Positions 1-64,000 of a DNA stretch of 64,000 bases are shown piece by piece. Positions within the stretch are counted from its first letter, which is position 1. Each line of letters begins with the position of its first letter. Made by a program: the position numbers and the translations under genes. The stretch comes from Escherichia phage vB_EcoM_PHB13. The DNA is taken from sequence record MK573636, one strand, 5' to 3'. The notes beneath the pieces were generated by a model. The model did no database searches. It was not told the origin of the DNA and worked only from the letters and a program-made list of their open reading frames with translations.

Positions 1-90
1 ATGTGCTTTAGATGGGGTCTATACGGCTGGAACGTGTCCGGCGATAGTGAAGCTGAATGTATCAATAAAAATGCCAGAACATTCCACTAA
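1..90 (+). CDS. 3' end of an upstream gene (partial, hypothetical)
   Basis: Frame 1 is open from the window edge to TAA at 88-90; no start within the window. Confidence 0.35.
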   Translation: MCFRWGLYGWNVSGDSEAECINKNARTFH

Positions 91-104
91 GCGAGGTTTT
101 TGAT

Positions 105-347
105 ATGGTTGTTATTAATGATATGGCTAATGTAATACATCTACAATCAATTGTCGCGTGGAACCGTCAAAAGATTCATTGTGACTATGCACAACATGTA
201 ATGAATTTTAACAACAAAGTACGCGCATACATGGCAACGGACCGACTGTTAACCGATAATTACGGTAAAGGAATTATTGATTGTAGCGGTTTCATTCTTG
301 ATAAAAATGATCTGGAGTTATTCCGGCACATCGCGGAGGATATTTAA
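105..347 (+). CDS. hypothetical protein (80 aa)
   Basis: ORF with GAGG Shine-Dalgarno 8 nt upstream of ATG 105; stop abuts dexA start. Confidence 0.5.
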   Translation: MVVINDMANVIHLQSIVAWNRQKIHCDYAQHVMNFNNKVRAYMATDRLLTDNYGKGIIDCSGFILDKNDLELFRHIAEDI

Positions 348-348
348 A

Positions 349-1017
349 ATGCTTCCAGTGGATTTAATGATTGACTTTGAAAGTTTAGGTTATCCGCCTG
401 ATGGGGCGGTTATCAATATGGCGGCAATCGGATTTAAAGAAGATCCGCACAATCCACCTACATTTAAAGAACTGGTTGACAATTCCTTTCTGGTAAAATT
501 TGATATTCCTTCCCAGAAAGGTGTAAGAGTGTTTGATCATGGTGTGGTTGAATGGTGGAAGAATACCGCCTCAGAAGGCATGAGAAAGCAATTAATCACA
601 AATGGTACGGAAGTATCAACTAAAGAAGGTTTAGCGCGTTTTAACGCATTCTGTGAAGCCGTAGGAGTAGATCCGGTTAAATCCGTAATGTGGTCACGCG
701 GTAATGCGTTTGATATTCCGTTACTAGTTGATATGATCCGCCGTGCACACAATACACGAGAGACGTTCAGTCTTGAACCTGTGCGATTCTGGAATATCCG
801 AGATGTTCGCACCGCCATTGAGCGTACATTGATGCATCGCGGGATGTGTGAGTGTCCGTTACCAATGGGTACGCTAGATGGTTTTATCGCACATGATGCG
901 ATTCATGATTGCGCTCGCGATATTCTTATGCTAATCTATGCACAACGTTATGCTATGGGTCTGGAAGACCTGCCAGAAAATCCAGATCCAAATTCAGTTA
1001 AGAAACAAAGGGGATAA
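349..1017 (+). CDS. dexA: exonuclease A (DexA)
   Basis: Protein MLPVDLMIDFESLGYPPDG...WWKN...HDAIHDCARDILM matches T4 DexA along its length; GGAGGA RBS before ATG 349. Confidence 0.85.
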   Translation: MLPVDLMIDFESLGYPPDGAVINMAAIGFKEDPHNPPTFKELVDNSFLVKFDIPSQKGVRVFDHGVVEWWKNTASEGMRKQLITNGTEVSTKEGLARFNAFCEAVGVDPVKSVMWSRGNAFDIPLLVDMIRRAHNTRETFSLEPVRFWNIRDVRTAIERTLMHRGMCECPLPMGTLDGFIAHDAIHDCARDILMLIYAQRYAMGLEDLPENPDPNSVKKQRG

Positions 1018-1018
1018 T

Positions 1019-1192
1019 ATGCCATTATATGATTATTCTTGTGAAGAACACGGTCAATTTCAGAAAATCCGCAAAATTTCAGAGCGTGAAAAAGCGGAAT
1101 GTCCTGAATGTGGTAAAGAATGCAAACAGGGATTAACTGCCCCGCGCGGGATTAATGGCGGGTACTATGATAAAAATGTGCGCGTGTCATGA
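1019..1192 (+). CDS. FmdB-like zinc-ribbon protein (57 aa)
   Basis: MPLYDYSCEEHG...CPECG: two Cys pairs typical of the FmdB zinc-ribbon family. Confidence 0.5.
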   Translation: MPLYDYSCEEHGQFQKIRKISEREKAECPECGKECKQGLTAPRGINGGYYDKNVRVS

Positions 1193-1280
1193 GTCATATA
1201 CTTGACAATCACTCAATTTTTAATATGATTGTTGCAGCCGTCTTTGTGGCGGTTGCAGTAAGTTATGGTTATGTTATGTA

Positions 1281-2024
1281 TTGGAGAGAGAAAAAGTGAA
1301 CATCAAAAAGTTTATTGTTGATGTTCTGGAGGCGAAAAGCGGAAATAGACTAAACTCAAATCTTTTTAAAGAAAATAAAATTCCAGAAATGGAAAAATTG
1401 TATCCTGCGGAATTTCAGATTATAAGGAATGAGTTTAAGTTCTGTAATGGAGGTCTCAGAAATCAACAACCATATAACGAGGCTGTTTATAGATTGCGCC
1501 ACGGAATAACAGGAATAGTTAAATGTGCAAGATGCCCAAATCCCGTAAATTATCATACATACTCTAGAGGCTATCATAAATTTTGCTGTTCTCGTTGCGC
1601 ATCGTTGGACCAGGCACAAAACATAAAGATTGAACGAGAATGCGCTAAATGTGGTAAACCATTTGTTGCAATAAACGCATCTCAAAAGTATTGTTCTGAT
1701 GCGTGTCGATTGTTTGAGAAGCGAGAGCGAGAACTAGATAGGCCATATCATCATGCAGAAAATGGTATAAAAATATCAAAAAGAGAAGCGTTGGAAATTT
1801 TAGGTAGAGTTGACAATTGCGAGATATGCGGTGTAAAATTCATAAATGAACGATGCGGCGAGAGAAAACGCCAAAAGTGGAAACATCTTGACCATAATCA
1901 TAAGACTGGTAAGATAAGAGGTGTTCTTTGTGGAAAATGTAATGCCGGATTAGGAATGTTCAAAGACGATCCTCAAATATTATATGCGGCATTGGAATAC
2001 CTGAAACGAACTGACGGAGAATGA
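1281..2024 (+). CDS. HNH / endonuclease VII-type homing endonuclease-like protein (mob-like)
   Basis: C-terminus CEICG...HLDHNHKTGKIRGVLCGKCNAGLG is the His-Me finger endonuclease VII motif, plus additional Cys clusters; start may be GTG 1296. Confidence 0.65.
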   Translation: MEREKVNIKKFIVDVLEAKSGNRLNSNLFKENKIPEMEKLYPAEFQIIRNEFKFCNGGLRNQQPYNEAVYRLRHGITGIVKCARCPNPVNYHTYSRGYHKFCCSRCASLDQAQNIKIERECAKCGKPFVAINASQKYCSDACRLFEKRERELDRPYHHAENGIKISKREALEILGRVDNCEICGVKFINERCGERKRQKWKHLDHNHKTGKIRGVLCGKCNAGLGMFKDDPQILYAALEYLKRTDGE

Positions 2025-2030
2025 TATAAT

Positions 2031-3854
2031 ATGTCTGAATTTTTGCTGTTAGATGATCGCGCTCACTGTCTTAAGAGACCTTCAATGTACATCGGGTCAA
2101 CTACTTATGAATCACATAATCGTTTCCTATTTGGAAAATGGACCAAAGTTTCATACGTTCCCGGTCTAGTTAAAATTATTGATGAAATTATCGACAACTC
2201 TGTAGACGAGGCGATCCGCACTAATTTTGAGTACGCTAATGTTATTAGTGTGGATATAAAAGATAACATTGTGTCAGTAACAGATAATGGTCGCGGTATT
2301 CCGCAACATATTGTTACGACGCCAGAAGGGAAACAGATTCCACAACCAGTTGCTGCATGGACACGAGCTAAAGCAGGGTCTAACTTTGATGATACAAATC
2401 GTGTTACTATGGGTATGAATGGGATCGGAAGCGCGCTCACATCATTTTTCTCGTCCTGGTTTACTGGTGTGACGTGTGACGGAGAGAATGAACTGACCGT
2501 TCAATGTACCAATGGTGCAGAAAATATTAGCTGGTCATCCAAGCCGTCAAAACTGAAAGGAACTAAGGTTACGTTCTGCCCCGATTTCGATCATTTTGAA
2601 GGTATGATCATGTCACAAGAAATTTCAGATGTGATTTGCGACCGAATGTATTCATTGAGTGTAATCTTTCCTAAGATCACGTTTAAATTTAACGGCAAAA
2701 AGATAACCAGCAAGTTCAAGGATTATGCTAAACTATACAATGATGATCCGTTTGTCATCGAGGATAAAAACTTCTCACTTGCCCTAGTTCCTGCGGTCGA
2801 GGGAGAAGGTTTTAAATCAGTATCCTTTGCTAATGGTCTGTTTACCAAAAACGGGGGAACACACGTAGACTACGTGACAGATGATCTTTGTGAAGAGATT
2901 GTAAAACGAATCAAGAAAGAATATAAGGTTGATGTTACTAAAGCTGCGGTTAAGTCTGGATTGACCTGTATTCTTATTGTTCGTGAATTGCCAAACCTCC
3001 GTTTTGATTCACAGACAAAAGAACGATTGACTAATCCAACTGGTGATATCAAGCGTCATATTGATCTTGATTTTAAAAAGCTGGCTAAAGTCATTGCGAA
3101 GAAAGAAAACATTATCATGCCTATTATTGCTGTAGTCCTGGCACGCAAAGAGGCAGCAGATAAAGCGGCAGCGACTAAGGCAGCAAAGGCAGCAAAACGG
3201 GCTAAGGTAGCAAAACACGTTAAAGCTAACCTTATTGGAACTGACGCAGAAACTACCCTGTTTTTGACGGAAGGTGATTCCGCGATCAACTATCTGATCT
3301 CTGTACGTGATCAAGATTTACATGGCGGTTTCCCATTGCGAGGTAAAACTCTTACAACATGGGAACAACCGGAGGCAAAGATCGTTAAGAACGCCGAAAT
3401 TTTTAACATCATGGCTATCACTGGTTTGCAATTTGGTGTTGATGCATTGGAAGTTATGCAATACAAAAATATTGCGATTATGACTGACGCGGATACCGAC
3501 GGGATCGGGTCTATTAAACCTAGTCTGATCTCCTTCTTTGCACGTTGGCCTGAATTGTTCGAAGATGGACGAATCCGGTTTATCAAAACGCCTATTATCA
3601 TTGCTGAACCAAAGAAAGGTGATGATGTTCGATGGTATTATGACCTAGAAGATTTCGAGAACGACCGAGATAATATCAAAGGTTACAACATTCGATATAT
3701 CAAAGGTTTAGCATCGCTCACAGAATCAGACTATCATCGCGTGATCAACGATCCTGTCATGGAGATCATCACGTTACCGGAAAACTATAAAGAGCTATTC
3801 GATTTGCTCTATAGTGAAGATGCAGATCAGCGCAAAATTTGGATGCAATCATAA
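2031..3854 (+). CDS. 39: DNA topoisomerase II large subunit, fused gp39+gp60 equivalent (607 aa)
   Basis: N-terminal GyrB-like ATPase region matches T4 gp39; C-terminal IAIMTDADTDGIGSI...RIWMQS matches T4 gp60; one uninterrupted ORF. Confidence 0.9.
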   Translation: MSEFLLLDDRAHCLKRPSMYIGSTTYESHNRFLFGKWTKVSYVPGLVKIIDEIIDNSVDEAIRTNFEYANVISVDIKDNIVSVTDNGRGIPQHIVTTPEGKQIPQPVAAWTRAKAGSNFDDTNRVTMGMNGIGSALTSFFSSWFTGVTCDGENELTVQCTNGAENISWSSKPSKLKGTKVTFCPDFDHFEGMIMSQEISDVICDRMYSLSVIFPKITFKFNGKKITSKFKDYAKLYNDDPFVIEDKNFSLALVPAVEGEGFKSVSFANGLFTKNGGTHVDYVTDDLCEEIVKRIKKEYKVDVTKAAVKSGLTCILIVRELPNLRFDSQTKERLTNPTGDIKRHIDLDFKKLAKVIAKKENIIMPIIAVVLARKEAADKAAATKAAKAAKRAKVAKHVKANLIGTDAETTLFLTEGDSAINYLISVRDQDLHGGFPLRGKTLTTWEQPEAKIVKNAEIFNIMAITGLQFGVDALEVMQYKNIAIMTDADTDGIGSIKPSLISFFARWPELFEDGRIRFIKTPIIIAEPKKGDDVRWYYDLEDFENDRDNIKGYNIRYIKGLASLTESDYHRVINDPVMEIITLPENYKELFDLLYSEDADQRKIWMQS

Positions 3855-3857
3855 CAC

Positions 3858-3896
3858 TTGACATACAAGGGAGATTCTCTATAATGGGAGTCTCCC
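3858..3896 (+). promoter_or_regulatory. sigma70-type early promoter with embedded stem-loop (PeSL-like)
   Basis: TTGACA 3858-3863, 16-nt spacer, TATAAT 3880-3885; inverted repeat GGGAGA...TCTCCC (3869-3896) encloses the -10 and is followed by a T-run. Confidence 0.6.
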
Positions 3897-3919
3897 TTTT
3901 CTTTTATGAGGATTTAATA

Positions 3920-4219
3920 ATGAGCAAAAAGAATAACATGATGATGAGTATGGCAAAGTTCATGGAAGCAGACCTGATCAAAAATACAGTACAGCATGAA
4001 CGCCAGCGCGAAGCCGCAGTGATTGCAGAACAAGGTTTTCAGGTTATCCACAATCCACCTAAAGACACGGTTAAATCGAAATACAGAGACGATCTGAAAG
4101 ACCATGAAGTACGGGAACTGGTTAATGATCTGCGTGACATTGCCATCAAATATCATGGTTATCAGTGCTTACGAGAACTGATCGCAGAGCGAGTAATGGA
4201 TGCATTGAAAAAAGATTAA
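3920..4219 (+). CDS. hypothetical protein (99 aa)
   Basis: ORF starting MSKKNN at ATG 3920 downstream of the promoter; the ORF track extends it 5' from a TTG. Confidence 0.5.
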   Translation: MSKKNNMMMSMAKFMEADLIKNTVQHERQREAAVIAEQGFQVIHNPPKDTVKSKYRDDLKDHEVRELVNDLRDIAIKYHGYQCLRELIAERVMDALKKD

Positions 4220-4226
4220 AAATCTG

Positions 4227-4261
4227 TTGACACTGGATCGGGGATATATCATAATGTCCCC
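4227..4261 (+). promoter_or_regulatory. early promoter with stem-loop (PeSL-like)
   Basis: TTGACA 4227-4232, 17-nt spacer, CATAAT 4250-4255; stem GGGGATAT/ATGTCCCC around the -10. Confidence 0.55.
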
Positions 4262-4285
4262 ATCGAAAACAAAAGGTTGACTTAT

Positions 4286-4480
4286 ATGAAACCGTTTAAG
4301 AATGAAGAAACTCAAAAATTTTGTGAAAAAATTGCAGAAATCTACTTGACAGGGAATAAGGAAAAAGCTAATATTATGTTCAAAGAGTCGGTTTCCATGA
4401 TGAAAGTAGCACGCTGGGAACTGATCGCAATGCAAGACCAAATTCGTTATCTAGTAACAAAGGAGAATCAAAATGCGTAA
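4286..4480 (+). CDS. hypothetical protein (64 aa)
   Basis: ORF from ATG 4286 (MKPFKNEE) after AAAAGG; ORF track starts at TTG 4277. Confidence 0.5.
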   Translation: MKPFKNEETQKFCEKIAEIYLTGNKEKANIMFKESVSMMKVARWELIAMQDQIRYLVTKENQNA

Positions 4481-4667
4481 CCATTACATCGAACTGGCAA
4501 GCCGTAAAGTTTCCGATCTGAAAGGCGTAATTGCTTACTATGAAGAAGTCTTGAAAAACGAAATAGCTGATTGGGAACGTAAAGAATACAGCAAGTGCTT
4601 AGAGAAAAGCCGCGCTGAACTGGTTGACGCAGAAGCCCATCTGCAATGGGTGATTGAAAATGTATAA
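4473..4667 (+). CDS. hypothetical protein (64 aa)
   Basis: ORF overlapping the previous stop; GGAG RBS upstream. Confidence 0.5.
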   Translation: MRNHYIELASRKVSDLKGVIAYYEEVLKNEIADWERKEYSKCLEKSRAELVDAEAHLQWVIENV

Positions 4668-4677
4668 GGAGTAGAAA

Positions 4678-4935
4678 ATGAGTCGAAGTTTTGATTTTCT
4701 GATCGCCAAGTGTCATCGAGAAAAGAAATCGATGGACCTGTTTATGGAGTGTTTGAGGTATGAATATGCGCATCTTCATAAACACAAAATTGATCCGCAA
4801 GTTTCCTACGAAAACATCAAGAAATATGCGAAAGAAGTGATTGACAACGATTGCACCGTGACATATAATGCGTTTATTGATTTATGGGCGTGGGATGTAA
4901 TCTACGCAGAGATGGACAAAGAAGATTTTAATTAA
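4678..4935 (+). CDS. hypothetical protein (85 aa)
   Basis: ORF with AGGAG RBS upstream. Confidence 0.5.
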   Translation: MSRSFDFLIAKCHREKKSMDLFMECLRYEYAHLHKHKIDPQVSYENIKKYAKEVIDNDCTVTYNAFIDLWAWDVIYAEMDKEDFN

Positions 4936-4949
4936 GTGAGGATTATATT

Positions 4950-7058
4950 ATGAAAATGCATATTGATAATGAAGAAGTATTTGGCAGTGACTTGAGCGGT
5001 GCGGTTGATTTTTCACTGAAAGCAAGTAGCAAGGCTTTTATGGTGCTTTCTAAGAACACTTATCAATATTGTGAGCGTGCTTGCGTCCGTGAGTATTCGT
5101 GCAATGCTACCGACACTCACAAAGAAGCCGGAACCTTAGATCGTCCGTTTGATATTCATTTACCGACTGCAATCGAACCGTATTTTTCTGTGCGTGATTA
5201 TGGTACTGGTATTCCGTCTAAGAAAGAATTAGAACAACTGTTTACGGTTTACTTTGAATCAACAAAAGACCAGACTAATGACTATATCGGGTCTTTTGGT
5301 TTGGGTGCGAAGTCTGCTTATAGCTATACCGACACCTTTACAATCGTAAACTATTACAATGGTCGCGCTTATGGCTTTACGGCATTTGTGCAAAACTCTA
5401 TGCCGAAAATGGTGCAGATTTTCGACGAACCGACCTATGAAGACAATGGTCTGAAAATCACTATTCCGGTGAAAGAAAAAGATATTAAAACATGGCATCG
5501 AGAAGCACAATTTGTACTGCGTCATTTTGGGGAACATAAACCGAATATCAACGCAATCGAAATTAACTATTTCCCTAGCTTTGATAATTATTATGTGTGT
5601 AATGGGCGTGATAACGATTCCTACGTGGTATATGCAATCATGGGTAAGATCCAGTATCCAATCCCGTATGAATATATTCGCGGAACATGGTTAGAAGCTG
5701 TAAACCGCCAGCACCAGACCATTTACATTAATTTTGAGTTGGGTGATCTGGACCTGATGCCATCGCGTGAAGAAGTTCACTTGTCAATTGAGACTAAAGC
5801 GAACATCGAAAAACGTATTGCAGAAATCAATGAAATGATGTTGGAAAAGGTTAAAGAAAAGATCGCCAGCATTGAAACAGAGCGTAAACTTGCTCAATTT
5901 ATGAGCGAGTATTCATCGACTCAACGCAATATTATTGGCAAGATGGGTAAGATCGGACAATGGGATGATCCGGTAGCAATCTATAATAAGTTTGTGAATG
6001 CTGGCAAAGATTCACCCAATGACGTAGAAGGACAGGTGTATACTCTGTATCATACTCGTCACACAATCAGTAAATTGCGCCCTGCTTTCGTTAGCAGTCA
6101 ATACAACATTACGCATTTTGTATGGATGCATAAAGAAGATATTACGTGTCTTATTGATGATACCGATAAACCGAAACTGCGTGCACTGACTCTTAACGGC
6201 ATGGTCCAGGAATACGGCATCAATAAAAAGGTGCTGGTGTTCCGTCAGAACAACGAAAAACATATGGAGACTTTCGAGTACATCAAACAGTATTATGATG
6301 ATTCTGAAATGACCGTGATTAAGGTATCAGAGGCCGATGATCTTCGTGCTAAAGCAATTAAGCCGGAGAAGACCGAGCGTACACAACGTGAATCAACTCC
6401 TAAGCTGCCTAACGTGTATATCATGGAAAAGATTGGTGACAGTTGGCATAAAACCAGCCATCATATGAAAGCGGCAGAGATTCGCGAGTTATCAGGCTTG
6501 CACATGTTCCGCGTGGGTGATGCATTCGAAAGCCGTAGCCGTCAATCGATCTATAATGAAAATACATTACACACGGCGCTTGACTACTTCGGGGTAACAA
6601 AGTATATTATTACCCGTAACGAGACACAAAAATATCTCGTTGACGAACAATTGGAATGTGCGCTAGAATTTGTTCGCGGTAAGCTGGCTGGTCTGGCTAA
6701 GAAGGTTAAGACCAATCATCTGGGGTATGGCGAATATCTGGGTGTGATCACTATGTTGTTTCATGACGATGAACTAGAACGCTGTGTTCCAGAATTTATT
6801 GACAGACTGTACGGTCGTCATTATAATAAAGAGGTTTCCAAGTTACTCCTTCGTACTCGTTGGATTATGGACGAAGAAACTAAAAAGATCTGTGATGAAA
6901 AATTCACGGCAGCAAACGAACGAATTAAAGCAGTTTGTGCGAAGTTTAAAGAGAATAGCCCGTTACTGTATGATATTGTAGATAACTGGTATCGTATTCT
7001 GCATAACGACAAACGCGCACAAGACTTTATGAAACTGGTTAAGAATGTTAAATTTTAA
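4950..7058 (+). CDS. rIIA: rIIA protein (702 aa)
   Basis: Size and HATPase-like N-terminal region (DYGTGIP...GSFGLGAKSAY) match T4 rIIA; it sits between the topoisomerase gene and rIIB as in T4. Confidence 0.85.
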   Translation: MKMHIDNEEVFGSDLSGAVDFSLKASSKAFMVLSKNTYQYCERACVREYSCNATDTHKEAGTLDRPFDIHLPTAIEPYFSVRDYGTGIPSKKELEQLFTVYFESTKDQTNDYIGSFGLGAKSAYSYTDTFTIVNYYNGRAYGFTAFVQNSMPKMVQIFDEPTYEDNGLKITIPVKEKDIKTWHREAQFVLRHFGEHKPNINAIEINYFPSFDNYYVCNGRDNDSYVVYAIMGKIQYPIPYEYIRGTWLEAVNRQHQTIYINFELGDLDLMPSREEVHLSIETKANIEKRIAEINEMMLEKVKEKIASIETERKLAQFMSEYSSTQRNIIGKMGKIGQWDDPVAIYNKFVNAGKDSPNDVEGQVYTLYHTRHTISKLRPAFVSSQYNITHFVWMHKEDITCLIDDTDKPKLRALTLNGMVQEYGINKKVLVFRQNNEKHMETFEYIKQYYDDSEMTVIKVSEADDLRAKAIKPEKTERTQRESTPKLPNVYIMEKIGDSWHKTSHHMKAAEIRELSGLHMFRVGDAFESRSRQSIYNENTLHTALDYFGVTKYIITRNETQKYLVDEQLECALEFVRGKLAGLAKKVKTNHLGYGEYLGVITMLFHDDELERCVPEFIDRLYGRHYNKEVSKLLLRTRWIMDEETKKICDEKFTAANERIKAVCAKFKENSPLLYDIVDNWYRILHNDKRAQDFMKLVKNVKF

Positions 7059-7069
7059 GAGGTGATATT

Positions 7070-7201
7070 ATGACTAAACTGACCGCTATCCAGAAAGAAA
7101 CCATCCGTAAACAATACGCTCGCGGCTTGACTAAAGGCGAACTGGCACGAATCTATAATGTATCAGACCGCACAATCCGCAAGGTTGTAGAAGCAAAATA
7201 A
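7070..7201 (+). CDS. small helix-turn-helix protein (43 aa) resembling the rIIB N-terminus
   Basis: MTKLTAIQKETIRKQYARGLTKGELARIYNVSDRTIRKVVEAK; resembles the N-terminal HTH region of T4 rIIB; not in the ORF track (below 60 aa). Confidence 0.45.
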   Translation: MTKLTAIQKETIRKQYARGLTKGELARIYNVSDRTIRKVVEAK

Positions 7202-7204
7202 TTC

Positions 7205-7241
7205 TGGTATAATGATGTGAATCGGGCGGCGATAGTCGCCC
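7205..7241 (+). promoter_or_regulatory. possible extended -10 promoter plus leader hairpin upstream of rIIB
   Basis: TGgTATAAT at 7205-7213 with no clear -35; inverted repeat GGGCG...CGCCC at 7224-7241. Confidence 0.35.
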
Positions 7242-7263
7242 AACTAATAGAGGAATGAATACT

Positions 7264-8256
7264 ATGACTAAAGCAAAAATCACCGTCTCTGACCGTAACG
7301 TTCAATGCCTGGATTCTGCGAAACAAATCAAACTGGCTAAACAGTGGGGAGAAGGTAAGTTTACTACCCGCGAAGCACTTGCGGCAGCATTTGGGGTATC
7401 TCGTCGTACTGCCTCCCGTGTATTACTGATTCAGAAAGACGCAGTAGCGGAAGGTCGCAAGGCACTAGAAAAACGTAAAGCACGCCGTAAAACAAGTAAA
7501 GGAAAAGGCGGTGAACGCGCAAAAAAGCCCGTGACTACTACCTCAAAAATCGTAGCCATAGCCTCAACTAAGTTTATTACTATTACATGCGGTGACATTG
7601 TTTATACTGCTGATCCATCACATGTTAACTTTAAGGAAGCACTGGAAGCAGTTAAGCAGAATGATTTTATTAAAGCAATTACGCTGATTGACATTAAGAA
7701 AGCGGTTGAAGTATATTATCACGGCGCTTTCCGTATCGAAAATGGTATTGTGTATTATCATAATATTGTTCTTGATAATAATCTGACTCGTCGAGTTGTT
7801 GAGTCTATTAAAGAGAATAAGCCATATACGCACTATCTGAACTTCTTTGAGAAGTGCAAGAAAAACCCTAGCCGTAAGGCGGTAGATCGTCTGTTTGACT
7901 TCTTAGAACACAACGACATTGAGATCGGGGAAGATGGTTGTTTCTATGCATGGAAACGTGTTGATGTTGATTATAAAGATTTCTTTACTCATACGTTTGA
8001 TAATAGCCCAGGGCGCACGGTTAAAATGAAGCGTAAAGACGTTGACCCAGATGATGATCGCACTTGCTCTAATGGCCTCCACGTTGCAGCGAAACACTAT
8101 ATTCCACACTATAGCGGTGGACGAGGCCGAATCATTAAATGCAAAGTTGATCCTCGTCACGTTGTAAGTATTCCGAAAGATTATGCGAATGCCAAAATGC
8201 GCTGTCATCGTTACTATGTGGTTGAAGATGTAACCGAAGGTTTTAGCCATTACTAA
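7264..8256 (+). CDS. rIIB: rIIB protein
   Basis: C-terminal half (KAVDRLFDFLEHNDIEI...CSNGLHVAAK...RHVVSIP...YYVVEDVTEGF) matches T4 rIIB; AGAGGA RBS favours ATG 7264 over 7255. Confidence 0.85.
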   Translation: MTKAKITVSDRNVQCLDSAKQIKLAKQWGEGKFTTREALAAAFGVSRRTASRVLLIQKDAVAEGRKALEKRKARRKTSKGKGGERAKKPVTTTSKIVAIASTKFITITCGDIVYTADPSHVNFKEALEAVKQNDFIKAITLIDIKKAVEVYYHGAFRIENGIVYYHNIVLDNNLTRRVVESIKENKPYTHYLNFFEKCKKNPSRKAVDRLFDFLEHNDIEIGEDGCFYAWKRVDVDYKDFFTHTFDNSPGRTVKMKRKDVDPDDDRTCSNGLHVAAKHYIPHYSGGRGRIIKCKVDPRHVVSIPKDYANAKMRCHRYYVVEDVTEGFSHY

Positions 8257-8270
8257 CAGAGGAATTAATT

Positions 8271-8597
8271 ATGGTTGATATGAAAGTTACTTGCGAAAGT
8301 GCACATGTTGAAGTTGAAAGTAGCCAATATTCATTGCGTCCGTCCGGTCGCGTTACTGTGACTATGGATGATGTTGATTTGGTTAATAATGTTAGTGTTG
8401 AAGATATCGTTAATGAGTATGATCATAGCGAACTGCTAGACGCAATTCCTGAACATGTTGTGATCCAGCACGTAGTAAGCAATAATGATCCATCGACTTT
8501 CATTAAAGAATACGGCGCTGATGAAATGCTCGATGAAATTGGCGAAAAGATTGTTATTGCATGGCTTGAAAACAACGGTTATACTGTAGAACAATAA
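8271..8597 (+). CDS. hypothetical acidic protein (108 aa)
   Basis: ORF with GAGGAA RBS upstream. Confidence 0.5.
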   Translation: MVDMKVTCESAHVEVESSQYSLRPSGRVTVTMDDVDLVNNVSVEDIVNEYDHSELLDAIPEHVVIQHVVSNNDPSTFIKEYGADEMLDEIGEKIVIAWLENNGYTVEQ

Positions 8598-8605
8598 TCA
8601 ACATA

Positions 8606-8628
8606 GGCCGCTTTGCGCGGCCTTTCTT
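8606..8628 (+). terminator. rho-independent terminator
   Basis: Hairpin GGCCGC-TTTGC-GCGGCC followed by TTTCTT. Confidence 0.5.
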
Positions 8629-8642
8629 AGAGGGAATACATT

Positions 8643-8936
8643 ATGACGGTCACGGTTATTACCAAATACGACGACGAAAATATGATTTACGGTGACGTGG
8701 TTGTTGTTCACGGTCGTAGCATGAAAGTTACTGGTAATTGTAAAGATGGTGCTATTATTTGTGGTGAATTGGTGAGAACAGTCAATCCTATCACCGACGA
8801 ACAAAAGCGAGTCATTATCAGAAAACTTAAAGACAGTGGATATTGTAACGTCGTGGTGATTCAAGAAAAAATTGAAGTAGGCCACTTATACACAAATCAG
8901 AAAACAATTCCGGTATCAATGGTTAAAGGCGGTTAA
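8643..8936 (+). CDS. hypothetical protein (97 aa)
   Basis: ORF with AGAGGG RBS upstream. Confidence 0.5.
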   Translation: MTVTVITKYDDENMIYGDVVVVHGRSMKVTGNCKDGAIICGELVRTVNPITDEQKRVIIRKLKDSGYCNVVVIQEKIEVGHLYTNQKTIPVSMVKGG

Positions 8937-8938
8937 TA

Positions 8939-9301
8939 ATGCTAGGTCATTCTAAAATAGAAGATTGCTCATTCAGAGCAATGAAAGATGATTTTTCGGT
9001 CCTGTACGCGTCTATCCGAGAGTTGTTTGTAGATTTTAAGCAATTCAGAGAATACAAAGGCGTTAAGATGCGGGAGTGGGTATTCTGGCCTTTCTATATC
9101 ATTACTCTGTTTTCTATGGTATTTTGTTTTGTCGGGATCACTATCGCTAGTTTTGTCACTTGCGTTTTCCTGATTATCAGGTGTATCATGTTTGCTTTGA
9201 TTGCTGCCCCGTTTATTGTTTCAATCCTTCCGTTAAAATGGCTATTGGATTGGGCTGATAAATCTGATAAAGTAAAGAATGTGATTTGTAAGCGTGTATG
9301 A
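8939..9301 (+). CDS. small membrane protein (120 aa)
   Basis: Long hydrophobic stretch (WVFWPFYIITLFSMVFCFVGITIASFVTCVFLII...) predicting 2-3 TM helices. Confidence 0.5.
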   Translation: MLGHSKIEDCSFRAMKDDFSVLYASIRELFVDFKQFREYKGVKMREWVFWPFYIITLFSMVFCFVGITIASFVTCVFLIIRCIMFALIAAPFIVSILPLKWLLDWADKSDKVKNVICKRV

Positions 9302-10673
9302 GGTGAAGATGGATAAAATTAGTCAAATTGTAAACACATTTACTTACCGCAGCCTTGAAAGCATTGTACATAATGAAGCTAAGGAATATGCGATCTATTC
9401 TGCCGAGGAACGCGGGATTCCTCAATTAGTGGATGGGCTTAAACCAGTGCAACGCTTTGTTATGGAGTGCGCACTTCAAAAGAGTAAAGGCGACCGTAAG
9501 AAATTCCGTAAGATGGCAGATATTGGATCTGGTGTTGCTGAGTTGGGTTATCACCACGGGGAAACTAATGCCGTAGAAGCCGGATCACTCATGGCGAATA
9601 CATGGAGCAATAATACTCCACTGCTTGACGGTCAAGGTAACTTCGGATCGCGTTTAGTCCAGAAAGCAGGTGCGGCACGTTATATCTTTGCTCGTGTGCA
9701 TGAAAACTTCTTTAAAATCTATAAAGATATGAATTGCGCACCTAAGCACGAAGATCTGGAACACATCCCGCCAGCATTCTACTTGCCAGTTGTGCCAATG
9801 GTATTGGCTAATGGTATTAGTGGTATTGCTACAGGGTATAAAACTGACATTTTACCGCATTCACTGGAAAGCCTTATTGAATGCACAGAGCTAGCACTTG
9901 CCGGAAAACTGGATAAAGAACCTAGTGTTCAATTCCCAAAATTCACGGGTAAAGTTATCCCGCGAGATGATCGCGATGGTGTGATTCTTGAGGGTACATA
10001 TGAACTAAACGGCAAGACTAAACTGACAATATCAGAAGTTCCTTATAAGTTCGACCGTGAAGAATATGTGGCGGTACTGGATGCGCTGGAAGAAAAAGAT
10101 CTGATTGTATCGTATAATGACCGTTGCTCTAAGGACGGATTCAGATTTGAAGTAACACTGAAACGCGATTATTTCAAAAGCGAAGATGAATCCGCTCGAC
10201 ATGAGCAAATCATGAAGGATTTTAAACTAACGCAGTTAGTAGCCCAGAATATCGTGGTAGTTAATGAACGTGGCTTAGTTGAAGTATTCGAGAAAGCGAG
10301 CGATCTGATCCGTCGATTCGTCGAAATCCGATTAGGGTATGTCGATAAACGCATTGAATTGATGCAAGCGGAAACGCTGGAAGCATACAATTATGCAATG
10401 GCTAAAGCCAAATTTATCGACCTTGTAATTAAGGGCGAAATCGAGCTACAGGGAAAGAAAAAGGCCGAGGTAATGCAATCCATCAATGGACATGAAAAAC
10501 TGCGTCCATACGCCGATAAGCTAGTTTCTATGCCATTGTATAGCGTTACTCAAGAAGAGTATGATCGACTGGTCAAAGATGCCGAGAAACATCATAGTGA
10601 ATATGAGTATTGGACAAAGACGACCGCAATGAAGGAATATAAGAAAGATCTTAAAGAACTTAAGAAGGGTTGA
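9294..10673 (+). CDS. 52: DNA topoisomerase II medium subunit (GyrA-like)
   Basis: GLKPVQRF...DIGSGVAELGYHHGE...LLDGQGNFGSR...RYIFARV matches T4 gp52; alternative start ATG 9309. Confidence 0.9.
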   Translation: MYEVKMDKISQIVNTFTYRSLESIVHNEAKEYAIYSAEERGIPQLVDGLKPVQRFVMECALQKSKGDRKKFRKMADIGSGVAELGYHHGETNAVEAGSLMANTWSNNTPLLDGQGNFGSRLVQKAGAARYIFARVHENFFKIYKDMNCAPKHEDLEHIPPAFYLPVVPMVLANGISGIATGYKTDILPHSLESLIECTELALAGKLDKEPSVQFPKFTGKVIPRDDRDGVILEGTYELNGKTKLTISEVPYKFDREEYVAVLDALEEKDLIVSYNDRCSKDGFRFEVTLKRDYFKSEDESARHEQIMKDFKLTQLVAQNIVVVNERGLVEVFEKASDLIRRFVEIRLGYVDKRIELMQAETLEAYNYAMAKAKFIDLVIKGEIELQGKKKAEVMQSINGHEKLRPYADKLVSMPLYSVTQEEYDRLVKDAEKHHSEYEYWTKTTAMKEYKKDLKELKKG

Positions 10674-10873
10674 TTATGAAAGAATATCCAGAAGGCGGTT
10701 ATATTGCATTTCTGTACAACAATAAAAAGATTGTGCCAATTGTCGTTGAAACACTGGAAGAATCCAACCGGATCACCAGTGAATCTCTGAGCAAATTAGC
10801 AGAGATGACAAACACGCCAGAACACAGAGCAAAGATCGACAGCTTGATGAAAGAATTATCAGAGAGGAAATAA
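10670..10873 (+). CDS. hypothetical protein (67 aa)
   Basis: ORF overlapping the gene 52 stop (ATGA). Confidence 0.5.
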   Translation: MIMKEYPEGGYIAFLYNNKKIVPIVVETLEESNRITSESLSKLAEMTNTPEHRAKIDSLMKELSERK

Positions 10874-10876
10874 ATT

Positions 10877-11272
10877 ATGACTGAACGACGCATCACTTCA
10901 AATGGTTTGGGTACTCATCATGCATGGATGGTTGACCCAGACAAAAATCCTTATAAACTTTACGATACAACGATTAAACCGTGGAATAATGGCGTATGGA
11001 AAACACCACACACAACAGCACCTATTATGACTGATCCGAAACCGATTAGCCCGATGGCGGAACCAGTACAGATTAAGCCGTTACCTTACCAGATAACAAC
11101 GAATAGCATCGCCAACAAACAAGAAAATGATATTGATATGATCTACGAGATGATTAAACTTTGGCGTGATGTTTATCTGGGTGTTCTCTGCAACACAGAT
11201 AAAAGTGCACATGCGGCAGCGGTACTGGCATCTCATGCAGTAGACGAAGCCAAAAAGAAATTTAGTAAGTAA
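10877..11272 (+). CDS. hypothetical protein (131 aa)
   Basis: ORF with GAGAGG RBS upstream. Confidence 0.5.
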   Translation: MTERRITSNGLGTHHAWMVDPDKNPYKLYDTTIKPWNNGVWKTPHTTAPIMTDPKPISPMAEPVQIKPLPYQITTNSIANKQENDIDMIYEMIKLWRDVYLGVLCNTDKSAHAAAVLASHAVDEAKKKFSK

Positions 11273-11283
11273 CTGATTATTAA

Positions 11284-11310
11284 GCCGATCCTTGTGGTCG
11301 GCTTTTTTAT
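11284..11310 (+). terminator. rho-independent terminator
   Basis: Hairpin GCCGA...TCGGC followed by TTTTTT. Confidence 0.65.
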
Positions 11311-11322
11311 TTTAAAAAGTTG

Positions 11323-11351
11323 TTGACTTACAGAATCCAACATTGCATAAT
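11323..11351 (+). promoter_or_regulatory. sigma70-type early promoter
   Basis: TTGACT 11323-11328, 17-nt spacer, CATAAT 11346-11351, then conserved leader ending AGGAGAATCAAAG-ATG. Confidence 0.55.
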
Positions 11352-11382
11352 ACACCCATACCAAACAAAAGGAGAATCAAAG

Positions 11383-11655
11383 ATGTGCAACGAAAACAGC
11401 AAAGTGTTGGCAATTGCAGATAAAGTAGGTTACTGGAAATGCTGGGATGATATGGAGAAATTAGGCGGTCGCTATCTCGATAACTTAGAGTTGCATTATT
11501 GCCAAGCGCGTAATGCAGAAGTTGCGGGAGTAGCAATCGAAGATATTCCGTCTAAAGTCTTCGGATTCTCTAAAGATGATACTCTAGAGTATGTTTTTAA
11601 GGCTGTAATGGATCAAGCATGGGAAGACGCAGAGACACGCGCTCTTGATTGGTGA
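11383..11655 (+). CDS. hypothetical protein (90 aa)
   Basis: ATG 11383 follows AAGGAGAA; the ORF track extends 5' across the promoter, which is unlikely to be real. Confidence 0.55.
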   Translation: MCNENSKVLAIADKVGYWKCWDDMEKLGGRYLDNLELHYCQARNAEVAGVAIEDIPSKVFGFSKDDTLEYVFKAVMDQAWEDAETRALDW

Positions 11656-11659
11656 TAAT

Positions 11660-11878
11660 ATGAACTGGTATAAAATTTGGAAAAATCAGGTGGAGGCTTA
11701 TCTAGGGTATAAGCCCACCGACGAAGAATTACTCGATGCAATGTACGAAGACGGACTAAATCCGAAAGTAGCCGCGCGAGAATACGCGGAATGGATGAAG
11801 GTCGAAGATAACCTAGAGGCAACGAAAAATTTTCACGAAAATAATAAAAAAGCAGTTGACGCCAAAGGTCATCGATAG
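11660..11878 (+). CDS. hypothetical protein (72 aa)
   Basis: ORF from ATG 11660 (MNWYKIWK); ORF track starts at TTG 11645. Confidence 0.45.
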   Translation: MNWYKIWKNQVEAYLGYKPTDEELLDAMYEDGLNPKVAAREYAEWMKVEDNLEATKNFHENNKKAVDAKGHR

Positions 11879-11884
11879 TATTAT
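11856..11884 (+). promoter_or_regulatory. sigma70-type early promoter
   Basis: TTGACG 11856-11861, 17-nt spacer, TATTAT 11879-11884, then leader CCCATACCGAAACGAA. Confidence 0.5.
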
Positions 11885-11918
11885 ACTCCCATACCGAAAC
11901 GAACTGGAGGAAATAAAA

Positions 11919-12161
11919 ATGGTTAAAGTTAATGTTATCGAAGTTGCACTGTACGACGCTGGAATCTTCCTGAATGAAAAAGAAGCTGCCGTGCTCGATG
12001 AACTGAAAACTGTTTTTGTTCCTGTAGTAGAAGACGTTGAAGCAATTAAAATCGCTTCTCGTAAACTGTCTCGCGAAGCATTCGACATGATTGATCCGGT
12101 TTTCAAAGTTATGCACGAATGCGCGGTTATGATGACCGAAGAAGAAGCGAAAAATTTCTAA
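11919..12161 (+). CDS. hypothetical protein (80 aa)
   Basis: ATG 11919 (MVKVNVIEV) after GGAGGAA RBS. Confidence 0.55.
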   Translation: MVKVNVIEVALYDAGIFLNEKEAAVLDELKTVFVPVVEDVEAIKIASRKLSREAFDMIDPVFKVMHECAVMMTEEEAKNF

Positions 12162-12168
12162 AAACCAG

Positions 12169-12203
12169 TTGACGTAAAGAAACGGGAGTAGTAAGATACT
12201 CCC
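12169..12203 (+). promoter_or_regulatory. early promoter with stem-loop (PeSL-like, GGGAGTA family)
   Basis: TTGACG 12169-12174, 17-nt spacer, TAAGAT 12192-12197 in the loop of GGGAGTA...TACTCCC (12184-12203). Confidence 0.6.
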
Positions 12204-12226
12204 ATACCAAACGAAAGGAGAATCAC

Positions 12227-12439
12227 ATGAAATCTATCGAGCAAGTAGTAACAGAGTTTATGAGCTACGAAGGAAACCGCATCTTTGGACGTTCTCAAGT
12301 TCGCGAGATCGTGGAAGAGGTCTCTGGAGAGTTTGCGGAATCTGGTCACGTTATCACGCAAGAACGTAAAGAAGAAGCAGTAAACCAGATCATGGCTATG
12401 CAGAAAATGCGTATTAATGCACGAGCGGGTAAAAATTAA
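12227..12439 (+). CDS. hypothetical protein (70 aa)
   Basis: ORF after AAGGAGAATCAC-ATG. Confidence 0.55.
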   Translation: MKSIEQVVTEFMSYEGNRIFGRSQVREIVEEVSGEFAESGHVITQERKEEAVNQIMAMQKMRINARAGKN

Positions 12440-12446
12440 AAAGTAG

Positions 12447-12481
12447 TTGACACCGGATTAAGGGAGTAGTAAGATACTCCC
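12447..12481 (+). promoter_or_regulatory. early promoter with stem-loop (PeSL-like, GGGAGTA family)
   Basis: TTGACA 12447-12452, 17-nt spacer, TAAGAT 12470-12475; stem GGGAGTAGTAAGATACTCCC identical to the 12184 copy. Confidence 0.6.
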
Positions 12482-12508
12482 ATCAAGAAAAACATTGAGG
12501 AATATATT

Positions 12509-13309
12509 ATGAAAAACATTATCGCTGCGATCGTTCTTTCTACTACGGCTTTCGGTGCTAATGCTGCGTCCTTTGATTGCGCTAAAGCTACTACCAAACC
12601 AGAGAAGTTTATTTGTGCTAATGAGTCAATCTCCGCACTGGATTCTAAACTTAATGAAGTATATGTTAAGGCTGTTAAGATTGATCCATCTCTTAAACAA
12701 GAGCAACGCAACTGGAATAAAACTGTTCGTGATACAATGATCAACATCGGGCAAATACAGCCACTGGAGGCTGTATATAACGCTCAAATCCAAAACTTGA
12801 TGAACGTATTACCTAAAGAAGAAACAGCGTCAGAAAGCGATTCAGAGACTTCTGCGAAGGTTGAAGAAGAACAACCGAAACAAGAAGAAAAAGTGGTAGA
12901 GCAACCGAAGAAAGAAGAGAAAATCTATGGATCTATCACTTACCAGTGCATTGCAAAATTTACATGGAAAATCATTGATGGTATTGAGACAGACAGCCGC
13001 AAAGATCCATTGTATGGAAACTCTACTTATGGCAACAAGGGCGGAAAGCTGAAAATGACCATGACCGAAGGTGAATTGTCTTCTTTCGTATATGTTGATG
13101 AGCGCGAAGTGTTTAAATCAAATCTGACACGCAGCAAACAATATAAAAATATGGTTGTTGGTATGAGCAAACCGGATGTAGCAGGATACTTCAACGAGTA
13201 CAAAATGTGGGTAGGGGAAAACGATGAAATCCGCTTTGAAGTCATCGAGAAAGGTCGCATTAGCTATGATTATGGTACTCAATATGTTTGCGAATATAAG
13301 AAGGGTTAA
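12509..13309 (+). CDS. secreted protein with DUF1311 (LprI-like) N-terminal domain
   Basis: Signal peptide MKNIIAAIVLSTTAFGANA; then C..A...E.FIC...S...LD..LN..Y......QRNW...VRD pattern typical of DUF1311. Confidence 0.5.
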   Translation: MKNIIAAIVLSTTAFGANAASFDCAKATTKPEKFICANESISALDSKLNEVYVKAVKIDPSLKQEQRNWNKTVRDTMINIGQIQPLEAVYNAQIQNLMNVLPKEETASESDSETSAKVEEEQPKQEEKVVEQPKKEEKIYGSITYQCIAKFTWKIIDGIETDSRKDPLYGNSTYGNKGGKLKMTMTEGELSSFVYVDEREVFKSNLTRSKQYKNMVVGMSKPDVAGYFNEYKMWVGENDEIRFEVIEKGRISYDYGTQYVCEYKKG

Positions 13310-13591
13310 ATGATGAAATTTAACAACATGAAGTTTAAAAAAGATTGGTGGGATGCTATGAGAGCTAACGACCGGATCGGAATTGGAAAGGCAGAAAAGA
13401 CAGTTGTTATTGTCAAGTATAAAGCGACGCAAGATCTTTTGATTAAGGAACTCATTCGAGCGGGTAACTATCAAACACCGGAAGGTCTTATTGACATGAT
13501 GGTTGATAACATGTATAGTGACGAACCACCAAACATTAAACAATATTACAAGCAGTATTACCGAAAGTGGCAGAATTACAACCGAAAATAA
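13310..13591 (+). CDS. hypothetical protein (93 aa)
   Basis: ORF with TAAATG stop-start overlap with the previous gene. Confidence 0.5.
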   Translation: MMKFNNMKFKKDWWDAMRANDRIGIGKAEKTVVIVKYKATQDLLIKELIRAGNYQTPEGLIDMMVDNMYSDEPPNIKQYYKQYYRKWQNYNRK

Positions 13592-13614
13592 GTTGTTGAC
13601 GTGAGGATTATATT

Positions 13615-13806
13615 ATGGTAATTTTTAATCGCGATGGTATCATAGTTCGGCAACACCCATTCCTTGAATACTATCAGGTTGAACAATGGGGATATGGGGA
13701 TTGTTCTCGATCATACGGTCAAAGCTGGGGATACCGTACAGTTTTTGAATCAACCGATATTGACAAAGTACGACAGAAAGTTTTAGAACTTCTTAACGAT
13801 AAGTGA
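13615..13806 (+). CDS. hypothetical protein (63 aa)
   Basis: ORF after GTGAGGATTATATT-ATG RBS motif. Confidence 0.5.
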   Translation: MVIFNRDGIIVRQHPFLEYYQVEQWGYGDCSRSYGQSWGYRTVFESTDIDKVRQKVLELLNDK

Positions 13807-13816
13807 GGATTAAATC

Positions 13817-14185
13817 ATGGAAATTCAAAACAATTACGAAAAATGTGTTATTATCAATGATTTGCAACGTCAATTGCATCATTACGAAACCGATTATAAA
13901 ACAGCAACCAAAACCGGAAAGTTGAAAGTGTGGGAAGTCTGGTATAACCGAAACTATCTGGGAAGCATCCACAAACTTGATCGCAGTGATGTTTATACAA
14001 TGCATGTGGGCGCGTGTGGCGAATCGGATGTAGCATCTAATTTCATGGAAGCACTTGCATTCTATGTAGAATATCTGGTAGACTATATCGAGTTGGAAGA
14101 GGAAGTGGTAGAATTGCTTCCTCCACCGGAAGAAGCGCCGGAAGCAACGATCCTGAAAGCATTAAAGAAAATCTTTGTTAAGTGA
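13817..14185 (+). CDS. hypothetical protein (122 aa)
   Basis: ORF after GTGAGGATTAAATC-ATG. Confidence 0.5.
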   Translation: MEIQNNYEKCVIINDLQRQLHHYETDYKTATKTGKLKVWEVWYNRNYLGSIHKLDRSDVYTMHVGACGESDVASNFMEALAFYVEYLVDYIELEEEVVELLPPPEEAPEATILKALKKIFVK

Positions 14186-14193
14186 GGTGAACT

Positions 14194-14526
14194 ATGAAAA
14201 ATGTACTGATTGTGTGGGAACTGATTCCAGAAACTACTGAATTATACATGGTACAGGTTGATAATAAAGAATTTGAAATTCTGAAACGCGTCAACTGCAA
14301 ATATATTAACATTGATGACATGACCCCAGAAATGGACTATGTAAACTATGCTCTCATGCAGCCTAGTTGGATTATGGATGAAACTAAAGCCGACGCCGAA
14401 TCGCTGGGTGTACCGGAAGAAGTATTAGCGAAATGGCATCAATTCAAAGTTGAAATAAAAGAGGGCGAACCGTTTATTCCTAGTGGTATGATCGATGCGG
14501 TGATCGTAACAGGTTTTCATCTGTAA
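14194..14526 (+). CDS. hypothetical protein (110 aa)
   Basis: ORF after GAGGTG RBS. Confidence 0.5.
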   Translation: MKNVLIVWELIPETTELYMVQVDNKEFEILKRVNCKYINIDDMTPEMDYVNYALMQPSWIMDETKADAESLGVPEEVLAKWHQFKVEIKEGEPFIPSGMIDAVIVTGFHL

Positions 14527-14538
14527 GGAGATTATACA

Positions 14539-14871
14539 ATGTTTAACTATGACAAATATGAATCATGGAAAGCGACCGAACTGAAAGAGGCAGCGCGGTT
14601 AATCACACCGCGTCTTTATCCGGTGTTGTTTAGCGCCGATAAAGTAACAAGGGAAGTAAACGAGGCGCTATCGGTTTTAGGCTATCTGATCGATAAAGTA
14701 GAGAAGACATCGGTATTCACAAATAGCGTAGAATATACCAGATATCGAGTGTTTTTAGATTCCTTGCTCGTTGTCATTAAAGCACTAAATGATCATAACT
14801 ACACCATGAACATGACGAAAATAATCGACGAAGCAAGAATTATGACAGAGAATATTTTCGGTAAATTTTGA
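14539..14871 (+). CDS. hypothetical protein (110 aa), paralogue of 14986-15309
   Basis: C-terminus ...IIDEARIMTENIFGKF resembles ...IVKDARKLAENVYGKF of the next gene. Confidence 0.5.
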   Translation: MFNYDKYESWKATELKEAARLITPRLYPVLFSADKVTREVNEALSVLGYLIDKVEKTSVFTNSVEYTRYRVFLDSLLVVIKALNDHNYTMNMTKIIDEARIMTENIFGKF

Positions 14872-14985
14872 TTATGAAAGATGATGAATCATTGAAAATT
14901 GCACTGGTTATGCTATTACAAGGTATAGAATTAGCAAACCACGAAAAAATGTTGAAACAACAGCGTGAAATTATGAGAGGTGATT

Positions 14986-15309
14986 ATGATCGAGTTTGAA
15001 ATTGACAACTTTCACGAAAAAGCAGAAGACCTAACCAAAATTTTGATTAGTCGAGGTGCATATAATACGAAAGATATTATAAAAGAAGTTAATGTAGCGA
15101 TGGACGCGATCCGAAAGGAATTTAAACATATTTCAGAGATTGGAGAAAATGGTCATCTTGAAGATGTTGAGCTGGTAGCACTGCGACGCTATTACTTCTT
15201 TGTTGATTGCATCATTGATCTATCTAAAAATTATAGTCATTACATGAAAGATATTGTAAAAGATGCACGTAAGCTGGCAGAGAATGTTTACGGGAAGTTT
15301 CCAGAATGA
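14986..15309 (+). CDS. hypothetical protein (107 aa), paralogue of 14539-14871
   Basis: ATG 14986 after GAGAGG; shared C-terminal motif D.AR...EN..GKF. Confidence 0.5.
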   Translation: MIEFEIDNFHEKAEDLTKILISRGAYNTKDIIKEVNVAMDAIRKEFKHISEIGENGHLEDVELVALRRYYFFVDCIIDLSKNYSHYMKDIVKDARKLAENVYGKFPE

Positions 15310-15554
15310 AATTAGAACAAGCGATTGTATACTTTGAGATGGGCTATGATATTGCTCGTGTAGAGTGGGAAGATGGTGATTTTGTCCGATTGATTAATCT
15401 TCCAGAAACAGCTATTGCACTGGTCAAAGTAGAAAACGGTATACAACGAAATTACGCGTTCTCTGACGAAGACAAACAAGCCGATGACTGGTACGCTACA
15501 TGTTTTCATCATACAGCGTCAAAATGTGATTCAGGGGCTTCTATGCGCCAATAA
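15306..15554 (+). CDS. hypothetical protein (82 aa)
   Basis: ORF overlapping the previous stop (ATGA). Confidence 0.5.
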   Translation: MKLEQAIVYFEMGYDIARVEWEDGDFVRLINLPETAIALVKVENGIQRNYAFSDEDKQADDWYATCFHHTASKCDSGASMRQ

Positions 15555-15557
15555 AAA

Positions 15558-15590
15558 GAAGGGGAGGCCGAAAGGCTTCCCCTTTAAGTT
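15558..15590. terminator. convergent-gene terminator hairpin
   Basis: Stem GAAGGGGAGGCC / GGCTTCCCCTT with GAAA loop between convergent genes; T-run on the - strand side (after holin). Confidence 0.5.
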
Positions 15591-16245
15591 ATCTAATCCT
15601 TCCGAGGATTCTGGCAGATTGATTGCAAAGAGTATCTAAATTCTCAATGTCAATATCCGGTTTATTCTTCCATGAAATGGCGATACTACCAGAATAGACA
15701 TTATCGAGATTGAATATAGGACAAGAATACATGAAACCTATATCGATATTCTCTAATTTCTTTTCTCTTGATGGAATATACTGGAAATCTTTATCGGTAA
15801 AATATGATTTACCTAAAAGATGCCTACGATATTCTTCACTCGTTTTATTGATAGGGAATCCGCCTAAATTTTTTTCATCGATTGTGTGTGGTAGCTTTCC
15901 TTCATATGCCACCAAATCAACAAAATAGTTTAGGTTTTTCGGACGAAAACTAAAAACAGCAGAAAAATCGGCATCAGCCGACACATGAACTATCTGTAAC
16001 TGCTCCTGTGCTGCATTATCAAAATTGCGGTCTTTCTCTACCTGGAGAATGTGAGCATAAGTCTCATAACGAGTCTCTTTATAAAGCGCAAATAACTCGT
16101 TTTTACTATAAACGACAAATGCCAATATGGACAACACGACGGCAGCAAAAACACGAAGTACGAGCAACTCCGTGCTTTTAGTTGTGAAAATAGCGCGCAG
16201 GACATTTGAGATAGCAAAGTCTTTCCCTTTTTCAGAAACTTGCAT
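15589..16245 (-). CDS. t: holin T (218 aa)
   Basis: Matches T4 holin T: ...YKETRYETYAHILQVEK...EQLQIVHVSADADFSAVFSFRPKNLNYFVD...AYEGKLP...MYSCPIFNLDNVYSG...ARILGR; same length. Confidence 0.9.
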   Translation of the reverse strand: MQVSEKGKDFAISNVLRAIFTTKSTELLVLRVFAAVVLSILAFVVYSKNELFALYKETRYETYAHILQVEKDRNFDNAAQEQLQIVHVSADADFSAVFSFRPKNLNYFVDLVAYEGKLPHTIDEKNLGGFPINKTSEEYRRHLLGKSYFTDKDFQYIPSREKKLENIDIGFMYSCPIFNLDNVYSGSIAISWKNKPDIDIENLDTLCNQSARILGRIR

Positions 16246-16278
16246 ATAATGCCCTAAGATAACTATGACAGTGTACTC

Positions 16279-16518
16279 TTATTTAGGTAGTTGACTATCA
16301 CTAGGTTTATCTTGCTCGTTACTATCTTCTGACTGATCTTTATTAAACTCCTTATAAAGTTCTTCCACAAAACGATCATCAATTGGCGTATTGGTATAAG
16401 CCGCAAGACGACGAGCGCAATAGAAGAAAATTTTAGTGAGCATCTTTTCACTAATTAACTTTGACAATAATTTCATTCCGAAATTAGACAAAGCACCAAT
16501 GACGATATTATAGACCAT
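16279..16518 (-). CDS. hypothetical protein (79 aa)
   Basis: - strand ORF with strong RBS (TAAGGAGAAACGGCT-ATG) between gene 37 and holin; no gp38 resemblance. Confidence 0.5.
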   Translation of the reverse strand: MVYNIVIGALSNFGMKLLSKLISEKMLTKIFFYCARRLAAYTNTPIDDRFVEELYKEFNKDQSEDSNEQDKPSDSQLPK

Positions 16519-16558
16519 AGCCGTTTCTCCTTAGTAGTTCCCTTCCCTGGGATTTTCC

Positions 16559-19477
16559 TTAATTCTTTTTAAGTTCCGCTAGTTCAGCTTTAACGGCTTT
16601 CAATTCTTCGCTCATTTCCTGAAACGCCTTAATTAAAAGAGCGTTGACAGCAGAGTTAGAAATTGTTAAGATCTCTTCTGGTTTATCTGGATCGCCGATC
16701 TTAGAAGTTGTTACTGCTTCCGGCAATTCTTTTTCAAGATCCTGAGCAATAATACCAACTTCATGAGCGATAACAGTGCGGTCCGTCAAAGACTTAACCT
16801 TATCGTAGGTGTACACAGTCAAGCGATTAACTTTATCGGTGGCATTCTCCTTATACTCTTCCTTGTTGATTTTCAGACGAGCATCAGAACGAATATACAC
16901 ATCGTTAAACGAACCGTTACGTCCTGCCGACATGTCACCGGTGGCGCTAAAGTCAAAGTTGGCGTCATTAACGTTTAGGCGTGCTATAGCATTACCTATA
17001 GTGCCGCCAGGAACGTGTACACCCATTGCCGCAATATGATATTTTCCCCAATGAGTCGCTTTCCAGATGTTATGAGCGGAATCGGTTGATTGAGGACAGT
17101 CTACGAGGATTCCGGCAGAACGATCACGCCAGCTAGCCCAGCTACCACCAGCAACACTACCACGAATCAAACCTTTATCAGATCCGCCGACGCTACCAGA
17201 TTCCAACTGGATCATTTTATCTGCAAATTTCCACACCTGGGCTTGTTTCTGACCACGGAAGCGAATAACACCAGCATCATCGCAGTACATCAAGCCTAAC
17301 TCTAAACCGTTCGGATCTCTAAACCAGATGTGCTTATTGCCAGTACGACGAAAATCAATATCAGAACCGCCCAAAATAATATTACCGCCAGTGGTAATTG
17401 CTTGCGGCCTAAGAGTACCGTTGATGGCAAACTCGATTAATTCAGTACCCGGACCGCCAGGTCGGTGGGTATACCAATGCCACCCGCTTTCATCACCGCA
17501 TTCAAATATTTGTTTACGACTATCGTTACCCCATACACGTAGAGTAAACGTAGATGCGGCGGTCCCTTTACCCCATTTAATTTGACCAGCAGATTCCAAA
17601 TCACCGAAGAATTTAGTTTTAATCGCACCAGTTGATAAAGTACGTTCAGTGGTGAAGTGTGCACCCATGCTATCGTCAAGCTGTAAGATGTTATCACGCG
17701 CGTTATTGCTATCGCCCCAATGGTTAAACCGGAAGTAGTCGCGGGAATTTAATCGCCCAGCGTCGAAAGTCAAATGCCCTTTCTTAATGTAAACGTCATT
17801 ACTAAAGCGAGCGGCACGAGAAGCACGTTCTAACGTTAATGCTTCTTCGTTACCATCACCGCCTAATTGAACGTTACCGGAAGTTAAATCATAAATGAAT
17901 GGACGATAGCTATTCCATCCACCAAAACGATCATTTTCGGCAGTAGAAAGAAGATAAACTTTAGTGCCGTCATTACGCCAGAATGCACCGTAATTACCAA
18001 AGATCATACGGTATGCATTAGAGTTAGCGGAATAATATTGTCCGTTGGTATATACAATTTTTGTTTTTCCTACCGACAGCGTAACCTGACCAGTATCATC
18101 CAGTCTTAATGAGTTAGTACCTTCCGTTAATTCATTTACTAACTGTACGGTGTTAGTAGTAGCGTCACCATACCCTAGATAACCTTGACGGCGGTTAGCA
18201 CCGGAACGATAATCATAAAATTCTAGGTAATTACTTTGTCCGTCTCTACGCTCCATTCTGATAGCGTTATTTCCCTTAACGAAAAGACGATTTACAGTAA
18301 CCCCATTAAAATCAATTTTTAGTTGGTCTGACTGATCAGTAACGCCAGTAGCTAAACGATATACGCCACCCTCGACAACCTCATGCCATATTGTTTCTGC
18401 GGATTTGCTACGAAACTTACGAAGATATTTTTTATTGCTATCAGTCGAGTTATTCAAGCTGATAATATCATACGTTCCTTGACCGTTATTATCAAACATC
18501 AACGTTCCGGCTTTGTTTTCGGTGTTGAACATGGTAATAACACGAGCATCAAATTTAGTTCCGGTTTCTGGTTTAGTCGCCGAAAATTCAGGAACATCGT
18601 GAACAGTCAATGCAACATCAACAGTTTTTCCAAACTCTACAATAACGTTATCAGTGAAGCGACCATAGTTAACATAAATGTCATAGTTATCACCGGAAGT
18701 ATTAATTGCAAATACTTCATGGACGTTCAAAGAATTTCGACGATATGCAGCAATACTAACGCCTTTAGGGTTATTATTACCACTACGAATCACAATTTCA
18801 AGGAAATCCACCTGATCGTAGGAGTTAACATTAAATCCGTTCCCACCATAGATTCGCAGAAACGCCATCCGACCACTCTGCGGGATCATTGCGGATGCAA
18901 TTTTAAAATAACCACGGGTTGCTCCACCAGAAGGAGTAGACATTTTAACGTTCTTAACAAACATACGGTCAATTTCTTGTTTGCTATAGACGTTCAATTC
19001 TGAGGGAGTAGGTTTATCACCTTCGTGATACATGCGAAAGCTGAATCTCTTGTTACCATCCTTATCAAAGCCATAGGTTTTAACCTGAGAGGAACTAGAA
19101 CCATATTGAAATTCGAACCCGCGACCGTGTGCTTTACCGCTGGGATGAGGAATGTTCAGAATCAAGTTAGACCAATCATCAGCATTATTCGGTCGAAACG
19201 CACCAAAATAATTAAGATCTCGCGCGGTTTGGTCTTCAAAATAATTAGCGGTTTTACTTAAAATATAATTATTTCCTTTAACCTTACCCGCCATTGTAAC
19301 ATCGCTGTCATAAACCGGAGGACAACTTAAATTGATAATAGCACCGGAATCATTTTTAGTAAGAAGATATTGATCCGCAAGGTTGATTGCCAATTCCCCC
19401 GGATTCATCGTACTAGCATCCGGTCGACGACCTTTAGTGCTAGTGCGTTTAAATTGGATTCTGCTTAAATCTGCCAT
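16559..19477 (-). CDS. 37: long tail fibre distal subunit gp37 with C-terminal intramolecular chaperone domain
   Basis: N-terminus MADLSRIQFKRTSTKGRRPDAS...GELAINL matches T4 gp37; C-terminus ...SDARLKINKEEY...AVKAELAELKK resembles S74-type self-cleaving chaperone domains. Confidence 0.85.
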   Translation of the reverse strand: MADLSRIQFKRTSTKGRRPDASTMNPGELAINLADQYLLTKNDSGAIINLSCPPVYDSDVTMAGKVKGNNYILSKTANYFEDQTARDLNYFGAFRPNNADDWSNLILNIPHPSGKAHGRGFEFQYGSSSSQVKTYGFDKDGNKRFSFRMYHEGDKPTPSELNVYSKQEIDRMFVKNVKMSTPSGGATRGYFKIASAMIPQSGRMAFLRIYGGNGFNVNSYDQVDFLEIVIRSGNNNPKGVSIAAYRRNSLNVHEVFAINTSGDNYDIYVNYGRFTDNVIVEFGKTVDVALTVHDVPEFSATKPETGTKFDARVITMFNTENKAGTLMFDNNGQGTYDIISLNNSTDSNKKYLRKFRSKSAETIWHEVVEGGVYRLATGVTDQSDQLKIDFNGVTVNRLFVKGNNAIRMERRDGQSNYLEFYDYRSGANRRQGYLGYGDATTNTVQLVNELTEGTNSLRLDDTGQVTLSVGKTKIVYTNGQYYSANSNAYRMIFGNYGAFWRNDGTKVYLLSTAENDRFGGWNSYRPFIYDLTSGNVQLGGDGNEEALTLERASRAARFSNDVYIKKGHLTFDAGRLNSRDYFRFNHWGDSNNARDNILQLDDSMGAHFTTERTLSTGAIKTKFFGDLESAGQIKWGKGTAASTFTLRVWGNDSRKQIFECGDESGWHWYTHRPGGPGTELIEFAINGTLRPQAITTGGNIILGGSDIDFRRTGNKHIWFRDPNGLELGLMYCDDAGVIRFRGQKQAQVWKFADKMIQLESGSVGGSDKGLIRGSVAGGSWASWRDRSAGILVDCPQSTDSAHNIWKATHWGKYHIAAMGVHVPGGTIGNAIARLNVNDANFDFSATGDMSAGRNGSFNDVYIRSDARLKINKEEYKENATDKVNRLTVYTYDKVKSLTDRTVIAHEVGIIAQDLEKELPEAVTTSKIGDPDKPEEILTISNSAVNALLIKAFQEMSEELKAVKAELAELKKN

Positions 19478-19514
19478 TTTATAAAATCCTTAAACGGTTA
19501 TTAGAATAATATTA

Positions 19515-19545
19515 TTTAGAAAAGCGGGGAGATAATCCCCGCTAA
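19515..19545 (-). terminator. rho-independent terminator or attenuator between genes 36 and 37
   Basis: On the - strand: GCGGGGATTATCTCCCCGC followed by TTTTCT. Confidence 0.45.
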
Positions 19546-19547
19546 AA

Positions 19548-21038
19548 TTAGAAAGTACCAAAATCAATCACCGCATTAAGTGGAACTGCGCCAACATCAG
19601 CCGGAGTAGGTTTATTGCCTTCATGATAAAGCTGATAGCGGTCCACGGTTTGAGTATTGTTTCTAGAACGGAAAAACACGACCTTTGAGTCGTGGGTGAT
19701 CCCCAGCTTTTCGGTCCCTTTAATATCACTAATACGGTGAATCATAGCAGTACCATCAGCACCGCTTAACGCCGCATAACAGTTATCCCCGTTATAGTTA
19801 GTTTTAGCTGTTCTAACACCGTTTGCAGCCGGAACAGTTAACGGTCCTGTCATGGTATCGCCAGTTACGTTAACATAGCGAATATCGGCTAATTTACGGT
19901 GATCTACATAGTTCCATGCAGTCCATGATTCATTAGAACACGAACGCCAGCACATCGGATGATCAATAGATTCAGGATAATACACCTGAACAATTCGACG
20001 AGTACCGACCGCATCTTCTGGGCGATATACCATCAAAACGCCGTTATAATAACTATCAGACGGTTTATTAGTACCCGACCCAGCATTTTCCACACGATAG
20101 ATACCGCGATTAATAAGAGTGTTCCAATCAACGTTTCCAATGATGGTTGGATTTGCTACCATTGATTTTCTCTCAAAGTAGCTCAAACGAACCAATTCAT
20201 TAGGACCAGCAGGATCGTTTGTCGCCAACATTCTAGGCGCTTGCAAGTTACCTTCCATAATATCACCAGCACGTTTAACCTGTGCATCATTGGTGACATT
20301 GCCTAGCCCAACATCGGCTTTAGTTGGTTTATTGTTGGTGTGATAAAAACGACCTTCTCTGCCATTAACAAAAATGGTAGGCTCATCTTTACTTCGGAAT
20401 ACCAACGTATCAAGAACGTTACCATAATAGATCTTAGTCGCATCAAAATTAATTAAATCACGTTCCCTTGCAATTAATTTCGAATCAACCGATAGTTTAA
20501 CAGTGACAGTGTTTAAATTATATGTTCCTGTGAGAGTATCACCGCGACGAGACACCAAATCTAAATCATTATTCGTTGGTTTATTAACAGGGCTATAGAC
20601 GCGTTGACCTGTGTCTTTAATGGTTGTCCCTTCGATAGTCCCTTTAGACTTAAATTCGCCCGTTGTGGTGTCAATATACGCCATAATAACGCCATCACGG
20701 GCATTAACAAAGCCGATTGACTTCCATGAATGCAAACCCCAGCTTACGCCGTCAAAATTAGCGGCATCACTCTGGCCTTTAAAGATACCATTCTTTTTGG
20801 TTTCTCCAGCCGATGCGCTACCTACGCTTAAACCTTCCTCGAAATGAACTTGCTTTTGAAATGTGCCACCTTCGGATGCACTAACAGCATCAAAATCGGT
20901 AGCCGAAGGTCTATCAAAAGCGGTATAGATTTTATGACCTTTGTAGAAAAGCTGGTCCCCCGCTGGCTGGATCGTCAAGTTTCCTTGCGTCCAAATGGGA
21001 GATCCGCCTACAGTAGATCCATATTTCAAATCTGCCAT
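19548..21038 (-). CDS. 36: long tail fibre subunit gp36 (496 aa)
   Basis: N-terminus MADLKYGSTVGGSPIWTQGN matches T4 gp36 (MADLKVGSTTGGSVIW); position between 35 and 37. Confidence 0.8.
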   Translation of the reverse strand: MADLKYGSTVGGSPIWTQGNLTIQPAGDQLFYKGHKIYTAFDRPSATDFDAVSASEGGTFQKQVHFEEGLSVGSASAGETKKNGIFKGQSDAANFDGVSWGLHSWKSIGFVNARDGVIMAYIDTTTGEFKSKGTIEGTTIKDTGQRVYSPVNKPTNNDLDLVSRRGDTLTGTYNLNTVTVKLSVDSKLIARERDLINFDATKIYYGNVLDTLVFRSKDEPTIFVNGREGRFYHTNNKPTKADVGLGNVTNDAQVKRAGDIMEGNLQAPRMLATNDPAGPNELVRLSYFERKSMVANPTIIGNVDWNTLINRGIYRVENAGSGTNKPSDSYYNGVLMVYRPEDAVGTRRIVQVYYPESIDHPMCWRSCSNESWTAWNYVDHRKLADIRYVNVTGDTMTGPLTVPAANGVRTAKTNYNGDNCYAALSGADGTAMIHRISDIKGTEKLGITHDSKVVFFRSRNNTQTVDRYQLYHEGNKPTPADVGAVPLNAVIDFGTF

Positions 21039-21071
21039 AAAGTAACCTCAAAAATTAGTTATAGTTCCGAG

Positions 21072-21079
21072 TATTTATA
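21072..21079 (-). promoter_or_regulatory. candidate T4-type late promoter for gene 36
   Basis: Exact TATAAATA on the - strand 34-41 nt upstream of the gene 36 ATG. Confidence 0.4.
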
Positions 21080-21204
21080 GAATGTTAACAAAATATCGCT
21101 TCGCGACGTGCCGTAGGCACTGACTAATTTTTAACCGAAACAAACTTTTCTATATTCTAAAGATCTTTCTTCGTTTTGGTTACATTTTAACCAACTGTAT
21201 AAAA

Positions 21205-21240
21205 ATAAAGCCGACCACATGGATCGGCTTGTAAAAAATG
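21205..21240 (-). terminator. rho-independent terminator after gene 35
   Basis: On the - strand: hairpin AGCCGA...TCGGCT followed by TTATTTTTAT. Confidence 0.5.
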
Positions 21241-22380
21241 TTAATCAACATCGAACTCTTTAAAGTTGTTGGATGTGATGTGTTTATTATCTCTGGGTAG
21301 TTTAAGAAGACTCATTACAGGGTTAGTAAAATCACCGTTATCCTGAATATGAGTTGTTCTAACACCATTAACACCAAATGAAGTAGGACCAGTAGTTTTG
21401 ACGACTCCACTGATCGGCGTTATTAGTATGTTTCTAATTTTAACAATACCTTCATTGGAGTTGGTTGGATATCTGATACAACCAGTTACTACACTATCGA
21501 CACCTTCCGGTACTGTATAGACTGCTTCAAACTTTTCCCATTGGTCTTTTTTGCTGGCATTGTATCTAACACCAGTTTTATATTGTCCATCGGTGAAGTA
21601 GTTGTGATAGAAACGCGCTGTTACGTTGGCTGCGGCTGCGGCACTATCACGGAACAATTCAAAGGATATTGATAGTTTGTCACCTGCCTTTATGTTAAAA
21701 TCTTCAAGTGGTGCGCTGATCTCATCGTGAGGCCATTGTATTAGCTCGAAATGTTCGGCATCTTCGCTAACATACTCAACCGGATAATCTAAAAATCGTT
21801 GTGGTGTTCCTGTTATAGCAAGATCATCTATAGTATCATAGACTTTCTCAATTTGTATAGATGAATCTTGTCCTTCCCCGTGAGTTGCTTGCATCCCTTC
21901 GCACACAATTTTACCCATTTTAGTAGAATAAATTGCTGCATATGATACACGAGGCATTTGCTGTAACAAAATGTGATTCGGGAATGATACCGATCCCATC
22001 TTAGAAAATACAACATCACTTATCGGATCTGCAAACAATTCTCCATGAGTTGCCATCGCAATGATATAATCACCTTTCAGCAAAGAAAGATAATCACGCA
22101 TTGCCAAAACAGCACCGCGACCATAGAATACCTTTTCTTCGTGTAGTTGTCCAGTTGGAGTAAGAACTTTAAAATTTAGGCCATTTTCATAGCCAGTGCC
22201 AACGATATCCACTCCATTAAATCTAATCCTTGCTGGTTTGGTAGAATCCGCATTAGATCCGCGCACTTCCAGCTTATACATCACAGAGTTATTTTCTGAA
22301 ATGCTGGTAAATGTCGCAGAGTCTTCGTCGAAATGCGCAAACCTAATTCCAGTGTTGCGTAATTCTATATCTTGTGTCAT
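21241..22380 (-). CDS. 35: long tail fibre hinge protein gp35 (379 aa)
   Basis: Size and position between gp34 and gp36 as in T4 (gp35 372 aa). Confidence 0.7.
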   Translation of the reverse strand: MTQDIELRNTGIRFAHFDEDSATFTSISENNSVMYKLEVRGSNADSTKPARIRFNGVDIVGTGYENGLNFKVLTPTGQLHEEKVFYGRGAVLAMRDYLSLLKGDYIIAMATHGELFADPISDVVFSKMGSVSFPNHILLQQMPRVSYAAIYSTKMGKIVCEGMQATHGEGQDSSIQIEKVYDTIDDLAITGTPQRFLDYPVEYVSEDAEHFELIQWPHDEISAPLEDFNIKAGDKLSISFELFRDSAAAAANVTARFYHNYFTDGQYKTGVRYNASKKDQWEKFEAVYTVPEGVDSVVTGCIRYPTNSNEGIVKIRNILITPISGVVKTTGPTSFGVNGVRTTHIQDNGDFTNPVMSLLKLPRDNKHITSNNFKEFDVD

Positions 22381-22392
22381 AATAACCCCATA

Positions 22393-22410
22393 GGGGGGCT
22401 TTCGCCCCCC
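22393..22410 (-). other. GNRA-tetraloop hairpin between genes 34 and 35
   Basis: - strand reads GGGGGGC-GAAA-GCCCCCC; no T-run follows. Confidence 0.5.
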
Positions 22411-22417
22411 CCTTTAA

Positions 22418-25400
22418 TTAGTCTTCCCAGATAAAGTCTACGGTACGAGTCAGATTATTGGCGATGATTTTAACATTACCAACTTTGATCCAATCACGAA
22501 CCGTCATAGAGTTCATTAAACCACCTTCTGCAACTACTGCCCCGATTTCCTGAGCTGTAGGCTTATTCTGTTTGGTGTAAATTTCACCCCATGCGGTCCA
22601 TTGACCACCAGTACCGGAACGGATATAATGTTTATGAGTACCATCAGGGGACCAAAGCTGGGTAAGCCCGTCCGCGTCAGTACCCCATTGCATCAGAGTA
22701 CCGTTTTTCTTCTCTGGATAAGTTTCTTTGATGTTCTGGGTAGTAACTCGCATATTCCAGAAACCGATGTTACCGATTGCTGGAGCGGTTGCCGCGCTAG
22801 CTTCATGCTTAACAGAAACAATAGGCGCATTATCCATAGTCAGCTTACCGACCATTGTATCGCCAGCATTCTTAACAAACTGACGGTTAAGAACTTCGTC
22901 AGCGTTTCCTGCGTGTACGATCTGATATTTCTGTCCGGCGATCTCTGTAGTTAACGTTTGATGACCTGCCTTGATGTTAACACTTCCACCGTGCCCGATA
23001 TTCAGCATACCATCTGGGGAACGAGTCATTGCCGGATTAGACTGGTCAACAATGTATAAACCGCCTTGTTTCGCATACAGGTTACGACCTGCAATAAAGT
23101 CTCTATATGCTGTCGCGTCGCCATTGTGTTTCATAGCAAAGGCGTAATGCTCGACGACTCCACCATCATTGATTTTACCGAAAGCGATAGCATCACTATC
23201 AACAACTTGCGCTGTTCCAGTACCACCAACGATAATAGACCATGAGTTTTTCATGCCTTCCGATGCGGTTGTGCCATGCAGAGTAATTCCGGTGTGTCCG
23301 TCAACTCCACGCTCACCCAACACCAGATGACCATTACTCGGATCATCAGTAGAGTTCTTAGTCACAGACAGAGTTTCAAAGGAACCAGATTTTAAGCACT
23401 CTAAATCGCCCTTCACGTTAACGTTTTTATTAAACGTGTAATTGCTCTCTATGGTCTGGTCAATGTCTCTACGCGCCCATTTAGCGGCCTCTACGTTACC
23501 CAATTTCAAACTATTCTGAGCGGTTGCCATCTTAGGTAAGAAATTAGCAAGTGCGTAGTTTAATCCTTTAGGGGTAACAGCAATTCCGTCATGCTGGTAG
23601 TTTCCTAGTTCTTGAGTAGAACCTTGCAGATTATCACCAACAAAACAGTTTTCCTGAGTAGCAACTTTCAAGAATCCACGACGCGCTTCTGTTGCTTTCC
23701 ATGTATCCTCTGTCTGAACAACATATTTGAAGTTCTTCGGAGAAATTGCTACATTAGCCAGTGTACCAGCCACGGTTTCGGCTTGAGTACCAACTCGGAT
23801 AATACCTTCTTTACCTTCGGTGGCTTTTTTGCCTTGTAGCTTTTTAGGCGTGATGATTGTAGTATCATCTTGACCAGCATCCGTAAGCTGAGTAGTAGCA
23901 ACTTTAGCGACACCTTTTGTGTCTTCGGTTGCATCCAGACCGCTGATCATGATACCTTGCCACAAATCACCAGTAAGGTTAAGCCCCTGAGTCGGATCTA
24001 CTTTCAAACGCTGTGCATTCTCAAAGAAGGTTTTAATCTTCAATGGGGTAGAAATGCGAGCATCGTCAAGACCTGCGTCAAACTCCGGTTGAGTTGCAAT
24101 TTCTGCTAAACCATGTAAAGTTTCCGTTGCGCGGCGAGTATGCAGCTTTTTAGGCGTGATGATATGGTTATCACTTTGACCTAAGTTTGTTTCTTCCTGA
24201 GTTGCAATTTCAGCGATACCAGTGCGCGATTCTGTAGCAGTACGTTTCGTTAGCGTGCGAGTCGTGATTAGTAAAGCATCTTGCGGGGTTGATTCTGTAG
24301 CCCCTTGCACTTCCGCGTCAGTTGCCAGATAGCCAACACCACGGGAAGTTTCGGTCGCCTTGACTTCGTTGATGTTTTGTGGCGTAACAATTTTAGCATG
24401 GTCGTTGATGTTATAGATCCCTGTACCAGCTTCGCCACGTCGAGCGGCAGCACTACCGCCAACCTGAACAATTTCAGCAATACCAGCGAGATCTTCGGAA
24501 GCGCGACGTTCTTCTAATTTCTTAGGAGTTATTGCGCGAGTATCGTCTAAACCTTCGTTGGTTTCATGTTGAGTTGCAATTTCCATCACACCACGACGGG
24601 CTTCGGTAGCAACACAATCATTTAACTTTTTAGGCGTAACGATAACATCATCCAGGAAGCTGGAACCAGTATCTTGATGCGTTTCCGCTTGAGTCGCAAT
24701 GCGAGCAATACCGCGTCGAGTTTCGTTGGCGGTTTTATTAGCCAGCATTTTTGGTGTTACCGCAACTTCGTCGCTAGGATTCTCTTCATGATTTTTATTC
24801 GTTTCAGTCTGGGTAGCCAGTGCAATTACACCAACACGATCTTTACGAGTCGGATCTACTCGTTCTACAATCGGGTGAGCATGTGCCACCAACCAGTATT
24901 TCTTACCATCATCAACTTCTGAATAAGAGAACTCCAGATAAGGTACATAATCATTTGCAGCGTTGAAAGACAATTCAGACACTCCCGTCCATGTATCGGT
25001 CCCATTGAATGGGTACTCGCTACGCTTAGGAAACTGAACCATGTTTTTCTGAATAAGGATTTTTGTATCCTCTGTGGCGGTGATAATACGGCAATTCTGG
25101 TTTCCTTGCATATACTGCATAGAAACTTGAATACGATCACCCTGCTCGACATTGGTCGGCAGCGTCAGAGTAACATCACGATCACCAAATACAGCAACAT
25201 AGCTATTAGGTTGCAAGCGAGTGTCATCGATGATCGGTTTAAGACGAACAGACTGATCACCATCCCACAAACGCCATAAGTTTTCCGTCTTGTCAAAGAT
25301 GAATACACCATGACCGCTACGCTTACCGATAATCTCTTTTAGACCGGACGTGCCAATTGATTGTTCTTCTGCGTGCTCATGAACTTTAACCGTAACGTGG

Positions 25401-26158
25401 TTGGTTGCGGTTAATCCGTCAAGGTCTGTAGTCTGGATCATGTCGCCATTGTTGGCAAACTTAGGAAGCACTAAGGTAATATTACCCAACGAACTACGAC
25501 GAAATACCTGATCACCATTCTGCATTTGAATAGCATCAATCGCTGGCTGTGCGTACACACCGCGCGGCTCTGTTCCCGTCTGATAAACATGCCAACGATT
25601 CCGAACAAAGATGAAATAGTTCATTGCATACGGGGTAGTGCAATACCATTTTCGGTTATACACATTACCGTTATGGTAAAACTCATGTCCTGAACTCAAG
25701 AACGATAATTCGTTAACACCACACTTGCCACCGATATCTTTTACTGTTATAGTGTCTCCCTCTGCTGGTTTAGTTGGCATAGAGAAAGTCAAGTTTGCAA
25801 ATTGACCATCTGCTGCGATATAATCACCAGACTTTAAAGGAGTATCACCGGAAGTTGCTGCAATATAATCCCAACGTGGGTCAGTGCGCAGTGCTTGCCA
25901 TTTAGTCGGGTCAAAATCACCTGCTGGCTTTGTGATATCTTCTTTTGCATAATACGGACGGTTTTGATAGATTGTAGTTCCGTATTGATCATAACCGCGA
26001 GTTGTGTCATACTGAGTAATACCATTATGGTAATTGAAAAATTCAACGTTGACCGCATCCGTTGATGTGTTTTTATCTGCGTATGCTACATTGACGACCT
26101 TTTCATTACCAGCGTCAAAGCCAAATGTGGCCTTGAAATGTTGAGAAAAATCTGCCAT
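22418..26158 (-). CDS. 34: long tail fibre proximal subunit gp34 (1246 aa)
   Basis: N-terminus MADFSQHFKATFGFDAGNEKVVNVAYADKN matches T4 gp34; internal ...GIARIATQAET... and ...GIAEIATQ... repeats and C-terminus ...IRDFLRIGNV-like also match. Confidence 0.9.
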   Translation of the reverse strand: MADFSQHFKATFGFDAGNEKVVNVAYADKNTSTDAVNVEFFNYHNGITQYDTTRGYDQYGTTIYQNRPYYAKEDITKPAGDFDPTKWQALRTDPRWDYIAATSGDTPLKSGDYIAADGQFANLTFSMPTKPAEGDTITVKDIGGKCGVNELSFLSSGHEFYHNGNVYNRKWYCTTPYAMNYFIFVRNRWHVYQTGTEPRGVYAQPAIDAIQMQNGDQVFRRSSLGNITLVLPKFANNGDMIQTTDLDGLTATNHVTVKVHEHAEEQSIGTSGLKEIIGKRSGHGVFIFDKTENLWRLWDGDQSVRLKPIIDDTRLQPNSYVAVFGDRDVTLTLPTNVEQGDRIQVSMQYMQGNQNCRIITATEDTKILIQKNMVQFPKRSEYPFNGTDTWTGVSELSFNAANDYVPYLEFSYSEVDDGKKYWLVAHAHPIVERVDPTRKDRVGVIALATQTETNKNHEENPSDEVAVTPKMLANKTANETRRGIARIATQAETHQDTGSSFLDDVIVTPKKLNDCVATEARRGVMEIATQHETNEGLDDTRAITPKKLEERRASEDLAGIAEIVQVGGSAAARRGEAGTGIYNINDHAKIVTPQNINEVKATETSRGVGYLATDAEVQGATESTPQDALLITTRTLTKRTATESRTGIAEIATQEETNLGQSDNHIITPKKLHTRRATETLHGLAEIATQPEFDAGLDDARISTPLKIKTFFENAQRLKVDPTQGLNLTGDLWQGIMISGLDATEDTKGVAKVATTQLTDAGQDDTTIITPKKLQGKKATEGKEGIIRVGTQAETVAGTLANVAISPKNFKYVVQTEDTWKATEARRGFLKVATQENCFVGDNLQGSTQELGNYQHDGIAVTPKGLNYALANFLPKMATAQNSLKLGNVEAAKWARRDIDQTIESNYTFNKNVNVKGDLECLKSGSFETLSVTKNSTDDPSNGHLVLGERGVDGHTGITLHGTTASEGMKNSWSIIVGGTGTAQVVDSDAIAFGKINDGGVVEHYAFAMKHNGDATAYRDFIAGRNLYAKQGGLYIVDQSNPAMTRSPDGMLNIGHGGSVNIKAGHQTLTTEIAGQKYQIVHAGNADEVLNRQFVKNAGDTMVGKLTMDNAPIVSVKHEASAATAPAIGNIGFWNMRVTTQNIKETYPEKKNGTLMQWGTDADGLTQLWSPDGTHKHYIRSGTGGQWTAWGEIYTKQNKPTAQEIGAVVAEGGLMNSMTVRDWIKVGNVKIIANNLTRTVDFIWED

Positions 26159-26209
26159 TATTGGGTCTCCTGTTATAATATGAAATTATTTATTATGTGA
26201 GGTGTTGTT

Positions 26210-26774
26210 GTGGCAAAAACAAAATTTTGGGATATCGAGACACAGAAAGCGATAAAAGGTAGATTTTATCATGTTGATGGAATATTATACCATTTAAAGG
26301 ATTCTGTATCTGCTGGATTCCGAAAAGAAGGGTCCAGATACAAAAAAAGGTGATGTGGTAAGGGTACGTCTCCATAAAGAAGGATATTTATACTTTACAT
26401 TTTATAACAATGGTCATAAACTTAATCTGTTTGTACATAGAGTTGTCTGGTTTTTAGAGTATGGTACTCAGGTTGAACTAATAGATCACATAGACCAAGA
26501 CAAAACTAACAATAGACCGTCAAACATGAGAGAAGCAACAGAACAGCAAAATCAGTTTAACGTCTCAAAGAAAAAGGCTTGCCATAGCAAATATAAAGGT
26601 GTATCATTATCAACAAGCAAGAAAAAGCCGTGGAAGGCGTATATTGTTATCAATCGAAAGAATATACATCTAGGATACTTTGAGACAGAAGTTGAGGCGG
26701 CTAAGGCTTATGACCGTGCAGCACATGAAAGAGTTGGCGAGTATGCTTATTTAAATTTTCCAAAAAGAGGATGA
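26210..26774 (+). pseudogene. HNH-AP2 homing endonuclease-like gene interrupted by a frameshift at an A7 tract
   Basis: Fragment 26210-26353 (...FWDIETQKAIKGRFYHVDGILYHL...) stops just after AAAAAAA (26342-26348); downstream ORF 26355-26774 carries the HNH (FVHRVVW...IDHIDQDKTNN) and AP2 (YKGVS...AYIVINRKNIHLGYFETEVEAAKAYDRAA) motifs; removing one A joins them. Confidence 0.6.
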
Positions 26775-26780
26775 TATATT

Positions 26781-26966
26781 ATGGTTAAAGTTGATTTGTC
26801 AGAAGGTGCAAAATGGGTAGTTGACAGAATCCCTGATAAGGATTATAATTATTTCCGTGCCGAATTAAACAATGCAATTCTGCGAGTTATGGAAAAGTAC
26901 GGGTATGACCGTGAAGTATCTAACTCGTTTGGTGAATATGTTGTTGTGAGAGTGGAGAGAACTTAA
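26781..26966 (+). CDS. hypothetical protein (61 aa)
   Basis: ORF with AGAGGA RBS upstream. Confidence 0.5.
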   Translation: MVKVDLSEGAKWVVDRIPDKDYNYFRAELNNAILRVMEKYGYDREVSNSFGEYVVVRVERT

Positions 26967-26968
26967 TT

Positions 26969-27916
26969 ATGACGTATAACCCGTTTACAAAAACTACCGC
27001 TACACTTAATGATTTCTTCGATGATCCAGAAGATAAACTGCCGGAAGGTGTGCATTTGATTGATATGTCGCAGCTTATGATTGCTACTATCTCGCATACC
27101 TTTAAACCGGAAGATCCTATTAGTGAAGGTATGATCCGTCATCTTATTCTTGACACCATGCGTTATAATATGACAAAATTCAAAGAGCAATACCCAATTA
27201 CGGTACTTGCCTTTGATTCAAGCAAAGGTTACTGGCGACGTGATATCGCACCTTACTATAAACGCAACCGTAAGGAAAAACGAGACGCAGATCCGCGTGA
27301 TTGGGAGATGATCTTTGCTGCGATCAATAAGATCACCGAAGAGTTTAAAGAGAACATGCCTTATCACGTTATTAAGGTTGACAAAGTTGAAGCAGATGAT
27401 ATAATCGCTGTGTTAACTAAAAAGTTTTCTGTAGAAGGTCGCCAGGTGCTAATCAACTCCGGTGATGGTGACTACACACAGTTGCACAAATACAAAAACG
27501 TGAAACAGTGGGCACCAGTACAGAAAACATGGAAGAAGTGCAAATATGGTAGCCCATACAAAGACCTTATGGTAAAATGTGTTAAGGGTGACGCAAAAGA
27601 CGGTGTAGCTTCTATCAAGTGCCGTAGTGATTTCATTATCTCACGACTGGAAGGGGAACGAGCTAAACCAATTGCAACCAAATGGTTAGAGCAAATTTTC
27701 GATGCCGAAGATCCAAAGTCTTTGATGACAGAGGAAGAAGCACGACGCTTTGACGAAAACCGCGAACTTATTGATTTTGAATTTATTCCTGATAACATCG
27801 AATATGAAATTTTGTTAGCATGGGAGAAATCTAAACCAGCACCACGCGGTAAAATTTATAACTATTTTGTAACAAATGCGTTAGTTAAAATGTTGCAGAA
27901 AATTGGTGAGTTCTAA
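26969..27916 (+). CDS. rnh: RNase H / flap endonuclease
   Basis: GVHLIDMSQLMIATI... and downstream acidic clusters match T4 RNase H (305 aa); sits next to gene 34 as in T4. Confidence 0.85.
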   Translation: MTYNPFTKTTATLNDFFDDPEDKLPEGVHLIDMSQLMIATISHTFKPEDPISEGMIRHLILDTMRYNMTKFKEQYPITVLAFDSSKGYWRRDIAPYYKRNRKEKRDADPRDWEMIFAAINKITEEFKENMPYHVIKVDKVEADDIIAVLTKKFSVEGRQVLINSGDGDYTQLHKYKNVKQWAPVQKTWKKCKYGSPYKDLMVKCVKGDAKDGVASIKCRSDFIISRLEGERAKPIATKWLEQIFDAEDPKSLMTEEEARRFDENRELIDFEFIPDNIEYEILLAWEKSKPAPRGKIYNYFVTNALVKMLQKIGEF

Positions 27917-27926
27917 GGGTTGACAT

Positions 27927-28523
27927 ATGAAAGAACTTGAATTAAAATACTATGCACACTCACAAATTGGCGTCGAAACAATCTGTGATTTGTGGGTAGC
28001 AATGTATGACGGGTACAATCTAGTAGATCGTGCTAACACTCTAAAACACGAATTTTATTATGATACCGAAGATCATGCACTGCGTCGAAAAGGAATTTAT
28101 GCTAGACTTGACGTTAATAGATCATTGATCATGGTCAAAATAGGTGATAGTGAATCTGGACTCTTCAACCGAGAAGAAATTACTTTTTCAACAACGGATG
28201 ATTTCTATCACTATGTTGATAGTCTAGGCGTAAACTCCGACCTTATCATTCCTTTACTTCAAGTAATGACATACCGCAAGTCATTGACACTTGACCTTGA
28301 GGGTGCTATAGTGGAAATGTGCAAAGACACTTTCTATTATTGCAAAGTCGGCGAAGTAATGGGAGATGCTCACTATGAACTTGAGTTCGAGTTAAAATCA
28401 GGTGATGAAAAAGCACTTGACATTATCCGAGAAATGATGCTAGAATATGTTGGTGACGATTTAAGTCCTAGCGAAATTTCAAAAGCTGAACGTGGTTTTC
28501 AATTAATGACGAAAGAGGGTTAA
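27927..28523 (+). CDS. CYTH-like (triphosphate tunnel metalloenzyme-like) protein
   Basis: N-terminal ELELKY and C-terminal YELEFELK resemble the E-x-E-x-K signatures of CYTH domains; assignment is tentative. Confidence 0.4.
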   Translation: MKELELKYYAHSQIGVETICDLWVAMYDGYNLVDRANTLKHEFYYDTEDHALRRKGIYARLDVNRSLIMVKIGDSESGLFNREEITFSTTDDFYHYVDSLGVNSDLIIPLLQVMTYRKSLTLDLEGAIVEMCKDTFYYCKVGEVMGDAHYELEFELKSGDEKALDIIREMMLEYVGDDLSPSEISKAERGFQLMTKEG

Positions 28524-28528
28524 ATATT

Positions 28529-28804
28529 ATGACTGAACAGAAAAAAGAAAAAGTAGTATTCGATGAAAATGTACACGGAAATACCCTGGCACAACTGATT
28601 AAAGAAGCCAGCGATCAGAAAACCATTCAAGAAGCATACGGCGATAAGATCAAAGAGATCAAACAGCGTGCTAAAGAAGAATTAGGCGTAGACGGTAAAA
28701 TGTGGGGCATTCTGTTTAAACTGTATCACCAGCAACAGCGCGAAACCTTCGAAGCAGAACGCGATGAAGCGGTAGAACTCTATGATCGGGTGTTCAATGC
28801 TTAA
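28529..28804 (+). CDS. dsbA: double-stranded DNA-binding protein DsbA-like
   Basis: 91-aa basic/acidic protein in the T4 dsbA position between rnh and gene 33. Confidence 0.55.
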   Translation: MTEQKKEKVVFDENVHGNTLAQLIKEASDQKTIQEAYGDKIKEIKQRAKEELGVDGKMWGILFKLYHQQQRETFEAERDEAVELYDRVFNA

Positions 28805-29051
28805 TGAACATGCGGTAAAAGCCGCGAATAAAACAGCAAACGGTCTTGCAATCGAAAAACTGGTTGTTGAAGAGGGATTGACCTATCTTGAAGCAACAAC
28901 TCAGTTTGTAGAGGAAAACTCTATCGAATATGGTCACTATCAGAAGTATATTCCGGTGTCCATTATTGACAAGATCACACAAGAATGTATAGTAAATAGA
29001 ACGCTCAGGAAGGGAGTGATCGACGAACCGACCAACACTCTCGATATTTAA
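28782..29051 (+). CDS. 33: late transcription co-activator gp33
   Basis: IEKLVVEEGLTYLEATTQFVEENSI matches T4 gp33 (IEKMVEEFGMSYLEATTAFLEENSI); start may be ATG 28797. Confidence 0.8.
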   Translation: MIGCSMLNEHAVKAANKTANGLAIEKLVVEEGLTYLEATTQFVEENSIEYGHYQKYIPVSIIDKITQECIVNRTLRKGVIDEPTNTLDI

Positions 29052-29060
29052 GGGGTATGT

Positions 29061-29741
29061 ATGATCAGAAACCGTCTTCCTCCAGATCCAGATATGCGAA
29101 TTAATGCTAAATCTGTGTATATGTTATATTGCATGATGAAAGCTCATATGAACGGGCGTTATGATTGCGTAAAATACAATTGGAGGATGCGGTTGTCTGA
29201 TGCCGCATTCAATAAACGCAGAGATAAGTATTATTTCGCAAAATTAGCGGAAAAGTACAATCTAAGAGAACTATACTTCCTATTCCTAAGCAATCTGGTG
29301 GCTAATACCGATGCATGGGTAGGTGAAATCACTGATGTTGACGCATACGGCTTTTATATGGAATACATAGGAAAGATAACCGATGCAGCAACAAGATTTG
29401 ACGATGACATTAAAAGTCTGGTATACTTCTCCGAGAAACGCGGGGTTACTCTTAAAGAGCTAATTACATACAATCCCGCAACCGAAACAAGCGGTATCTT
29501 TAAACTACTGCAAAATCGGATTATATCGTTTGAGTCGTTTATGTTGTTAGATAGCTTTCTAAATATAATCGACGAACACGACAAGGTAGCCAAAGACTTG
29601 ATTTGGCAAACTTATAGTGTTAAAATGAAGGCGTACAAGAAACTACTTGTTATTGACGCCGCAAAAGCAAGAGCATTATTTGTTAAAGTAGTTAAAGAGT
29701 GTAAAGAAATATCTCAATTAAAAACCGAAACAAATAGTTGA
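29061..29741 (+). CDS. 59: helicase loader gp59
   Basis: ...KSVYMLYCMMKAHMNGRYDCVKYNWRMRLSDAAFNKRRDKYYF... matches T4 gp59 closely. Confidence 0.9.
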   Translation: MIRNRLPPDPDMRINAKSVYMLYCMMKAHMNGRYDCVKYNWRMRLSDAAFNKRRDKYYFAKLAEKYNLRELYFLFLSNLVANTDAWVGEITDVDAYGFYMEYIGKITDAATRFDDDIKSLVYFSEKRGVTLKELITYNPATETSGIFKLLQNRIISFESFMLLDSFLNIIDEHDKVAKDLIWQTYSVKMKAYKKLLVIDAAKARALFVKVVKECKEISQLKTETNS

Positions 29742-29765
29742 CAAGTAAATTTAAATCTGTATAAT
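29738..29765 (+). promoter_or_regulatory. sigma70-type promoter upstream of gene 32
   Basis: TTGACA 29738-29743, 16-nt spacer, TATAAT 29760-29765. Confidence 0.5.
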
Positions 29766-29795
29766 AATCTAGTAAATTAATCAAAAGAAGGAATA

Positions 29796-30770
29796 GTGAA
29801 TATGTTTAAACGCCAAGATTCTTCCAAACTGCAAGCTCAACTGGCCGCACTGAAAGGTGGCAACGGTTTCTCCAAAGAAGATCCGAAAGAGTGGAAGATT
29901 AAGACTGATGCAGCAGGTAACGGTGAAGCCCTGATTCGCTTCCTGCCGTCTAAGACAGAAGACGGTCTGCCGATTGTGAAACTGGTAAACCATTCCTTCA
30001 AAGTTAATGGCAAATGGTATTGGGAAAACTGCTCCAGCACCCACGGTGATTTTGATTCTTGCCCTGTGTGCAAATATATTAACGAAAAAGACCTGTACAA
30101 TACCGATAAAACAGAATGGCAACTGATTAAGCGTAAAGCGTCTTACTACGCAAATATTCTGGTACTGAAAGATCCTCAAGCACCAGAAAATGAAGGTAAG
30201 GTATTCAAATTCCGCTTCGGTCAGAAAATTTATGATAAGATCGTTGCAATGGTGAACGTGAATACCGATATGGGCGAAGTTCCGGTCGATGTAACTTGTG
30301 TGTTCTCTGGTGCTAACTTCCTCCTGAAAGCTAAGAAGGTTGATAAACACCAGAACTATGATGATTCTCGTTTCATGCAGCAATCACAGCTTCCGAAAAT
30401 TGAAGACGAAGCATATCAGAAATATCTGATGGAAAACATGGTTGATCTGAGTGAGATTGTAGCGCCTAGCCAGTTTAAACCGTTCGATGAACTGGAAACC
30501 AAATTTAAGAAAACTATGGGCGTTTCTATGGTAGCTGGTGCTGCGGCTTCCAGTGCTGCGGCAGCGATTAACAGCCAGCTTGACGATTTTGACGCACAGA
30601 TGAATGCATTCGATTCTGGTATGACCGCAGCTAGCACTGTAGTTGGTATTAACGCAGCTAGCACGGCGTTAGATTCTTCCGCTGATGACCTGATGGCATC
30701 GCTGGATCTGGGTGGCGGTACTTCCTCCGCTTCTGATCTGGATGATCTCGACGCTCTGTTAGGGATGTAA
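29796..30770 (+). CDS. 32: single-stranded DNA-binding protein gp32
   Basis: MFKRQDSS...[30 protein letters not shown]...[17 protein letters not shown]...acidic C-terminus matches T4 gp32; ATG 29802 is the likely start. Confidence 0.95.
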
Positions 30771-30780
30771 TGAATTTTAA

Positions 30781-30809
30781 AGCCTTCCTTCGGGGAGGCT
30801 TTTTTATTA
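30781..30809 (+). terminator. rho-independent terminator after gene 32
   Basis: Hairpin GCCTTCC-TTCG-GGGAGGC followed by TTTTTTATT. Confidence 0.65.
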
Positions 30810-30833
30810 CCTAAATTTTTATGAAAAAATATA

Positions 30834-30861
30834 TTGACATGCTGGCGCGGTAATGTATAAT
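30834..30861 (+). promoter_or_regulatory. sigma70-type early promoter
   Basis: TTGACA 30834-30839, 16-nt spacer, TATAAT 30856-30861, then leader CACATCGAAACAA and GGAGGA RBS. Confidence 0.55.
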
Positions 30862-30896
30862 ACACACATCGAAACAACGGAGGATAATATTATATT

Positions 30897-31226
30897 ATGT
30901 GGACTGTAGAACAAATCGTAGATGAAAAAGTAAGTATTATCTCGTGCGGCACTATTGAAGAATGCCTTAAAGCCGCTAATCGTGAATGTATTACGGTTTA
31001 TGAAGCCCGTCGCGGGGATGGTACTGTGTTAACCAGCGACTATCGATATGAACCAAAAATGATTACCTTTCGTTTTTGGGAAAATGGTGTTAATGTTGGG
31101 GTATCTCACTTAAAACGTTTTCGTGATTATTCTGACCGTTATTTCATCACACCGGATAACGGTCAAGAATTTAAGACAGCAATCACAGAAGAAAATGTAA
31201 ACGAAAACTATTTCAAACTGATTTGA
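30897..31226 (+). CDS. hypothetical protein (109 aa)
   Basis: ORF after GGAGGA RBS. Confidence 0.5.
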   Translation: MWTVEQIVDEKVSIISCGTIEECLKAANRECITVYEARRGDGTVLTSDYRYEPKMITFRFWENGVNVGVSHLKRFRDYSDRYFITPDNGQEFKTAITEENVNENYFKLI

Positions 31227-31241
31227 TGGGAGATTTATATT

Positions 31242-31811
31242 ATGATTCAATGTGTATTTGCGATTGGTGACACTAAAATGTCAGATGAAAATTGGGCTTT
31301 TGGTTTTAAAGGCGGTTTACCGTGGGGTCGTCCAATCAAAAAGGACATGGAAAACTTTAAAATGCGCACTATGGGAGATGTTGACCTTGCGGCGGTGGTA
31401 ATGGGACGTAATACCTTTGAAAGTCTCCCTAAAGCACTGGAAGGACGTCTTAATGTGGTTATTAGCACCGATGCCAGTAAGCCGACACCAAAAGCTAAAA
31501 ACGGCGACCAGCCTAATGTGTATACTGGAATTGAATTAAAGGATCTGTTAAAAGTCCTGGAGAAAACGCAAGGTTTGGTAAGCGTTATCGGTGGACCTTC
31601 CCTAATTGAAAAAGCAGTTGACTTTGCGGACCGTATTGTGTTAACGTATGTTCAACGTTCAGGGACCAACGATCCATTGGAATATGATGTTGGAATCTCT
31701 AAGGATATGATTCAGGAATTATTTTTTGACTTTGCAACAAAAGAAGAACATAATTACTTCCTTGATGATTACCTGATCAGCGAACAAATTTTAGAACGTA
31801 AGAAGGCGTAA
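31242..31811 (+). CDS. frd: dihydrofolate reductase
   Basis: ...AFGFKGGLPWGRPIKKDMENFKMRT...VVMGRNTFESLP...VIGGPSL... are DHFR motifs; sits upstream of td as in T4. Confidence 0.8.
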   Translation: MIQCVFAIGDTKMSDENWAFGFKGGLPWGRPIKKDMENFKMRTMGDVDLAAVVMGRNTFESLPKALEGRLNVVISTDASKPTPKAKNGDQPNVYTGIELKDLLKVLEKTQGLVSVIGGPSLIEKAVDFADRIVLTYVQRSGTNDPLEYDVGISKDMIQELFFDFATKEEHNYFLDDYLISEQILERKKA

Positions 31812-31812
31812 C

Positions 31813-31905
31813 ATGAAAATTCTGACAGATTATGAGTGCAAACATTGTGGTGAATCTTTGATGTTTGCTGGTAGTCGGTGCTTACATTGCGGACGGGAAC
31901 AATAA
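31813..31905 (+). CDS. possible 30-aa zinc-ribbon micro-ORF
   Basis: MKILTDYECKHCGESLMFAGSRCLHCGREQ: two CxxC pairs; stop overlaps the next start (TAATG). Confidence 0.3.
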   Translation: MKILTDYECKHCGESLMFAGSRCLHCGREQ

Positions 31906-32174
31906 TGAAAGTCGGTATTATTCAATTATGGACGGCTACCAGTGAAAACTACGCAGTAGCCGTAGATTATTACGGTTTACAATATCTCTATGATGAAGCG
32001 AGCGCATCATGGCTTCCTGTGCAAGAAAATAGCGATATCTCAAGACCTGCAACTGTATTCGACCGTGGCGTTGTCTTTATCGATATTGACGAGACAGTAG
32101 CAAAACTGCGTAAGAAAGCAATCAACAAGAAAAAGGTGATGTGGGATGAAAGAATATTTGAAACTGTTGCGTGA
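31905..32174 (+). CDS. hypothetical protein (89 aa)
   Basis: ORF from ATG 31905 (MKVGIIQLW); overlaps the td start. Confidence 0.5.
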   Translation: MKVGIIQLWTATSENYAVAVDYYGLQYLYDEASASWLPVQENSDISRPATVFDRGVVFIDIDETVAKLRKKAINKKKVMWDERIFETVA

Positions 32175-33366
32175 TGTTCTTGATAATGGCTGGCCTCGTG
32201 AAGACCGCACGGGGGTAGGTACGCTCTCTAAATTCGGCGCAGAGATGCGAATTGATTTAAGCAAGGGTTTCCCATTACTGACCACTAAAAAGATGGCTAC
32301 AGCCTCTGTAATTGGCGAATTGCTATGGTTTATGGAAGGGTCACTTGACCGCCGTCGCTTACAGGAAATTACACGCGGTAAGTTTGACGAAGAAGCCTTT
32401 GACATTTGGCGCGGTAATTGTCTTGATATGAAAGAAAAGAATCCTTTGCGATTCAATGGTTATAATGTTGGCAATATGTATGGTATGGCATGGCGACGCA
32501 AACCGATTCATCCACACGGTGAGATCAAAATTAAGCGCGTTAAGAGCAAATATACACATACATTTAAACACCCGTGGGTAGAAGACTTTACGCCAACCAA
32601 TGAAACAGAAGACCGTTTATGTGCTATCTGGCGTGGTATGATTTATGAAGAGTTTGATTGTATTCTGGTAGCAGACCACTGGAAGACTCAATCTAATTTT
32701 GTTAATGATGCATATTGCTTGTGGGGATTCCAGGAATGGGTAGATAGTGGTTATTTCGATTATCTGCTTGATAGTGATTATCTGGGTGGCGACATTTTAG
32801 CACCGGATACCACGATGTTTGTTAGTATGGACGTAGACACATCAAGCACTAAAGACGATGAAGAATATGTCTATCGCCCGAAGATTTGGGAAGACCAGTT
32901 ACAAAACGTGATTGAACAAATTAAAAACAATCCAACGGATCGCCGGATCATTATTGACTCATGGAACGTACAAGGAACACATAATGCTGTATTAGGTGTA
33001 TGTCATCCTTTCGTGCAATTCTATGTCAATGAAGGTAAACTGTCTTGTATGTGGTTTCAGCGAAGCGTAGACAGCTTTTTGGGCTTGCCCTTTAACGTCG
33101 CCAGCTATGCGCTGTTAACTCACATCATAGCGAAAATGTGTGATCTTGAGGTAGGAGAACTGATTTTCTCTGGTGGAGATACTCACATTTACAAAAACCA
33201 CTTTAATCAAGTTATGGAACAGTTAAGCCGTGTTCCGTTTGATAAACCAACAATTGAGTTGCCGGAATTTAAATCTTTAGATGAGATATTGACAAAGACT
33301 CCGAAAGACTTTAAAATTCACAACTATCAAAGCCATCCAGCGATCCCCGCTCAAATGGCAGTATAA
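32146..33366 (+). CDS. td: thymidylate synthase with ~125-aa internal insertion (406 aa)
   Basis: N-terminal MKEYLKLLRDVLDNG...DRTGVGT and C-terminal RRIIIDSWNV...VCHPFVQFYV...FQRSVDSFLGLPFNVASYALLTH...GDTHIYKNH...HPAIPAQMAV match T4/E. coli TS; an extra block follows YGMAWR. Confidence 0.85.
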   Translation: MKEYLKLLRDVLDNGWPREDRTGVGTLSKFGAEMRIDLSKGFPLLTTKKMATASVIGELLWFMEGSLDRRRLQEITRGKFDEEAFDIWRGNCLDMKEKNPLRFNGYNVGNMYGMAWRRKPIHPHGEIKIKRVKSKYTHTFKHPWVEDFTPTNETEDRLCAIWRGMIYEEFDCILVADHWKTQSNFVNDAYCLWGFQEWVDSGYFDYLLDSDYLGGDILAPDTTMFVSMDVDTSSTKDDEEYVYRPKIWEDQLQNVIEQIKNNPTDRRIIIDSWNVQGTHNAVLGVCHPFVQFYVNEGKLSCMWFQRSVDSFLGLPFNVASYALLTHIIAKMCDLEVGELIFSGGDTHIYKNHFNQVMEQLSRVPFDKPTIELPEFKSLDEILTKTPKDFKIHNYQSHPAIPAQMAV

Positions 33367-33372
33367 ACAAAG

Positions 33373-33388
33373 GGGGGCGAAAGCCCCC
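33373..33388 (+). other. GNRA-tetraloop hairpin between td and nrdA
   Basis: GGGGGC-GAAA-GCCCCC with no T-run after it. Confidence 0.5.
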
Positions 33389-33436
33389 AATATGGAGGAT
33401 AAAACTTGTTCCTGCTAAAATATGAAGTGAGGTAAT

Positions 33437-35680
33437 ATGATTAAAAATGTTGTTAAGTCTTCCGGTCTGACTGTTCCGTTTGAAAAAGAAAAAGTAATGA
33501 AAATTCTGGAAGCGGCAGCCGAAGGTCATAACGTTGATCCATATGAATTGTTTGATATGGTTGAACCACTTCTGACAGAAGGTATGTCTACCAATGATAT
33601 CCAGAAAGTATTGATTAAGGTCGCCGCAGATAACATTACTGTAGAAACGCCTGATTATCAATATGTAGCAAGTAACCTTGCAATGTTCGCTCTTCGTAAA
33701 TCAGTATACGGTCAATTCCAACCGATTGATTTTTATAGCCATATTGAGCGTAATATTGCAACCGGAAAATATGATCGTGAAATTCTGCAAAAGTATTCCC
33801 GTGAAGAAGTGGAATATCTGGAGAAATTCATCGACCATAAACTTGATTTTAAAATGACCTATGCTGGTGCGATGCAGTTAAAAGAGAAATATCTTGTTCA
33901 GGATCGCAGCACTAAGAAAATCATTGAAACACCGCAATTTGCGTATATGCTGATCGGTATGTGCTTGCATCAAGAAGAGACAGAAAATCGACTTGAACAT
34001 GTGATTGATTTTTATAATGCTGTTGCGAATAAGCAAATCTCTCTGCCTACTCCGATTATGGCAGGTGTGCGTACCCCAACACGCCAATTTAGTTCGTGTG
34101 TGGTGATTGAAAGTGATGACTCATTGCAGGGCATCAACGAAACAGCAAATGCAATCATCAAGTATATTAGCAAGCGTGCTGGTATCGGTATCAACGCTGG
34201 CATGATTCGCGCGGAAGGATCTAAGATCGGGCATGGTGAAGTTCGTCATACTGGCGTTATCCCATTCTGGAAACATTTTCAGACTGCCGTTAAGTCATGC
34301 TCACAAGGCGGTATTCGTGGCGGGGCGGCGACTCTCTATTACCCAATGTGGCATTTAGAGTTTGAAAGTCTTATTGTGTTGAAGAACAATAAGGGGGTGG
34401 AAGATAACCGCATTCGTCATCTTGATTACGGCGTACAGATTAATAACCTGATGGTAGAGCGATTCCTTAAACGGGATTACATTACTCTGTTTAGTCCAGA
34501 TGTTGCAGGTGGCTTGTTGTGGGATCTGTACTTCCGAGATGAGGAAGGTTTCCGCCAGCTTTACGAAAAACTGGAAAAAGATCCGAGTGTTCGTAAAACT
34601 CGTGTTAAAGCCGAAGACCTGTTTTTAGCGGTGGCAATTGAACGTTTTAACACTGGTCGAATCTATCCAGCGTTCACAGACAACATGAACAATCACGGGG
34701 CGTTTATTCGTAATGTAGCACCGATTAAACAATCCAACCTGTGTTGTGAAATTGCTCTGCCGACAAAACCGATGGGTCGTGATGATTCAGAGATCAGTCT
34801 ATGCACTTTGGCAGCATATGTTTTAGGAAACTTTGATATCGAAAATATGGAAGAAGTAGAACGCATTGCTATGGTTATGGTGCGTGCACTTGACAACCTG
34901 TTAGATTATCAGGATTATCCTGTAGAACAAGCTCTGACAGCCAAAAAACGTCGCTCTCTGGGTGTTGGCGTGACTAACTTTGCATCGTATCTCGCGGATA
35001 ATTTCTTCACATATGAAGACGCTAACGAGTTTACGCATAAAACGTTTGAACGCTTGCAATATGCTCTGATTAAGGCTAGTGTGCAACTAGCAAAAGAGAA
35101 GGGTACTTGCGAACTGATGCACGAAACACGTTATGGTCGCGGTGAACTGCCTATCGACTGGTACAAAAAGACAGTAGATGAACTGGTTGATCCGGTGTAT
35201 GAGATGGATTGGGAAGAACTGCGCGAAGACCTGAAAAAATATGGCATTCGTAACAGTACGCTTTCGGCTCTGATGCCTTGTGAGTCGTCTTCTCAGGTAT
35301 CTAACAGCACAAACGGTATTGAACCGCCTCGCGGGATTGTATCGGTTAAAGGATCAAAGGAAGGACAATTTAATCAGGTTATTCCGAACGTAGAGAATAA
35401 TGCTGATGTTATTGACCTGCTTTGGACACTGATCAAGAAAGGTAACAAGCCTTATCTGACACTGGCAGCGATTATGCAGAAGTTTGTAGATCAGGCGATT
35501 AGTTCCAATACATCCTATGATCCAAGCACTTATAAGACTGGTAAAGTCGATATTGCTGATGTGTTAGATGATATGTTGTTCGCTCAACATTACGGTCTGA
35601 AAACCCTGTATTATGCGAACGTTCGCGACGGTGCAGATGGTACGGAAGACGCTAGCGAGTGCTCATCTTGCAAGCTGTAA
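33437..35680 (+). CDS. nrdA: ribonucleotide reductase large subunit
   Basis: 747-aa ORF with N-terminal ATP-cone region and class I RNR features (…NLCCEIALP…, C-terminal CxxC); size matches T4 NrdA (754 aa). Confidence 0.9.
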   Translation: MIKNVVKSSGLTVPFEKEKVMKILEAAAEGHNVDPYELFDMVEPLLTEGMSTNDIQKVLIKVAADNITVETPDYQYVASNLAMFALRKSVYGQFQPIDFYSHIERNIATGKYDREILQKYSREEVEYLEKFIDHKLDFKMTYAGAMQLKEKYLVQDRSTKKIIETPQFAYMLIGMCLHQEETENRLEHVIDFYNAVANKQISLPTPIMAGVRTPTRQFSSCVVIESDDSLQGINETANAIIKYISKRAGIGINAGMIRAEGSKIGHGEVRHTGVIPFWKHFQTAVKSCSQGGIRGGAATLYYPMWHLEFESLIVLKNNKGVEDNRIRHLDYGVQINNLMVERFLKRDYITLFSPDVAGGLLWDLYFRDEEGFRQLYEKLEKDPSVRKTRVKAEDLFLAVAIERFNTGRIYPAFTDNMNNHGAFIRNVAPIKQSNLCCEIALPTKPMGRDDSEISLCTLAAYVLGNFDIENMEEVERIAMVMVRALDNLLDYQDYPVEQALTAKKRRSLGVGVTNFASYLADNFFTYEDANEFTHKTFERLQYALIKASVQLAKEKGTCELMHETRYGRGELPIDWYKKTVDELVDPVYEMDWEELREDLKKYGIRNSTLSALMPCESSSQVSNSTNGIEPPRGIVSVKGSKEGQFNQVIPNVENNADVIDLLWTLIKKGNKPYLTLAAIMQKFVDQAISSNTSYDPSTYKTGKVDIADVLDDMLFAQHYGLKTLYYANVRDGADGTEDASECSSCKL

Positions 35681-35688
35681 AATAAGTG

Positions 35689-35717
35689 TTGACGCGGGGA
35701 GAAATCCCCGCTATAAT
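35689..35717 (+). promoter_or_regulatory. early promoter with stem-loop in the spacer (PeSL-like)
   Basis: TTGACG 35689-35694, stem GCGGGGA-GAAA-TCCCCGC in the spacer, TATAAT 35712-35717. Confidence 0.6.
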
Positions 35718-35748
35718 ACAACCATCAAAAACAAGTGAGGATTTTATT

Positions 35749-35916
35749 ATGACCAAATTAAAATGTGTTGCTGTAGATTTTGAGCTAGCTGATAGCTTTG
35801 TTGTCGGTGATGTATATGATGCTCGACATGATGGGACTTGCTACTACGTTGAGGATGAATACGGCGTAGAATGGGCTATTCTTCCTGATGATAAATGTTT
35901 TGAGGTTGTCGGATAA
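35749..35916 (+). CDS. hypothetical protein (55 aa)
   Basis: ATG 35749 (MTKLKCVAVDF) after GTGAGGA RBS. Confidence 0.5.
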   Translation: MTKLKCVAVDFELADSFVVGDVYDARHDGTCYYVEDEYGVEWAILPDDKCFEVVG

Positions 35917-36089
35917 TGGCTACTGTATGGTTATTGATTGCAATCAGCAATTCAATGTATAATTACGGAAATATGTCAAGCATTGAGTTTGCAACAAAGC
36001 AGGATTGCGTTAAAGCTCGCGAGGTTATCCGCGAAGACAATAAACGCTTTATGAATCTGTACTGTGTTGAAAAGCAGAAGGTGAACTAA
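35916..36089 (+). CDS. small protein (57 aa), tandem paralogue A
   Basis: MATVWLLIAISNSMYNYG...SIEFATKQDC...CVEKQ; TAATG overlap with neighbours; not in the ORF track (below 60 aa). Confidence 0.5.
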   Translation: MATVWLLIAISNSMYNYGNMSSIEFATKQDCVKAREVIREDNKRFMNLYCVEKQKVN

Positions 36090-36256
36090 TGGCTACAATA
36101 TGGTTATTGCTTTCCGTTAGCGTAGGCGTATATAATAAAGGAACTGTTACCAGCGTAGAGTTTTCATCACATCAAAATTGTTTTGAAGCTGTGCAGGAAT
36201 TGCAGCAGGATAGCGAAATAAACAGAAATACTAAGTTCTTTTGTGTTAAAAAGTGA
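36089..36256 (+). CDS. small protein (55 aa), tandem paralogue B
   Basis: MATIWLLLSVSVGVYNKG...SVEFSSHQNC...CVKK; clearly similar to the preceding ORF. Confidence 0.5.
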   Translation: MATIWLLLSVSVGVYNKGTVTSVEFSSHQNCFEAVQELQQDSEINRNTKFFCVKK

Positions 36257-36271
36257 TAGTGAGGTGAATTA

Positions 36272-37435
36272 ATGAGCGTATTTAATCGTGAACATGTTGA
36301 TATTATGAATGAACCGATGTTTCTGGGTAGTGGGTTGGGTATCGCTCGCTATGATATTCAGCGTCATCAAGTATTTGAAGAATTAATTGAAAAATCTCTG
36401 TCATTTTTCTGGCGTCCAGAAGAAATTTCACTCGCAACCGACCGTATTCAATATCTTAATATGTGTGACGTTGAAAAGCGTTTCTTTACCGAAAACTTGA
36501 AGTATCAGACATTACTTGATTCTATTCAAGGTCGCGCACCGTCCGCAGCATTTGGTCCAATTGTATCTGATCCGACTCTCGATACATGGTTGCAAACATG
36601 GACATTCAGCGAAACGATTCATAGCCGAAGCTATACACACATTATGCGTAACTGTTTCATTGATCCGGCTAGTGAGTTCGACCAGATCATCGATAACCCT
36701 GCTATCATGAAGCGAGCGGAATCTATCGGGCAATATTATGATGATGTTCTGGTGAAAATCCGTGAATACGAGGACGCTAAAGAAAGTTTTAGTCGTTCTT
36801 CTGAAAATGAATTTGACCTTGATGCATATTCTGATAGCATTTCGTACGTGGAAGAAACTAAACGCAATCTGATGGACTCACTCTATCTGTGTATGCATTG
36901 CGTTAATGCACTGGAAGCAATCCGTTTTTATGTGTCCTTTGCATGTACTTTCAGCTTTGCCGAACGTGGTTTACTGGAAGGTAACGCGAAGATCATGAAA
37001 TTTATTGCGCGTGATGAACAACTTCACTTAAAAGGAACACAATACATTATTCGTCAATGGCAAACGGGGGCTGATGGTGATGAGTGGAAACAGATTGCGG
37101 AAGAACTTGAAGACGAAGCAACGAAAATCTTTCTGGATGTTGTCGAGCAAGAAAAAGAATGGGTAGATCACTTATTCGCAATGGGGGCAATTCCTGGCTT
37201 GTCACCGGAAATTCTGAAAACCTATGTAGAATACCTGGCAGATTCCCGTATGCGTGCTGCCGGACTGAAAAGCCCGTTTAGTGTTCGTCGTCATCCGTTA
37301 CCGTGGATGCGTAAATGGTTGAACTCTGACGAAGTACAGAATGCAGCGCAGGAAGTAGAGATTATGTATCTGGTATCTCAGGTTAATACCGATTTAACAG
37401 ACGACGACTACAACCGATTCGGGAAATATCTATGA
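36272..37435 (+). CDS. nrdB: ribonucleotide reductase small subunit
   Basis: 387-aa ORF with di-iron/tyrosyl radical region motifs; size matches T4 NrdB (388 aa); no intron interruption. Confidence 0.9.
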   Translation: MSVFNREHVDIMNEPMFLGSGLGIARYDIQRHQVFEELIEKSLSFFWRPEEISLATDRIQYLNMCDVEKRFFTENLKYQTLLDSIQGRAPSAAFGPIVSDPTLDTWLQTWTFSETIHSRSYTHIMRNCFIDPASEFDQIIDNPAIMKRAESIGQYYDDVLVKIREYEDAKESFSRSSENEFDLDAYSDSISYVEETKRNLMDSLYLCMHCVNALEAIRFYVSFACTFSFAERGLLEGNAKIMKFIARDEQLHLKGTQYIIRQWQTGADGDEWKQIAEELEDEATKIFLDVVEQEKEWVDHLFAMGAIPGLSPEILKTYVEYLADSRMRAAGLKSPFSVRRHPLPWMRKWLNSDEVQNAAQEVEIMYLVSQVNTDLTDDDYNRFGKYL

Positions 37436-37908
37436 TATATTTTGTCGATTTAGATTTTACGATCACAGATCCAACGCATCGACTAGCAAAGATGCCAACC
37501 GAAAATCTTGATAAAGTCGAGTCGTGGATCGAATATAACAAGGCATGTGGGGGAGATTCCCCCATTTACGATGTAGTTCGTGTTATTAATGCTCTTTCCG
37601 ACAACGGGCATTTGATTTACATCCTCACCGGACGAAGTTCACATGCTTACATGGAAACAATTGATTGGTTAATTTCTAACGGGGTGTGTTTTGATAAAAT
37701 CTTTATGAGAGGCCGTACCGATTCCCGTAAAGACTATCACATCAAATTAGAGGTAATTAAATCCTTTGATAAAGATGAAGTTGTCGGAGTCTTTGAGGAT
37801 AACCCAGAAGTGATTAAAGTTTTGCGTGAAAATGGTTATCGTGTCTTTGACGTAGGAAATCACAAAGATAAGACGCGAGCGGATATTGCAAATCACGGTC
37901 ATGATTAA
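37432..37908 (+). CDS. HAD-superfamily phosphatase-like protein
   Basis: N-terminal FVDLDFTITD (DxDxT motif) and C-terminal GVFEDN are HAD motifs; occupies the position of T4 denA but shows no endonuclease II similarity. Confidence 0.55.
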   Translation: MIYFVDLDFTITDPTHRLAKMPTENLDKVESWIEYNKACGGDSPIYDVVRVINALSDNGHLIYILTGRSSHAYMETIDWLISNGVCFDKIFMRGRTDSRKDYHIKLEVIKSFDKDEVVGVFEDNPEVIKVLRENGYRVFDVGNHKDKTRADIANHGHD

Positions 37909-37918
37909 TGTTTGTTCA

Positions 37919-37946
37919 AAGTCGCCCATAGTGGCGACTTTTTTTG
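37919..37946 (+). terminator. rho-independent terminator
   Basis: Hairpin GTCGCC...GGCGAC followed by TTTTTTTGTT. Confidence 0.65.
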
Positions 37947-37956
37947 TTATTGGGTG

Positions 37957-37985
37957 TTGACAATCTGATCTTGCCATAGCATAAT
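37957..37985 (+). promoter_or_regulatory. sigma70-type early promoter
   Basis: TTGACA 37957-37962, 17-nt spacer, CATAAT 37980-37985, leader CACATCGAAACGGAGGAA. Confidence 0.55.
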
Positions 37986-38009
37986 ACGCACATCGAAACG
38001 GAGGAACAT

Positions 38010-38228
38010 ATGGAAACAGAAGAACAAGTCATTGCATATTTTCATCGTAAAAAGATGAAACTTAGAATCGAAAAGCAGTACATCAATCACTACATTGACC
38101 GAGTTCACTTAACAAGTACACCTTACCTATTCCGGTTGATAAACCCTAGAAAACGGTGGGAGAAGTTGGATAGAAACACAAAAATAATTGATAAGCTCAC
38201 CCAATGGTGGAATGAATACAACAAGTAA
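38010..38228 (+). CDS. hypothetical protein (72 aa)
   Basis: ORF after GGAGGAA RBS. Confidence 0.5.
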   Translation: METEEQVIAYFHRKKMKLRIEKQYINHYIDRVHLTSTPYLFRLINPRKRWEKLDRNTKIIDKLTQWWNEYNK

Positions 38229-38242
38229 AAAGTAAAAAGTAG

Positions 38243-38276
38243 TTGACACTGAATAACGGGGTAGTAAGATACTCCC
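38243..38276 (+). promoter_or_regulatory. early promoter with stem-loop (PeSL-like, GGGAGTA family variant)
   Basis: TTGACA 38243-38248, TAAGAT 38265-38270 within GGGGTAGTAAGATACTCCC. Confidence 0.55.
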
Positions 38277-38301
38277 ATCAAGAAAACAAAGGAGAATCAA
38301 A

Positions 38302-38520
38302 ATGAAATTTACTTGCACCGACTCTATCAACAAACACTTTGTAGTGGGCGAAGTATACGAATCTACTACCATTCGCCAGCGTGACCTGATGGGTCGCCTT
38401 TACAATCAGCCAGTATTCATTATTGGTGAAGAATTGTTCTACATTGAAAACCGTCCGTGGGTTGCTTTCAATAAACGAGGACGCAAGGTAGCAAAATTCG
38501 AACTTGTCATTAAAAAGTAG
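38302..38520 (+). CDS. hypothetical protein (72 aa)
   Basis: ORF after AGGAGAATCAAA-ATG. Confidence 0.55.
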   Translation: MKFTCTDSINKHFVVGEVYESTTIRQRDLMGRLYNQPVFIIGEELFYIENRPWVAFNKRGRKVAKFELVIKK

Positions 38521-38555
38521 TTGACAGCATGAAACGGGGGTAGTAATATACCCCC
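38521..38555 (+). promoter_or_regulatory. early promoter with stem-loop (PeSL-like)
   Basis: TTGACA 38521-38526, 17-nt spacer, TAATAT 38544-38549 in loop of GGGGGTA...TACCCCC. Confidence 0.6.
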
Positions 38556-38588
38556 CATCGAAACGAAATACACTTTAAGGAGAATCAA

Positions 38589-38738
38589 ATGAACAACTTT
38601 GACGCGGTACTGAAAATGGCAATCGAAACTTACGCGGAGATCTCCGGCGAGAAAGTAGAGGACATTATCAAAGAATGTCAGAACTTTGAAAGCCAGACAG
38701 CCAAGAATGTTCAAATGTTGATGTTTGCGGTTGCATAA
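38589..38738 (+). CDS. hypothetical protein (49 aa)
   Basis: MNNFDAVLKMAIETYAEISGEK... after AAGGAGAATCAA-ATG; not in the ORF track. Confidence 0.45.
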   Translation: MNNFDAVLKMAIETYAEISGEKVEDIIKECQNFESQTAKNVQMLMFAVA

Positions 38739-38746
38739 AAAAGCAG

Positions 38747-38781
38747 TTGACAGCATATCACGGGAGTAGTAAGATACTCCC
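38747..38781 (+). promoter_or_regulatory. early promoter with stem-loop (PeSL-like, GGGAGTA family)
   Basis: TTGACA 38747-38752, 17-nt spacer, TAAGAT 38770-38775 within GGGAGTAGTAAGATACTCCC. Confidence 0.6.
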
Positions 38782-38808
38782 ATACCAAAACAACTAAGGA
38801 GTATCAAG

Positions 38809-39207
38809 ATGATTAAATTTCAAACTCGCAAAGACGTTCTGGACTTCGTTAAAGTTTTCGGTTACGCTGCATTGCAACATGCAATGGACAAAATGACCAT
38901 CTCCCCAGATCAGACTATGCTGATCCGTATGGTTAAAGCAACCGCCTACAAAAACGACATTACCCTCTCAGAAATCAACGACGGTAATACTGTCCGCGAG
39001 GTAATTGTTTCTTTCGAATCACCGAAAATTGGCGGTTTTCATACCACGATGTTAGGTGAAATCACTGTCACTGTATACGGGCAAGGTGGCGGAGTGTTTA
39101 CCGTCAAAGAAGCAATGGAAAATGGAACGCTGAACAAAGAAAAACTGGAATTTGTCCTGAAAATCATCAAGGAGCGTAACGAAGCTCGCGATATTCTGGA
39201 AAGTTAA
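38809..39207 (+). CDS. hypothetical protein (132 aa)
   Basis: ORF after TAAGGAGTATCAAG-ATG. Confidence 0.55.
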   Translation: MIKFQTRKDVLDFVKVFGYAALQHAMDKMTISPDQTMLIRMVKATAYKNDITLSEINDGNTVREVIVSFESPKIGGFHTTMLGEITVTVYGQGGGVFTVKEAMENGTLNKEKLEFVLKIIKERNEARDILES

Positions 39208-39213
39208 TAAGGT

Positions 39214-39240
39214 GGGCGGGAGAAATCCCGCCTTTGTTGT
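39214..39240 (+). terminator. rho-independent terminator
   Basis: Hairpin GGGCGGGA-GAAA-TCCCGCC followed by TTTGTTGT. Confidence 0.6.
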
Positions 39241-39257
39241 GACGTGAGGAAAGGATA

Positions 39258-39719
39258 ATGATTAATGAGCTAATAGAAAACTATGGATTCGTTAAATATT
39301 CATGTTTAGAGTGTAAAGATGGTGATGTGATTCTACCGCCTCAGAAGAACCGTTTAAATGTTCTTTATGCTATTGTGGTTGATGATGAACTGGTATACAT
39401 TGGTCAGACTGTCAATCTCAGAAAGCGGATCAATTATTACCGGACTAGCATTAACAGACAAACACCAACAGCGGATACTCGCAAGAGTAAGAATATTCAT
39501 AAGGCGCTAGAGGAAGGGAAGACAGTAACATTCTATTACCGCCAGTGCTTTGAGTTATATATTGAGAATCCAACGGGTAAAGATATTATAAGCACTGCCG
39601 ATATCGAAGAACCTGTTTTGATCACCAAATTTAAACCAGAATGGAACACAAATTATGTCAACAAAAGAAAACAACAAAAAAGTTTTAGCATTGTTCAAAA
39701 ATCTGATGGCACTATGTGA
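39258..39719 (+). CDS. GIY-YIG nuclease domain protein (153 aa)
   Basis: VLYAIVVDDELVYIGQTVNLRKRINYY matches the GIY...YIG...R motif; possibly a seg-like endonuclease. Confidence 0.55.
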   Translation: MINELIENYGFVKYSCLECKDGDVILPPQKNRLNVLYAIVVDDELVYIGQTVNLRKRINYYRTSINRQTPTADTRKSKNIHKALEEGKTVTFYYRQCFELYIENPTGKDIISTADIEEPVLITKFKPEWNTNYVNKRKQQKSFSIVQKSDGTM

Positions 39720-40824
39720 CGGATCTGATACGTTCTATTACAAAGATGAAATTACGGCGATGCAAACCCGTATGCGCATTTTTAGCTATCTGTACTTGAG
39801 CAAACCGGAAATGTGGAATAAACCAGATGCGTTAGAGTGTCGCGGGATCATGTTTGAAATTGACGATAAAGGTCGTCCGGTCCGCATCGCATCTCGTCCT
39901 ATGGAGAAGTTTTTTAATTTGGGTGAGAATGATCGCGCTCGCTTTAAGCCGGAAGATGTGGAAATGGTCATGGACAAAATGGACGGTAGTCTAGTAAGCA
40001 CATACATTGATAACGGCTATGTTCAGTTGAAGTCTAAAGCGGCCTTGTACTCAAGCCAGGCAGAGAGAGCAAACGGTCTTCTGTATTCAGAGAAGTATGC
40101 GGATCTACGAGCTAAGATCGCTGATATTGGGTCTGATTATACTTTCAACTTTGAATATACAGCACCCAGCAACCGAATTGTTGTAGAATATTCTGAACCG
40201 TCGCTAACACTTCTGAATGTACGCCATAACGTCACAGGAGAATACGTACCGCATCAAATGCTATTTGCTGACGCAATCCTACGTTCTCATCTGGTAAATG
40301 CGTTACAGGTTGATTCAGCGCGTTTTAGTAATATTCTTGATGAAGTTCGGACCGCAGAAGGTATCGAAGGAATTGTTGCACGCACTAAAGACGGTCAAAT
40401 GTTCAAGGTGAAGAGTGAATGGTATATTGGTGTGCATAACATTAAAAACACATCGATGTTTCCTAATAACCTGATCTACTATGTCGTAGAAAGCGAAACC
40501 GATGATTTGCGTGCTGCATATGAAGGCGAACCGGAAGCACTGGAACGAATCGAGCTATTCGAGGAAGCATTCAGGTCTATTCTTCGCAATGCCTTCACGA
40601 CAGCAACAGAATTTTATAACGCACACGCGGGAGAAGACAGAAAGACATATGCATCCAATGCGACTATCGAATCACGTAAACATGGTGACGCACAAGCATA
40701 TATTTTCATGTGTCTGATGATTGCATTTGATGGTCTTGATTATGACCGTATTCTGGCTTCAATGAAAACCTACTATCTACGGAATTATAAGAAACTGATT
40801 CCGGCTGATAAGATTGATTGGTAA
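39655..40824 (+). CDS. rnlA: RNA ligase 1
   Basis: ...DALECRGIMFEIDDKGRPVRIASRPMEKFFNLGEN...DGSLVSTY...FEYTAPSNRIV...KDGQMFKVKSEWY...GEDRKTYA...NYKKLIP matches T4 RnlA; start uncertain (overlaps the previous ORF). Confidence 0.85.
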   Translation: MSTKENNKKVLALFKNLMALCDGSDTFYYKDEITAMQTRMRIFSYLYLSKPEMWNKPDALECRGIMFEIDDKGRPVRIASRPMEKFFNLGENDRARFKPEDVEMVMDKMDGSLVSTYIDNGYVQLKSKAALYSSQAERANGLLYSEKYADLRAKIADIGSDYTFNFEYTAPSNRIVVEYSEPSLTLLNVRHNVTGEYVPHQMLFADAILRSHLVNALQVDSARFSNILDEVRTAEGIEGIVARTKDGQMFKVKSEWYIGVHNIKNTSMFPNNLIYYVVESETDDLRAAYEGEPEALERIELFEEAFRSILRNAFTTATEFYNAHAGEDRKTYASNATIESRKHGDAQAYIFMCLMIAFDGLDYDRILASMKTYYLRNYKKLIPADKIDW

Positions 40825-40830
40825 TAATAA

Positions 40831-40856
40831 GCGGGGCTTGCCCCGCCTTTTGTCGT
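40831..40856 (+). terminator. rho-independent terminator
   Basis: Hairpin GCGGGG-CTTG-CCCCGC followed by CTTTTGTCGTT. Confidence 0.6.
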
Positions 40857-40866
40857 TGGGGGTAAT

Positions 40867-41190
40867 ATGTCAAAACTGATATACATTGTTATCATATCTG
40901 TGTTGCTGGGGGTAGGTGGCAATATGTGGTGGGAAAATAAAAAGGAGGTAGATCGACTGAATCAGGAATTTACAGAGTATAAGAAAAAGACAGATGAGAA
41001 GATGAAGATTGTAGACTCACTACAAAAGGAGATGTACGGAATAAGAACTAAGTTTGCAGAAGAACAAAACAAAGCAATGAAAGACGCTACACGAGGCTAT
41101 GTAGTAGCACAAAAACCCAAGTTGGTAGAGAAACAGCTTAATGATTCATTTAAGGAGTTTACCGAAGAATTAAAGGAGGCTACTAAATGA
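40867..41190 (+). CDS. putative i-spanin (107 aa)
   Basis: N-terminal TM helix (LIYIVIISVLLGVGG) then charged coiled-coil region; next to pseT like the T4 i-spanin PseT.3. Confidence 0.5.
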   Translation: MSKLIYIVIISVLLGVGGNMWWENKKEVDRLNQEFTEYKKKTDEKMKIVDSLQKEMYGIRTKFAEEQNKAMKDATRGYVVAQKPKLVEKQLNDSFKEFTEELKEATK

Positions 41191-41306
41191 GCATAGAAAT
41201 ATTGCCTACACAAGAGCAGATAAGCAATTTTAATCTGGTTGATTATCTGTGGATAGGTGCAAGCATTATTATCCTGATGGTGTTTTCAATTTTCGTGATA
41301 CACTGG

Positions 41307-41639
41307 ATGTTTAAGAAAGCACATAAGAATTTTCAGACCGCCATAATCCATGTCTTCGCTGTGCCTATTGTATTTGCTCTTTCTTCGTGTACAATGGACC
41401 ATTATTCACAGGAACCGAAATTACATCCTCCACTACCAGCACCAATAGAAAAAGTTGACATTGACCTGAATGTGGATACAATAGACGGTAAGCCTAGAGT
41501 TTCTATGTCGTGGGAGGACTCCCAAAAATTTAGAGTCTGGTTGGCTGATATTAAGAGATATACACTTGAAAGTAAGTTGATCCTGTGTTATTATCGCAAA
41601 GAACTCAATGAGGAACGGTGTAAACCGAAGGAGAAATAA
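41307..41639 (+). CDS. putative o-spanin lipoprotein
   Basis: From ATG 41307: signal peptide MFKKAHKNFQTAIIHVFAVPIVFALSSC with lipobox LSSC; the ORF track starts earlier at 41187. Confidence 0.45.
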   Translation: MFKKAHKNFQTAIIHVFAVPIVFALSSCTMDHYSQEPKLHPPLPAPIEKVDIDLNVDTIDGKPRVSMSWEDSQKFRVWLADIKRYTLESKLILCYYRKELNEERCKPKEK

Positions 41640-42517
41640 TGCCGAAATGTGAAGTGATTTTAACCGTTGGTTGTTCTGGGTCCGGTAAAACTACATGGGC
41701 TATGGAAACGTGTAAACGGTTTAGTAATTATCGTAATGTGAATCGTGATGATCTTCGTCTTATGTTGTTTGGTGTTGACTCACCTTTGAAATACAAATAT
41801 ACTAAGGAAAAGGAAAAGCTGGTAGAGTCTATTCAGAGAATGATTGCTCGCGAGACTCTATCACGCGGATTAAGTATCATTATCTCTGATACTAACCTGA
41901 AAGAAAAACATCGTGTATTCTACAAAGAACTTGCAAAAGAATTTAACGCGGTGTATACTGAACAAGTGTTCAATGAATCATTTGAGACACTAAAGAAACG
42001 TAATTTCTATCGCGGCGAGAAAGCAATTCCACTTTCTCATTTGCGCAACCAATTTTATCTGATGCAGGAATATATGGGTCAAGAAGTATACAATCCGAAT
42101 ACCATGCTGCCGAAGGCAGTGATCTTTGATATTGATGGAACATTAGCGGATAAGGGCGGTCGTCATCCGTTTGACTGGACAAAGGTCAAAGAAGATAAAC
42201 CACGTCCGCAAGTGATCGAAATGCTTAAACTGTATCGTGATAATGGCTATCGTATCATTACATGCTCAGGGCGTGAGGATGTTTGCGAAGAAGATACTCT
42301 GCAATGGTTGCGTGAACAGGGTATTGAACCGAGTGATCACTTTCAACGTGAAACTAATGATCGTCGTCCTGATCATGAAGTGAAGAAAGAGATTTTCTTC
42401 TCTGAAATTGCACCGCGTTATCATGTTGTGTTGGCAGTAGATGATCGTGATCAAGTGGTTGACATGTACCGCTCAATTGGTGTAGAATGTTTTCAGGTTA
42501 ACTACGGAGACTTTTAA
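41639..42517 (+). CDS. pseT: polynucleotide kinase / 3'-phosphatase
   Basis: Walker A ILTVGCSGSGKTTWA plus HAD motif AVIFDIDGTLA and C-terminus ...IGVECFQVNYGDF match T4 PseT. Confidence 0.9.
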   Translation: MPKCEVILTVGCSGSGKTTWAMETCKRFSNYRNVNRDDLRLMLFGVDSPLKYKYTKEKEKLVESIQRMIARETLSRGLSIIISDTNLKEKHRVFYKELAKEFNAVYTEQVFNESFETLKKRNFYRGEKAIPLSHLRNQFYLMQEYMGQEVYNPNTMLPKAVIFDIDGTLADKGGRHPFDWTKVKEDKPRPQVIEMLKLYRDNGYRIITCSGREDVCEEDTLQWLREQGIEPSDHFQRETNDRRPDHEVKKEIFFSEIAPRYHVVLAVDDRDQVVDMYRSIGVECFQVNYGDF

Positions 42518-42720
42518 TGTTTACCGATAAAATCAAGCAATTAGGCGAAGCACTTGCTAAACGTGGTTTTAGTGTTGATATTGAACCAGCGCCAGTTATG
42601 CCGTTTAGCGATGAACGTCGTAGTTTATATGTCATCATGAGAAATAATCATGGTGTGAATACATTCAATGTAAAACAGTATAGCGACGGATCAGTAGAAT
42701 ACTTTCGCGTATACGGTTAA
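42517..42720 (+). CDS. hypothetical protein (67 aa)
   Basis: ORF overlapping the pseT stop (TAATG). Confidence 0.5.
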   Translation: MFTDKIKQLGEALAKRGFSVDIEPAPVMPFSDERRSLYVIMRNNHGVNTFNVKQYSDGSVEYFRVYG

Positions 42721-42741
42721 TTAATATGTGAGTATTATATT

Positions 42742-43248
42742 ATGTTGTCACAAACTTACATGCAGATCGCCTATCTAATCGCAAAGAACTCTAAATGCGT
42801 TTCGTGGAAGGTAGGCGCACTGATCGAAAAAGACGGGCGAATCATTTCTACTGGATTTAACGGCACTCCAGCAGGGCAAGTAAATTGTATCTGTCATGCA
42901 CATAAAAGCGGTTGGCTGGATGATGACGGCAAAATGATCTCAGAAAAACGACCAGAGCATAGTGCATGGTCACAGAAAAACGAGATCCACGCTGAATTAA
43001 ATGCTATTTTGTTTGCTGCCCGTAGCGGTGTATCGATTGAAGGCGCTAGTATGTGGTGTACTGCTTCACCGTGTCCAGATTGCGCTAAAGCAATTGCAAA
43101 CAGTGGAATTAAACATTTATACTATTGCGACACATATGATCGAAATGGTGGGCGTGATTGGGCTGATATTCTGAATAATGCAGATATTACGATCACGCGT
43201 ATTCCAAAAGCATTATTGACTGATTTGAAGGGTATTGATAATGACTGA
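42742..43248 (+). CDS. cd: dCMP deaminase
   Basis: HAELNAILFAA...C.ASPCPDCAKAI are cytidine/dCMP deaminase zinc motifs; position as in T4. Confidence 0.85.
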   Translation: MLSQTYMQIAYLIAKNSKCVSWKVGALIEKDGRIISTGFNGTPAGQVNCICHAHKSGWLDDDGKMISEKRPEHSAWSQKNEIHAELNAILFAARSGVSIEGASMWCTASPCPDCAKAIANSGIKHLYYCDTYDRNGGRDWADILNNADITITRIPKALLTDLKGIDND

Positions 43249-43561
43249 ACAAGTTGATAATATCGCACTTCGTGAAGCACTAAAGAAAATGTTTTCGGTC
43301 GGTACTCACTCTTTGCAGTTTACTAAGAAAGATGGTACTGTCCGTGAGATGATCGCCACGCGAGATCCGGCACTGATGCCATTTGAAACATACGAAAAAT
43401 GGTTAGTTCCTAATGTTGAAAAACCGCGTAAAGAATCAGAAACATCTTTGCCAGTATATGAAATTGCAGTTGAAGGTTTCCGTAGTTTTGGGCTTGATAG
43501 TCTGATTAATGTAGACGGGCTGACTCCAGCGCAGATCGTCGAAATTTACGGTGGCAGTTGA
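43235..43561 (+). CDS. hypothetical protein (108 aa)
   Basis: ORF overlapping the cd stop. Confidence 0.5.
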   Translation: MIMTEQVDNIALREALKKMFSVGTHSLQFTKKDGTVREMIATRDPALMPFETYEKWLVPNVEKPRKESETSLPVYEIAVEGFRSFGLDSLINVDGLTPAQIVEIYGGS

Positions 43562-43563
43562 CA

Positions 43564-44175
43564 ATGGAAACAAAAGATGATAATATCGTATTACCAGCGC
43601 CGGAAGAATGGAGACAAGCTGTAGGTTATCCGTGGTATGAAATCTCTAATTATGGTAGATTGAGATCTATTGACCGAAGTATCGAATTTTATAGAGAAGT
43701 TTCTCCCGGTAATATTAAGCTCGTAAAACAAAAACGTGCTGGTAAAATAATAAAACCAATTTTAGACCGATATGGATATTATTATTCAACATTGTCAAAA
43801 CAAAAAGACAATGGTAAAATCTCAGTTAAAGCCGAAAAGATACATCGACTTGTAGCAAATGCATTTCTAGGAGACGTTACCGGACTTGAGGTTAATCACA
43901 TCAATGGTGTAAAAACCTGCAATTATGTGTGGAATCTAGAAATAGTAACCTTACTAGAAAATATGAGACATTCATTTAGAACTGGACTCAATAACAATGT
44001 CGGTGAAAACCACTCACGGGCAAAACTGACAAATGCGCAAGTCGAAGAAATAATGCGGCTTAAAGGAAAAGTTAAGAAGCAAATTATAGCTGATATGTTT
44101 AATGTTTCTTATTGTTGTATAGCGCAAATACATTCCGGTCTGCGGAGAAATCCAAAGGTCGCGAAATATAAATAA
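43564..44175 (+). CDS. HNH homing endonuclease-like protein with C-terminal HTH
   Basis: YPWYEISNYGRLRS (NUMOD4-like), HRLVANAF...VNHINGVKTCNYVWNLE (HNH) and a C-terminal HTH-like region. Confidence 0.7.
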   Translation: METKDDNIVLPAPEEWRQAVGYPWYEISNYGRLRSIDRSIEFYREVSPGNIKLVKQKRAGKIIKPILDRYGYYYSTLSKQKDNGKISVKAEKIHRLVANAFLGDVTGLEVNHINGVKTCNYVWNLEIVTLLENMRHSFRTGLNNNVGENHSRAKLTNAQVEEIMRLKGKVKKQIIADMFNVSYCCIAQIHSGLRRNPKVAKYK

Positions 44176-44211
44176 TTTACTATTGAGATGAATTGAAGAG
44201 GTAAGAAAATT

Positions 44212-44535
44212 ATGACCGTTAAAACTCCTAAAGCACTTGGTGACTATGTGATCATTGAAGCTAAAGCGGAAAGCGCAGGGACCGAAGTAAAGAGCGATTT
44301 TGGTATTATCATCGAGCAAAAACGAACTATGGGAGAGATTCCTTTAGTCGGTAAGATTATTGATATCGGTGATAACGTTGATAAAGAATTGCTGGGCAAG
44401 ACTGTATTGCTTCCTCATGGGAAACTTAATAAAGTTCCTCATCCAGACGTTATTAACGGCGTTAAGAAGGAAGAAGAGATCGACCTGAAATGGACTGTAA
44501 CGCACAAACAGAATATTGTGGTAGTTTACGGTTAA
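44212..44535 (+). CDS. 31: co-chaperonin gp31 (GroES-like)
   Basis: ...LGDYVIIEAKAESAGTE...GIIIEQKRTMGEIP...NKVPHP matches T4 gp31 in size and motifs. Confidence 0.8.
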   Translation: MTVKTPKALGDYVIIEAKAESAGTEVKSDFGIIIEQKRTMGEIPLVGKIIDIGDNVDKELLGKTVLLPHGKLNKVPHPDVINGVKKEEEIDLKWTVTHKQNIVVVYG

Positions 44536-44546
44536 TGATTTTAAAC

Positions 44547-44574
44547 GGCGGGAAATAATCCCGCCTATATTTTG
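44547..44574 (+). terminator. rho-independent terminator after gene 31
   Basis: Hairpin GGCGGGA-AATAA-TCCCGCC followed by TATATTTTGG. Confidence 0.6.
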
Positions 44575-44617
44575 GCTATATGATTTTGTAAGTTATTGAT
44601 TATTAAGGAATTTTATT

Positions 44618-44782
44618 ATGAAAACTATGAATGTAAACATCCACGAAATCCATACCGAAGTATTCACCGAAGAAGACCAGTTTGGTGTATGGGTAAATCC
44701 TCATTCGATTACTATCGATATTCCTAATGACGATTATGATCCGTTCTCTCTGATTAGCGAGATTAGTTTCAATGACTTCTGA
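44618..44782 (+). CDS. hypothetical protein (54 aa)
   Basis: MKTMNVNIHEIHTEVFTEEDQF...; not in the ORF track. Confidence 0.4.
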   Translation: MKTMNVNIHEIHTEVFTEEDQFGVWVNPHSITIDIPNDDYDPFSLISEISFNDF

Positions 44783-45251
44783 AATTGATATCTATGCGGG
44801 TGGACCTTATCCATCGGGTGAATTGAGTAATTTCAATAAAAGACCATTCCGTCTATTTGGTTGCGATATTAACAGCACAGAAGGATTTTTACAGGGGCTA
44901 AGATTTAAGAACCCTCAGAGACAAAGAGAAATCTTTTTGATGCATGGTGGCAAAGCAAAAAGAACCGGAAGAACTGAAAAGATTGAGAATCACATGTTAT
45001 ATTTTCAGGGTCGCCCGATTCATCGAATGAGTGAGCATTATTACAAACTGGTACATCTGGCATTTGTTACGATGGCACGGAATAACCCAGAATTTTGTAA
45101 AGCATTACTCTCGACCGGAAATAAGAAATTACGTCATAGTATAGGTGGAACTGATCCGTTAAAGACTATATTGACTGAATCGGAATTTTGTAGTATCCTC
45201 AATGATATTCGTGAACGTTTAACAAAACGAGGTGAAAATGTCAATTCTTAA
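44772..45251 (+). CDS. NADAR-like (YbiA/DUF1768-like) protein
   Basis: GELSNFNKRPFRLFGCDINSTEGFLQGLRF resembles the NADAR signature (...SNF...F...G..F.S.EH.YQA.KF); tentative. Confidence 0.45.
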   Translation: MTSEIDIYAGGPYPSGELSNFNKRPFRLFGCDINSTEGFLQGLRFKNPQRQREIFLMHGGKAKRTGRTEKIENHMLYFQGRPIHRMSEHYYKLVHLAFVTMARNNPEFCKALLSTGNKKLRHSIGGTDPLKTILTESEFCSILNDIRERLTKRGENVNS

Positions 45252-46734
45252 TATCATTAATCAGCTTGCAGCAACAGACAAAACATCGCTGAAAGAAAAG
45301 ATCCTGAAAGAATCTGCAAGCAATGAAACGCTGAAAGAATGCTTTTATCTGGCATATTGCAAACAGGTTACGTTTGGCGTAAAGAAATACGATAAACCAT
45401 CGCGTTATTCGTCTGTATTGTCTTTATCCGGTGCATTACAGGTCTTTAAAAATAAACTTGCCACGCGTCAAGTAACTGGTAACGCAGCATTACAGCTAGT
45501 TACCGATACTCTGACTTGCTTGTCAGAAGATGATGCTAAAGTTGCAATGATGGTCCTGAATCGTGATCTGGAATGTGGTTGTTCCGCTACCACTGCAAAC
45601 AAGGTATGGAAGAAACTGATCCCCCAGCAACCGTGTCACCTTGCATCGTCATGTTCTGATAAGACTATTGCTAATATCAAGTATCCGGCGTATGCACAAC
45701 TTAAAAGCGATGGCGCTCGTGGTATGGCTGATATTGACGGGGAAACATTAGCAATCTATACCCGTTCAGGTAATACCTATCAGGGACTTGATGATTTGTT
45801 TGCGGTTTTAGAGCGTCTACGAGGCCGTGGAATTGTTCTAGATGGCGAATTGGTATATATGCCTACCCTTTCGCAAACACCAGCGCAGAACTTCGTTGAG
45901 AGCATTTATGATGGTACTCTGTCATGGATATTTGAAGAAGAGGAAATGCCATTAACGCCAGTAGCGGAAGCAGTAAAAGAATCCGTTGTTGCAGATCGTC
46001 AGACCGGAAATGGTATCCTCAACAAATCACTGAAAGGAACTATTCCAAAAGAAGAAGCCCAATGTATTGTTTACACTGTCTGGGATGTTATCGACCGTGA
46101 TGTGTATTACGGAAACGAGAAAGCAACGAAGCAATATAAAGATCGATTCGAAGAACTAAAACAGATTGTTGAAGAACTTAACGATCCTCGTGTTCAGATA
46201 ATCGAAAACACTGTAGTTAACAATATAGATGAAGCTCGCGAAGTATATCATCGCTATGTAAACATGGGCTTAGAAGGTATTATCCTTAAAAATTTACATG
46301 GTGTATTTGAAGATCGTCGCAGTAAAGATCAGGTTAAATTTAAAGAAGTGATTGACTTCGACGCGGAAATTGTTGATGTATATCCGCATAGTAAAGACCC
46401 TAATAAGGTAGGCGGTTTTACTGTCCGTAGTGCGTGCGGACGAATGATGACTAACACCGGATCGGGATTGACTGACACCACAACCGAAAAAGGTGATGAT
46501 GGTATTGAACGTGTAATTCCGTTCGATCGTCGAAATGAACTCGACCGAGAAATGTTATGGGCTGACCGTCATAACCTGATTGGAAAAGTCATTGAGATGA
46601 CATGCAACGGGTATATCCGCAGCAAATCACGTAAAGAAGATGAACCGGAGTTCTCTTTATTTCTCCCGATCATCAAACGTATTCGCTACGACAAGACCAC
46701 TGCAAATACAGTAAAAGAGGTATTCGATGTGTGA
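45232..46734 (+). CDS. 30: ATP-dependent DNA ligase
   Basis: ...AYAQLKSDGARG (adenylation lysine motif)...VLDGELVY...EGIILKN...KFKEVIDFD... matches T4 gp30 (487 aa). Confidence 0.9.
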   Translation: MKMSILNIINQLAATDKTSLKEKILKESASNETLKECFYLAYCKQVTFGVKKYDKPSRYSSVLSLSGALQVFKNKLATRQVTGNAALQLVTDTLTCLSEDDAKVAMMVLNRDLECGCSATTANKVWKKLIPQQPCHLASSCSDKTIANIKYPAYAQLKSDGARGMADIDGETLAIYTRSGNTYQGLDDLFAVLERLRGRGIVLDGELVYMPTLSQTPAQNFVESIYDGTLSWIFEEEEMPLTPVAEAVKESVVADRQTGNGILNKSLKGTIPKEEAQCIVYTVWDVIDRDVYYGNEKATKQYKDRFEELKQIVEELNDPRVQIIENTVVNNIDEAREVYHRYVNMGLEGIILKNLHGVFEDRRSKDQVKFKEVIDFDAEIVDVYPHSKDPNKVGGFTVRSACGRMMTNTGSGLTDTTTEKGDDGIERVIPFDRRNELDREMLWADRHNLIGKVIEMTCNGYIRSKSRKEDEPEFSLFLPIIKRIRYDKTTANTVKEVFDV

Positions 46735-47200
46735 TAATGAAGGGGCGAAAGCCCCTAAACCTAAAAAATTGTCAAAGAAAGAGCAACGCCAGATCCTGAA
46801 AATGAAATATGGTGGACGTTGTGCCTATTGTGGCGAGGAACTAGGGGATCGCTGGCACGCAGACCACATCAAACCAGTATTGCGACGCTCAAAGGTAGTC
46901 TATGATGAAAATGGACGAATTGCCCGTAATGATGATGGATCGTGGAAGTATAAGGTTGTAGGAATGCATAAACCGGAACATGATATACTTGATAACATGA
47001 ATCCGGCGTGTGTGCAATGCAATCTTTATAAAAGCTGTATGGGCTTAGAATACTGGCGTAAGTTTATACGCGAGAACTTCCAGAAGTACATTCAGCGAAA
47101 TATGGGGTTGCGAGCGGCTAAACGCTTTGGCTTGCTGTCAATTCATGACCAGCCAGTAGAATTTTATTTCGAAAAGTACGAGCGCGAAAATAAGGAGTAA
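46727..47200 (+). CDS. HNH endonuclease-like protein
   Basis: CAYCGEE...WHADHIKP...NMNPACVQCNLYK is an HNH motif; true start may be downstream at MKYGG given the hairpin at 46743. Confidence 0.6.
   Translation: MCDNEGAKAPKPKKLSKKEQRQILKMKYGGRCAYCGEELGDRWHADHIKPVLRRSKVVYDENGRIARNDDGSWKYKVVGMHKPEHDILDNMNPACVQCNLYKSCMGLEYWRKFIRENFQKYIQRNMGLRAAKRFGLLSIHDQPVEFYFEKYERENKE
46743..46756 (+). other. GNRA-tetraloop hairpin just after the ligase stop
   Basis: GGGGC-GAAA-GCCCC with no T-run; lies in the annotated 5' end of the next ORF. Confidence 0.45.
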
Positions 47201-47207
47201 CCATTAT

Positions 47208-47552
47208 ATGTTCTTTATGTTTATCTATATCCTTTTTGTTTTCCTGGTAGGCATGTACGCAAGCCGTTTAAACCGTAGCGTTATCGGTTATGTTCTCCTA
47301 TCTTTGATCATTAGCCCGTTGATCACCTTTATCATTTTGTTGGTGTTGGGTCCAACTAAATCATATGAACAGGAACAAGCAGACAAGCTAAAAGCAGAGA
47401 TGGTAGAGAAACAATTTGTTCAACTGTATCTAGAAAACCCAGAGTTTGAGGAAGTTTCCACCCTTAAGCGAATGTATGACGATCTAACACGATACCCTAA
47501 CTATCGAAATGTGCTGGCTATGGAAGAAGCCATTAAGCTCATGAAAAAATAA
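47208..47552 (+). CDS. small membrane protein (114 aa)
   Basis: Two hydrophobic helices (FMFIYILFVFLVGMY, VLLSLIISPLITFIILLVLG). Confidence 0.5.
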   Translation: MFFMFIYILFVFLVGMYASRLNRSVIGYVLLSLIISPLITFIILLVLGPTKSYEQEQADKLKAEMVEKQFVQLYLENPEFEEVSTLKRMYDDLTRYPNYRNVLAMEEAIKLMKK

Positions 47553-47565
47553 TTCAAAAAAGTTG

Positions 47566-47594
47566 TTGACAGGGGATCACGTATCCCCTATACT
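47566..47594 (+). promoter_or_regulatory. early promoter with stem-loop (PeSL-like, GGGGATC family)
   Basis: TTGACA 47566-47571, stem GGGGAT-CACGT-ATCCCC, TATACT 47589-47594; conserved leader and AGGAGAATCAAAA-ATG. Confidence 0.6.
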
Positions 47595-47637
47595 ACACAC
47601 ATCAAAACGAAACACACTTTCTTAAGGAGAATCAAAA

Positions 47638-47949
47638 ATGAAATACATCGTAACGCTGCCAATGATTGACTTCGACGGAACCATGAACACCCAGAAGACC
47701 ATGAGCGCGGAGAACCAACTGAAAAACGCTACCCTGATTCGTGAAGTTCGCAAGGCACTGGCAAAAGAATTTAACACCAAAATTCATTCTGTAACTGGCG
47801 AACGTTTCGCGGATCATCTTGATATCAATATCAAACCAGTGCGCAACGGTGTTATCTCTGTAACAACCAACCGCCCACATGCTGACGCTGATAATCTGAC
47901 CGCTCGCGCAGAAGATGTAATTATGACCGTTATCATGGAAAAACTTTAA
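47638..47949 (+). CDS. hypothetical protein (103 aa)
   Basis: ORF after the cassette; shares A.R.VR.A.AKEFN.K with the 50954 ORF. Confidence 0.55.
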   Translation: MKYIVTLPMIDFDGTMNTQKTMSAENQLKNATLIREVRKALAKEFNTKIHSVTGERFADHLDINIKPVRNGVISVTTNRPHADADNLTARAEDVIMTVIMEKL

Positions 47950-47958
47950 AAAAAGTTG

Positions 47959-47988
47959 TTGACAGGGGAGGTTAAACTCCCCTATAAT
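47959..47988 (+). promoter_or_regulatory. early promoter with stem-loop (PeSL-like)
   Basis: TTGACA 47959-47964, stem GGGGAG-GTTAAA-CTCCCC, TATAAT 47983-47988. Confidence 0.6.
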
Positions 47989-48022
47989 ACACACATACCG
48001 AAACGAACTAGGAGAATCAATT

Positions 48023-48202
48023 ATGAACTTCAACGAAATCATCGCTAAAATCCGCTACAACGAAGAAACCATTGAACTGATGCAAAACAATATCACCAAT
48101 GGATATATGATTGCAGCGTCACAAGAAATCATTGATTTGACGGTAGCAGAAAATGCTCAGTTGAAACATCAACTTTCAACGGCTGGCGTGATTGTTATGT
48201 AA
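48023..48202 (+). CDS. hypothetical protein (59 aa)
   Basis: MNFNEIIAKIRYNEETIELMQ... after AGGAGAATCAATT-ATG. Confidence 0.45.
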   Translation: MNFNEIIAKIRYNEETIELMQNNITNGYMIAASQEIIDLTVAENAQLKHQLSTAGVIVM

Positions 48203-48219
48203 TAAAGAGAGGTGACTAA

Positions 48220-48522
48220 ATGGCAAAAGTTCAGGTAGGTGAGGTCTTCAAAATGGAAGACCATACCGTGGAAGAGATGAAAGGCGCAGTATTGAAAGTA
48301 ATTAATTCAATGTGGCGTAGTGTGCTTTACATCAACTTTATCGACGGTGATGTGTGGTGGGCTAGCGATAGCGATAAATGGGATATCAAGTTCTACAAAG
48401 GTCATACTCACTGGTTAGGATCAGAGGATGTTGTAGAAGTTCTGGCGGTTGATGTTATGCCAGGAGAGATCGAGAATCTTAGCGGAACAGCAAAAGAAGC
48501 ATTGACACGCCATTTTGCGTAA
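48220..48522 (+). CDS. H-x-H-W family paralogue 1 (100 aa)
   Basis: ...YINFIDGDV...KGHTHWLGSEDVVEVLAVDV... Confidence 0.55.
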   Translation: MAKVQVGEVFKMEDHTVEEMKGAVLKVINSMWRSVLYINFIDGDVWWASDSDKWDIKFYKGHTHWLGSEDVVEVLAVDVMPGEIENLSGTAKEALTRHFA

Positions 48523-48578
48523 TGTAGTATAACAATAATCGGGAGGGTAATACTCTCCCACAAATTGAGGATAATATT

Positions 48579-48770
48579 ATGTGTGGTCTTAAAATGGTTG
48601 CTGAATATAAGCGAACTGGTAATGTTATGATGTATCGACGCAATGCCAACGAAGAATGGAAACCTTCAAACCGCATTAAATCCATCCAGACGTTTATGAA
48701 TAACATCAAAGAAAACCTTTTCGTTAAGCGTGCTGGTGCTGGACATTGGGAAGTTTACGAAGCTGTATAA
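48579..48770 (+). CDS. hypothetical protein (63 aa)
   Basis: ORF after GAGGATAATATT-ATG; preceded by a stem GGGAG...CTCCC lacking a -35. Confidence 0.5.
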   Translation: MCGLKMVAEYKRTGNVMMYRRNANEEWKPSNRIKSIQTFMNNIKENLFVKRAGAGHWEVYEAV

Positions 48771-48786
48771 TTTTGAGGAAAATATT

Positions 48787-49095
48787 ATGGAACAAACTAA
48801 GCTATTTGTCGCGGAACCTTTTGTAAGAGACAATAAAAATCTGGCTAAAACAATCATTTTGTATTCGGATTGGATCTTTTATATCGATGGTAATTTAGAC
48901 GTATATTGTCGCACAGCTCCAACTGATTCGTTTTATATCGAAGAAAACGACACTCATAATCATTGGTATGATGGAAACGACAAAACCGAACTAGCTGTTG
49001 TCCTAGCGTCAGACGTAGAACCTGAAAACGCGGACAAAGTAGCAGACAAATTTATGAAGTACGCATATAAAGATAAAAATGAAGATGAAGAATAA
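48787..49095 (+). CDS. H-x-H-W family paralogue 2 (102 aa)
   Basis: ATG 48787; ...WIFYIDGNLDVY...DTHNHWYDGNDKTELAVVLASDV... Confidence 0.55.
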   Translation: MEQTKLFVAEPFVRDNKNLAKTIILYSDWIFYIDGNLDVYCRTAPTDSFYIEENDTHNHWYDGNDKTELAVVLASDVEPENADKVADKFMKYAYKDKNEDEE

Positions 49096-49102
49096 AAAGT
49101 TG

Positions 49103-49131
49103 TTGACAGGGGATCACCGATCCCCTATAAT
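49103..49131 (+). promoter_or_regulatory. early promoter with stem-loop (PeSL-like, GGGGATC family)
   Basis: TTGACA 49103-49108, stem GGGGATC-ACC-GATCCCC, TATAAT 49126-49131. Confidence 0.6.
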
Positions 49132-49165
49132 ACACACATACCAACGAGATATAGGAGAATCAAAA

Positions 49166-49333
49166 ATGTTCCAGACTAAAGCAGAATGCGAAGCATACAT
49201 TGTAGCAAACCACGGTGAAGACTACCTGAAATTCGATATCGTAGTAGCACAGAAGATCACCGGAATGGTTGCAAAATATCTGGGTGTTAAAGAAGGTTAC
49301 TATCCTAGCAACGCACCAGAAATTAACAAATAA
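49166..49333 (+). CDS. small protein (55 aa), copy 1 of a duplicated gene
   Basis: MFQTKAECEAYIVANHGEDYLKFDIVVAQKITGMVAKYLGVKEGYYPSNAPEINK; near-identical to 52424-52591. Confidence 0.6.
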   Translation: MFQTKAECEAYIVANHGEDYLKFDIVVAQKITGMVAKYLGVKEGYYPSNAPEINK

Positions 49334-49336
49334 TAG

Positions 49337-49371
49337 TTGACAATGATTAAAGGGAGTAGTAAGATACTCCC
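49337..49371 (+). promoter_or_regulatory. early promoter with stem-loop (PeSL-like, GGGAGTA family)
   Basis: TTGACA 49337-49342, TAAGAT 49360-49365 within GGGAGTAGTAAGATACTCCC. Confidence 0.6.
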
Positions 49372-49397
49372 ATCAAGACAACAAACGGAGAATCAAA

Positions 49398-49577
49398 ATG
49401 AAAGCTATCGAAGTTCAGAAGTACATGGAAATCATCGTTGAAAGTAAAGCACATTTAGTGTTGACTACTCACGTAGGATATGATAAAAATGTGCATATGC
49501 TGGTAGACAACATCGGCTGGATGAAGTTTAATCCTAACGAGAACGTACAAGCTCAAGAAATGACCATCCCTTTCTAA
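49398..49577 (+). CDS. hypothetical protein (59 aa)
   Basis: MKAIEVQKYMEIIVESKAHLVLTTHVGYDK...; not in the ORF track. Confidence 0.45.
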   Translation: MKAIEVQKYMEIIVESKAHLVLTTHVGYDKNVHMLVDNIGWMKFNPNENVQAQEMTIPF

Positions 49578-49589
49578 GAGGAATATATT

Positions 49590-49868
49590 ATGATGCGAAT
49601 TACTGCAACGCTGGATAAGACACACAAAGAAAGATTTTTCGGTATGATCTTAAAAACGCCGATTTTCGATAATTACCTTTATGTTGACTATAACGGTCAC
49701 ATTAGCTATAAATGTAAAAATGATATTCGTGATTCCTTTGGTGATAAATCACAAGCCGATATTCACGATCATTGGTGGAACCATGACGAACCTTTACGGG
49801 TTATCGCAGTTGATGTAAAAACAACAAAAGAAGCTGATAAGGTAGTGAATGATTATGAGCAAATTTAA
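49590..49868 (+). CDS. H-x-H-W family paralogue 3 (92 aa)
   Basis: ...NYLYVDYNGHISY...DIHDHWWNHDEPLRVIAVDV... Confidence 0.55.
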   Translation: MMRITATLDKTHKERFFGMILKTPIFDNYLYVDYNGHISYKCKNDIRDSFGDKSQADIHDHWWNHDEPLRVIAVDVKTTKEADKVVNDYEQI

Positions 49869-50064
49869 AGATTATAAAGCATATCAACAGATCTTGCGAG
49901 TATACGAACCAGAGTTCGCCGAAAAGATGATGGAAGATGCATCAAAATGCCCGTCCTTTTCTGGAAACAAAAACCATTATTCTACTGGTATTGTATCATG
50001 GAAAGAAACCGCATATACTCAACAATGGATAGATGTGTTTTCAAAAACTCTTGATTGGTGTTAA
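49855..50064 (+). CDS. small protein, MSKFKDY family copy 1
   Basis: MSKFKDYKAYQQI...MMEDASKC...; tandem paralogue of the next ORF. Confidence 0.5.
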   Translation: MSKFKDYKAYQQILRVYEPEFAEKMMEDASKCPSFSGNKNHYSTGIVSWKETAYTQQWIDVFSKTLDWC

Positions 50065-50066
50065 TT

Positions 50067-50282
50067 ATGAGTAAATTTAAAGATTATCGAGCATATAAAG
50101 CGATCTGCGATATATTCGATGAAAAGACCGCTCATGCAATGATGGAAGATGCAGAACAATATGAATCATTCGTCAATTCCAAAGATTGCACAGTAAACGA
50201 GGTTGTGTGCTGGAAAGATACAAAGTATGAAGAAAAATGGATTACTGTGTATTACGGAGAACTAGAATATGAAATTAACTAA
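50067..50282 (+). CDS. small protein, MSKFKDY family copy 2
   Basis: MSKFKDYRAYKAI...MMEDAEQY... Confidence 0.5.
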   Translation: MSKFKDYRAYKAICDIFDEKTAHAMMEDAEQYESFVNSKDCTVNEVVCWKDTKYEEKWITVYYGELEYEIN

Positions 50283-50589
50283 AAAGATTTTCCCAGAATT
50301 GCGTAACTGTCTGTTACTGGTTACTGAATATAAACCTTATACGATCTACTTGTATGTTGATGAAAATCTGAAAATCCGTTACTATGATTATACGTCTCCA
50401 GTAATGAGATCATTTGCTCACGCGATAGCAAACAATTGTATGAATCATAATCATTGGGTAAGTGATAATGATCATGATGCGTCAGAAGTTGTAGTGATCG
50501 CATGGAATCTATCACCAGCGGAAGCAGATCAAGCACGCATTAAGCATTATGCGAAAAACAATTGGTTTGACCTTATAAGTGAGGACTAA
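50269..50589 (+). CDS. H-x-H-W family paralogue 4 (106 aa)
   Basis: ...YTIYLYVDENLKIRYYDY...NHNHWVSDNDHDASEVVVIAWNL... Confidence 0.55.
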   Translation: MKLTKKIFPELRNCLLLVTEYKPYTIYLYVDENLKIRYYDYTSPVMRSFAHAIANNCMNHNHWVSDNDHDASEVVVIAWNLSPAEADQARIKHYAKNNWFDLISED

Positions 50590-50593
50590 TATT

Positions 50594-50872
50594 ATGTTCA
50601 AAGTAGGTGATAAGTTTATTCTTAGTCGTGATATTCTCCCTAATCTGAAAGGTTGTATCATCAATCCTAGTAAAAATTCATGGTTTTATCTGTTTATCGA
50701 CGACAAACTGAATGTACGCGCCGAATATAAAGAAGGTCTTCGTACTGGTCTAGGTTTCTTTCACGATCATGATCATAGCCATTGGCTAAACGGTGGATTC
50801 GAAGCAACGGTGCTAGCGGTTGATGTGACTTACACGAACATCATAGAAAAATATCAAAAAATTATTTTATAA
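50594..50872 (+). CDS. H-x-H-W family paralogue 5 (92 aa)
   Basis: ATG 50594 after GAGGAC; ...WFYLFIDDKLNV...HDHDHSHWLNGGFEATVLAVDV... Confidence 0.55.
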   Translation: MFKVGDKFILSRDILPNLKGCIINPSKNSWFYLFIDDKLNVRAEYKEGLRTGLGFFHDHDHSHWLNGGFEATVLAVDVTYTNIIEKYQKIIL

Positions 50873-50878
50873 AAAGTG

Positions 50879-50913
50879 TTGACATAAGATCGGGTGTATA
50901 GCATAATACACCC
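50879..50913 (+). promoter_or_regulatory. early promoter with stem-loop (PeSL-like, GGGTGTAT family)
   Basis: TTGACA 50879-50884, 17-nt spacer, CATAAT 50902-50907 in loop of GGGTGTAT...ATACACCC. Confidence 0.6.
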
Positions 50914-50953
50914 ATCGAAACGAGATACACTTTCTAACTAGGAGAATCAAATT

Positions 50954-51241
50954 ATGGCATACATCACTATCACTCTGAAAGTTAACAAATTTGCTCACGC
51001 TGCACACGAAACCGATAATGCAATCCGTAACAACAAGTTTGCACGTCTGGTACGCGATGCAGTAGCTAAAGAGTTCAACTTCAAATTTGCAGATGGTAAA
51101 GTTATCACTAAATGGACTCATGACGGCGAAACTAAAGTAGAACTTGCTGACAACTTCGCAAATCAGGAATATGCACACCGCCGCATCAATGAAATCATCA
51201 GCGATGAACTCTACTACGGAGTACAGGAAGGTTTGTTTTAA
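50954..51241 (+). CDS. hypothetical protein (95 aa)
   Basis: ORF after the cassette; weak similarity to the 47638 ORF. Confidence 0.55.
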   Translation: MAYITITLKVNKFAHAAHETDNAIRNNKFARLVRDAVAKEFNFKFADGKVITKWTHDGETKVELADNFANQEYAHRRINEIISDELYYGVQEGLF

Positions 51242-51245
51242 TATA

Positions 51246-51267
51246 GGGGGCGTTAAGCCCCTTTTAA
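51246..51267 (+). terminator. rho-independent terminator
   Basis: Hairpin GGGGC-GTTAA-GCCCC followed by TTTT. Confidence 0.55.
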
Positions 51268-51290
51268 TCTATCTGAATGAGGATATCACT

Positions 51291-51599
51291 ATGAAAAATC
51301 TTGTAGTTGAATTTACCCGCGAGAATTTACCACAATTTCGCAATTCTCTGCTTAAACTAGAGAACAGTAATTATGATGTATATTTTTACATCACCGAAGA
51401 TCTAGAGATCCTTTACGCTGATTACCCAGGTCCGATCCGTACCTTCGAAACCGCATCAAAATATAAAAATGTGCACGGTCATGAGCACTGGTTACGAGAA
51501 AACCCAGGTCGCAAGAAAGCACGCGTTAAAGTGTTGGCGATTGACATAACACCAGCATACGCCGACCGGATTGCACAGAATGATTATTTGTCTAAATGA
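51291..51599 (+). CDS. H-x-H-W family paralogue 6 (102 aa)
   Basis: ATG 51291; ...YDVYFYITEDLEILYADY...HGHEHWLRENPGRKKARVKVLAIDI... Confidence 0.55.
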   Translation: MKNLVVEFTRENLPQFRNSLLKLENSNYDVYFYITEDLEILYADYPGPIRTFETASKYKNVHGHEHWLRENPGRKKARVKVLAIDITPAYADRIAQNDYLSK

Positions 51600-51606
51600 T
51601 TTCATT

Positions 51607-51633
51607 AGCCGACCTTAGTGTCGGCTTTTTTAT
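51607..51633 (+). terminator. rho-independent terminator
   Basis: Hairpin AGCCGAC...TCGGCT followed by TTTTTTATT. Confidence 0.6.
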
Positions 51634-51657
51634 TGCATAAAATTTAAAAAAAAGGCA

Positions 51658-51686
51658 TTGACACCAGATCACGCCTATAGCATAAT
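51658..51686 (+). promoter_or_regulatory. early promoter (degenerate GGGTGTAT-family cassette)
   Basis: TTGACA 51658-51663, 17-nt spacer, CATAAT 51681-51686; right arm ATACACCC kept, left arm degenerate. Confidence 0.5.
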
Positions 51687-51726
51687 ACACCCATCGAAAC
51701 GAGATACCACTTAGGAGAATCAAACA

Positions 51727-51996
51727 ATGGCGCTGACTAAAACCACTACCAACTTTGCAAAACGTCACGGCTTCGACCTTGAAATCAATAGCTTTAACGA
51801 TTACACCCTTCTGTGTGTATATGAAATCGAAAATGATTGCGAGTGGATGTTCAGCTATCGCGTAAACGAAGACGGATCTTTCACTTGGAACGGAAATATC
51901 TATCTTGCACAGGAAGTAAAAGAAGAACTTCCGGCGACTATCAAAGATGAGAAACATTTACGTCAAGTTTTAAAATTTATTTCTGAAAATATCTAA
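51727..51996 (+). CDS. hypothetical protein (89 aa)
   Basis: ORF after TTAGGAGAATCAAACA-ATG. Confidence 0.55.
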   Translation: MALTKTTTNFAKRHGFDLEINSFNDYTLLCVYEIENDCEWMFSYRVNEDGSFTWNGNIYLAQEVKEELPATIKDEKHLRQVLKFISENI

Positions 51997-52003
51997 AAAG
52001 TTG

Positions 52004-52032
52004 TTGACACCAAAGTAAGAACATAGCATAAT
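52004..52032 (+). promoter_or_regulatory. early promoter (degenerate GGGTGTAT-family cassette)
   Basis: TTGACA 52004-52009, 17-nt spacer, CATAAT 52027-52032, then ATACACCC. Confidence 0.5.
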
Positions 52033-52065
52033 ACACCCATACCGAAACGAACTGGAGAATCAAAA

Positions 52066-52347
52066 ATGAAATTCATCAAAGCAACCGAAATCCTGAAAAA
52101 CAAAGAAGCATACATCGGAAACATCGTTGGTATGAACATTCGCGGCGCTGGTAGCCAGTGGACCAAACTGGTTGATGTTAAAGCTAAAGGCGATAAAATT
52201 GAGTTCACTGTAAAAATGCTTACTCATAACGCACATATGGGTATCAAGACAAAAACGATGGCAGCAGATAAAAGCATCAACTATCAGGATCTGGGTGATT
52301 GGCTGAACTGGTGCAAAATGCACAACATCGAAACTAATCACGAATAA
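52066..52347 (+). CDS. hypothetical protein (93 aa)
   Basis: ORF after GGAGAATCAAAA-ATG. Confidence 0.55.
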   Translation: MKFIKATEILKNKEAYIGNIVGMNIRGAGSQWTKLVDVKAKGDKIEFTVKMLTHNAHMGIKTKTMAADKSINYQDLGDWLNWCKMHNIETNHE

Positions 52348-52361
52348 TTTTAAAAAAGTTG

Positions 52362-52390
52362 TTGACGGGGATCGGGAGATCCCCTATAAT
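52362..52390 (+). promoter_or_regulatory. early promoter with stem-loop (PeSL-like, GGGGATC family)
   Basis: TTGACG 52362-52367, stem GGGGATC-GGGA-GATCCCC, TATAAT 52385-52390. Confidence 0.6.
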
Positions 52391-52423
52391 ACACACATAC
52401 CGAAACGAAATAGGAGAATCAAA

Positions 52424-52591
52424 ATGTTCGAGACTAAAGCAGCATGTGAAGCATATATCATTGAAACCCACGGCGAAGATTATCTGAAATTTGACATTGT
52501 AGTAGCACAGAAGATTGTAGGGATGGTTGCGAAATACCTCGGAGTTAAAGAAGGTTACTATCCAAGCAACGCACCGGAAATTAACAAATAA
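52424..52591 (+). CDS. small protein (55 aa), copy 2 of a duplicated gene
   Basis: MFETKAACEAYIIETHGEDYLKFDIVVAQKIVGMVAKYLGVKEGYYPSNAPEINK; about 90% amino-acid identity to 49166-49333. Confidence 0.6.
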   Translation: MFETKAACEAYIIETHGEDYLKFDIVVAQKIVGMVAKYLGVKEGYYPSNAPEINK

Positions 52592-52606
52592 TTTTTATAA
52601 AAAGTG

Positions 52607-52635
52607 TTGACAGGGGAGACACCCTCCCCTATAAT
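52607..52635 (+). promoter_or_regulatory. early promoter with stem-loop (PeSL-like)
   Basis: TTGACA 52607-52612, stem GGGGAG-ACACC-CTCCCC, TATAAT 52630-52635. Confidence 0.6.
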
Positions 52636-52675
52636 ACAACCATCAAGACGAGATACCACTTAGGAGAATCAAACA

Positions 52676-52927
52676 ATGGCTAACATCGAAACCGCAAAGA
52701 AAATCGCTAAAGACCTGAACGTTAAAGGCTTCCGTAAACTGAAATTACAGCGTGTACGCTACACCATCGGCAAACAGTGCTCTTTCATGAGCGAAGAAGT
52801 TGCTAACAGCCTCATTGATAACCTGATTGCGGCTGGCTGGGAAGTTGCGGATCTGAAAACTTGCCGCGAACTGGCTAACAAAGGTCTTTTAGATTCTGTT
52901 ACTATAAAACCAATGGGGGCAGCGTGA
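52676..52927 (+). CDS. hypothetical protein (83 aa), first gene of a coupled operon
   Basis: MANIETAKKIAKDL...; first 16 coding nt identical to the 54805 ORF; stop overlaps the next start (GTGA). Confidence 0.55.
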   Translation: MANIETAKKIAKDLNVKGFRKLKLQRVRYTIGKQCSFMSEEVANSLIDNLIAAGWEVADLKTCRELANKGLLDSVTIKPMGAA

Positions 52928-53169
52928 AAAGAAAATTAATTAAACGAAATAAGGAATTTTTGAATAACTGCATTAAGGTTGCTAATGGTTGGCCTTTGTT
53001 CCTCTTCCTTTATGATTGGTATTCTAAACAATCGGTAGAGGAAACACGACACTATAAGAAGATCAGAAAAGAATCATATACAAAACAAGGCCGCATTAAC
53101 GGACTTTACTTAATGTGGCACGGCAAAGAACCTTCTAAAATCTGTGTTGGATTAAAGGGGCGTATATGA
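52924..53169 (+). CDS. hypothetical basic protein (81 aa)
   Basis: GTG start overlapping the previous stop; its stop overlaps the next start (ATGA). Confidence 0.45.
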   Translation: MKRKLIKRNKEFLNNCIKVANGWPLFLFLYDWYSKQSVEETRHYKKIRKESYTKQGRINGLYLMWHGKEPSKICVGLKGRI

Positions 53170-53882
53170 AACAAAAATTAATATTCTGCAACTTTGACGG
53201 ATCGGGGATAATGGGGCTAGAATGGGCTAAAGCAGGTCATAAGGTGATCTGCTTTAATGCAGATGATGCCGACCACGGCACATACAAAAAGTATAATACC
53301 CGATTTGAACATCCAAACATTACATATGTAAACACATGGATTGATTTGGATTGGCTGGAAAGAGCAATGGACCTTGAATGGGGAAAACCAGATATTATCT
53401 TTGCATTCCCACCGTGCACCAATTTAGCTGTTAGTGGCGCTGCACACTTTGAACGAAAGAAACGAGAACAAGGACCATTAATTCAAGTTCATGATGTAAG
53501 GGCAGCTAAAATAACCGCTTATTTGGGCGAATGGTTAGAAGTTCCCTACATGATAGAGAATCCTGTAAGCGTTATCTCTAGCATGTGGCGTAAGCCTGAT
53601 TACATGTTCCACCCGTGGGAATATGGCGGTTATTTGCCGGAATATGATATACATCCTACGTTTCCTGAGTATATTGCCTCCCGTGATATGTACCCGAAAA
53701 AGACTTGCTTATGGACGGGACAAGGTTTTATAATGCCAGAAAAGAAACCTATACCGATTAATAAAGGGTACAGTAAACAGCATTCTAAGCTAGGCGGGAA
53801 AGGAACCAGAACAAAGACTATCAGGTCACTTACCCCGCGAGGATTCGCAAAGGCAGTATTTGAAGCCAATAAGGATCTATGA
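53166..53882 (+). CDS. cytosine-C5 methyltransferase-like catalytic core protein (238 aa)
   Basis: Motif I-like FCNFDGSGIMG, motif IV-like IIFAFPPCTNLAVSGA (Pro-Cys) and motif VI-like YMIENPVSV in DNA C5-MTase order; too short for a target-recognition domain. Confidence 0.5.
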   Translation: MKQKLIFCNFDGSGIMGLEWAKAGHKVICFNADDADHGTYKKYNTRFEHPNITYVNTWIDLDWLERAMDLEWGKPDIIFAFPPCTNLAVSGAAHFERKKREQGPLIQVHDVRAAKITAYLGEWLEVPYMIENPVSVISSMWRKPDYMFHPWEYGGYLPEYDIHPTFPEYIASRDMYPKKTCLWTGQGFIMPEKKPIPINKGYSKQHSKLGGKGTRTKTIRSLTPRGFAKAVFEANKDL

Positions 53883-54211
53883 TGGGATTGTTTAAGTATT
53901 CGCTAACGTCAAATTACGATAAACAAGGTCATTGCATCAGTTGCCCTGATTGTCGTAGCCATAACATCGAAAGCAAGATCACCGATCATATTGATGGACT
54001 TTGGTCGCCAGCAAGCGAGATAGAATACTATTGCGCTGATTGTGGAATTGTAGTAGCATATTGGGCATACGGATCATATGATCCTTACTTCCAGATGGGA
54101 GAGCGTTCAATCCCTGCTCTTATCTGGAGAATTAAGAACAATATCCGCCATTCATGGGATGAGTTCTTAAAAGATATTGATTTACGTGATGATCCATTCA
54201 GGAGACTATAA
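53879..54211 (+). CDS. zinc-ribbon protein (110 aa)
   Basis: CISCPDC ... CADCG: four-Cys zinc ribbon; start overlaps the previous stop (ATGA). Confidence 0.5.
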   Translation: MMGLFKYSLTSNYDKQGHCISCPDCRSHNIESKITDHIDGLWSPASEIEYYCADCGIVVAYWAYGSYDPYFQMGERSIPALIWRIKNNIRHSWDEFLKDIDLRDDPFRRL

Positions 54212-54212
54212 C

Positions 54213-54731
54213 ATGAACCGTTTGACGCCTAAACGCCGTTACTATACCAATACTAAAAACTTTGTCATCTCTGTTTATGAGGCGTGGTTAGAAGATGGCT
54301 ATATCAACATGAACCCAGATTACCAGCGTCCTTTGGTATGGGACACCGAAAACAAACGTATGTTTATCGAAAACCTGATTAATGATTTTCCGGTTGGTGC
54401 TATCGCAATGGCTAAGATTGATGATGGCTCTCGCTATGAGATCGAAATCGTGGACGGTAAACAGCGTTTAAACGCAATATTCTCCTTTATGAAAGATGAG
54501 TTTAGCATTGCTGGTAATGATGATTCTATGTTGTATTACAGTGATTTTACGCCAGCAGAAAAGCGACGTTTTCGCAATCTCGGACTACCCGCGATCATGA
54601 TGGAAGAGAGCACACGAGAAGATCGATTAGAATATTTCTACAAAACAAACTTTTTCGGTGTGCCTCAATCAGAAGATCATCGCCAGCATGTGATTGCATT
54701 ATTGCAAGATGAGCAATTAAAAAATAACTAA
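54213..54731 (+). CDS. DUF262 / ParB-like nuclease-domain protein (172 aa)
   Basis: NPDYQRPLVW...FIENLINDFPVGAI...EIVDGKQRLNAI matches the DUF262 hallmarks (YQR...W, DGQQR-like); ATG 54213 after GGAGA. Confidence 0.55.
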   Translation: MNRLTPKRRYYTNTKNFVISVYEAWLEDGYINMNPDYQRPLVWDTENKRMFIENLINDFPVGAIAMAKIDDGSRYEIEIVDGKQRLNAIFSFMKDEFSIAGNDDSMLYYSDFTPAEKRRFRNLGLPAIMMEESTREDRLEYFYKTNFFGVPQSEDHRQHVIALLQDEQLKNN

Positions 54732-54738
54732 AAAGTTG

Positions 54739-54768
54739 TTGACAGGGGGATCGGTGATCCCCTATAAT
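54739..54768 (+). promoter_or_regulatory. early promoter with stem-loop (PeSL-like, GGGGATC family)
   Basis: TTGACA 54739-54744, stem GGGGGATC-GGT-GATCCCC, TATAAT 54763-54768. Confidence 0.6.
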
Positions 54769-54804
54769 GCAAACATACCGAAACGAACTACTAAGGAGTA
54801 TCAA

Positions 54805-55017
54805 ATGGCTAACATCGAAATCATCATTACCGACGTAACTTATGACCGCATTAACGAAATCGGTACTGCTTTGCTAGAAGATGGAACAACTCGCACCATC
54901 AACTACGCAGAATACGTTGAAATGCGCGGTTGTATTAAACGAGTAGGAAAATATATCCTGATTGAAAAAGACTATTCAGGATACACATTAGAGCAATTGC
55001 TCGATGGTGCATTATAA
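54805..55017 (+). CDS. hypothetical protein (70 aa)
   Basis: MANIEIIITDVTYDRINEIG... after TAAGGAGTATCAA-ATG. Confidence 0.55.
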   Translation: MANIEIIITDVTYDRINEIGTALLEDGTTRTINYAEYVEMRGCIKRVGKYILIEKDYSGYTLEQLLDGAL

Positions 55018-55023
55018 TAAATT

Positions 55024-55044
55024 GGGGCGTTAAGCCCCCTTTTC
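55024..55044 (+). terminator. rho-independent terminator
   Basis: Hairpin GGGGC-GTTAA-GCCCC followed by CTTTT; same loop as the 51246 terminator. Confidence 0.55.
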
Positions 55045-55084
55045 ATAAATATAGGTTTATAGGTTATCAACTAGAGGATATAAA

Positions 55085-57136
55085 ATGTTTAACTTAGAAA
55101 TCGACGATCTAATGATTGAATCTTTCGAGAAATGGCTGTTGACGGAAGAGGAAGAAAACTTTGGCAGTATTGCTCCGGTACAGTGCTTAAAGCCTAAGCA
55201 GAATCCTAAACAGCTTTTTGCAGTACAGACACGCGATAAAGATGTGATTGTCCGTCTTTGTAACTTCACCAACAAAACACCTAAAATCATTCGTATGGGT
55301 GACAAGACCGCACATGTTGTACTGTGCGAAATGAACAAAAGCGGTCGTATTGTACAGCTTAAAAATGGTCTAGGCGATAACCCGATTGCAGTTATGGCAA
55401 GTGCTTTTGATGTGGTTATGGAAACAGCCCGTAAAGCGCAATTAGACGCTGTTATGTTCCGTTTTAACGTATCCCGCATGAAAGGTAAGACCGAACTGGT
55501 TAAGCGCGTTATAGAGCGTTTGGTGCGTCGTACACCGAAGTTTGAAGTATTCCAGCAGGAAGTAATGACCAGCAAAAAGATCGCTTTAGTTGTTGTCAAG
55601 CGTCGAGGTATGGCGATTGATAAGATTAAAGGGATTAAACTTGATGAATCCTTGTTCACTAAAGTAGAAAGTGATTTAGGTGATCGCTGGGTATCTAAAG
55701 CTACTGGCGAATCTCTGACTAAAGATGAAGCATATGCGGCTAGTCTTGTGTCAGAAGAAGAACGAAACGCGGAAGCAGAACAACGCGTAGCGGCTAAATC
55801 TCGTTTGACTAAAGAAGAAATGCTGAAAACTCAAGCGACCTATAACAGCGACTATGTGAATCATCCAGAAAAAATTAATCTTAAACCGGAAGAAGATATC
55901 ACCGAAGCAGAACCTAAGAAACAGTTTAATACTCTGATTGACCGTCAAGCCTTAGAACGTTCAACCGCCCGTTCTCTGAATGACTGGACAAGTGATATTA
56001 TCACTCGCTATGGTTTCATGCGTACTATTTTTGAAAGCGAAGCCGATGCAAAATACGCAGTAAGCGAACTGGTAAAAGTTCAGGACCAATATGATCCGTT
56101 GTCTGCGGAAGTTATCGCAGCATCAATCAAACGCTTAAAAGAAATCATGAGCGAGGAAGTATTCGAAAACAAGATCACTGCGTTGGCAATGGATCGAGTA
56201 GACCAGTCTATGCCAGCAGATGTAAAAGCTGAAATGCTGCGTAGTCATATCACACAGATTAAAACCGATGCCCTTCGTAATGTTGCCTCCGGTATGTTTG
56301 AAGCAATTGCAAGTAACATGGGTGAAATGATGGCAGATATTGATCTTGACCTACCAGGCGCGGAAGGTTTTGTGTTGAGCGAATATGCGGATGCAGCATA
56401 CATCAATATGAACAACTTCCTAACCGATCGTAAGCTGGATGAGTTCGAAGGGATCGCTGACCCAGAAGAATTGGTCAAGATGTGCGACGCACTGGATAAT
56501 GCCTTCGCTAACTATGGCGTTAAACTTGATCCGGGTACTATTCTGTATCGTGGTATGGACTTCCGGTCTCAAATGTGGGAAACTGCACGTAAGCAAAAAG
56601 CGTTTTACTTTAAAAACTATGTGAGCACTTCCCTTGCACCTAACATTTTTGGCGGCTGGAATGCAAACGTGGCTAGTGCCGTTGCTGGTGTTGATTCTAT
56701 GGCTGGCTCTCGCGGTGAAGGTGGCGCGAATGTTGCTTTCTCCATTGCTGGCGCGGAAAACATCCCTGTATTGCCAGTAGGTAACAAAGCATTTGCTTAC
56801 AAAGAATGCGAGATTTTACTTCCTCGCGGTGTTGTGTTATCCTTTGATACGGTAACTCGTGCTACGGCATCGACGGATTCACAAGAAACATATTACATTG
56901 AGGCACATATTATGAACAAAAGTGAACTGGCAGCATTACAAGAATCTGGCGAAATGATCGCGGATGGTGATGCATTCATCCGTGAAGGTGTTGTTAAACC
57001 TGCTTCTGACCTGTCTTTCTCCAGATTCATTACAGAAGCTAAAACCGAACGTAAGAAAGCAGATAAGGCAACTCTACGTCAGCTTATCGCTGATCTGGTG
57101 TCTGTAGACGCAATGCCAGATAAATTTAAAATGTAA
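55085..57136 (+). CDS. alt: Alt ADP-ribosyltransferase (683 aa)
   Basis: Length equals T4 Alt (682 aa); catalytic region LYRG...YVSTSL...ECEILLPRG (R / STS / E-x-E) and C-terminus ...PDKFKM match T4 Alt (...PLKFVM). Confidence 0.85.
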   Translation: MFNLEIDDLMIESFEKWLLTEEEENFGSIAPVQCLKPKQNPKQLFAVQTRDKDVIVRLCNFTNKTPKIIRMGDKTAHVVLCEMNKSGRIVQLKNGLGDNPIAVMASAFDVVMETARKAQLDAVMFRFNVSRMKGKTELVKRVIERLVRRTPKFEVFQQEVMTSKKIALVVVKRRGMAIDKIKGIKLDESLFTKVESDLGDRWVSKATGESLTKDEAYAASLVSEEERNAEAEQRVAAKSRLTKEEMLKTQATYNSDYVNHPEKINLKPEEDITEAEPKKQFNTLIDRQALERSTARSLNDWTSDIITRYGFMRTIFESEADAKYAVSELVKVQDQYDPLSAEVIAASIKRLKEIMSEEVFENKITALAMDRVDQSMPADVKAEMLRSHITQIKTDALRNVASGMFEAIASNMGEMMADIDLDLPGAEGFVLSEYADAAYINMNNFLTDRKLDEFEGIADPEELVKMCDALDNAFANYGVKLDPGTILYRGMDFRSQMWETARKQKAFYFKNYVSTSLAPNIFGGWNANVASAVAGVDSMAGSRGEGGANVAFSIAGAENIPVLPVGNKAFAYKECEILLPRGVVLSFDTVTRATASTDSQETYYIEAHIMNKSELAALQESGEMIADGDAFIREGVVKPASDLSFSRFITEAKTERKKADKATLRQLIADLVSVDAMPDKFKM

Positions 57137-57153
57137 TTTTTAAGAAATAATGG

Positions 57154-57194
57154 TTGACTCAAACGGGGACTAGTTTTATACTAGCCCCGTTTTC
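57154..57194 (+). promoter_or_regulatory. promoter with stem-loop that may also terminate alt transcripts
   Basis: TTGACT 57154-57159; stem GGGGACTAG...CTAGCCCC around TATACT (57177-57182), followed by GTTTTCTGTT. Confidence 0.5.
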
Positions 57195-57214
57195 TGTTAT
57201 ATGGGAGGTTTAAA

Positions 57215-58039
57215 ATGTTCAAGAAATTACAGGATTTTCGTCTTTCAGAAGAATCACGCGAATCAATGATGGAACGTATGGATAATTACATCGAAACATA
57301 TGACATTGAGGGGATTAATGGTTACATGATCACTGAGATGATCAGCGATCAGATTAACTTTGATGATTATGTGAAGGTTATCCGCTTCCTTGAGCGTGAG
57401 ACACAAGATTATGGATTTGTCAAGAAAATCATTAATGTGATGTATGAAGTACACTCCGAAGACTTTGGAGATAATGTATTCAAACATTACAAACATAACA
57501 ACATAACCCCAGCAGAATATAATGCAATCTGTGATTATGTGTCTGAACAATACGAATGGGTAAATGGTGCTCTCTTAGGGGAAGAAGACATGACCGATGA
57601 GATATCAGAGATTGTTGATTTGATGGATTGCGCCATGGATAAAACCGAAAAGTTAAACGGTACTCTTTATCGCGGTCAACATCTTGACATTCAGACAATA
57701 GAGCGTATTATTGAAGATAAGGAATTTACCTTTAAAAACTTTGTGTCAACCAGCATGACACCGATCATCTTTGGAGGCTGGCTATCAAACAGCACTAGCC
57801 TTTATTGTGAGAATCGATATGAATCCATGACCGGAAAGATGCAACATTCTTGTAATGTATCGTGGGTAATTGACGTAAAAGATCATAAAGGTTTTGTTGT
57901 TGGGTCAATTGCATGGAATCCTTGCGAATGTGAAGTAATTTTACCGCGCGGGACTTGCGTCAAGGTAAACGACGTAGTAGAATCTTTCGGTGATGAGAAT
58001 CGTAGACAATTTACAATTTTCGGTGAGGTGACTAAATGA
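57215..58039 (+). CDS. second, shorter ADP-ribosyltransferase (Alt paralogue, 274 aa)
   Basis: LYRGQ...FTFKNFVSTSMTPIIFGGW...CECEVILPRG parallels the Alt catalytic region (FYFKNYVSTSLAPNIFGGW...ECEILLPRG). Confidence 0.7.
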   Translation: MFKKLQDFRLSEESRESMMERMDNYIETYDIEGINGYMITEMISDQINFDDYVKVIRFLERETQDYGFVKKIINVMYEVHSEDFGDNVFKHYKHNNITPAEYNAICDYVSEQYEWVNGALLGEEDMTDEISEIVDLMDCAMDKTEKLNGTLYRGQHLDIQTIERIIEDKEFTFKNFVSTSMTPIIFGGWLSNSTSLYCENRYESMTGKMQHSCNVSWVIDVKDHKGFVVGSIAWNPCECEVILPRGTCVKVNDVVESFGDENRRQFTIFGEVTK

Positions 58040-58548
58040 AAATGATTAAACTGATTGGTCTTGCGGCTTTAGTGGCTATGCTTAATGGGTGCGCTGTGCA
58101 TGATCTGGCACTTGCATCTAAGAATACACACGAGTTTGTACGGTCATGTGAACGATGGCAGAAAGAGTCACGTTTTCCATTTAATAGCGTTGAAGATTGC
58201 GTGATTGACTACCTTGAAAAGAAAGACGCCTCATTACAGCGTTTAGGTCGTCAACCGGAATCAGCAGAACAGATCGCAAAGATTAAGGCAGATAAAGAAG
58301 CAGAGAAGAAACGCATTTACGAATATTATTATGGTCATGAAAATTCAATTGAAGAAATGAATCGCAAAGCAATGGAAGATGCCGACCGTCGTAGAAAATT
58401 TGGAGTATGTGTAATCGGGACGGAAGCAGCATATCAAGATGATCTTTCGGCTGCATATGAGGAAGGGGATTATGAAAAACTTCAATTGCTACAATCAAAA
58501 CAGTATCGCTATAAACTACGCAAACAATGTGATGATTTAATCAAATAA
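58036..58548 (+). CDS. putative lipoprotein (170 aa)
   Basis: Signal peptide MKMIKLIGLAALVAMLNGC with lipobox LNGC; charged mature part. Confidence 0.55.
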   Translation: MKMIKLIGLAALVAMLNGCAVHDLALASKNTHEFVRSCERWQKESRFPFNSVEDCVIDYLEKKDASLQRLGRQPESAEQIAKIKADKEAEKKRIYEYYYGHENSIEEMNRKAMEDADRRRKFGVCVIGTEAAYQDDLSAAYEEGDYEKLQLLQSKQYRYKLRKQCDDLIK

Positions 58549-58575
58549 AAGGCGGGGATTATCCCCGCCTTTCGC
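58548..58575. terminator. bidirectional terminator between convergent genes
   Basis: Hairpin GGCGGGGA-TTAT-CCCCGCC with T-runs on both strands (TTTCGCTT on +, TTTTATTTGA on -). Confidence 0.6.
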
Positions 58576-58578
58576 TTA

Positions 58579-59511
58579 TCAGAACCAGTTAGTGACAGTA
58601 TTCACCACACGCCCACCAACGCCATTTAGACGCGATAAAGCATTACCAGCAGCAGATAACCCACTATCAAGTAAATTATTGCCGAACGTGTTTGTTATTG
58701 CGTTTATTGCCTTATCCTCAATCCATTCTCGCGCGGCTTGCTCTCCTACAGCACCAGTTTGCATAGAACGATATGCGAAAGTAACATCGAATGTTGTGAT
58801 TTCGTTGTTGTTTTCATAGTTTAATTCCGGTGCACTCACACCAACAGGAACACAACCATTAAACATCATGATCGTGTGAGGAACTCCCATTCGGTTATGT
58901 AAGTTGACCTGAATATCTGCTTCAACGTCAACAGGAAGCGCACGAAGCCCTGTAACGGGGTCTTCTACTGAGTTAACCCAATCCTGCATTGCTCGATAGT
59001 TTGATGCGCTAGAGTCCATTCTAAAGCTCAATACAAGCGGATCGAAATCACGTCCGGTAATTCGAATGTTTGGCGCATTGTGGTTACGGTCCATTTCATA
59101 ATTCAATCTGTTTTCTGGAACCTTAACAGCATACACCAGAAGACCGCTTGTCTTATATGCCATATTGAACCAGTCAAGCGCATATGTACCAACATCAAAT
59201 TGCCCCAGAAGAGATTGAACTACGCGGGATGACATTGCACCTAAAAGATACTTTTTGACACCAGATGAATCAACAGCACGCCTAACACCCTGTACAGCAA
59301 GATTTGTTAATGCGTCAGTATAATCACCACGAGTAATCCCGAAATAGTCATTTAATGCATTTGGTATAATATCATATACCGCACCGCCCATACTTTCTAG
59401 GATCGCTTGTGTCTTATTACTTGGAGTGGTGGCAAATGCCACGCTGAATAAGTTAGATCGCTGAAAGTCAAGGTTAGCGGCTTGTTCGTTAAAGTCATTT
59501 AAATCAAACAT
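58579..59511 (-). CDS. 54: baseplate tail-tube initiator gp54
   Basis: 310-aa - strand ORF in the gp54 position next to alt; size close to T4 gp54 (320 aa). Confidence 0.7.
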   Translation of the reverse strand: MFDLNDFNEQAANLDFQRSNLFSVAFATTPSNKTQAILESMGGAVYDIIPNALNDYFGITRGDYTDALTNLAVQGVRRAVDSSGVKKYLLGAMSSRVVQSLLGQFDVGTYALDWFNMAYKTSGLLVYAVKVPENRLNYEMDRNHNAPNIRITGRDFDPLVLSFRMDSSASNYRAMQDWVNSVEDPVTGLRALPVDVEADIQVNLHNRMGVPHTIMMFNGCVPVGVSAPELNYENNNEITTFDVTFAYRSMQTGAVGEQAAREWIEDKAINAITNTFGNNLLDSGLSAAGNALSRLNGVGGRVVNTVTNWF

Positions 59512-60569
59512 TATGCCGCACTCCCAAATATAGTACCACGGGAAAGTGTCAAGATCTCTCTAAATGATACTTCCAGAACAAAGGTACTCGGCAAGTTAGG
59601 AGAAATAGCAAGGCCATTAAACTTACCATCAGGCGACTTGTCCAGACGTACACTTGAGATCTGAGCGGGACCAAATGCATCGCTACGCCCTTCAAACGAT
59701 GTACGCTTACCGAAGTTAGAGATCATCCATATTGTCGGGTTAGATACAGTAATTGCGTTTGATAGAAAATCGGTGATCCCTTCAAACAGAGTATCATTTC
59801 TCTTCGCTTCCTCTGGGGTGGATTTTCTCAATAGTGTATTTTTATACCACGCATCAACTTCCGCTTTTAGTTCTTTTGCGGTGCTTGAAATACCACTAGA
59901 TCCATAAGACAATTCTAAAAACGTTTCGTATATGATCAGAATATTGCGAAGGTCTTCAATACTACGTGGGGTTAAATGCCATACATAGTTTTTAGTTCGT
60001 GCGTCAGCACCCGCATACATGCTTCGTGCAGTATTATAAATCTGTTCACCGTGATCGGCAAGGTATCCACCAGTAATACTTTCGATACCACCAAAAACGG
60101 CAGTAGATGCCATATTAGAAAGAGCACCGCCTAAAGTACCACCGCCGCGAGAAATGACAGATTCACCAACATCATTAAACTTATGGCTAGCAGCGTCAAC
60201 GTCAGATTGACTACGAGGAAGAAGAATATTAGCAATTGCCTCTCGGTCAAATGCAGCATTTCTCCCACCCAAATTTAAATCAAAACCAGCGATATTAACG
60301 CTACCACCAAAACCACTAGCAACATTTTTCTTTTTCCTGAAATCACGCAACGATCCGGTAGTACGAGATGTATAATCGTATGCAGTGAATAACAGACCAT
60401 TATTATATAAGTCGTTGATATAATAACCGCTAGCATCATTACCGCTAGCACGTTCAGCGGGGAATTGAGCGGTTAATGTTTTCCCTTTATTTTTTGAGGT
60501 AAAACCAGCGGAGGTTTTAACCCCCGCTTTAAAGCTATCAACGGCATCATTGATAACACTAATTTTCAT
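59511..60569 (-). CDS. 48: baseplate tail-tube junction protein gp48
   Basis: 352-aa ORF coupled to gp54 (start/stop overlap); size close to T4 gp48 (364 aa). Confidence 0.7.
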   Translation of the reverse strand: MKISVINDAVDSFKAGVKTSAGFTSKNKGKTLTAQFPAERASGNDASGYYINDLYNNGLLFTAYDYTSRTTGSLRDFRKKKNVASGFGGSVNIAGFDLNLGGRNAAFDREAIANILLPRSQSDVDAASHKFNDVGESVISRGGGTLGGALSNMASTAVFGGIESITGGYLADHGEQIYNTARSMYAGADARTKNYVWHLTPRSIEDLRNILIIYETFLELSYGSSGISSTAKELKAEVDAWYKNTLLRKSTPEEAKRNDTLFEGITDFLSNAITVSNPTIWMISNFGKRTSFEGRSDAFGPAQISSVRLDKSPDGKFNGLAISPNLPSTFVLEVSFREILTLSRGTIFGSAA

Positions 60570-62296
60570 TAAAAGTTCCCCATATTAATTGTACCGGGGG
60601 CATCAATTCTAGTTGTTGGTGCACCCTGTTTAATAGTTCTATTGTTTGTTACAATTTGTGTATTATTTACGTTTGAGGTCTGATTTGTCGTTTGTTGCTG
60701 GATTGCAGCTTGTTTCTGCATTTGTTCAGTACGTTCCGCTTGTTTTGCTGTTTCCGTTTCAGTTGCAGGAACAGGATTAGTTGGAACCACACCATTAGTT
60801 TTATCAGCATACATCTCATCAAATTTTTCAATAAGACGCTCTAACTGAGAACGATCACTTTCAACTAATGTAGGATCTTGAACTTGCTCACGGTAAACAT
60901 CAATATCCTTTTTCAACTCTACCATTCTTTCTTTGTCATAGTCACCGCTCAAATTCTCCATAACTTCATTAATATTATTGATCGCACCCTCGCTTTTAAT
61001 TCTAAGTTTACGACTAGCAGATCGTTGTTCAGCAGAAACAGACTTGTATTCCCCTCGTTTTAATTCTTCTTGTCGTTTCTCTGCGTCAACATCCTTTTGA
61101 TCTCTCCAGCCCAGACTAACAAGACCTTCATTAAATTTATCTTTAATAGATTCGCCTATGGCCTCGCCAATATCACGGGCTTTTCCTGTCCATCCTGTGC
61201 GCTCTCCATATTTGTCTTCTTCGTGTTCAGACTCGACCTTATCCATTAATTCGAGTTCTCTGTCATTTGGCTTATAGCCTTTAGCAACAGCAGACTTTAA
61301 AGCACCGTATTCTAAATTATCGGCATAATCACCCATACCAGGGATCATGCGAAGAATTTTAGCAATACCAGTAGTGATAATTCGATCAAGTTGGATAAAG
61401 GTTTTATAGAATGCATCACCAATACCCATAACCAGCGATTTAATTAATTCTTTATATTCTCCTTTAGACCAATAATCTCGAACCTGACGAACAGTAGTTA
61501 AAATATCGCTAATAGGACCAGCCCATCCTCCGGCCTTATCCATAAATTCATTGAATTTTGTTTCGAATAAATCACTCCAATATCTGAAATGAACCATCAG
61601 GGTATCAATAACAAAAACAATACCCAGCAAAATAGCACCCCATTTTGCGGCTTCTGCCATTGCGGTTAAGGTGATCTTAAATAACATCCCTAAGACCTTA
61701 TTAGAGATTCCTATGGTTTCTTTAAATCCACCACGAACAACTTTAATAAGATTTTCCATAGAGTCTTTATCTAACTCTTTCCTTTTCTTCTTTTTGTCTT
61801 CCTGTTCAGGTTTCCTCTTAGGGAGATTCTGATAATTGTCGTTGTTAGGTTGTTCAGGGACAGTAGGCAAAACTGGCTGAGGTGATGGCATTGTTTGCGG
61901 TTGTTCCGGTTTTTTCAGTGCTTCTTCAATCGCACCAATACCGCTAGCCATTTTACTGACAACACCAAATCTACGTTCCATCATAACACCAAAACCACGT
62001 AATTTCTCATTCATCTGAGAAGAGAAATTATTGAGTTTTTGCAATTCTTCATAAGTTTTTTGGGTATTGCCAGCGGTAGATTGTGTATTTTCTGCCGTCA
62101 ATTCATTGGCTGCGGTGTTATCCTCTACCGCACCAACAACTTCATTAGATTTTTGTTCCACTGTCTCCGCCACCAATTCGGTAGCGGCTTGCAAATTATC
62201 AATAGAATCAAGTTTATCTAATTTGTTAAGTTTATCAATCGGGTTTTCTTCCGCTTCCTTGCGCATCCCGCGAAATGATGTTAATGCGTCATTCAT
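60569..62296 (-). CDS. 29: baseplate hub / tail-length determinator gp29
   Basis: 575-aa ORF, size close to T4 gp29 (590 aa), in the 28-29-48 order. Confidence 0.7.
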   Translation of the reverse strand: MNDALTSFRGMRKEAEENPIDKLNKLDKLDSIDNLQAATELVAETVEQKSNEVVGAVEDNTAANELTAENTQSTAGNTQKTYEELQKLNNFSSQMNEKLRGFGVMMERRFGVVSKMASGIGAIEEALKKPEQPQTMPSPQPVLPTVPEQPNNDNYQNLPKRKPEQEDKKKKRKELDKDSMENLIKVVRGGFKETIGISNKVLGMLFKITLTAMAEAAKWGAILLGIVFVIDTLMVHFRYWSDLFETKFNEFMDKAGGWAGPISDILTTVRQVRDYWSKGEYKELIKSLVMGIGDAFYKTFIQLDRIITTGIAKILRMIPGMGDYADNLEYGALKSAVAKGYKPNDRELELMDKVESEHEEDKYGERTGWTGKARDIGEAIGESIKDKFNEGLVSLGWRDQKDVDAEKRQEELKRGEYKSVSAEQRSASRKLRIKSEGAINNINEVMENLSGDYDKERMVELKKDIDVYREQVQDPTLVESDRSQLERLIEKFDEMYADKTNGVVPTNPVPATETETAKQAERTEQMQKQAAIQQQTTNQTSNVNNTQIVTNNRTIKQGAPTTRIDAPGTINMGNF

Positions 62297-62811
62297 GATA
62301 GGCGATCCAATATGTTAATTCCACCATAGATAGTACCTTCCGGTGTATCCAGTGCAATAGTTTTTCTTAATCCTGTAGCCCAATCCATAATAAAAGCTGG
62401 GAAATCATGGAAGTCTACGCTAGGATCGTGATAATGATGACTCAAGAAATCAGCGTCATCGATAATGGGGTCAGAAGTATACATTGGATTTTTAAATTTA
62501 AAGACTTTACCATTTAAAGTAAATTCAGTCTCTGTACAAATATACACATCAGACAGCTTAAGACCATCTTTTTCTTCCAGACACTTACCATTAAACGCAC
62601 AAAGGTTAAGCATAACCAATTCAGACTCGGCAGCGTTTAACCCAGGACAGATTGAATCAAGAAGAATCTTTAATGTTTCATCACAGCTACGAACATCTTT
62701 TAATAATCGATGTTGCTTAATCCCCATTTTTGGGATCTTAATATGTTTCCCGTTTATCTCTAATTTTTTTACAGGAACAACAAATTTTAACATAGGTTTA
62801 GTTTCTGTCAT
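62293..62811 (-). CDS. 28: baseplate hub distal subunit gp28
   Basis: 172-aa ORF, size close to T4 gp28 (177 aa); overlaps neighbours by 1-4 nt. Confidence 0.65.
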   Translation of the reverse strand: MTETKPMLKFVVPVKKLEINGKHIKIPKMGIKQHRLLKDVRSCDETLKILLDSICPGLNAAESELVMLNLCAFNGKCLEEKDGLKLSDVYICTETEFTLNGKVFKFKNPMYTSDPIIDDADFLSHHYHDPSVDFHDFPAFIMDWATGLRKTIALDTPEGTIYGGINILDRLS

Positions 62812-63920
62812 TATATCTTACCTTCAAATTTGACTTCCTGTAATTCTTCGCTGTTACCGATCATATACAGGTGAGTTAATGATTGCTCTCGGCTAATTTC
62901 ATGCACAACTTCGTCAACAATAAAATCATTGCGTGCTTGTTGCTTCTCATCAAAGAATCGAATAACCATACCGGGGCGCAACGAAAAATTACCGTGACAC
63001 ACGGCGGTAGCATATGAATCATATTGTTCTATTGTGGCAAGTTTAGAACCTTCCAAAAACGCATTCTTATAAGTTAAATCGCCATAAGCGCCACCATGAG
63101 CAAAGTGTGCAATATTATCCCCATTACCAACAATAATTTTATTATACTGCTTAGTAACAAAATCAATAGTTGTGTATGTCACATTGCTAAACGAATTTTT
63201 AACTTTAGCATTGCTCTTAGTCTGCCATTCGAAATTAAAAACCATCAGATTAGGCGACATATCAATAAATTGCCCCATGAGTCTAGGCTCACAGATTATA
63301 GCTGGTATTGGCTCATTTTTTAGTATTGTATCGTGTCCAGCGATCGTTATACCATCAAAATCTTCCCAGCAATACACGAAAGACTCTGTTTCTACGCTTT
63401 GCCCGTATGCCCTCACAAAATCCATATAGTCATTTATGGTACTAACCCACGGACAACGAGGAATAACAACGTTATCACCCTTTATAGTAGGTTTCCATAA
63501 AGGAACTTCCTTATAGATGGCATCAATCATGCTAGTTACGTTATTAACCGCGTTATTTGTCAATGAGCGAGAAAATTTAAGGTTTAATGTTTCGTGATAG
63601 CTCTTTAACTGGAATGTTAAAATATTGTCGGATTTTTGGTCAATTGTTACATTACTATGAGAGATCCCATAGATTCGGTTAAACACTTCATCTGTATTAG
63701 CAGTGGATAGCGAAATCTGAATGATCTCTCTCCCGTTTAATTTTGTATGCATCGCCTTATTATCATAGAATTGCAACAATCCTTCATTCACCCCACGAAT
63801 CGAATCACGCAGAGTCATTGTAACAAAGGTAGCACCCAACTCTATAAAGCGATGATTTAGAAATGCCTCATAATCCTGATAAAGTTTTATTGAGACATTA
63901 GGAAACCCCGTTCTTTGCAT
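62811..63920 (-). CDS. 27: baseplate hub subunit gp27
   Basis: 369-aa ORF, size close to T4 gp27 (391 aa); synteny 51-27-28-29-48-54. Confidence 0.7.
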   Translation of the reverse strand: MQRTGFPNVSIKLYQDYEAFLNHRFIELGATFVTMTLRDSIRGVNEGLLQFYDNKAMHTKLNGREIIQISLSTANTDEVFNRIYGISHSNVTIDQKSDNILTFQLKSYHETLNLKFSRSLTNNAVNNVTSMIDAIYKEVPLWKPTIKGDNVVIPRCPWVSTINDYMDFVRAYGQSVETESFVYCWEDFDGITIAGHDTILKNEPIPAIICEPRLMGQFIDMSPNLMVFNFEWQTKSNAKVKNSFSNVTYTTIDFVTKQYNKIIVGNGDNIAHFAHGGAYGDLTYKNAFLEGSKLATIEQYDSYATAVCHGNFSLRPGMVIRFFDEKQQARNDFIVDEVVHEISREQSLTHLYMIGNSEELQEVKFEGKI

Positions 63921-64000
63921 TATTTGCCTCTTTTACGTCTTTCTCGACCAGTGTCAGCGCAATGTTTCTCTCAATCGGTAACATATCCATAAGATCACTG
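63920..64000 (-). CDS. 51: 3' end of the baseplate hub assembly gene (gp51-like), partial
   Basis: - strand reading frame open to the window edge, ending with a TAATG overlap onto the gp27 start. Confidence 0.45.

Follow-up and report, generated by a model that had tools for sequence, protein, structure and literature searches.

The stretch of DNA analysed here, 64,000 nucleotides of Escherichia phage vB_EcoM_PHB13 (record MK573636; hereafter the window), belongs to the genome of an RB49-like Krischvirus, a T4-type coliphage with approximately 96–97% identity to MIZ6, KFS-EC and RB49. An initial annotation had flagged five homing-endonuclease-like ORFs as mobile insertions marking variable junctions beside conserved genes, and all five were found where it placed them, on the plus strand at 1281–2024, 26210–26774, 39258–39719, 43564–44175 and 46727–47200. 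Profile searches, whose failure was to have refuted the annotation, confirmed the nuclease motifs proposed for these ORFs, and the neighbouring genes that had been named (topoisomerase gene 39, gene 34/rnh, rnlA, gene 31 and ligase) agree with the annotation of relatives. The HNH/beta-beta-alpha-Me motif was supported by above-cut-off Pfam matches (Endonuclease_7, HNH_3 and HNH) for 1281–2024, 26355–26774, 43558–44175 and 46727–47200, and the HNH motifs of these four HNH-type proteins are visible in alignments to 3FC3, 1U3E and 4H9D; in NCBIfam, none of the five proteins matched a family significantly. No further homing endonuclease genes (HEGs) were found among the other sizeable unassigned ORFs checked in the window (51144–51599, 54177–54731 and 12509–13309), and the late-promoter motif TATAAATA was not enriched, with 3 matches vs. 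5.3 expected.

The presence or absence of each gene was compared across 58 Krischvirus records, with the junctions read from anchored MAFFT alignments. Three of the five genes proved to be polymorphic insertions with clean empty sites, namely 1281–2024 (HEG1; 12/58 records, net 739-bp indel), 26210–26774 (HEG2; 8/58, net 548 bp) and 43564–44175 (HEG4; 11/58, net 615 bp), while 39258–39719 and 46727–47200 were detected in 58/58 records each, with no empty site. The interpretation of the five genes as mobile insertions at variable junctions is, therefore, partly supported.

HEG1 (1296–2024) lies between gene 39.2, followed by a 36-aa ORF, and gene 39, and is a free-standing EndoVII-type HNH (beta-beta-alpha-Me) endonuclease gene. 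The mechanically called ORF begins from a TTG at 1281, and the GTG at 1296, annotated as the start in MIZ6, is the likely true start. The protein matches Pfam Endonuclease_7 (5e-16, above cut-off) and phrog_2914 (1e-20), and harbors two CxxC...CxxC zinc-ribbon modules in its N-terminus, which weakly resemble YacG, a zinc-finger GyrB inhibitor. Its catalytic block, HLDHNH...CxxCN, aligns with Hpy99I (3FC3, 1.8e-9) and T4 EndoVII, the match to Hpy99I being the better one; the alignment with T4 EndoVII (1E7D) is confined to some 29 residues spanning the HNH core (E=0.0086). Identity with T4 endonuclease VII (gp49; a dimeric resolvase of 157 aa) was rejected, as the similarity does not extend over the full length and HEG1 carries an extra 170-aa N-terminal region with the zinc ribbons, so that the term EndoVII-like appears valid at the domain level only. 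In Gaprivervirus VR7, a homologue with 40–45% identity is found at that same junction (39.1|39), and a PeSL-like motif (promoter and stem-loop) was observed at 1202–1261 of the window, immediately upstream of where HEG1 is inserted.

The first 750 bp of gene 39 (2031–2780, plus strand), which encodes the topoisomerase II large subunit, constitute a divergent allele linked to HEG1, having 60–85% nucleotide identity to HEG-less relatives and 97–100% to carriers, with approximately 99% on both sides of the tract. At the protein level, 13 records are at least 99% identical to the window, while the other 45 range from 80 to 90%. All 12 HEG1 carriers have this carrier-type allele; among HEG-less records it occurs only in G37-3, which recombined within codons 1–4 of gene 39. 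Such a pattern is expected if cleavage takes place within gene 39 and some repair tracts end before reaching the HEG. The tblastn search for a donor of the foreign tract found none closer than the 13 carrier-type Krischviruses, with other Krischviruses reaching 83% and other genera at most 60%, and the donor is a lineage outside the sampled collection. From these patterns, 2031–2780 may be read as a co-conversion tract that contains the putative HEG1 cleavage site of HEG-less alleles.

HEG2 (26210–26774) is located between gene 34, on the minus strand, and a small ORF upstream of rnh. The gene is split into two ORFs, 26210–26353 and 26355–26774, whose frames differ by +1, and is thus not intact in this genome, in contrast to HEG1 and HEG4. 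The second ORF alone matches HNH_3 (2e-12) and AP2 (8e-7), and the frame-corrected protein has HNH_3 (3.8e-12) followed by AP2 (1.4e-6), which places it in the HNH-AP2 class as initially annotated; the AP2 match is under the Pfam gathering score (28.9 vs. 33.3 bits) and is supported by PDB AP2/ERF structures at 6e-8. The frameshift was likewise borne out, as deleting a single A in the run of seven (A7, 26342–26348) restores an ORF of 187 aa, and KFS-EC and ELT4 carry A6 with an intact 187-aa ORF. A programmed +1 frameshift at AAA-AAA-AGG-TGA was ruled out by these continuous copies together with FL20, which has A6 and a different, independent frameshift; this leaves the A7 run as either a plain inactivating indel or an error of sequencing. 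A generally error-prone assembly is not evident, since window-specific indels of lengths other than multiples of three comprise only a few intergenic singletons and compensating alignment artefacts in the divergent tracts, although a single error may lie behind the run. Homopolymer sequencing errors could account for the frameshifts. Divergence in the HEG2 flank is short and weak, extending over 26000–26200 with 88–91% identity in some relatives, and counts against the homing reading set out below.

HEG4 (43564–44175), a free-standing gene with NUMOD4 (2e-11) and HNH_3 (8e-9) Pfam domains, lies between a gene 31.1-like WYL_2 ORF and gene 31, and also aligns with I-HmuI (1.5e-3). The helix-turn-helix (HTH) that had been attributed to its product found no Pfam support in the C-terminus, even at E-values up to 10. 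Amino-acid identity among the copies in the records is 97.6–100%, tblastn splits two of these copies, and the next-best homologue has 39% identity; degraded copies were observed in FL20 and G37-3. The copies of KFS-EC and ELT4 show zero synonymous differences from that of the window, compared with a backbone pS of 0.07–0.28, which we count in favour of a recent spread of the gene; pN/pS values for the HEGs are based on 4–16 substitutions. Downstream, gene 31 (44212–44535, plus strand), encoding the co-chaperonin, is a divergent allele linked to HEG4. A tract of approximately 300 bp (44200–44500) has 81–92% identity to HEG-less relatives and 98–100% to the HEG4 carriers KFS-EC and ELT4, and identity returns to 98–100% beyond it, a pattern suggesting that this tract was co-converted and contains the candidate HEG4 target region.

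The gene at 39258–39719, which had been listed as a GIY-YIG homing-endonuclease-like gene, encodes a single-domain GIY-YIG nuclease of 153 aa. Its GIY-YIG match stands at the Pfam threshold (22.5 vs. 22.6 bits), while phrog_1111 (2e-52) and T4 endonuclease II (PDB 2WSH, E=2.6e-38) are matched strongly, the latter end to end, with query residues 3–134 aligned to chain residues 9–141. The position of the catalytic Glu118 is conserved in the sequence DIEEP, which has E-E where the crystal construct, an E118A mutant (PMC2764454), has E-A. A Seg-type homing endonuclease was rejected, given the single-domain alignment, the lack of a C-terminal DNA-binding domain and the presence of the gene in every record. 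Because it adjoins rnlA in all 58 records, the locus is neither a homing endonuclease gene nor a variable junction, and by homology and position we assign it as denA, the endonuclease II orthologue and a resident core gene. It is annotated beside rnlA in the nucleotide-metabolism cluster of RB49, Phi1, Sf20 and KFS-EC, and its pN/pS of 0.06 indicates strong purifying selection. The T4 enzyme, with which it shares the full-length alignment, the single domain and the rnlA-adjacent position, nicks unmodified host DNA. In T4, endonuclease II degrades cytosine-containing host DNA (PMC2764454); the RB49 type is absent from the list of phages with gene 42, dCMP hydroxymethylase (PMC2993671 Table 4), so the T4 model does not explain how the DNA of these phages escapes their own endonuclease II.

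The zinc-finger HNH nuclease gene at 46727–47200 overlaps the stop codon of ligase (gene 30) with its ATG (ATGTGA). Its product matches Pfam HNH (5e-6, above cut-off) and phrog_2118 (6e-54), retains an intact CxxC...HADH...N...CxxCN motif and is at least 96% identical in amino acids throughout the 58 records, with a pN/pS of 0.14 pointing to purifying selection. Homologues outside these records all stay below 45% identity and belong to siphoviruses; in one case the gene lies just before that for the terminase large subunit. The description of this gene as a mobile insertion does not hold for the sampled records; the variable element of the junction is the adjacent 47208–47552 (plus strand), which encodes a predicted membrane protein of 114 aa (RB49 ORF211 type). 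KFS-EC and Sf20 have this ORF, and ELT4, MIZ6 and RB49 (OZ035808) are without it; the type was reported to be specific to RB49 when compared with phi1 (PMC2839356). A PeSL-like motif adjoins the ORF at 47566–47594.

We consider it very probable that the three HNH-superfamily HEGs, at the 39.2|39 (HEG1), 34|rnh (HEG2) and 31.1|31 (HEG4) junctions, spread by intronless homing, and that denA and the ligase-linked HNH gene are resident. In a mixed infection, each nuclease would cut the neighbouring conserved gene in genomes that lack the HEG: HEG1 would act on gene 39 and HEG4 on gene 31, and the target of HEG2 would probably be the 5′ end of gene 34 or the intergenic region. The break would then be repaired from the HEG-carrying genome, and the repair would bring in the HEG along with part of the adjoining donor gene, which resists cleavage; the HEG2 of this genome would be a dead copy through its frameshift. 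Domains, presence/absence pattern, exact junctions, linked divergent tracts and frameshift were read directly; we infer the homing process itself and its targets, the latter from the position of the divergent tracts only. The tracts of gene 39 and gene 31 start at the insertion, lie on one side only and end abruptly, and such one-sided tracts beside HEG1 and HEG4 are the classic co-conversion signature of intronless homing, for which distant cleavage sites and co-conversion have been described (PMC2988022). HEGs are also unequally distributed among close T4 relatives (PMC2993671), and the degraded copies of HEG2 (in the window and FL20) and HEG4 (in FL20 and G37-3) also speak for this reading.

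It has been proposed that PeSL motifs let modules shuffle in RB49-type phages without any nuclease (PMC2839356), and the three indels might have arisen in this way or by illegitimate recombination, the nuclease ORFs being cargo and the divergence of genes 39 and 31 ordinary mosaicism. The mechanism is documented in RB49 and phi1, and the PeSL-like motifs beside HEG1 and the variable ORF 47208–47552 would fit it, that upstream of HEG1 counting against a homing-only view. We nevertheless regard shuffling as an unlikely explanation for the three insertions, since the cargo at three independent junctions is each time a gene of the site-specific-nuclease type, the divergence starts precisely at the insertion and is one-sided, HEG1 and the gene 39 allele go together in 12/12 carriers, and the HEG2 and HEG4 junctions yielded no PeSL-like motif. 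The opposite extreme, that all five genes are mobile HEGs, could draw on the nuclease motifs in all five, on the variable junction downstream of the ligase-linked gene, and on one "other HNH" putative HEG reported in RB49 and phi1 (PMC2993671 Table 5), which may be that gene. It is contradicted for the sampled population by the fixation of denA and the ligase-linked gene, and with both under purifying selection and denA a full-length T4 EndoII orthologue without a Seg-type DNA-binding domain, we give it hardly any credence.

Apart from homing at the other three junctions, the fixed nuclease at 46727–47200 is either an old homing gene that has gone to fixation or a domesticated one. Its fixation, its translational coupling to gene 30, its intact motif and its low pN/pS would suit a phage enzyme that is not selfish, for example a nicking or processing nuclease acting with ligase or in DNA packaging or repair, and the siphovirus copy upstream of the terminase gene also points in this direction. 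Another relative, however, sits in a replication module away from terminase, T4-type terminases carry their own nuclease, and successful homing, too, would be expected to end in fixation, so that domestication is put forward tentatively, as the less probable course. Far more speculative, and in our view very improbable, is a wider proposal in which HEG1 belongs to a cross-genus family of topoisomerase-gene-associated nucleases with a second role of binding or modulating the GyrB-like gp39 and not only its DNA, and in which, separately, the ligase-coupled HNH would be a domesticated ligase partner.

The known T4 examples of intronless homing include SegF on gene 56, SegG on gene 32, MobE on nrdB and MobA with the gene 60/39 cassette. 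HEG1 likewise involves the topoisomerase large-subunit gene, which is presumably also the MobA target. Like the T4 Mob and Seg genes, the HEGs of the window are free-standing intergenic nuclease genes beside conserved DNA-metabolism or morphogenesis genes, are sporadic among close relatives and have one-sided co-converted tracts in a neighbouring gene, which would place the cleavage site at a distance from the insertion (PMC2988022). The proteins differ, HEG1 being EndoVII/Hpy99I-like with zinc ribbons and HEG4 an I-HmuI-like NUMOD4 and HNH_3 protein, and no T4 mob genes were among the tblastn matches listed. The sites differ as well, with HEG1 upstream of an unsplit 60+39 gene and HEG4 upstream of gene 31, and the homing role of the three genes here is putative. 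HEG2 shares its HNH_3 and AP2 architecture with the HNH-AP2 genes of RB16, RB43 and Klebsiella T4-like phages, having 52–53% identity to "homing endonuclease RB16 2" and Klebsiella phage homologues, but differs in its 34|rnh location and in being frameshifted here. One copy of this class is recorded in RB49 and two in JSE (PMC2993671); among the relatives, an HNH-AP2 gene occupies the HEG1 site in phiS, another follows gene 39 in G37-3, and a third lies between genes 59 and 32 in ELT4, and we count these HEGs at identical or nearby junctions in favour of homing. With I-HmuI of Bacillus phage SPO1 (1U3E), HEG2 (6e-5) and HEG4 align over the HNH_3 core and the N-terminal NUMOD4-like strand region, whereas I-HmuI is intron-encoded and both genes are free-standing, HEG2 has a C-terminal AP2 domain, and the I-HmuI-type C-terminal HTH is undetected in HEG4.

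Free-standing HEGs are already well documented in T4-like phages, and copies of these genes from close relatives are in GenBank as well, several of them annotated as endonuclease. The value of the analysis is mostly one of annotation, with two of the five calls corrected to resident genes (denA and the ligase-linked HNH), exact insertion junctions provided, and two candidate homing targets named, the 5′ third of gene 39 and gene 31. Gene 39 would, in addition, offer a clean natural case in which homing imports approximately 750 bp of an essential-gene allele that is about 25% diverged, and the recombinant G37-3 has retained this apparently imported allele without the endonuclease gene.

Profile searches matched nuclease motifs in all five ORFs that the initial annotation had taken for homing-endonuclease-like mobile insertions, and each ORF was found where it had been placed. 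The ORF of HEG1, the first homing endonuclease gene (HEG; 1281-2024), matched Endonuclease_7 (5e-16), while that of HEG4 (43558-44175) matched NUMOD4 (2e-11) and HNH_3 (8e-9), with no profile hit to the C-terminal HTH once proposed for its protein (43564-44175). The endonuclease II gene denA (39258-39719) scored right at the Pfam threshold for GIY-YIG and matched phrog_1111 (2e-52), and the ligase-linked HNH gene (46727-47200) matched HNH (5e-6) and phrog_2118 (6e-54). HEG2 is indeed frameshifted: its first part, 26210-26353, stops at AAA-AAA-AGG-TGA and the +1 frame goes on as a second ORF (26355-26774; HNH_3, 2e-12; AP2, 8e-7), with removal of one A from an A7 run (26342-26348) giving an unbroken 187-aa HNH_3+AP2 protein.

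Window positions 1-25000 and 25000-49000 were matched at 93-100% coverage and ~96-97% identity by MIZ6, KFS-EC, RB49 and ~55 other records (megablast, GenBank phages), and the fetched relatives are classified as Straboviridae; Krischvirus, so by its sequence the window is that of an RB49-like T4-type coliphage. The neighbouring genes named previously agree with annotated relatives, in which the order is dexA-39.2-gene 39 at HEG1, gene 34/rnh at HEG2, denA-rnlA, cd-31.1-gene 31 at HEG4, and gene 30 (ligase) beside the last HNH gene.

Each gene with ~0.7-1 kb of flank per side was searched against the phage collection, and every search returned one identical set of 58 Krischvirus records (52 once six GenBank/RefSeq duplicates were removed). 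The claim of variable junctions held for three genes. HEG1 had full-length matches in 12/58 records (G2248, MIZ2/3/6, G5211, Skers, FL04, JK32, MIZ4/5, E26 and JEP8), with a span 739 bp shorter in 45 of the 46 non-carriers and a different insert in phiS. HEG2 occurred in 8/58 (FL20, ELT4, PTE-Eco09, two records of KFS-EC, G37-3, pEJ01 and FL15), the other 50 having a span 548 bp shorter, and HEG4 in 11/58 (E26, two records of KFS-EC, G37-3, G2494, ELT4, FL20, pEJ01, two records of ECD7, and phiS), the other 47 having a span ~615 bp shorter. No database record has both HEG1 and HEG2; the set of three HEGs in the window is a new combination, but trivially so. However, denA and the ligase-linked HNH gene were present in 58/58 records each, and the reading as mobile insertions is supported for three genes of the five, the polymorphic ones.

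Most annotated records label the denA ORF as denA, endonuclease II or plain endonuclease. Its residues 3-134 align end-to-end with T4 endonuclease II (EndoII; PDB 2WSH, E=2.6e-38), the glutamate matching catalytic E118 is kept, no further DNA-binding domain was found, and pN/pS is 0.06. On this evidence it is a GIY-YIG enzyme under strong purifying selection and not a homing endonuclease. T4 EndoII nicks cytosine-containing DNA, which starts host DNA breakdown (PMC2764454), and RB49-type phages are not in the list of phages with the dCMP hydroxymethylase gene 42 (PMC2993671 Table 4); self-protection of RB49-type cytosine DNA from EndoII is left unexplained by the T4 model. The ligase-linked HNH gene overlaps the ligase stop codon, has an intact zinc-finger motif (CAYC...HADH...N...CVQCN) and shows 96.2-99.4% amino-acid identity in all 58 records (tblastn), with a pN/pS of 0.14 that rests on few substitutions. 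Outside these records tblastn found no homologue above 45% identity, the other relatives being siphovirus HNH genes only; one of these immediately precedes the gene for the large terminase subunit and a second belongs to a replication module. The ligase-linked gene may have reached fixation by homing or may have been domesticated.

The flanks of HEG1 and HEG4 are divergent on one side, and that of HEG2 over a short stretch. Left of HEG1, carriers and empties are ~99-100% identical as far as position 1277, and the insertion alters the final codons of a 36-aa hydrophobic ORF (1189-1299) that starts MSHILDNHSIFNMIVAAVFVAVAVSYGYVM and whose 3' codons vary with the insertion state (empty, HEG1, or the HNH-AP2 gene of phiS). 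To the right, the first ~750 bp of gene 39 (2031-2780) show just 60-85% identity to HEG1-less relatives, returning to 96-100% beyond. The N-terminal 250 aa of gene 39 reach 99% identity or more in just 13 records, namely the 12 HEG1 carriers and G37-3; the remaining 45 Krischvirus records have 80-90% and other genera ~60% at most, a spread that points to an unsampled Krischvirus-like lineage as the donor of the tract. G37-3 (fetched stretch 3280-3480 against window 1270-2100) lacks HEG1 yet has the gene 39 allele that goes with it: the sequence crosses over from empty-type to carrier-type in codons 1-4 of gene 39, which makes G37-3 a natural HEG1-less recombinant, presumably resistant to cleavage. 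The HEG4 insertion removes the stop codon of an upstream WYL_2-domain ORF, adding Gly-Gly-Ser to its end, and gene 31 (44200-44500) is 81-92% identical to HEG4 empties and 98-100% to carriers, with 98-100% again downstream. At HEG2 the divergence is confined to 26000-26200, which covers the 5' end of gene 34 and intergenic sequence; some relatives are 88-91% identical there. A T4 late-promoter-like TATAAATA at 44167-44174 overlaps the HEG4 stop and precedes the ATG of gene 31 by 38 nt, so gene 31 may have gained an upstream signal that came with the insertion. This motif shows no enrichment across the window, occurring 3 times where 5.3 matches are expected.

Were the nuclease to cleave inside the neighbouring gene, intronless homing, documented for SegF, SegG, SegE, SegB and MobE (review PMC2988022), would leave one-sided tracts that start at, and are linked to, the insertion, of the type seen here. 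Promoter/stem-loop cassettes (PeSLs) offer RB49-type phages a rival route for exchanging small gene modules (PMC2839356), and a PeSL-like motif (TTGACA-16-TATGAT, then a 14-pair stem) lies directly upstream of HEG1 at 1202-1261, overlapping the 36-aa ORF. For the three HEGs homing appears a better fit than such shuffling, given that the inserted genes encode nucleases, that the tracts linked to them lie on one side and that G37-3 is a recombinant. PeSL shuffling may well be the source of another indel: in alignment, the length difference at the ligase junction is the adjoining 114-aa membrane-protein ORF of RB49 ORF211 type (47208-47552), present in KFS-EC and Sf20 and missing from ELT4, MIZ6 and RB49-OZ035808. 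It is followed at 47566-47594 by a promoter that has a stem-loop between its hexamers, TTGACA-GGGGATCACGTATCCCC-TATACT, matching the PeSL cassettes of RB49 and phi1, between which ORF211 is variable (PMC2839356), as the Sf20 record notes also describe. Further replacement or indel polymorphisms against close relatives affect a small-ORF cluster including part of an LprI-domain ORF (12509-13309) and the distal tail-fibre gene (regions 11812-13278 and 16900-18600). The thymidylate synthase ORF (32146-33366, + strand) encodes 406 aa, T4 Td having ~286 aa, and varies in length in frame near 32660 among relatives (1221-1236 bp). At 54177-54731 (+ strand), a 184-aa ORF, hypothetical in KFS-EC, has a GmrSD_N (DUF262-type) domain (Pfam 5e-20); a GmrSD-like N-terminal domain standing alone is unusual in a phage.

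In related phages, other HEGs sit at these or nearby junctions. An HNH_3+AP2 gene fills the HEG1 site in phiS, a HEG2 paralogue lies downstream of gene 39 in G37-3, and another HNH_3+AP2 HEG lies between genes 59 and 32 in ELT4 (29380-29976); the window has no HEG after gene 39 or between genes 59 and 32 (29741-29796). Between gene 32 and frd, ELT4 has an extra 269-aa ORF without Pfam match (31128-31937) and Sf20 also has an ORF, noted in its record for RB49 gp240 likeness and putative endonuclease activity, which the window interval (30770-30897) is without. Gaprivervirus VR7 has a full-length HEG1 homologue (40-45% identity) directly upstream of gene 39, and others occur in the related VR26 and RZ. 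HEG4 copies across different backbones are 97.6-100% identical, and the absence of synonymous differences among three copies compared, against a backbone pS of 0.07-0.28, indicates a recent spread. Broken copies were also seen: the HEG2 A-run is A7 in the window and A6 in KFS-EC and ELT4, FL20 HEG2 (fetched stretch 1091-1325) has an independent frameshift from an extra A 17 nt downstream of the run, and HEG4 is split in FL20 and G37-3 (tblastn). The copies in FL20 and G37-3 would reflect either repeated HEG decay or homopolymer errors in assemblies. Homopolymer sequencing error may likewise account for the window's HEG2 frameshift. A scan of the window found no further window-specific indel that shifts the frame of a large ORF.

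It is well established that even the closest relatives of T4 differ in their HEGs; RB49, phi1 and JSE, for example, have genes of the HNH-AP2 and 'other HNH' classes (PMC2993671 Table 5), and recent Krischvirus isolates have since been reported to differ likewise (PMC11611945). The three HEGs are present in GenBank relatives at 96-100% amino-acid identity, several of whose records label them endonuclease VII, homing endonuclease or HNH homing endonuclease. Neither the kind of finding nor this instance of it is thus new, and the biology is ordinary. The present analysis corrects the reading of two of the five genes, gives the exact junctions, and predicts two cleavage targets, the 5' third of gene 39 and gene 31.

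Follow-up and report, generated by a model that had tools for sequence, protein, structure and literature searches.

Promoter cassettes with embedded hairpins mark sites of small-gene gain and loss in a Krischvirus genome

Promoter cassettes of the phage

The window analyzed here, a 64,000-nucleotide stretch of Escherichia phage vB_EcoM_PHB13 (MK573636), comes from a Krischvirus, an RB49-like T4-type coliphage with ~95-97% identity to RB49, phi1, and JSE. We catalogued 25 intergenic cassettes with a near-consensus sigma-70 promoter, all 25 on the + strand. In 17 of these a G+C-rich hairpin lies within the promoter (dG -7.3 to -20 kcal/mol), while 8 have no in-promoter hairpin. The + strand has 32 matches to TTGACA-N16-18-TATAAT in at least 11 of 12 positions and the - strand has none, with 1.16 expected per strand, and the 16 nt upstream of the -35 element were 79% A+T vs. 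60% for the window. A conserved A/C-rich leader is common to 20 of the 25 cassettes and the RBS GGAGAATCAAA to about half. The recurrent leader and RBS described in an earlier note on this DNA were borne out, with 9 matches to the leader CCCATACCGAAACGA (1.3 expected) and 8 to the RBS AGGAGAATCAAAATG (0.4 expected). The cassettes are 50-120 nt long, share one orientation and 73-94% pairwise identity, and constitute the dispersed repeats of the window. They are listed below (all + strand; dG in kcal/mol).

3858-3919, +, cassette with promoter inside a canonical terminator; -35 3858-3863, -10 TATAAT 3880-3885, T-run, SD, ATG 3920; hairpin ~3868-3897 (GGGAGA...TCTCCC) encloses the -10, dG -20.1, 0/300 spacer shuffles as stable
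4220-4285, +, cassette; -35 4227; hairpin GGGGATAT/ATGTCCCC ~4240-4261 overlaps -10 CATAAT 4250-4255; dG -14.6, one U.G wobble
11273-11382, +, canonical terminator 11282-11304 with T-run, then stemless cassette promoter; -35 11323, CATAAT, dG 0; leader ACACCCATACC, RBS GGAGAATCAAA; insertion breakpoint 11349-11383 in SFHK24/Brandy
11846-11918, +, stemless cassette promoter within the 3' end of ORF 11660-11878; -35 11856; predicted to drive downstream ORF 11919-12161
12162-12226, +, family-1 cassette; -35 12169; hairpin 12184-12203 GGGAGTAgtaagaTACTCCC, dG -11.9; -10 TAAGAT 12192-12197 in loop/3' arm; right edge of 11811/12168 indel
12440-12508, +, family-1 cassette; -35 12447; hairpin 12462-12481; 196-491 bp inserted in 6 relatives (12429-12458)
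29738-29801, +, stemless consensus early promoter of gene 32, labelled 'early RB49 promoter' in AY343333; -35 overlaps gene 59 end; 588-bp insertion in 011D4
30771-30896, +, canonical terminator 30779-30802 with T-run, then stemless cassette promoter; -35 30834; insertions of 350-1466 bp at 30851-30893 in 6/7 relatives (all but JSE), junction overlap 33-43 nt
35681-35748, +, family-2 cassette; spacer taken up by hairpin 35694-35711 GCGGGGAgaaaTCCCCGC, dG -14.9; -10 TATAAT 35712-35717; no change in hairpin or core promoter among the 6 relatives having this junction
37909-38009, +, canonical terminator 37918-37941 with T-run, then stemless cassette promoter; -35 37957; left edge of ORF228 replacement in 011D4
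38229-38301, +, family-1 cassette; -35 38243; hairpin 38258-38275 with G.U wobble, dG -7.3 (orthologues -11 to -14)
38521-38588, +, family-1 variant; hairpin 38536-38555 GGGGGTA/TACCCCC, compensatory A-U to G-C
38739-38808, +, family-1 cassette; hairpin 38762-38781
47553-47637, +, family-2 cassette, orthologue of PeSL211/210; hairpin 47571-47589, dG -10.0
47950-48022, +, family-2 cassette; hairpin 47964-47983 GGGGAG/CTCCCC, 18-nt spacer, dG -13.8
48502-48578, +, promoter in the end of ORF 48220-48522; 5' UTR hairpin GGGAGGGtaaTACTCTCCC ~48543-48561 downstream of the -10, the 'downstream of -10' PeSL subclass
49096-49165, +, family-2 cassette, orthologue of PeSL206/205; hairpin 49108-49126, dG -12.7
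49334-49397, +, family-1 cassette; hairpin 49352-49371
50873-50953, +, family-3 cassette; hairpin GGGTGTAT/ATACACCC 50892-50913 around -10 CATAAT, dG -13.8
51600-51726, +, canonical terminator 51607-51626 with T-run, then stemless family-3-like promoter; -35 51658; 406 extra bp in RB49/Brandy, junction overlap 98 nt
51997-52065, +, stemless family-3-like cassette without terminator; -35 52004; no stem by folding, dG 0 in the window and 7/7 relatives
52348-52423, +, family-2 cassette between ORF193 and ORF191; hairpin 52367-52384, dG -13.7
52592-52675, +, family-2 cassette; hairpin 52612-52630 GGGGAG/CTCCCC; edge of 52423/52584 deletion in Brandy
54732-54804, +, chimeric family-2 cassette; upstream half equal to the RB49 cassette before ORF186, downstream half to the cassette before ORF185
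57137-57214, +, cassette after alt; -35 57154; hairpin ~57161-57192 then T-run, -10 TATACT inside hairpin, dG -18.9

The earlier note had treated the span 3858-57194 as occupied by a single kind of repeated promoter-hairpin cassette with three stem families. The repetition is real, and both ends of the span carry promoter and hairpin, but the end members at 3858 and 57154 differ in sequence. The family-1 motif GGGAGTAGTAAGATACTCCC is exact at 12184, 12462, 38762, and 49352, with variants at 38257 and 38536 and 0 matches in shuffles. For family 2, GGGGATC...GATCCCC was found at 49109, 52367, and 54746 and related stems at 47572, 47965, 52613, and 35694; yet the copy at 47572 reads GGGGAT/ATCCCC, without GATC on both arms. 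The family-3 stem GGGTGTATAGCATAATACACCC lies at 50892, but the 'degenerate' copies proposed at 51661 and 52021 have no stem at all (dG ~0).

The cassettes are the published PeSL (Arbiol et al., 2010; Comeau et al., 2014), which the earlier note correctly recognized as an already known element. PeSLs are defined by a near-consensus sigma-70 promoter with an AT-rich tract upstream, an SD and start codon, and a Gn-loop-Cn stem, usually placed between -35 and -10 or across the -10; they lie in hyperplastic regions before ORFans (PMC2839356). This definition fits the cassettes, which are syntenic with the PeSLs of RB49/phi1 (Arbiol, Comeau, Kutateladze, Adamia, and Krisch, 2010, Genome Biol Evol 2:140; PMC2839356). 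The two sets share genus, genomic positions, anatomy (A-rich tract, TTGACA-N17-TATAAT, stem, SD, ATG), location before ORFans, and association with indels. The window has orthologues of PeSL211/210 and PeSL206/205 and a phi1-type single PeSL at ORF193/191; nothing essential differs except the cargo. What our analysis adds to the published element is the terminator exclusivity, the wobble bias, the crossover in the leader, and the RegB/S1-like RBS described below.

Selection for pairing in the hairpins

In 16 of the 17 hairpin cassettes no more than 1% of spacer shuffles folded as well, and hairpins were found in 0 of 14 in-CDS consensus promoters tested (Mann-Whitney p = 0.004 vs. the cassettes). 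Compensatory pair types occur in the stems (UA/GC/AU, GC/AU, and AU/GC), in sequences that were chosen for having stems and are related to one another. The 5' arm pairs in two registers against the same conserved -6 to -1 sequence. The hairpin state is retained at the orthologous junctions of 7 relatives with varying loops, and the outer GGG/CCC pairs of the stems are invariant. A systematic scan of internal non-Watson-Crick stem pairs on the + strand revealed G.U in 5 distinct hairpins and A.C in 0. This wobble bias rests on ~7 independent G.U events in all and fits RNA and + strand ssDNA alike. We concluded that hairpin pairing is under selection.

Hairpin position and terminator substitution

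The hairpins extend no further than the predicted +1, in agreement with the RB49 early consensus, which fits 5'-end mapping and is C-rich at -3 to -1 (PMC1524935). Lying upstream of the predicted start site, they could act only on RNA reading through from upstream. The earlier note had taken the stem as part of the promoter. It does sit in or around the spacer or -10, but given its position wholly upstream of the predicted +1 its best-supported role is that of a terminator or attenuator for upstream transcripts. A separate canonical upstream terminator accompanies 0 of 17 stem-bearing vs. 4 of 8 stemless cassettes (Fisher p = 0.0055); in-promoter hairpins substitute for ordinary terminators. 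At 3858 and 57154 full hairpin and T-run terminators overlap the promoter, with the -10 in the loop or 3' arm, and the orthologue of the PeSL206/205 hairpin carries the independent annotation 'terminator' in MN894885. The hairpin is not obligatory, since 8 cassettes are stemless, one of which (52004) has neither stem nor terminator.

Most in-promoter hairpins have no U-tract, with tails UAUAAUAC or AUACC, and were not called by a simple terminator scan; families 1-3 are doubtful candidates for classical intrinsic termination. In 2010, PeSL206/205 was tested as a promoter and the PeSL211/210 stem-loop was the one tested as a terminator (PMC2839356). The latter test used this single stem-loop in a lacZ fusion, in which termination and processing or stability effects are not separable (PMC2839356).

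The scarcity of U-tracts and the placement of hairpins 15-30 nt past the upstream stop codon would also suit an element that defines RNA 3' ends or directs processing. Polycistronic early RNA from read-through would then be cut by RNase E, or by RegB at the GGAG of the RBS, and trimmed back to the hairpin, stabilizing the upstream message, and the conserved RBS GGAGAAUCAAA would time inactivation of the downstream one. This RBS matches the T4 RegB/S1 consensus GGAGRAYARAA in 10/11 positions (Durand et al., 2006; PMC1702504), a match found in 12 of 25 cassette genes vs. 1 of 69 other + strand genes. As in T4, the site lies in the SD of early genes, here after an unstructured A/C-rich leader. 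RB49 encodes RegB, and RB49 sites are cleaved (PMC3014915, PMC1702504). However, position 8, at which the T4 consensus strongly prefers A (PMC1702504), is C in the cassettes; the RB49 RegB is divergent (PMC3014915); and the likeness of the RBS may merely reflect shared ancestry of the cassettes. Targeting of the GGAG by a divergent RB49-type RegB is plausible from the sequence match. Moreover, the lacZ reduction was comparable to that by rrnB T1 and exceeds what a stabilizer predicts (PMC2839356). We therefore regard processing as an improbable substitute for read-through attenuation.

Gene gain and loss at the cassettes

In comparison with 7 relatives, 13 of 25 rearrangement loci lay at cassettes. 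Gene-junction events touched a cassette in 13 of 23 cases vs. 22 of 89 junctions having a cassette (p = 0.0011), and junction overlaps measured 17-98 nt. Roughly half of the window's rearrangements lie away from cassettes; they comprise insertions of HNH endonucleases, mosaicism of tail fibres, and plain gene junctions. A 38600/38734 deletion in SFHK24/JSE/Brandy has as its edges the cassettes 38521-38588 and 38739-38808. At the ORF193/ORF191 junction the window has a single phi1-type PeSL, RB49 has ORF192 inserted, and JSE a different ORF (PMC2839356). The cargo combines ORF211 as in RB49, lack of ORF192 as in phi1, lack of ORF186 as in KFS-EC, and an extra ORF 11919-12161 that is missing from phi1/RB49/JSE. 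ORF186 is present in 7/7 fully compared relatives, and the chimeric cassette at 54739, with its crossover within the shared leader CATACCGAAACGA, was left by its deletion. For ORF192, a crossover in the AT-rich tract had been suggested (PMC2839356), whereas the single crossover mapped in the window is in the leader. The gene-shuffling role cited in the earlier note is upheld: the cassettes mark sites of small-gene gain and loss in the window.

Clustering of breakpoints at cassettes could also point to a hairpin that works in DNA form, either on the promoter that contains it or in recombination. Extruded as a cruciform or single-strand hairpin, it might present or occlude the -10; alternatively, a phage protein might recognize it, either a structure-specific nuclease (endonuclease VII, for instance) or a factor that binds GGGG/CCCC, and thereby shut off early promoters or start cassette exchange. 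The position of the stems, precisely over the spacer or -10, is a classical one for operators, and the invariance of the outer GGG/CCC pairs would suit such a factor; a GGGG...CCCC-binding recombination protein was a speculation of Arbiol et al. (PMC2839356). RB49-type phages have no MotA/AsiA, which leaves early shut-off without an explanation (PMC1524935). Yet stemless cassettes are rearrangement sites too (11349-83, 30851-93, and 51608-705), and the mapped crossover avoids the stem. Inner stem sequences differ among families with pairing retained, loops vary freely, and where only one arm has changed the outcome is always G.U on the + strand, a pattern that neither a duplex-binding site nor a symmetric cruciform would lead one to expect. 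Extrusion is poor for stems of 6-8 bp, and an RNA role accounts for the exclusivity toward ordinary terminators. A DNA-level function consequently appears unlikely to us. At the early promoters used by the virion RNA polymerase of phage N4, a short G+C-rich hairpin forms an integral part and serves as the recognition element for the phage enzyme on extruded single-stranded DNA. The cassettes, in contrast, have a plain sigma-70 consensus and stemless copies, and the evidence favors an RNA-level role.

Proposed role and comparison with known systems

We consider it likely that the cassettes, as the PeSLs of this Krischvirus genome, are compact promoter/hairpin/leader/RBS modules that serve as read-through attenuators and portable homology. 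The literature is the source for promoter activity, for the decrease in lacZ caused by one stem-loop, and for mini-circles (PMC2839356, PMC4122927). The A-rich, UP-like tract and near-consensus sigma-70 promoter would be used by host RNA polymerase immediately after infection. As the G+C-rich hairpin packed in or around the spacer or -10 ends at or before -1, it would be missing from the cassette's own transcript and fold solely in RNA reading through from upstream. There it may attenuate or terminate transcription, or supply a 3' hairpin to the upstream message, insulating each small early gene. Promoter and hairpin would be followed by the unstructured leader, a strong RBS, resembling a RegB/S1 cleavage site in half of the copies, and the start codon of a small ORFan. 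Being 73-94% identical and in the same direction, the cassettes would also offer homology to the phage recombination machinery, so that intervening genes could be deleted, duplicated, inserted, or swapped with expression intact.

The PeSL/PmSL of T4/PST and KVP40/nt-1 (Comeau, Arbiol, and Krisch, 2014; PMC4122927) follow the same composite promoter and stem-loop logic and are associated with differential ORFs. They have their own promoters (TTTACW...TAYWAT; TTGYVH...TAWWAT) and stems (AGnA-loop-TCnT; A3-4G3-loop-C3T3-4), and are analogues, not homologues, of the cassettes. Lambdoid morons (Hendrix et al., 2000, discussed in PMC2839356) likewise bring a single accessory gene with its own promoter and terminator, but have no conserved repeated flanking linker and are thought to move by illegitimate recombination; in the window, the fused promoter and terminator themselves provide the homology. 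The gene cassettes of integrons, with their attC hairpins, resemble those of the window in forming arrays of small promoter-dependent cassettes, in having a recombination site made of a folded single strand, and in the circular intermediates proposed for both. Integrons depend on an integrase and on one Pc promoter, whereas the window has no known integrase, every cassette in it brings a promoter of its own, and exchange resembles ordinary homologous recombination.

Genomic context of the window

Megablast searches with the segments 47000–53000 and 1–25000 as queries matched ~58–90 phage records, and the top matches were Krischvirus genomes at 94–97% identity, including RB49, phi1, JSE, 011D4, MIZ6 and KFS-EC. 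The RB49 and phi1 records are in the opposite orientation, their minus strand corresponding to the + strand of the window, and the RB49 record ends at window position 7059. Genes were called separately for each strand block, and their names were carried over from the phi1/RB49 annotation. The transferred order starts with gp39-rIIA-rIIB-gp52 and ORFans 255–268, followed by t and the tail-fibre genes 37–34 on the − strand. It continues with rnh ... gp32, frd, td, nrdA/B and ORFs 225–229, and ends with denA, rnlA, pseT, cd, gp31, ligase, the ORF185–212 hyperplastic region (47.2–55.1 kb) and alt. Over ORF185–212 the window is 94–98% identical to phi1 and RB49, with cassettes at the same junctions.

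The repeated promoter cassettes are PeSLs

The earlier note had described repeated promoter cassettes and recognized them as promoter-early stem-loops (PeSLs). The repeats are real and statistically overwhelming: 32 TTGACA-N16-18-TATAAT sites with a match of at least 11/12 were found on the + strand and none on the − strand, with 1.16 expected per strand. The stems, leader and ribosome-binding site (RBS) of that description were likewise found in place, where chance predicts none. We sorted every intergenic region 5′ of a + strand gene into four classes.

Intergenic regions 5′ of + strand genes
Regions from 4220, 12162, 12440, 35681, 38229, 38521, 38739, 47553 and 47950 (+): class A, hairpin inside the promoter
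Regions from 49096, 49334, 50873, 52348, 52592, 54732 and 57137, and the promoter at 3858 (+): class A, continued
11273, 30771, 37909 and 51600 (+): class B, ordinary hairpin and T-run terminator, then a promoter from the same sequence family but without a stem
51997, 11856 and 29738 (+): class C, stemless promoter without a terminator and without any hairpin
48502 (+): class C, stemless promoter without a terminator; hairpin in the 5′ UTR, outside the promoter
Class D: regions with a hairpin only

PeSL is the right name for these elements, as all of the sequence-level features that define PeSLs are present. Each of the 25 intergenic cassettes has a sigma-70 promoter close to consensus (TTGACA-N17-TATAAT) that points in the direction of the early genes. 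The 16 nt 5′ of the −35 are AT-rich (79% A+T, 52% A, vs. 60% A+T for the window), and in the stem-bearing cassettes an upstream stop codon lies 0–17 nt 5′ of the −35. A Gn-loop-Cn stem is located within the promoter in 17/25 (dG −7.3 to −20), with one more in a 5′ UTR (48502). The 3′ end supplies the Shine-Dalgarno sequence and start codon of a mostly ORFan gene; seven cargo ORFs linked to cassettes were tested, and none has a Pfam family. The leader A(C/T)(A/T)C(A/C)CAT(A/C)(C/G)... is common to 20 of the 25 cassettes, and the RBS GGAGAATCAAA occurs in about half. The cassettes cluster in hyperplastic locations (11.3–12.5, 35.7–38.8 and 47.5–54.8 kb), are associated with indels, and are orthologous and syntenic with the published PeSLs.

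PeSLs were defined in the same region of RB49 and phi1 (Arbiol et al., 2010; PMC2839356), with 52 copies in phi1 and 51 in RB49. They were divided into five positional subclasses, the commonest having the stem between −35 and −10 or overlapping −10, and G-T pairs in the stems were already recorded. The window orthologues of PeSL211/210 and PeSL206/205 are 47553–47637 and 49096–49165, and the phi1-type single PeSL at ORF193/191 corresponds to 52348–52423. The concept was later extended to T4/PST and KVP40/nt-1 (Comeau et al., 2014; PMC4122927), whose elements differ in their consensus sequences. The window cassettes are thus already known PeSLs and not a new kind of element, so their novelty is low. 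Terminator exclusivity, a + strand wobble bias, one leader crossover and a RegB-like RBS are confirmatory or minor increments. The analysis represents an independent replication in one more genome, with seven fully and eight partly compared relatives, and for annotation the intergenic repeats deserve the PeSL label instead of none.

Widening the cassette family through flank matches in IMG/VR proved a dead end. In a scan with the pattern AAAGTTGTTGACR-N17-18-TATAMTRCAMMCAT, the only hits were two contigs of Krischvirus, including ECD7, and four further viral contigs. The latter (L008/L012 and L009/L019) share the promoter flank and leader start, AAAGTTGTTGACA-N17-TATAMT-ACAMMCAT, and none of the four has a spacer hairpin. 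As L009 matched annotated phages over tRNA genes only, it is uninformative on the cassettes.

Fifteen additional sigma-70 sites (at least 11/12) lie inside + strand CDSs, mainly in the replication-gene block, with none on the − strand; examples are 1810, 4841, 6799, 26821, 27378, 28284, 28417, 28966, 33289, 41455 and 42459. No in-promoter hairpin was found in any of the 14 in-CDS consensus promoters tested. The sole strong + strand match within the − strand late-gene block, TTGACC-N17-TATAAT at 22601–22629 (+, antisense to gene 34), is probably fortuitous, since chance alone predicts about one strong match on each strand. Before nrdA (33367–33436) lies an intergenic region with a hairpin only, GGGGGGCgaaaGCCCCC, and no T-run or promoter; 011D4 has a DNA methylase inserted here and SFHK24 a 311-bp segment.

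The cassette hairpins are under selection

The cassette hairpins are selected, not incidental. When the spacer alone was randomized, with the −10 and downstream sequence held fixed, at most 1% of shuffles were as stable as the observed stem for 16 of the 17 stems. Median dG was −11.9 for the cassette hairpins vs. −2.8 for 14 in-CDS promoters (p = 0.004). Inspection of orthologous positions gave the same picture: in phi1, RB49, 011D4, kaaroe, SFHK24, JSE and Brandy, stem-bearing junctions keep their stems (dG −10 to −15.5) and stemless junctions remain stemless, with few exceptions to either state, while loop sequences differ.

Compensatory changes were detected in three alignment groups. In the register-37 group, pair 17-32 occurs as UA, GC or AU and pair 18-31 as GC, AU or GU; in the register-39 group, pair 19-32 occurs as AU, GC or GU; and in the spacer-only group, pair 12-18 occurs as UA or GC. 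In families 1 and 3 of the in-promoter stems the 3′ arm is the conserved −6..−1 segment (ACTCCC, ACACCC, ACCCCC or ATCCCC), with which the 5′ arm pairs in two different registers, suggesting that this arm may have been created more than once.

Internal non-Watson-Crick pairs in otherwise intact stems were all G.U on the + strand and never A.C. A systematic scan, counted strictly by leaving out pairs beyond the real stem end and a coding-region site, gave five distinct hairpins with G.U vs. none with A.C, and ~7 independent events together with further cases; ECD7 has one terminal A.C pair in a stem. Because internal pairs are G.U and never A.C, the bias points to a structure paired within the + strand, as RNA or non-template ssDNA, more than to a symmetric DNA cruciform, on few events and in sequences chosen for their stems.

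A palindromic operator was rejected as the main reading. Enrichment of GATC (Dam site) in the stems of family 2 (GGGGATC...GATCCCC type) was unconvincing (11 observed vs. 6.2 expected in promoter cores) and was dropped. Rfam covariance models gave no match at gathering score over the whole window.

Hairpin position and a proposed terminator-like role

With the predicted +1 set ~7 nt 3′ of the −10, all in-promoter stems finish at or before −1; the early consensus of RB49 agrees with mapped 5′ ends and is C-rich at −3..−1 (Nolan et al., PMC1524935). The hairpin would therefore be absent from the cassette's own transcript and could form only in RNA coming from upstream. None of the 17 stem-bearing cassettes has a separate upstream terminator, vs. 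4/8 stemless ones (Fisher p = 0.0055). The elements at 3858 and 57154 are complete hairpin and T-run terminators enclosing the −10, and in the independently annotated record of Ec_Makalu_001 the PeSL206/205 hairpin is labelled a terminator.

These three in silico observations support the published role, in which in-promoter stems would act as terminators or attenuators. Published reporter assays covered PeSL206/205, PeSL193/192 and the PeSL211/210 stem-loop; promoter activity was shown for PeSL206/205, and the PeSL211/210 stem-loop reduced lacZ comparably to rrnB T1 (PMC2839356). Among the in-promoter hairpins, the canonical rho-independent form, a hairpin with an immediate U-tract, was observed at 3858 and 57154 only. 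No U-tract was found after the stems of families 1–3, where the 3′ sequence is UAUAAUAC or AUACC, and a simple terminator scan called 51607, 51245 and 55024 but none of these in-promoter stems. We thus rejected families 1–3 as canonical intrinsic terminators. In cassette 48502 the hairpin GGGAGGGtaaTACTCTCCC (48537–48578), which contains a G.U pair, lies downstream of the −10 and would hence begin the RNA made from this cassette; it is possibly an mRNA-stabilizing 5′ stem-loop rather than a terminator.

A RegB-like ribosome-binding site

An 11-nt sequence, GGAGRAYARAA, forms the RegB/S1 site of T4 (PMC1702504). A divergent regB was reported for RB49 (PMC3014915); no regB was located in the window. 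The cassette RBS GGAGAAUCAAA matches 10 of 11 positions of the site, the consensus being that of T4 and the RB49 RegB being divergent. RBSs of this type precede 12/25 cassette-led genes vs. 1/69 other + strand genes. The RegB-like candidate RBS could be functional, or could be a mere trace of the common ancestry of the cassettes.

Cassettes and genome rearrangement

We chained BLAST alignments of the window against the seven relatives and merged the events into loci. About 25 rearrangement loci resulted, 13 of which touch a cassette; together with one chimeric junction, this bears out the association with gene shuffling suggested in the earlier note.

Rearrangement loci at cassettes
11349–83: insertion in SFHK24 and Brandy
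11811/12168: extra ORF 11919–12161 in the window
12429–58: insertions in six relatives
29713–32: insertion of 588 bp in 011D4
30851–93: insertions in 6/7 relatives (JSE excepted)
37999/38234: ORF228 replacement in 011D4
38600/38734: ORF226 loss in three phages
47187/47545 and 47187/47932: absence of ORF211, or of ORF211 and ORF210
51608–705: ORF195/196 present in RB49/Brandy
52347: ORF192 in RB49, a different ORF in JSE
52423/52584: ORF191 loss in Brandy
54729–805: ORF186 missing from the window

Cassette intervals make up 3.7% of the compared sequence yet hold 19/54 breakpoint edges. Under a gene-junction null, which we regard as fairer than one based on sequence coverage, 13 of the 23 junction events fall at a cassette, vs. 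cassettes at 22 of 89 junctions (p = 0.0011). Junction overlaps of 17–98 nt indicate that the cassette is repeated on either side of the extra gene. It was published previously that 10/14 differential ORFans adjoin a PeSL, and that PeSL mini-circles are supported by PCR and encapsidation evidence (PMC2839356).

Self-BLAST showed that the dispersed repeats of the window are the cassettes (49–119 nt, 73–94% identity). A 242-nt duplicated module (49094–49334 vs. 52353–52592, 85% identity) comprises a family-2 cassette and a 55-aa ORF (the ORF205/ORF191 paralogues); a complete unit of cassette and gene has been copied inside the hyperplastic region. Compared with RB49, cassette 54739 is visibly chimeric. 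Its 5′ part is near-identical to the RB49 pre-ORF186 cassette through −35, −10 and CATACCGAAACGA, the main difference being the stem-loop, and 3′ of CATACCGAAACGA it is identical to the cassette preceding ORF185. ORF186 is likewise missing between ORF187 and ORF185 in KFS-EC (L021, 9840–10712); at least one further Krischvirus thus shares the deletion at 54732–54804 or has undergone it independently.

The modular theory of phage evolution postulates "linker" sequences, and PeSLs are one of few concrete candidates for them. PeSLs account for the ability of T4-type phages to exchange small accessory genes with their regulation intact. We consider it rather unlikely that the cassette is more than a promoter, a terminator and a patch of homology. 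Its hairpin would then be a non-canonical, U-tract-independent 3′-end or attenuation signal selected at the RNA level and its conserved leader and RBS a dedicated RegB/S1 decay site; alternatively, the stem would serve as an entry point for a structure-specific nuclease, making exchange active and targeted vs. passive homologous recombination. If the attenuation signal and decay site were real, each PeSL would govern when one early message is born, how it is insulated and when it dies, in phages without MotA/AsiA.

The other rearrangements are unrelated to cassettes and comprise HNH genes, homing-endonuclease or methylase insertions in the relatives, tail-fibre mosaics and plain gene junctions. 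Two HNH endonuclease genes are specific to the window among the phages compared. A 560–570 bp insertion (26202–26763), present in none of the seven relatives, maps to the divergent stretch separating gene 34 from the rnh-side early genes, with no cassette involved; the product of its ORF 26355–26774 (+), an HNH_3 and AP2-domain protein, is by domain content homing-endonuclease-like. The second insertion (43548–44189, 640 bp), also absent from all seven, carries ORF 43564–44175 (+), a NUMOD4 and HNH_3 endonuclease gene between gp31.1 and gp31, and is a second gene-gain route without a PeSL. Within ORF 12509–13309, a ~370-bp intragenic mosaic (12910–13279) aligns with phi1, and the other six relatives have unrelated sequence of similar length instead. 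In gene 37 (−), a variable block (16927–18584) is unaligned with six relatives (all but JSE), with differing boundaries, and is the expected receptor-binding mosaic of the distal tail fibre.

Follow-up and report, generated by a model that had tools for sequence, protein, structure and literature searches.

The genes rIIA and rIIB of the T4-like phages are among the most famous in molecular biology. The frameshift experiments on the triplet code were done on the beginning of rIIB, a segment that was dispensable in classical genetics. In the genome of Escherichia phage vB_EcoM_PHB13 (MK573636), a T4-like Krischvirus of the RB49/Phi1/JSE group, a small ORF of 43 codons separates the two genes, and this raises the question of whether it is a gene and, if so, how it is related to the rIIB that follows it. 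We have analysed this locus within a stretch of 64,000 nucleotides of the genome (the window). Its features, with coordinates of the window, are the following:

4950..7058, plus strand: rIIA, 702 aa; PHROG 612 RIIA, E = 1.2e-187; annotated as rIIA in related phages
6799..6827, plus strand: candidate promoter within the 3' end of rIIA, TTGACA-17-TATAAT, matching 12/12 positions of the sigma-70 consensus
7057..7066, plus strand: Shine-Dalgarno (SD) sequence of the mini-gene, AAGAGGTGAT, overlapping the rIIA stop codon; read from the sequence
7070..7201, plus strand: mini-gene, 43 aa, predicted three-helix helix-turn-helix (HTH); PHROG 15481, E = 3e-34
7185..7213, plus strand: promoter-like element of the spacer, -35 TTGTAG, 17-bp spacer, extended -10 TGgTATAAT
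7224..7241, plus strand: GC-rich hairpin GGGCGGC-GATA-GTCGCCC, 7 bp including one G-U pair, GAUA loop
7250..7254, plus strand: SD sequence of rIIB, GAGGA, 9 nt 5' of the ATG at 7264
7264..8256, plus strand: rIIB, 330 aa; PHROG 609 RIIB, E = 5e-106

The ORF between rIIA and rIIB and its conservation

The product of the ORF (7070-7201, plus strand) is MTKLTAIQKETIRKQYARGLTKGELARIYNVSDRTIRKVVEAK, and its start lies 11 nt past the rIIA stop codon (7056-7058). The AAGAGGTGAT located 5' of it is a nearly full complement of the 3' end of the 16S rRNA, with a gap of 7 nt between GAGG and the ATG, and a GAGGTGA or GGTGA adjoins the rIIA stop codon in five of the five divergent lineages described below. 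The overlap of this SD with the stop codon suggests that translation of the mini-gene could be coupled to that of rIIA, whose product presents weak matches to GHKL ATPases in Pfam.

In 58 phage records the ORF is intact, with an identity of at least 95%, and it is also present in five further divergent metagenomic lineages, with 69-86% amino acid identity and always between rIIA and rIIB. Comparisons between lineages gave pS values of 0.47-0.86 against pN values of 0.02-0.24 (dN/dS 0.02-0.33), with synonymous sites near saturation, and the identity of the mini-protein is higher than that of the neighbouring RIIB in the same lineages (54-63%). Twenty-one consecutive residues, TKGELARxYNVSDRTIRKVVE, are invariant in the mini-ORFs of the six lineages, in which the length of 43-45 aa and the SD are also kept. 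Given the 58 intact records, the five further lineages, the low dN/dS and the strong, kept SD, the 43-codon ORF is, as judged from its substitution pattern, a genuine gene under purifying selection. The sequence-only reading of this DNA, which had made its stand-alone mini-gene depend on a start backed by a ribosome-binding site and on conservation in related genomes, is therefore borne out in six lineages.

The mini-protein matches PHROG 15481 over its full length (positions 1-43 of 43, E = 3e-34). This family includes Phi1 ORF274 (YP_001469618), and proteins 100% identical to the one studied here are found in Phi1, KFS-EC, MIZ4 and others. The mini-gene is annotated as 'hypothetical protein' in GenBank, and PHROG 15481 has neither a listed function nor a listed link to rIIB.

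Relation of the mini-protein to the N-terminal domain of RIIB

A resemblance of the ORF to the N-terminus of T4 RIIB had been proposed from the sequence alone, and BLASTP confirms it with 41% identity over 39 aa (T4 RIIB residues 7-45; pairwise E = 5e-4). When 50,697 phage records were searched by tblastn, the highest-ranking non-self matches of the mini-ORF all fell within the first ~45 codons of rIIB genes, and the mini-ORF matches PHROG 609 (RIIB) at the profile positions onto which rIIB N-termini map. We then built a profile from 117 rIIB N-termini of other lineages only (the rIIB-head profile) and compared it with all 1005 ORFs of the window. The mini-ORF scored 49.9 bits (E = 8.5e-15), the phage's own rIIB head 30.8 bits, both over positions 2-44 of the profile, and no other window ORF scored above 10.5 bits. 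In a 5-fold cluster-held-out cross-validation of this profile, mini-ORFs reached 47.5-55 bits, above the 34 bits of the phage's own rIIB head, and held-out true rIIB heads had a median of 55.8 (IQR 43-64), while the best of the 149 closest non-rIIB HTHs, drawn from 1.84 billion representatives, reached 47.9 bits. Mini-ORFs align with rIIB heads free of gaps. Furthermore, rIIB starts 0-14 nt after rIIA in T4, Bp7, CC31, X20, Jiaodavirus, Marfavirus and Slopekvirus, so that the mini-gene, with its gap of 11 nt, occupies the position that the rIIB start has in other genera.

The companion claim, that the rIIB of this phage carries a similar HTH, holds at the level of the profile, which both sequences match, but not in direct comparison: BLASTP could not meaningfully align the mini-ORF with the RIIB of the phage itself, and their identity is 28%. 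Identity to the phage's own rIIB head (23-29%) does not exceed that to the heads found in other genera (mean 34%), and a lineage-specific duplication is thus not demonstrated by sequence. The 'MTK' with which both the mini-ORF and rIIB of the window begin was discarded as coincidence, as relatives have MSK, MAK or MVK in the mini-ORF and MPR or MKR in rIIB. A narrower profile made of mini-ORFs alone gave 3 bits for the RIIB head of the window and at most 28 bits for rIIB heads; it could thus not serve as evidence, and the relationship was judged on the cross-validated rIIB-head profile instead.

The AF2 model of the mini-protein (pLDDT 86) is a three-helix HTH with helices at residues 6-18, 22-28 and 33-41. 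Its best Foldseek matches are the HTHs of IstA, CENP-B and Hin (TMq 0.82, with non-significant E-values), and its nearest solved structures are DNA-bound HTHs, namely those of IstA, CENP-B, Hin and gamma-delta resolvase (TMq 0.74-0.82), on which the model superposes at 1.0-1.6 A over 39-43 residues; the mini-protein is without the catalytic partner domain of these proteins and the likeness is one of fold class only, which does not speak for a common function. Weak Pfam matches were obtained to CENP-B_N (7e-6) and HTH_7 (2.5e-3), and a search for solved structures of RIIB or the mini-protein found none. With a net charge of +6 to +7 (+7 in this phage), the mini-proteins have the highest charge among the 34 modules compared, whereas rIIB heads have a mean of +2.6.

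Such an HTH could have come from elsewhere, as a foreign cassette sharing no descent with rIIB, either the surviving DNA-binding domain of a degraded homing endonuclease or a shuffled ORFan, and its likeness to the rIIB head would then come from membership of one widespread HTH subclass. Homing endonucleases abound in T4-like genomes, and an HNH ORF (43510-44172) whose C-terminal HTH is of the AKLT type lies in the window itself. Among the 1.84 billion representatives, the mini-ORF profile ranks tandem-HTH-array proteins, which dominate the list, and C-terminal HTHs of HNH endonucleases above rIIB heads. Its best single-domain matches are C-terminal HTHs of HNH endonucleases (P0144, 48.5 bits; P0162, 47.8 bits) and small stand-alone HTHs, the latter from unrelated contexts. 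These proteins belong to the same broad subclass as the mini-protein (motif AKLTxxQxxxIRxxYxxG...YGVSxxTI), and as this subclass is widespread in repeat arrays and HNH C-termini, sequence likeness is not unique to rIIB; this weakens the argument from sequence alone, and positional evidence is needed. In addition, a promoter/stem-loop element of the kind proposed as a vehicle of ORFan shuffling (PeSL, see below) flanks the mini-gene on one side. However, the mini-protein has no nuclease domain, no repeat array and no helix-3 tail (..W.H), and the HNH and tandem-array HTHs score below the mini-ORF on the rIIB-head profile, on which the mini-ORFs fall within the range of held-out rIIB heads (47.5-55 bits, against at most 47.9 for the 149 non-rIIB HTHs). 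The HTH of the window's own HNH ORF is not close to the mini-ORF (3.7 bits), there is no PeSL upstream, and no nuclease-like ORF (HNH, GIY-YIG or LAGLIDADG) was found on either strand of 7059-7263. The mini-gene adjoins the rIIA stop codon as rIIB does elsewhere, and lineages with saturated synonymous sites have kept this arrangement. We consequently regard a foreign origin as unlikely, with a small but real chance. Two small stand-alone homologues, P0253 and P0197, were rejected as members of an rII-linked family as they lie on unrelated short contigs, and P0051 was rejected as a head-less rIIB because the gene is truncated at the contig end.

Taken together, these data support the proposal that the mini-gene encodes a paralogue of the N-terminal HTH domain of RIIB (T4 RIIB ~5-48; PF26926 Phage_T4_rIIB proteins; PHROG 609). 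Both are of the same subclass and length (identity reaches 52% with Jiaodavirus rIIB heads), have the same predicted three-helix fold and are coded at the same place after the rIIA stop codon. They differ in that the mini-protein is a separate and more basic 43-aa chain, unfused to the RIIB C-terminal domain (PF26926), and in that the mini-gene coexists with a second, diverged head still joined to RIIB. Its own TAA, the 62-nt spacer and the different frame make it a candidate paralogue or fission product rather than a RIIB protein.

The spacer in front of rIIB

The TAA of the mini-gene (7199-7201) is followed by a spacer of 62 nt (7202-7263), after which rIIB begins in a different reading frame and with its own SD and ATG. 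According to the SD spacing and the Phi1 annotation (330 aa), the rIIB start is the ATG at 7264 and not the in-frame ATG at 7255. Two promoter-like sequences precede this start. The one inside rIIA lies 271 nt upstream of the mini-gene; matches of 10-12/12 are found at the same codons in lineage L012 and within ~12 codons in L015 and L010, and the rIIA protein sequence is poorly conserved where it sits. It probably serves the mini-gene, and rIIB as well, as a dedicated promoter.

The second one was the TGnTATAAT element that the sequence-only reading had placed in the spacer together with a leader hairpin. Both elements are there (7205-7213 and 7224-7241), but the reading of the hairpin as a leader only is the part that we would change. 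The -10 (TGgTATAAT) is accompanied by a weak -35 (TTGTAG, 7185-7190, 3/6) inside the last codons of the mini-gene, so the strength of this putative promoter in the window would come from the extended -10 alone. In the relatives, L009 has the same TGgTATAAT, L010 and L012 have full TTGACA-17/18-TACAAT/TATAAT promoters, and L014 and L015 have degenerate ones; putative consensus promoters are found in the spacer of four of the six lineages. The whole spacer has a folding energy of -17.9 kcal/mol (z = -2.5), and a GC hairpin of 7-10 bp is present in all six lineages with a different sequence in each. The hairpin at 7224-7241 has no U-tract, a terminator scan of the window lists no intrinsic terminator there, and the spacer matched no Rfam family.

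This combination recalls the PeSLs (promoter-early stem-loops) of phi1/RB49 (Arbiol et al. 2010, PMC2839356; Comeau et al. 2014, PMC4122927). In these intergenic elements a GC-tract stem-loop accompanies a promoter of the sigma-70 type, and one of their five published subclasses has the stem-loop downstream of the -10 (PMC2839356). The spacer shares with them a GC stem-loop downstream of a promoter-like -10, located between a stop codon and the next SD, and this layout is the same in the six lineages, the orthologous spacers of L010 and L012 being textbook cases. Many others occur in the window, which contains ~35 near-consensus promoters, all but one on the plus strand, with GC hairpins at 14 of them. 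The hairpin sequence is unique within the window, so the spacer is not a sequence repeat of other PeSLs but the same kind of element. In contrast to typical PeSLs, the window spacer has its weak -35 (3/6) in coding sequence, has no AT-rich UP region and lies between quasi-core genes, not among the ORFans of the hyperplastic region. It is absent from the PeSLs listed by Arbiol et al. (PMC2839356), and the PeSL papers and T4-family genome papers make no mention of the mini-ORF or of a PeSL at rIIB. We therefore prefer to see the hairpin as belonging to a PeSL-type promoter/attenuator cassette and not as a leader hairpin only. It may attenuate the transcripts of rIIA and the mini-gene, give the rIIB mRNA a 5' stem, or both.

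On this basis, the mini-gene would be the last cistron of the rIIA transcription unit, transcribed from the rIIA promoter and from the kept consensus promoter in the rIIA 3' end, and translated from the near-perfect SD that overlaps the rIIA stop codon. The spacer hairpin would then attenuate or end the upstream transcripts and the spacer promoter would restart transcription for rIIB.

With the same origin, the free HTH might be an autonomous regulator and not a trans-acting part of RIIA/RIIB, for example a repressor or activator of early promoters or a binder of PeSL stem-loops, or it might be a mimic or competitor of the RIIB head; its high basicity, a predicted fold closest to DNA-binding HTHs of transposases and recombinases and its invariant recognition helix are in line with this, and so are the speculation of Arbiol et al. 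that the stem-loops of PeSLs might be targets of a DNA-binding protein (PMC2839356) and the view of Iyer et al. that RIIB is a transcription factor (PMC7824862). However, no repeated candidate operator was identified, the PeSL hairpins vary by lineage whereas the recognition helix is invariant, and the strict linkage to rIIA and rIIB in every lineage points to a role within the rII system, so we consider such autonomy improbable.

The classic cases of translational bypass come from T4-like phages, and a bypass of the gene-60 style, or a frameshift, could join the mini-ORF and rIIB into a RIIB with two HTHs, across a gap of 55-73 nt that has a stable hairpin right after the stop codon; codon 3 of rIIB in the window even repeats the AAA with which the mini-ORF ends before its stop. 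We have rejected this possibility, to which we assign hardly any probability. The mini-ORFs have AAA, GCT or AAG as their last sense codon, for which no landing codon matches consistently across lineages (the GCT of L009 is without a match, and in L012 AAA is missing from the first codons of rIIB), the hairpin varies in position and sequence, the two ORFs of the window are in different frames, and rIIB keeps a strong SD and ATG in every lineage, with its residues conserved as protein from that ATG (M.RIGLITESDRNVQ). Finally, that the mini-ORF is a decaying remnant of the rIIB 5' end or a chance ORF left by insertion of a promoter cassette, as its very short length and lack of functional annotation might suggest, has a negligible chance and is effectively refuted by its substitution pattern (dN/dS 0.02-0.33, pS up to 0.86), its 21 invariant consecutive residues, its kept length and SD and a conservation better than that of rIIB.

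Proposed history, function and significance

RIIB of this phage is composed of an N-terminal extension of 12-15 aa, a diverged HTH (~nt 7297-7428), a long helix, a disordered basic linker (aa 82-92) and a conserved C-terminal domain, with PF26926 recorded for homologues. The AF2 model of the full protein (pLDDT 88, pTM 0.58) has a confident HTH, a disordered linker and a separate C-terminal domain, and its helix pattern at aa 18-56 is the same as that of the mini-protein model, both being predictions; Foldseek of the full model against the PDB gave no structural match (TMq at most 0.2). This architecture of tethered modules would make a fission structurally plausible. Exactly one HTH is present in 114 of the 120 rIIB clusters, but the RIIB of L009 has three HTHs in tandem, with 64% identity between two of them, and L009 carries a separate mini-gene as well. 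This can be taken as a sign of a history of module duplication in the mini-gene lineage. As the L009 rIIB begins like a complete canonical rIIB, an extra copy fits at least as well as a split-off original, and no intermediate with a mini-like first HTH fused in frame to rIIB was found.

The idea that the ORF is a duplicated or split-off N-terminal module of rIIB thus gains from the agreement of profile scores, the position of rIIB in other genera and conservation, with the limit that duplication followed by fission cannot be told from other orders of events. In the most likely history, the HTH-coding 5' end of an ancestral rIIB would have been duplicated in tandem. The first, more canonical copy would have been kept at the usual rIIB start, adjoining the rIIA stop codon, and then severed from rIIB by a stop codon and the PeSL-type promoter/stem-loop cassette, while the copy attached to RIIB would have diverged, its recognition helix being SRRTASRV instead of the canonical SxDTIRRV. 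The mini-protein would fill in trans the role that the canonical RIIB head presumably has in cis, and this role would most probably be to bind nucleic acid (DNA) and so support the RIIA (GHKL ATPase)/RIIB system. Taken as a whole, we consider this explanation (a real gene, a paralogue of the RIIB head, a duplication-fission history and a trans-acting role) quite probable.

The RIIA/RIIB system protects T4-like phages against prophage-encoded exclusion such as RexAB. The N-terminal segment of T4 rIIB is dispensable for growth on lambda lysogens (r1589 fusion, Crick-Brenner B1 segment), so the role of the module may be accessory. A more speculative proposal, to which we give a rather small chance, is that fission of the RIIB head was adaptive in the arms race with phage defence and that the free HTH is a third subunit of RIIA/RIIB. 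If so, it would supply a conserved nucleic-acid- or partner-binding activity in trans, leaving the RIIB-attached copy and the linker free to diverge or duplicate, for example to evade sensing by the host, since RIIB is a trigger of bacterial gasdermin/CARD-NLR systems (PMC10312443). The beginning of rIIB, historically 'dispensable', would then be a separable functional module with a target of its own.

This is a case of domain duplication or fission and not a new kind of system, and the result is incremental; what is new is the link of the PHROG 15481 family to the RIIB head and its wider metagenomic lineage. PHROG 15481, of 'unknown function' and represented by hypothetical proteins in at least 58 genomes, is open to re-annotation, and the locus documents a PeSL-type promoter/stem-loop cassette that lies within a pair of quasi-core genes and not among ORFans. 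In nature, the rIIB head has repeatedly been treated as an independent module, free-standing and under strong purifying selection in Krischvirus-type phages and triplicated in one relative, and this suggests that it has a function of its own, for which the naturally isolated head of 43 residues is a test object for DNA, RNA or partner binding.

Kinship of the mini-gene with the RIIB head

A 601-nt query around the mini-gene, the stand-alone HTH gene between rIIA and rIIB, matched 58 phage records at 95–99.5% identity, all of them from Krischvirus, the RB49/Phi1/JSE group within the T4-like Straboviridae. The 43-aa ORF with its translation, and the features of the spacer, are all present as claimed from the sequence alone and are arranged as follows.

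Local gene order and spacer features in the window
2031–3854 (+): topoisomerase gp39, followed by several small ORFs
4950–7058 (+): rIIA
7070–7201 (+): mini-ORF, 43 aa, between rIIA and rIIB
7205–7213 (+): extended -10, TGgTATAAT, with TTGTAG 17 bp upstream
7224–7241 (+): hairpin in the spacer, 7-bp GC stem and GAUA loop
7250–7254 (+): GAGGA before the rIIB ATG
7264–8256 (+): rIIB, followed by small ORFs
9294–10673: topoisomerase gp52, beyond the small ORFs on the rIIB side

The topoisomerase II large subunit (2031–3854, +) is a single 607-aa ORF. In T4 its counterpart is divided between genes 39 and 60, and no sign of the gene-60 bypass arrangement was found at this ORF.

According to BLASTP, residues 4–41 of the mini-ORF are 41% identical to residues 7–45 of T4 RIIB (pairwise E = 5e-4), and when 50,697 phage records were searched with tblastn, the top matches other than self all lay in rIIB genes, within their first ~45 codons, with up to 52% identity (Jiaodavirus, Marfavirus, Slopekvirus, Winklervirus X20, Karamvirus CC31 and Dhakavirus Bp7). 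The alignment with these rIIB heads is essentially without gaps. Furthermore, a profile made from 117 rIIB proteins (the first 55 residues of each), with every Krischvirus-like sequence left out, was searched against all 1005 stop-to-stop ORFs in the window; the mini-ORF scored 49.9 bits (E = 8.5e-15), the N-terminal HTH of the window's own RIIB (the attached head) 30.8 bits (E = 7.9e-9) and the third-ranked ORF 10.5 bits. The sequence-only reading is thus borne out both in the likeness of the mini-ORF to the T4 rIIB N-terminus and in the presence of a similar HTH in the window rIIB.

A profile of the mini-ORFs gave 304 matches among 1.84 billion representatives, headed by proteins with 4–7 tandem HTH repeats and by the C-terminal HTHs of HNH homing endonucleases. 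With this narrow profile, rIIB heads reached at most 28 bits whereas some endonuclease HTHs reached 48, indicating that this HTH subclass (KLTxxQxxxIxxxYxxGxsxxELAxxYxVSxxTIxRV) is widespread and that similarity alone is not rIIB-specific. The window itself has an HNH-type homing endonuclease ORF (43510–44172, +) with a C-terminal AKLT-type HTH (…NHINGV…GENHSRAKLTNAQVEEI…), which shares the broad subclass but is not close to the mini-gene (3.7 bits). When the rIIB-head profile was cross-validated five-fold by leaving out entire 50%-identity clusters, held-out true rIIB heads scored a median of 55.8 bits (IQR 43–64), mini-ORFs 47.5–55, the window's own RIIB head 34.4, and the 149 closest non-rIIB HTH proteins a median of 26.4 and a maximum of 47.9. 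As none of these 149 proteins reached the 48.5 bits of the window mini-ORF, the mini-ORF scores like a genuine rIIB head, and does so more clearly than the attached head. Several independent tests agree that the mini-ORF is related to the RIIB N-terminus.

The position of the gene is also informative. In T4, Bp7, CC31, X20, ValerieMcCarty01, PhiKpNIH-6 and phT4A, rIIB starts 0–14 nt past the rIIA stop, and the HTH of these seven RIIB proteins begins within the first few residues. In the Krischvirus lineage this slot is taken by the mini-gene, and the attached RIIB has a 12–15-residue extension (M..IGLITESDRNVQ) ahead of its HTH. In that HTH the recognition helix has become SRRTASRV, a sequence kept in the window and in proteins P0007 and P0008. 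A foreign HTH, derived from a homing endonuclease or from a shuffled ORFan, is an improbable source of the mini-gene, being disfavoured by the held-out scores of the mini-ORFs, by their placement exactly at the rIIB-start position and by the lack of any nuclease remnant. The same scores and position support the proposal of a duplicated or split-off rIIB N-terminal module.

Conservation and expression of the mini-gene

The mini-ORF is a gene. Most of the 58 records list its product as a hypothetical protein (e.g. Phi1 ORF274, YP_001469618), and its family corresponds to PHROG 15481 (43/43 positions matched, E = 3e-34), listed as of unknown function. A search of 5.8 billion proteins revealed four further, more divergent 43-aa homologues (86, 86, 77 and 69% identity), and a fifth, of 45 aa, was found beside an rIIB 63% identical to that of the window; on every homologue contig the gene lies between rIIA and rIIB. 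Across these five metagenomic lineages and the window, synonymous differences are near saturation (pS 0.47–0.86) as against a pN of 0.02–0.24 (dN/dS 0.02–0.33), a substitution pattern that excludes a decaying remnant. The 21 C-terminal residues (TKGELARxYNVSDRTIRKVVE) are invariant, and the mini-protein is more conserved (69–86% identity) than the neighbouring RIIB (54–63%). In the window the start codon lies 11 nt from the rIIA stop and is preceded by AAGAGGTGAT, almost a full anti-Shine-Dalgarno complement; GAGGTGA or GGTGA abuts the rIIA stop in all six lineages. Conservation in related phages and an RBS-supported start, on which the earlier proposal depended, are both found. A 32-aa database protein, P0159, shares its first 13 residues with the mini-ORF (MTKLTAIQKETIR) and then differs (FHFSRGLTKCDVSRMYNFS), and may represent either a divergent variant or one truncated by its contig.

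Within rIIA (6799–6827, +), 271 nt upstream of the mini-gene, is a sigma-70 promoter of perfect consensus (TTGACA-17-TATAAT). An equivalent promoter (10–12/12) is found at the same codons in one divergent lineage (L012) and within about 12 codons in two others (L015 and L010), its position being kept where the surrounding rIIA protein sequence is poorly conserved. This conserved placement suggests that the mini-gene is expressed with rIIA: it appears to be transcribed from the rIIA promoter and from the one inside rIIA, with translational coupling to rIIA, and rIIB can be transcribed separately.

A PeSL-type element in the spacer

The predicted TGnTATAAT element and hairpin are both present in the spacer that separates rIIB from the mini-gene. 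The folding energy of this spacer is -17.9 kcal/mol (z = -2.5 relative to shuffled sequences), and the hairpin sequence occurs once in the window; no U-tract follows the hairpin, the terminator scan does not call it, and no Rfam family matched the mini-gene/spacer region. A canonical intrinsic terminator (11282–11304, +; 9-bp stem followed by TTTTATTTT) lies after an ORF ending at 11272 and differs from the PeSL (promoter-early stem-loop) hairpins in its U-tract-type tail. All six lineages have a GC-rich hairpin of 7–10 bp in the spacer, with varying sequence and position, and four have a convincing sigma-70 promoter: an extended -10 TGgTATAAT in the window and L009, and TTGACA-17/18-TACAAT/TATAAT, with a hairpin that surrounds the -10, in L010 and L012.

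This anatomy is shared with the PeSL cassettes of the same phage group, which have five positional subclasses, including 'downstream of the -10', and whose stem-loops act as attenuators (PMC2839356). Of the ~35 near-consensus sigma-70 promoters in the window, only one is not on the + strand, and 14 have GC hairpins (e.g. 3858–3898, 35689, 47566, 47959, 49103, 52362, 52607 and 54739, +; densest at 47–55 kb). These elements represent the PeSL cassettes known from phi1 and RB49, and the spacer element is thus one of a family, although an atypical and weaker one, since its -35 is a 3/6 match that falls within the VVE codons of the mini-gene. The published PeSL and T4-family papers mention neither a PeSL at this spacer nor the 43-aa ORF.

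The rIIB ATG at 7264 is the start annotated in Phi1. It is the second of an in-frame ATG doublet (ATG AAT ACT ATG, 7255–7266, +), the first of which directly abuts GAGGA; L015 has the same doublet (ATG AAT ATT ATG). Translational bypass over the hairpin was rejected, as the codons for take-off and landing vary among the lineages, rIIB retains a Shine-Dalgarno and ATG of its own, and the first RIIB residues are conserved as protein.

Structure, origin and putative role

The AlphaFold2 model of the mini-protein (30-sequence alignment; mean pLDDT 86) has helices at 6–18, 22–28 and 33–41. Its best Foldseek matches in the PDB were DNA-bound HTHs of IstA transposase, CENP-B, Hin (rmsd 1.0–1.6 Å) and gamma-delta resolvase (about 4 Å), with TMq 0.74–0.82 and E-values that, for a query of this small size, fall short of significance. 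No solved RIIB structure exists. The full RIIB model (pLDDT 88, pTM 0.58) falls into four parts: an HTH modelled with confidence (helices 18–29, 36–43 and 47–56), a long helix, a disordered basic linker (82–92) and a separate C-terminal domain (96–330, pLDDT mostly above 90) with no PDB relative by Foldseek (TMq 0.2 or less). The head in this predicted architecture is a tethered module, and it could therefore plausibly exist as a chain of its own. In the free copies the net charge over 43 residues is +6 to +7, the highest among 34 modules compared, as against an average of +2.6 for other rIIB heads.

Module copy number is otherwise very stable, with exactly one HTH in 114 of 120 rIIB clusters and several HTHs in only 3 of them. 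The RIIB of L009, which carries the mini-gene, has 459 aa (L009:4685–6064, ENA ERZ27260015 k141_60519) and three tandem N-terminal HTHs (aa 1–43, 56–102 and 144–189, the last two 64% identical), so tandem module duplication demonstrably happens in a mini-gene lineage. No fused intermediate joining a mini-like HTH to rIIB was found. The mini-ORFs resemble the attached heads of their own lineage (23–29% identity) no more than they resemble those of other genera (mean 34%), and these identities give no order for duplication and fission.

The RIIA/RIIB system lets T4-like phages overcome RexAB. T4 can grow on K(lambda) without the start of rIIB, as the r1589 fusion and the B1 segment used in the frameshift experiments show, which fits a separable, accessory module. 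The mini-protein would be a free, basic HTH that most likely acts in trans like the canonical RIIB head, probably by binding nucleic acid, within the system formed by RIIB and the GHKL ATPase-like RIIA. This system is sensed by some bacterial gasdermin/CARD systems (PMC10312443), and RIIB has been treated as a transcription factor by Iyer et al. (PMC7824862).

HTH domain fission or duplication and PeSLs are known kinds, and the small gene was already annotated; what is newly identified is the RIIB-head paralogy of its uncharacterised product. The mini-gene can now be recognised as a free-standing RIIB-head paralogue beside a PeSL-type cassette, and gives a concrete, if modest, way to approach what the RIIB N-terminus does.
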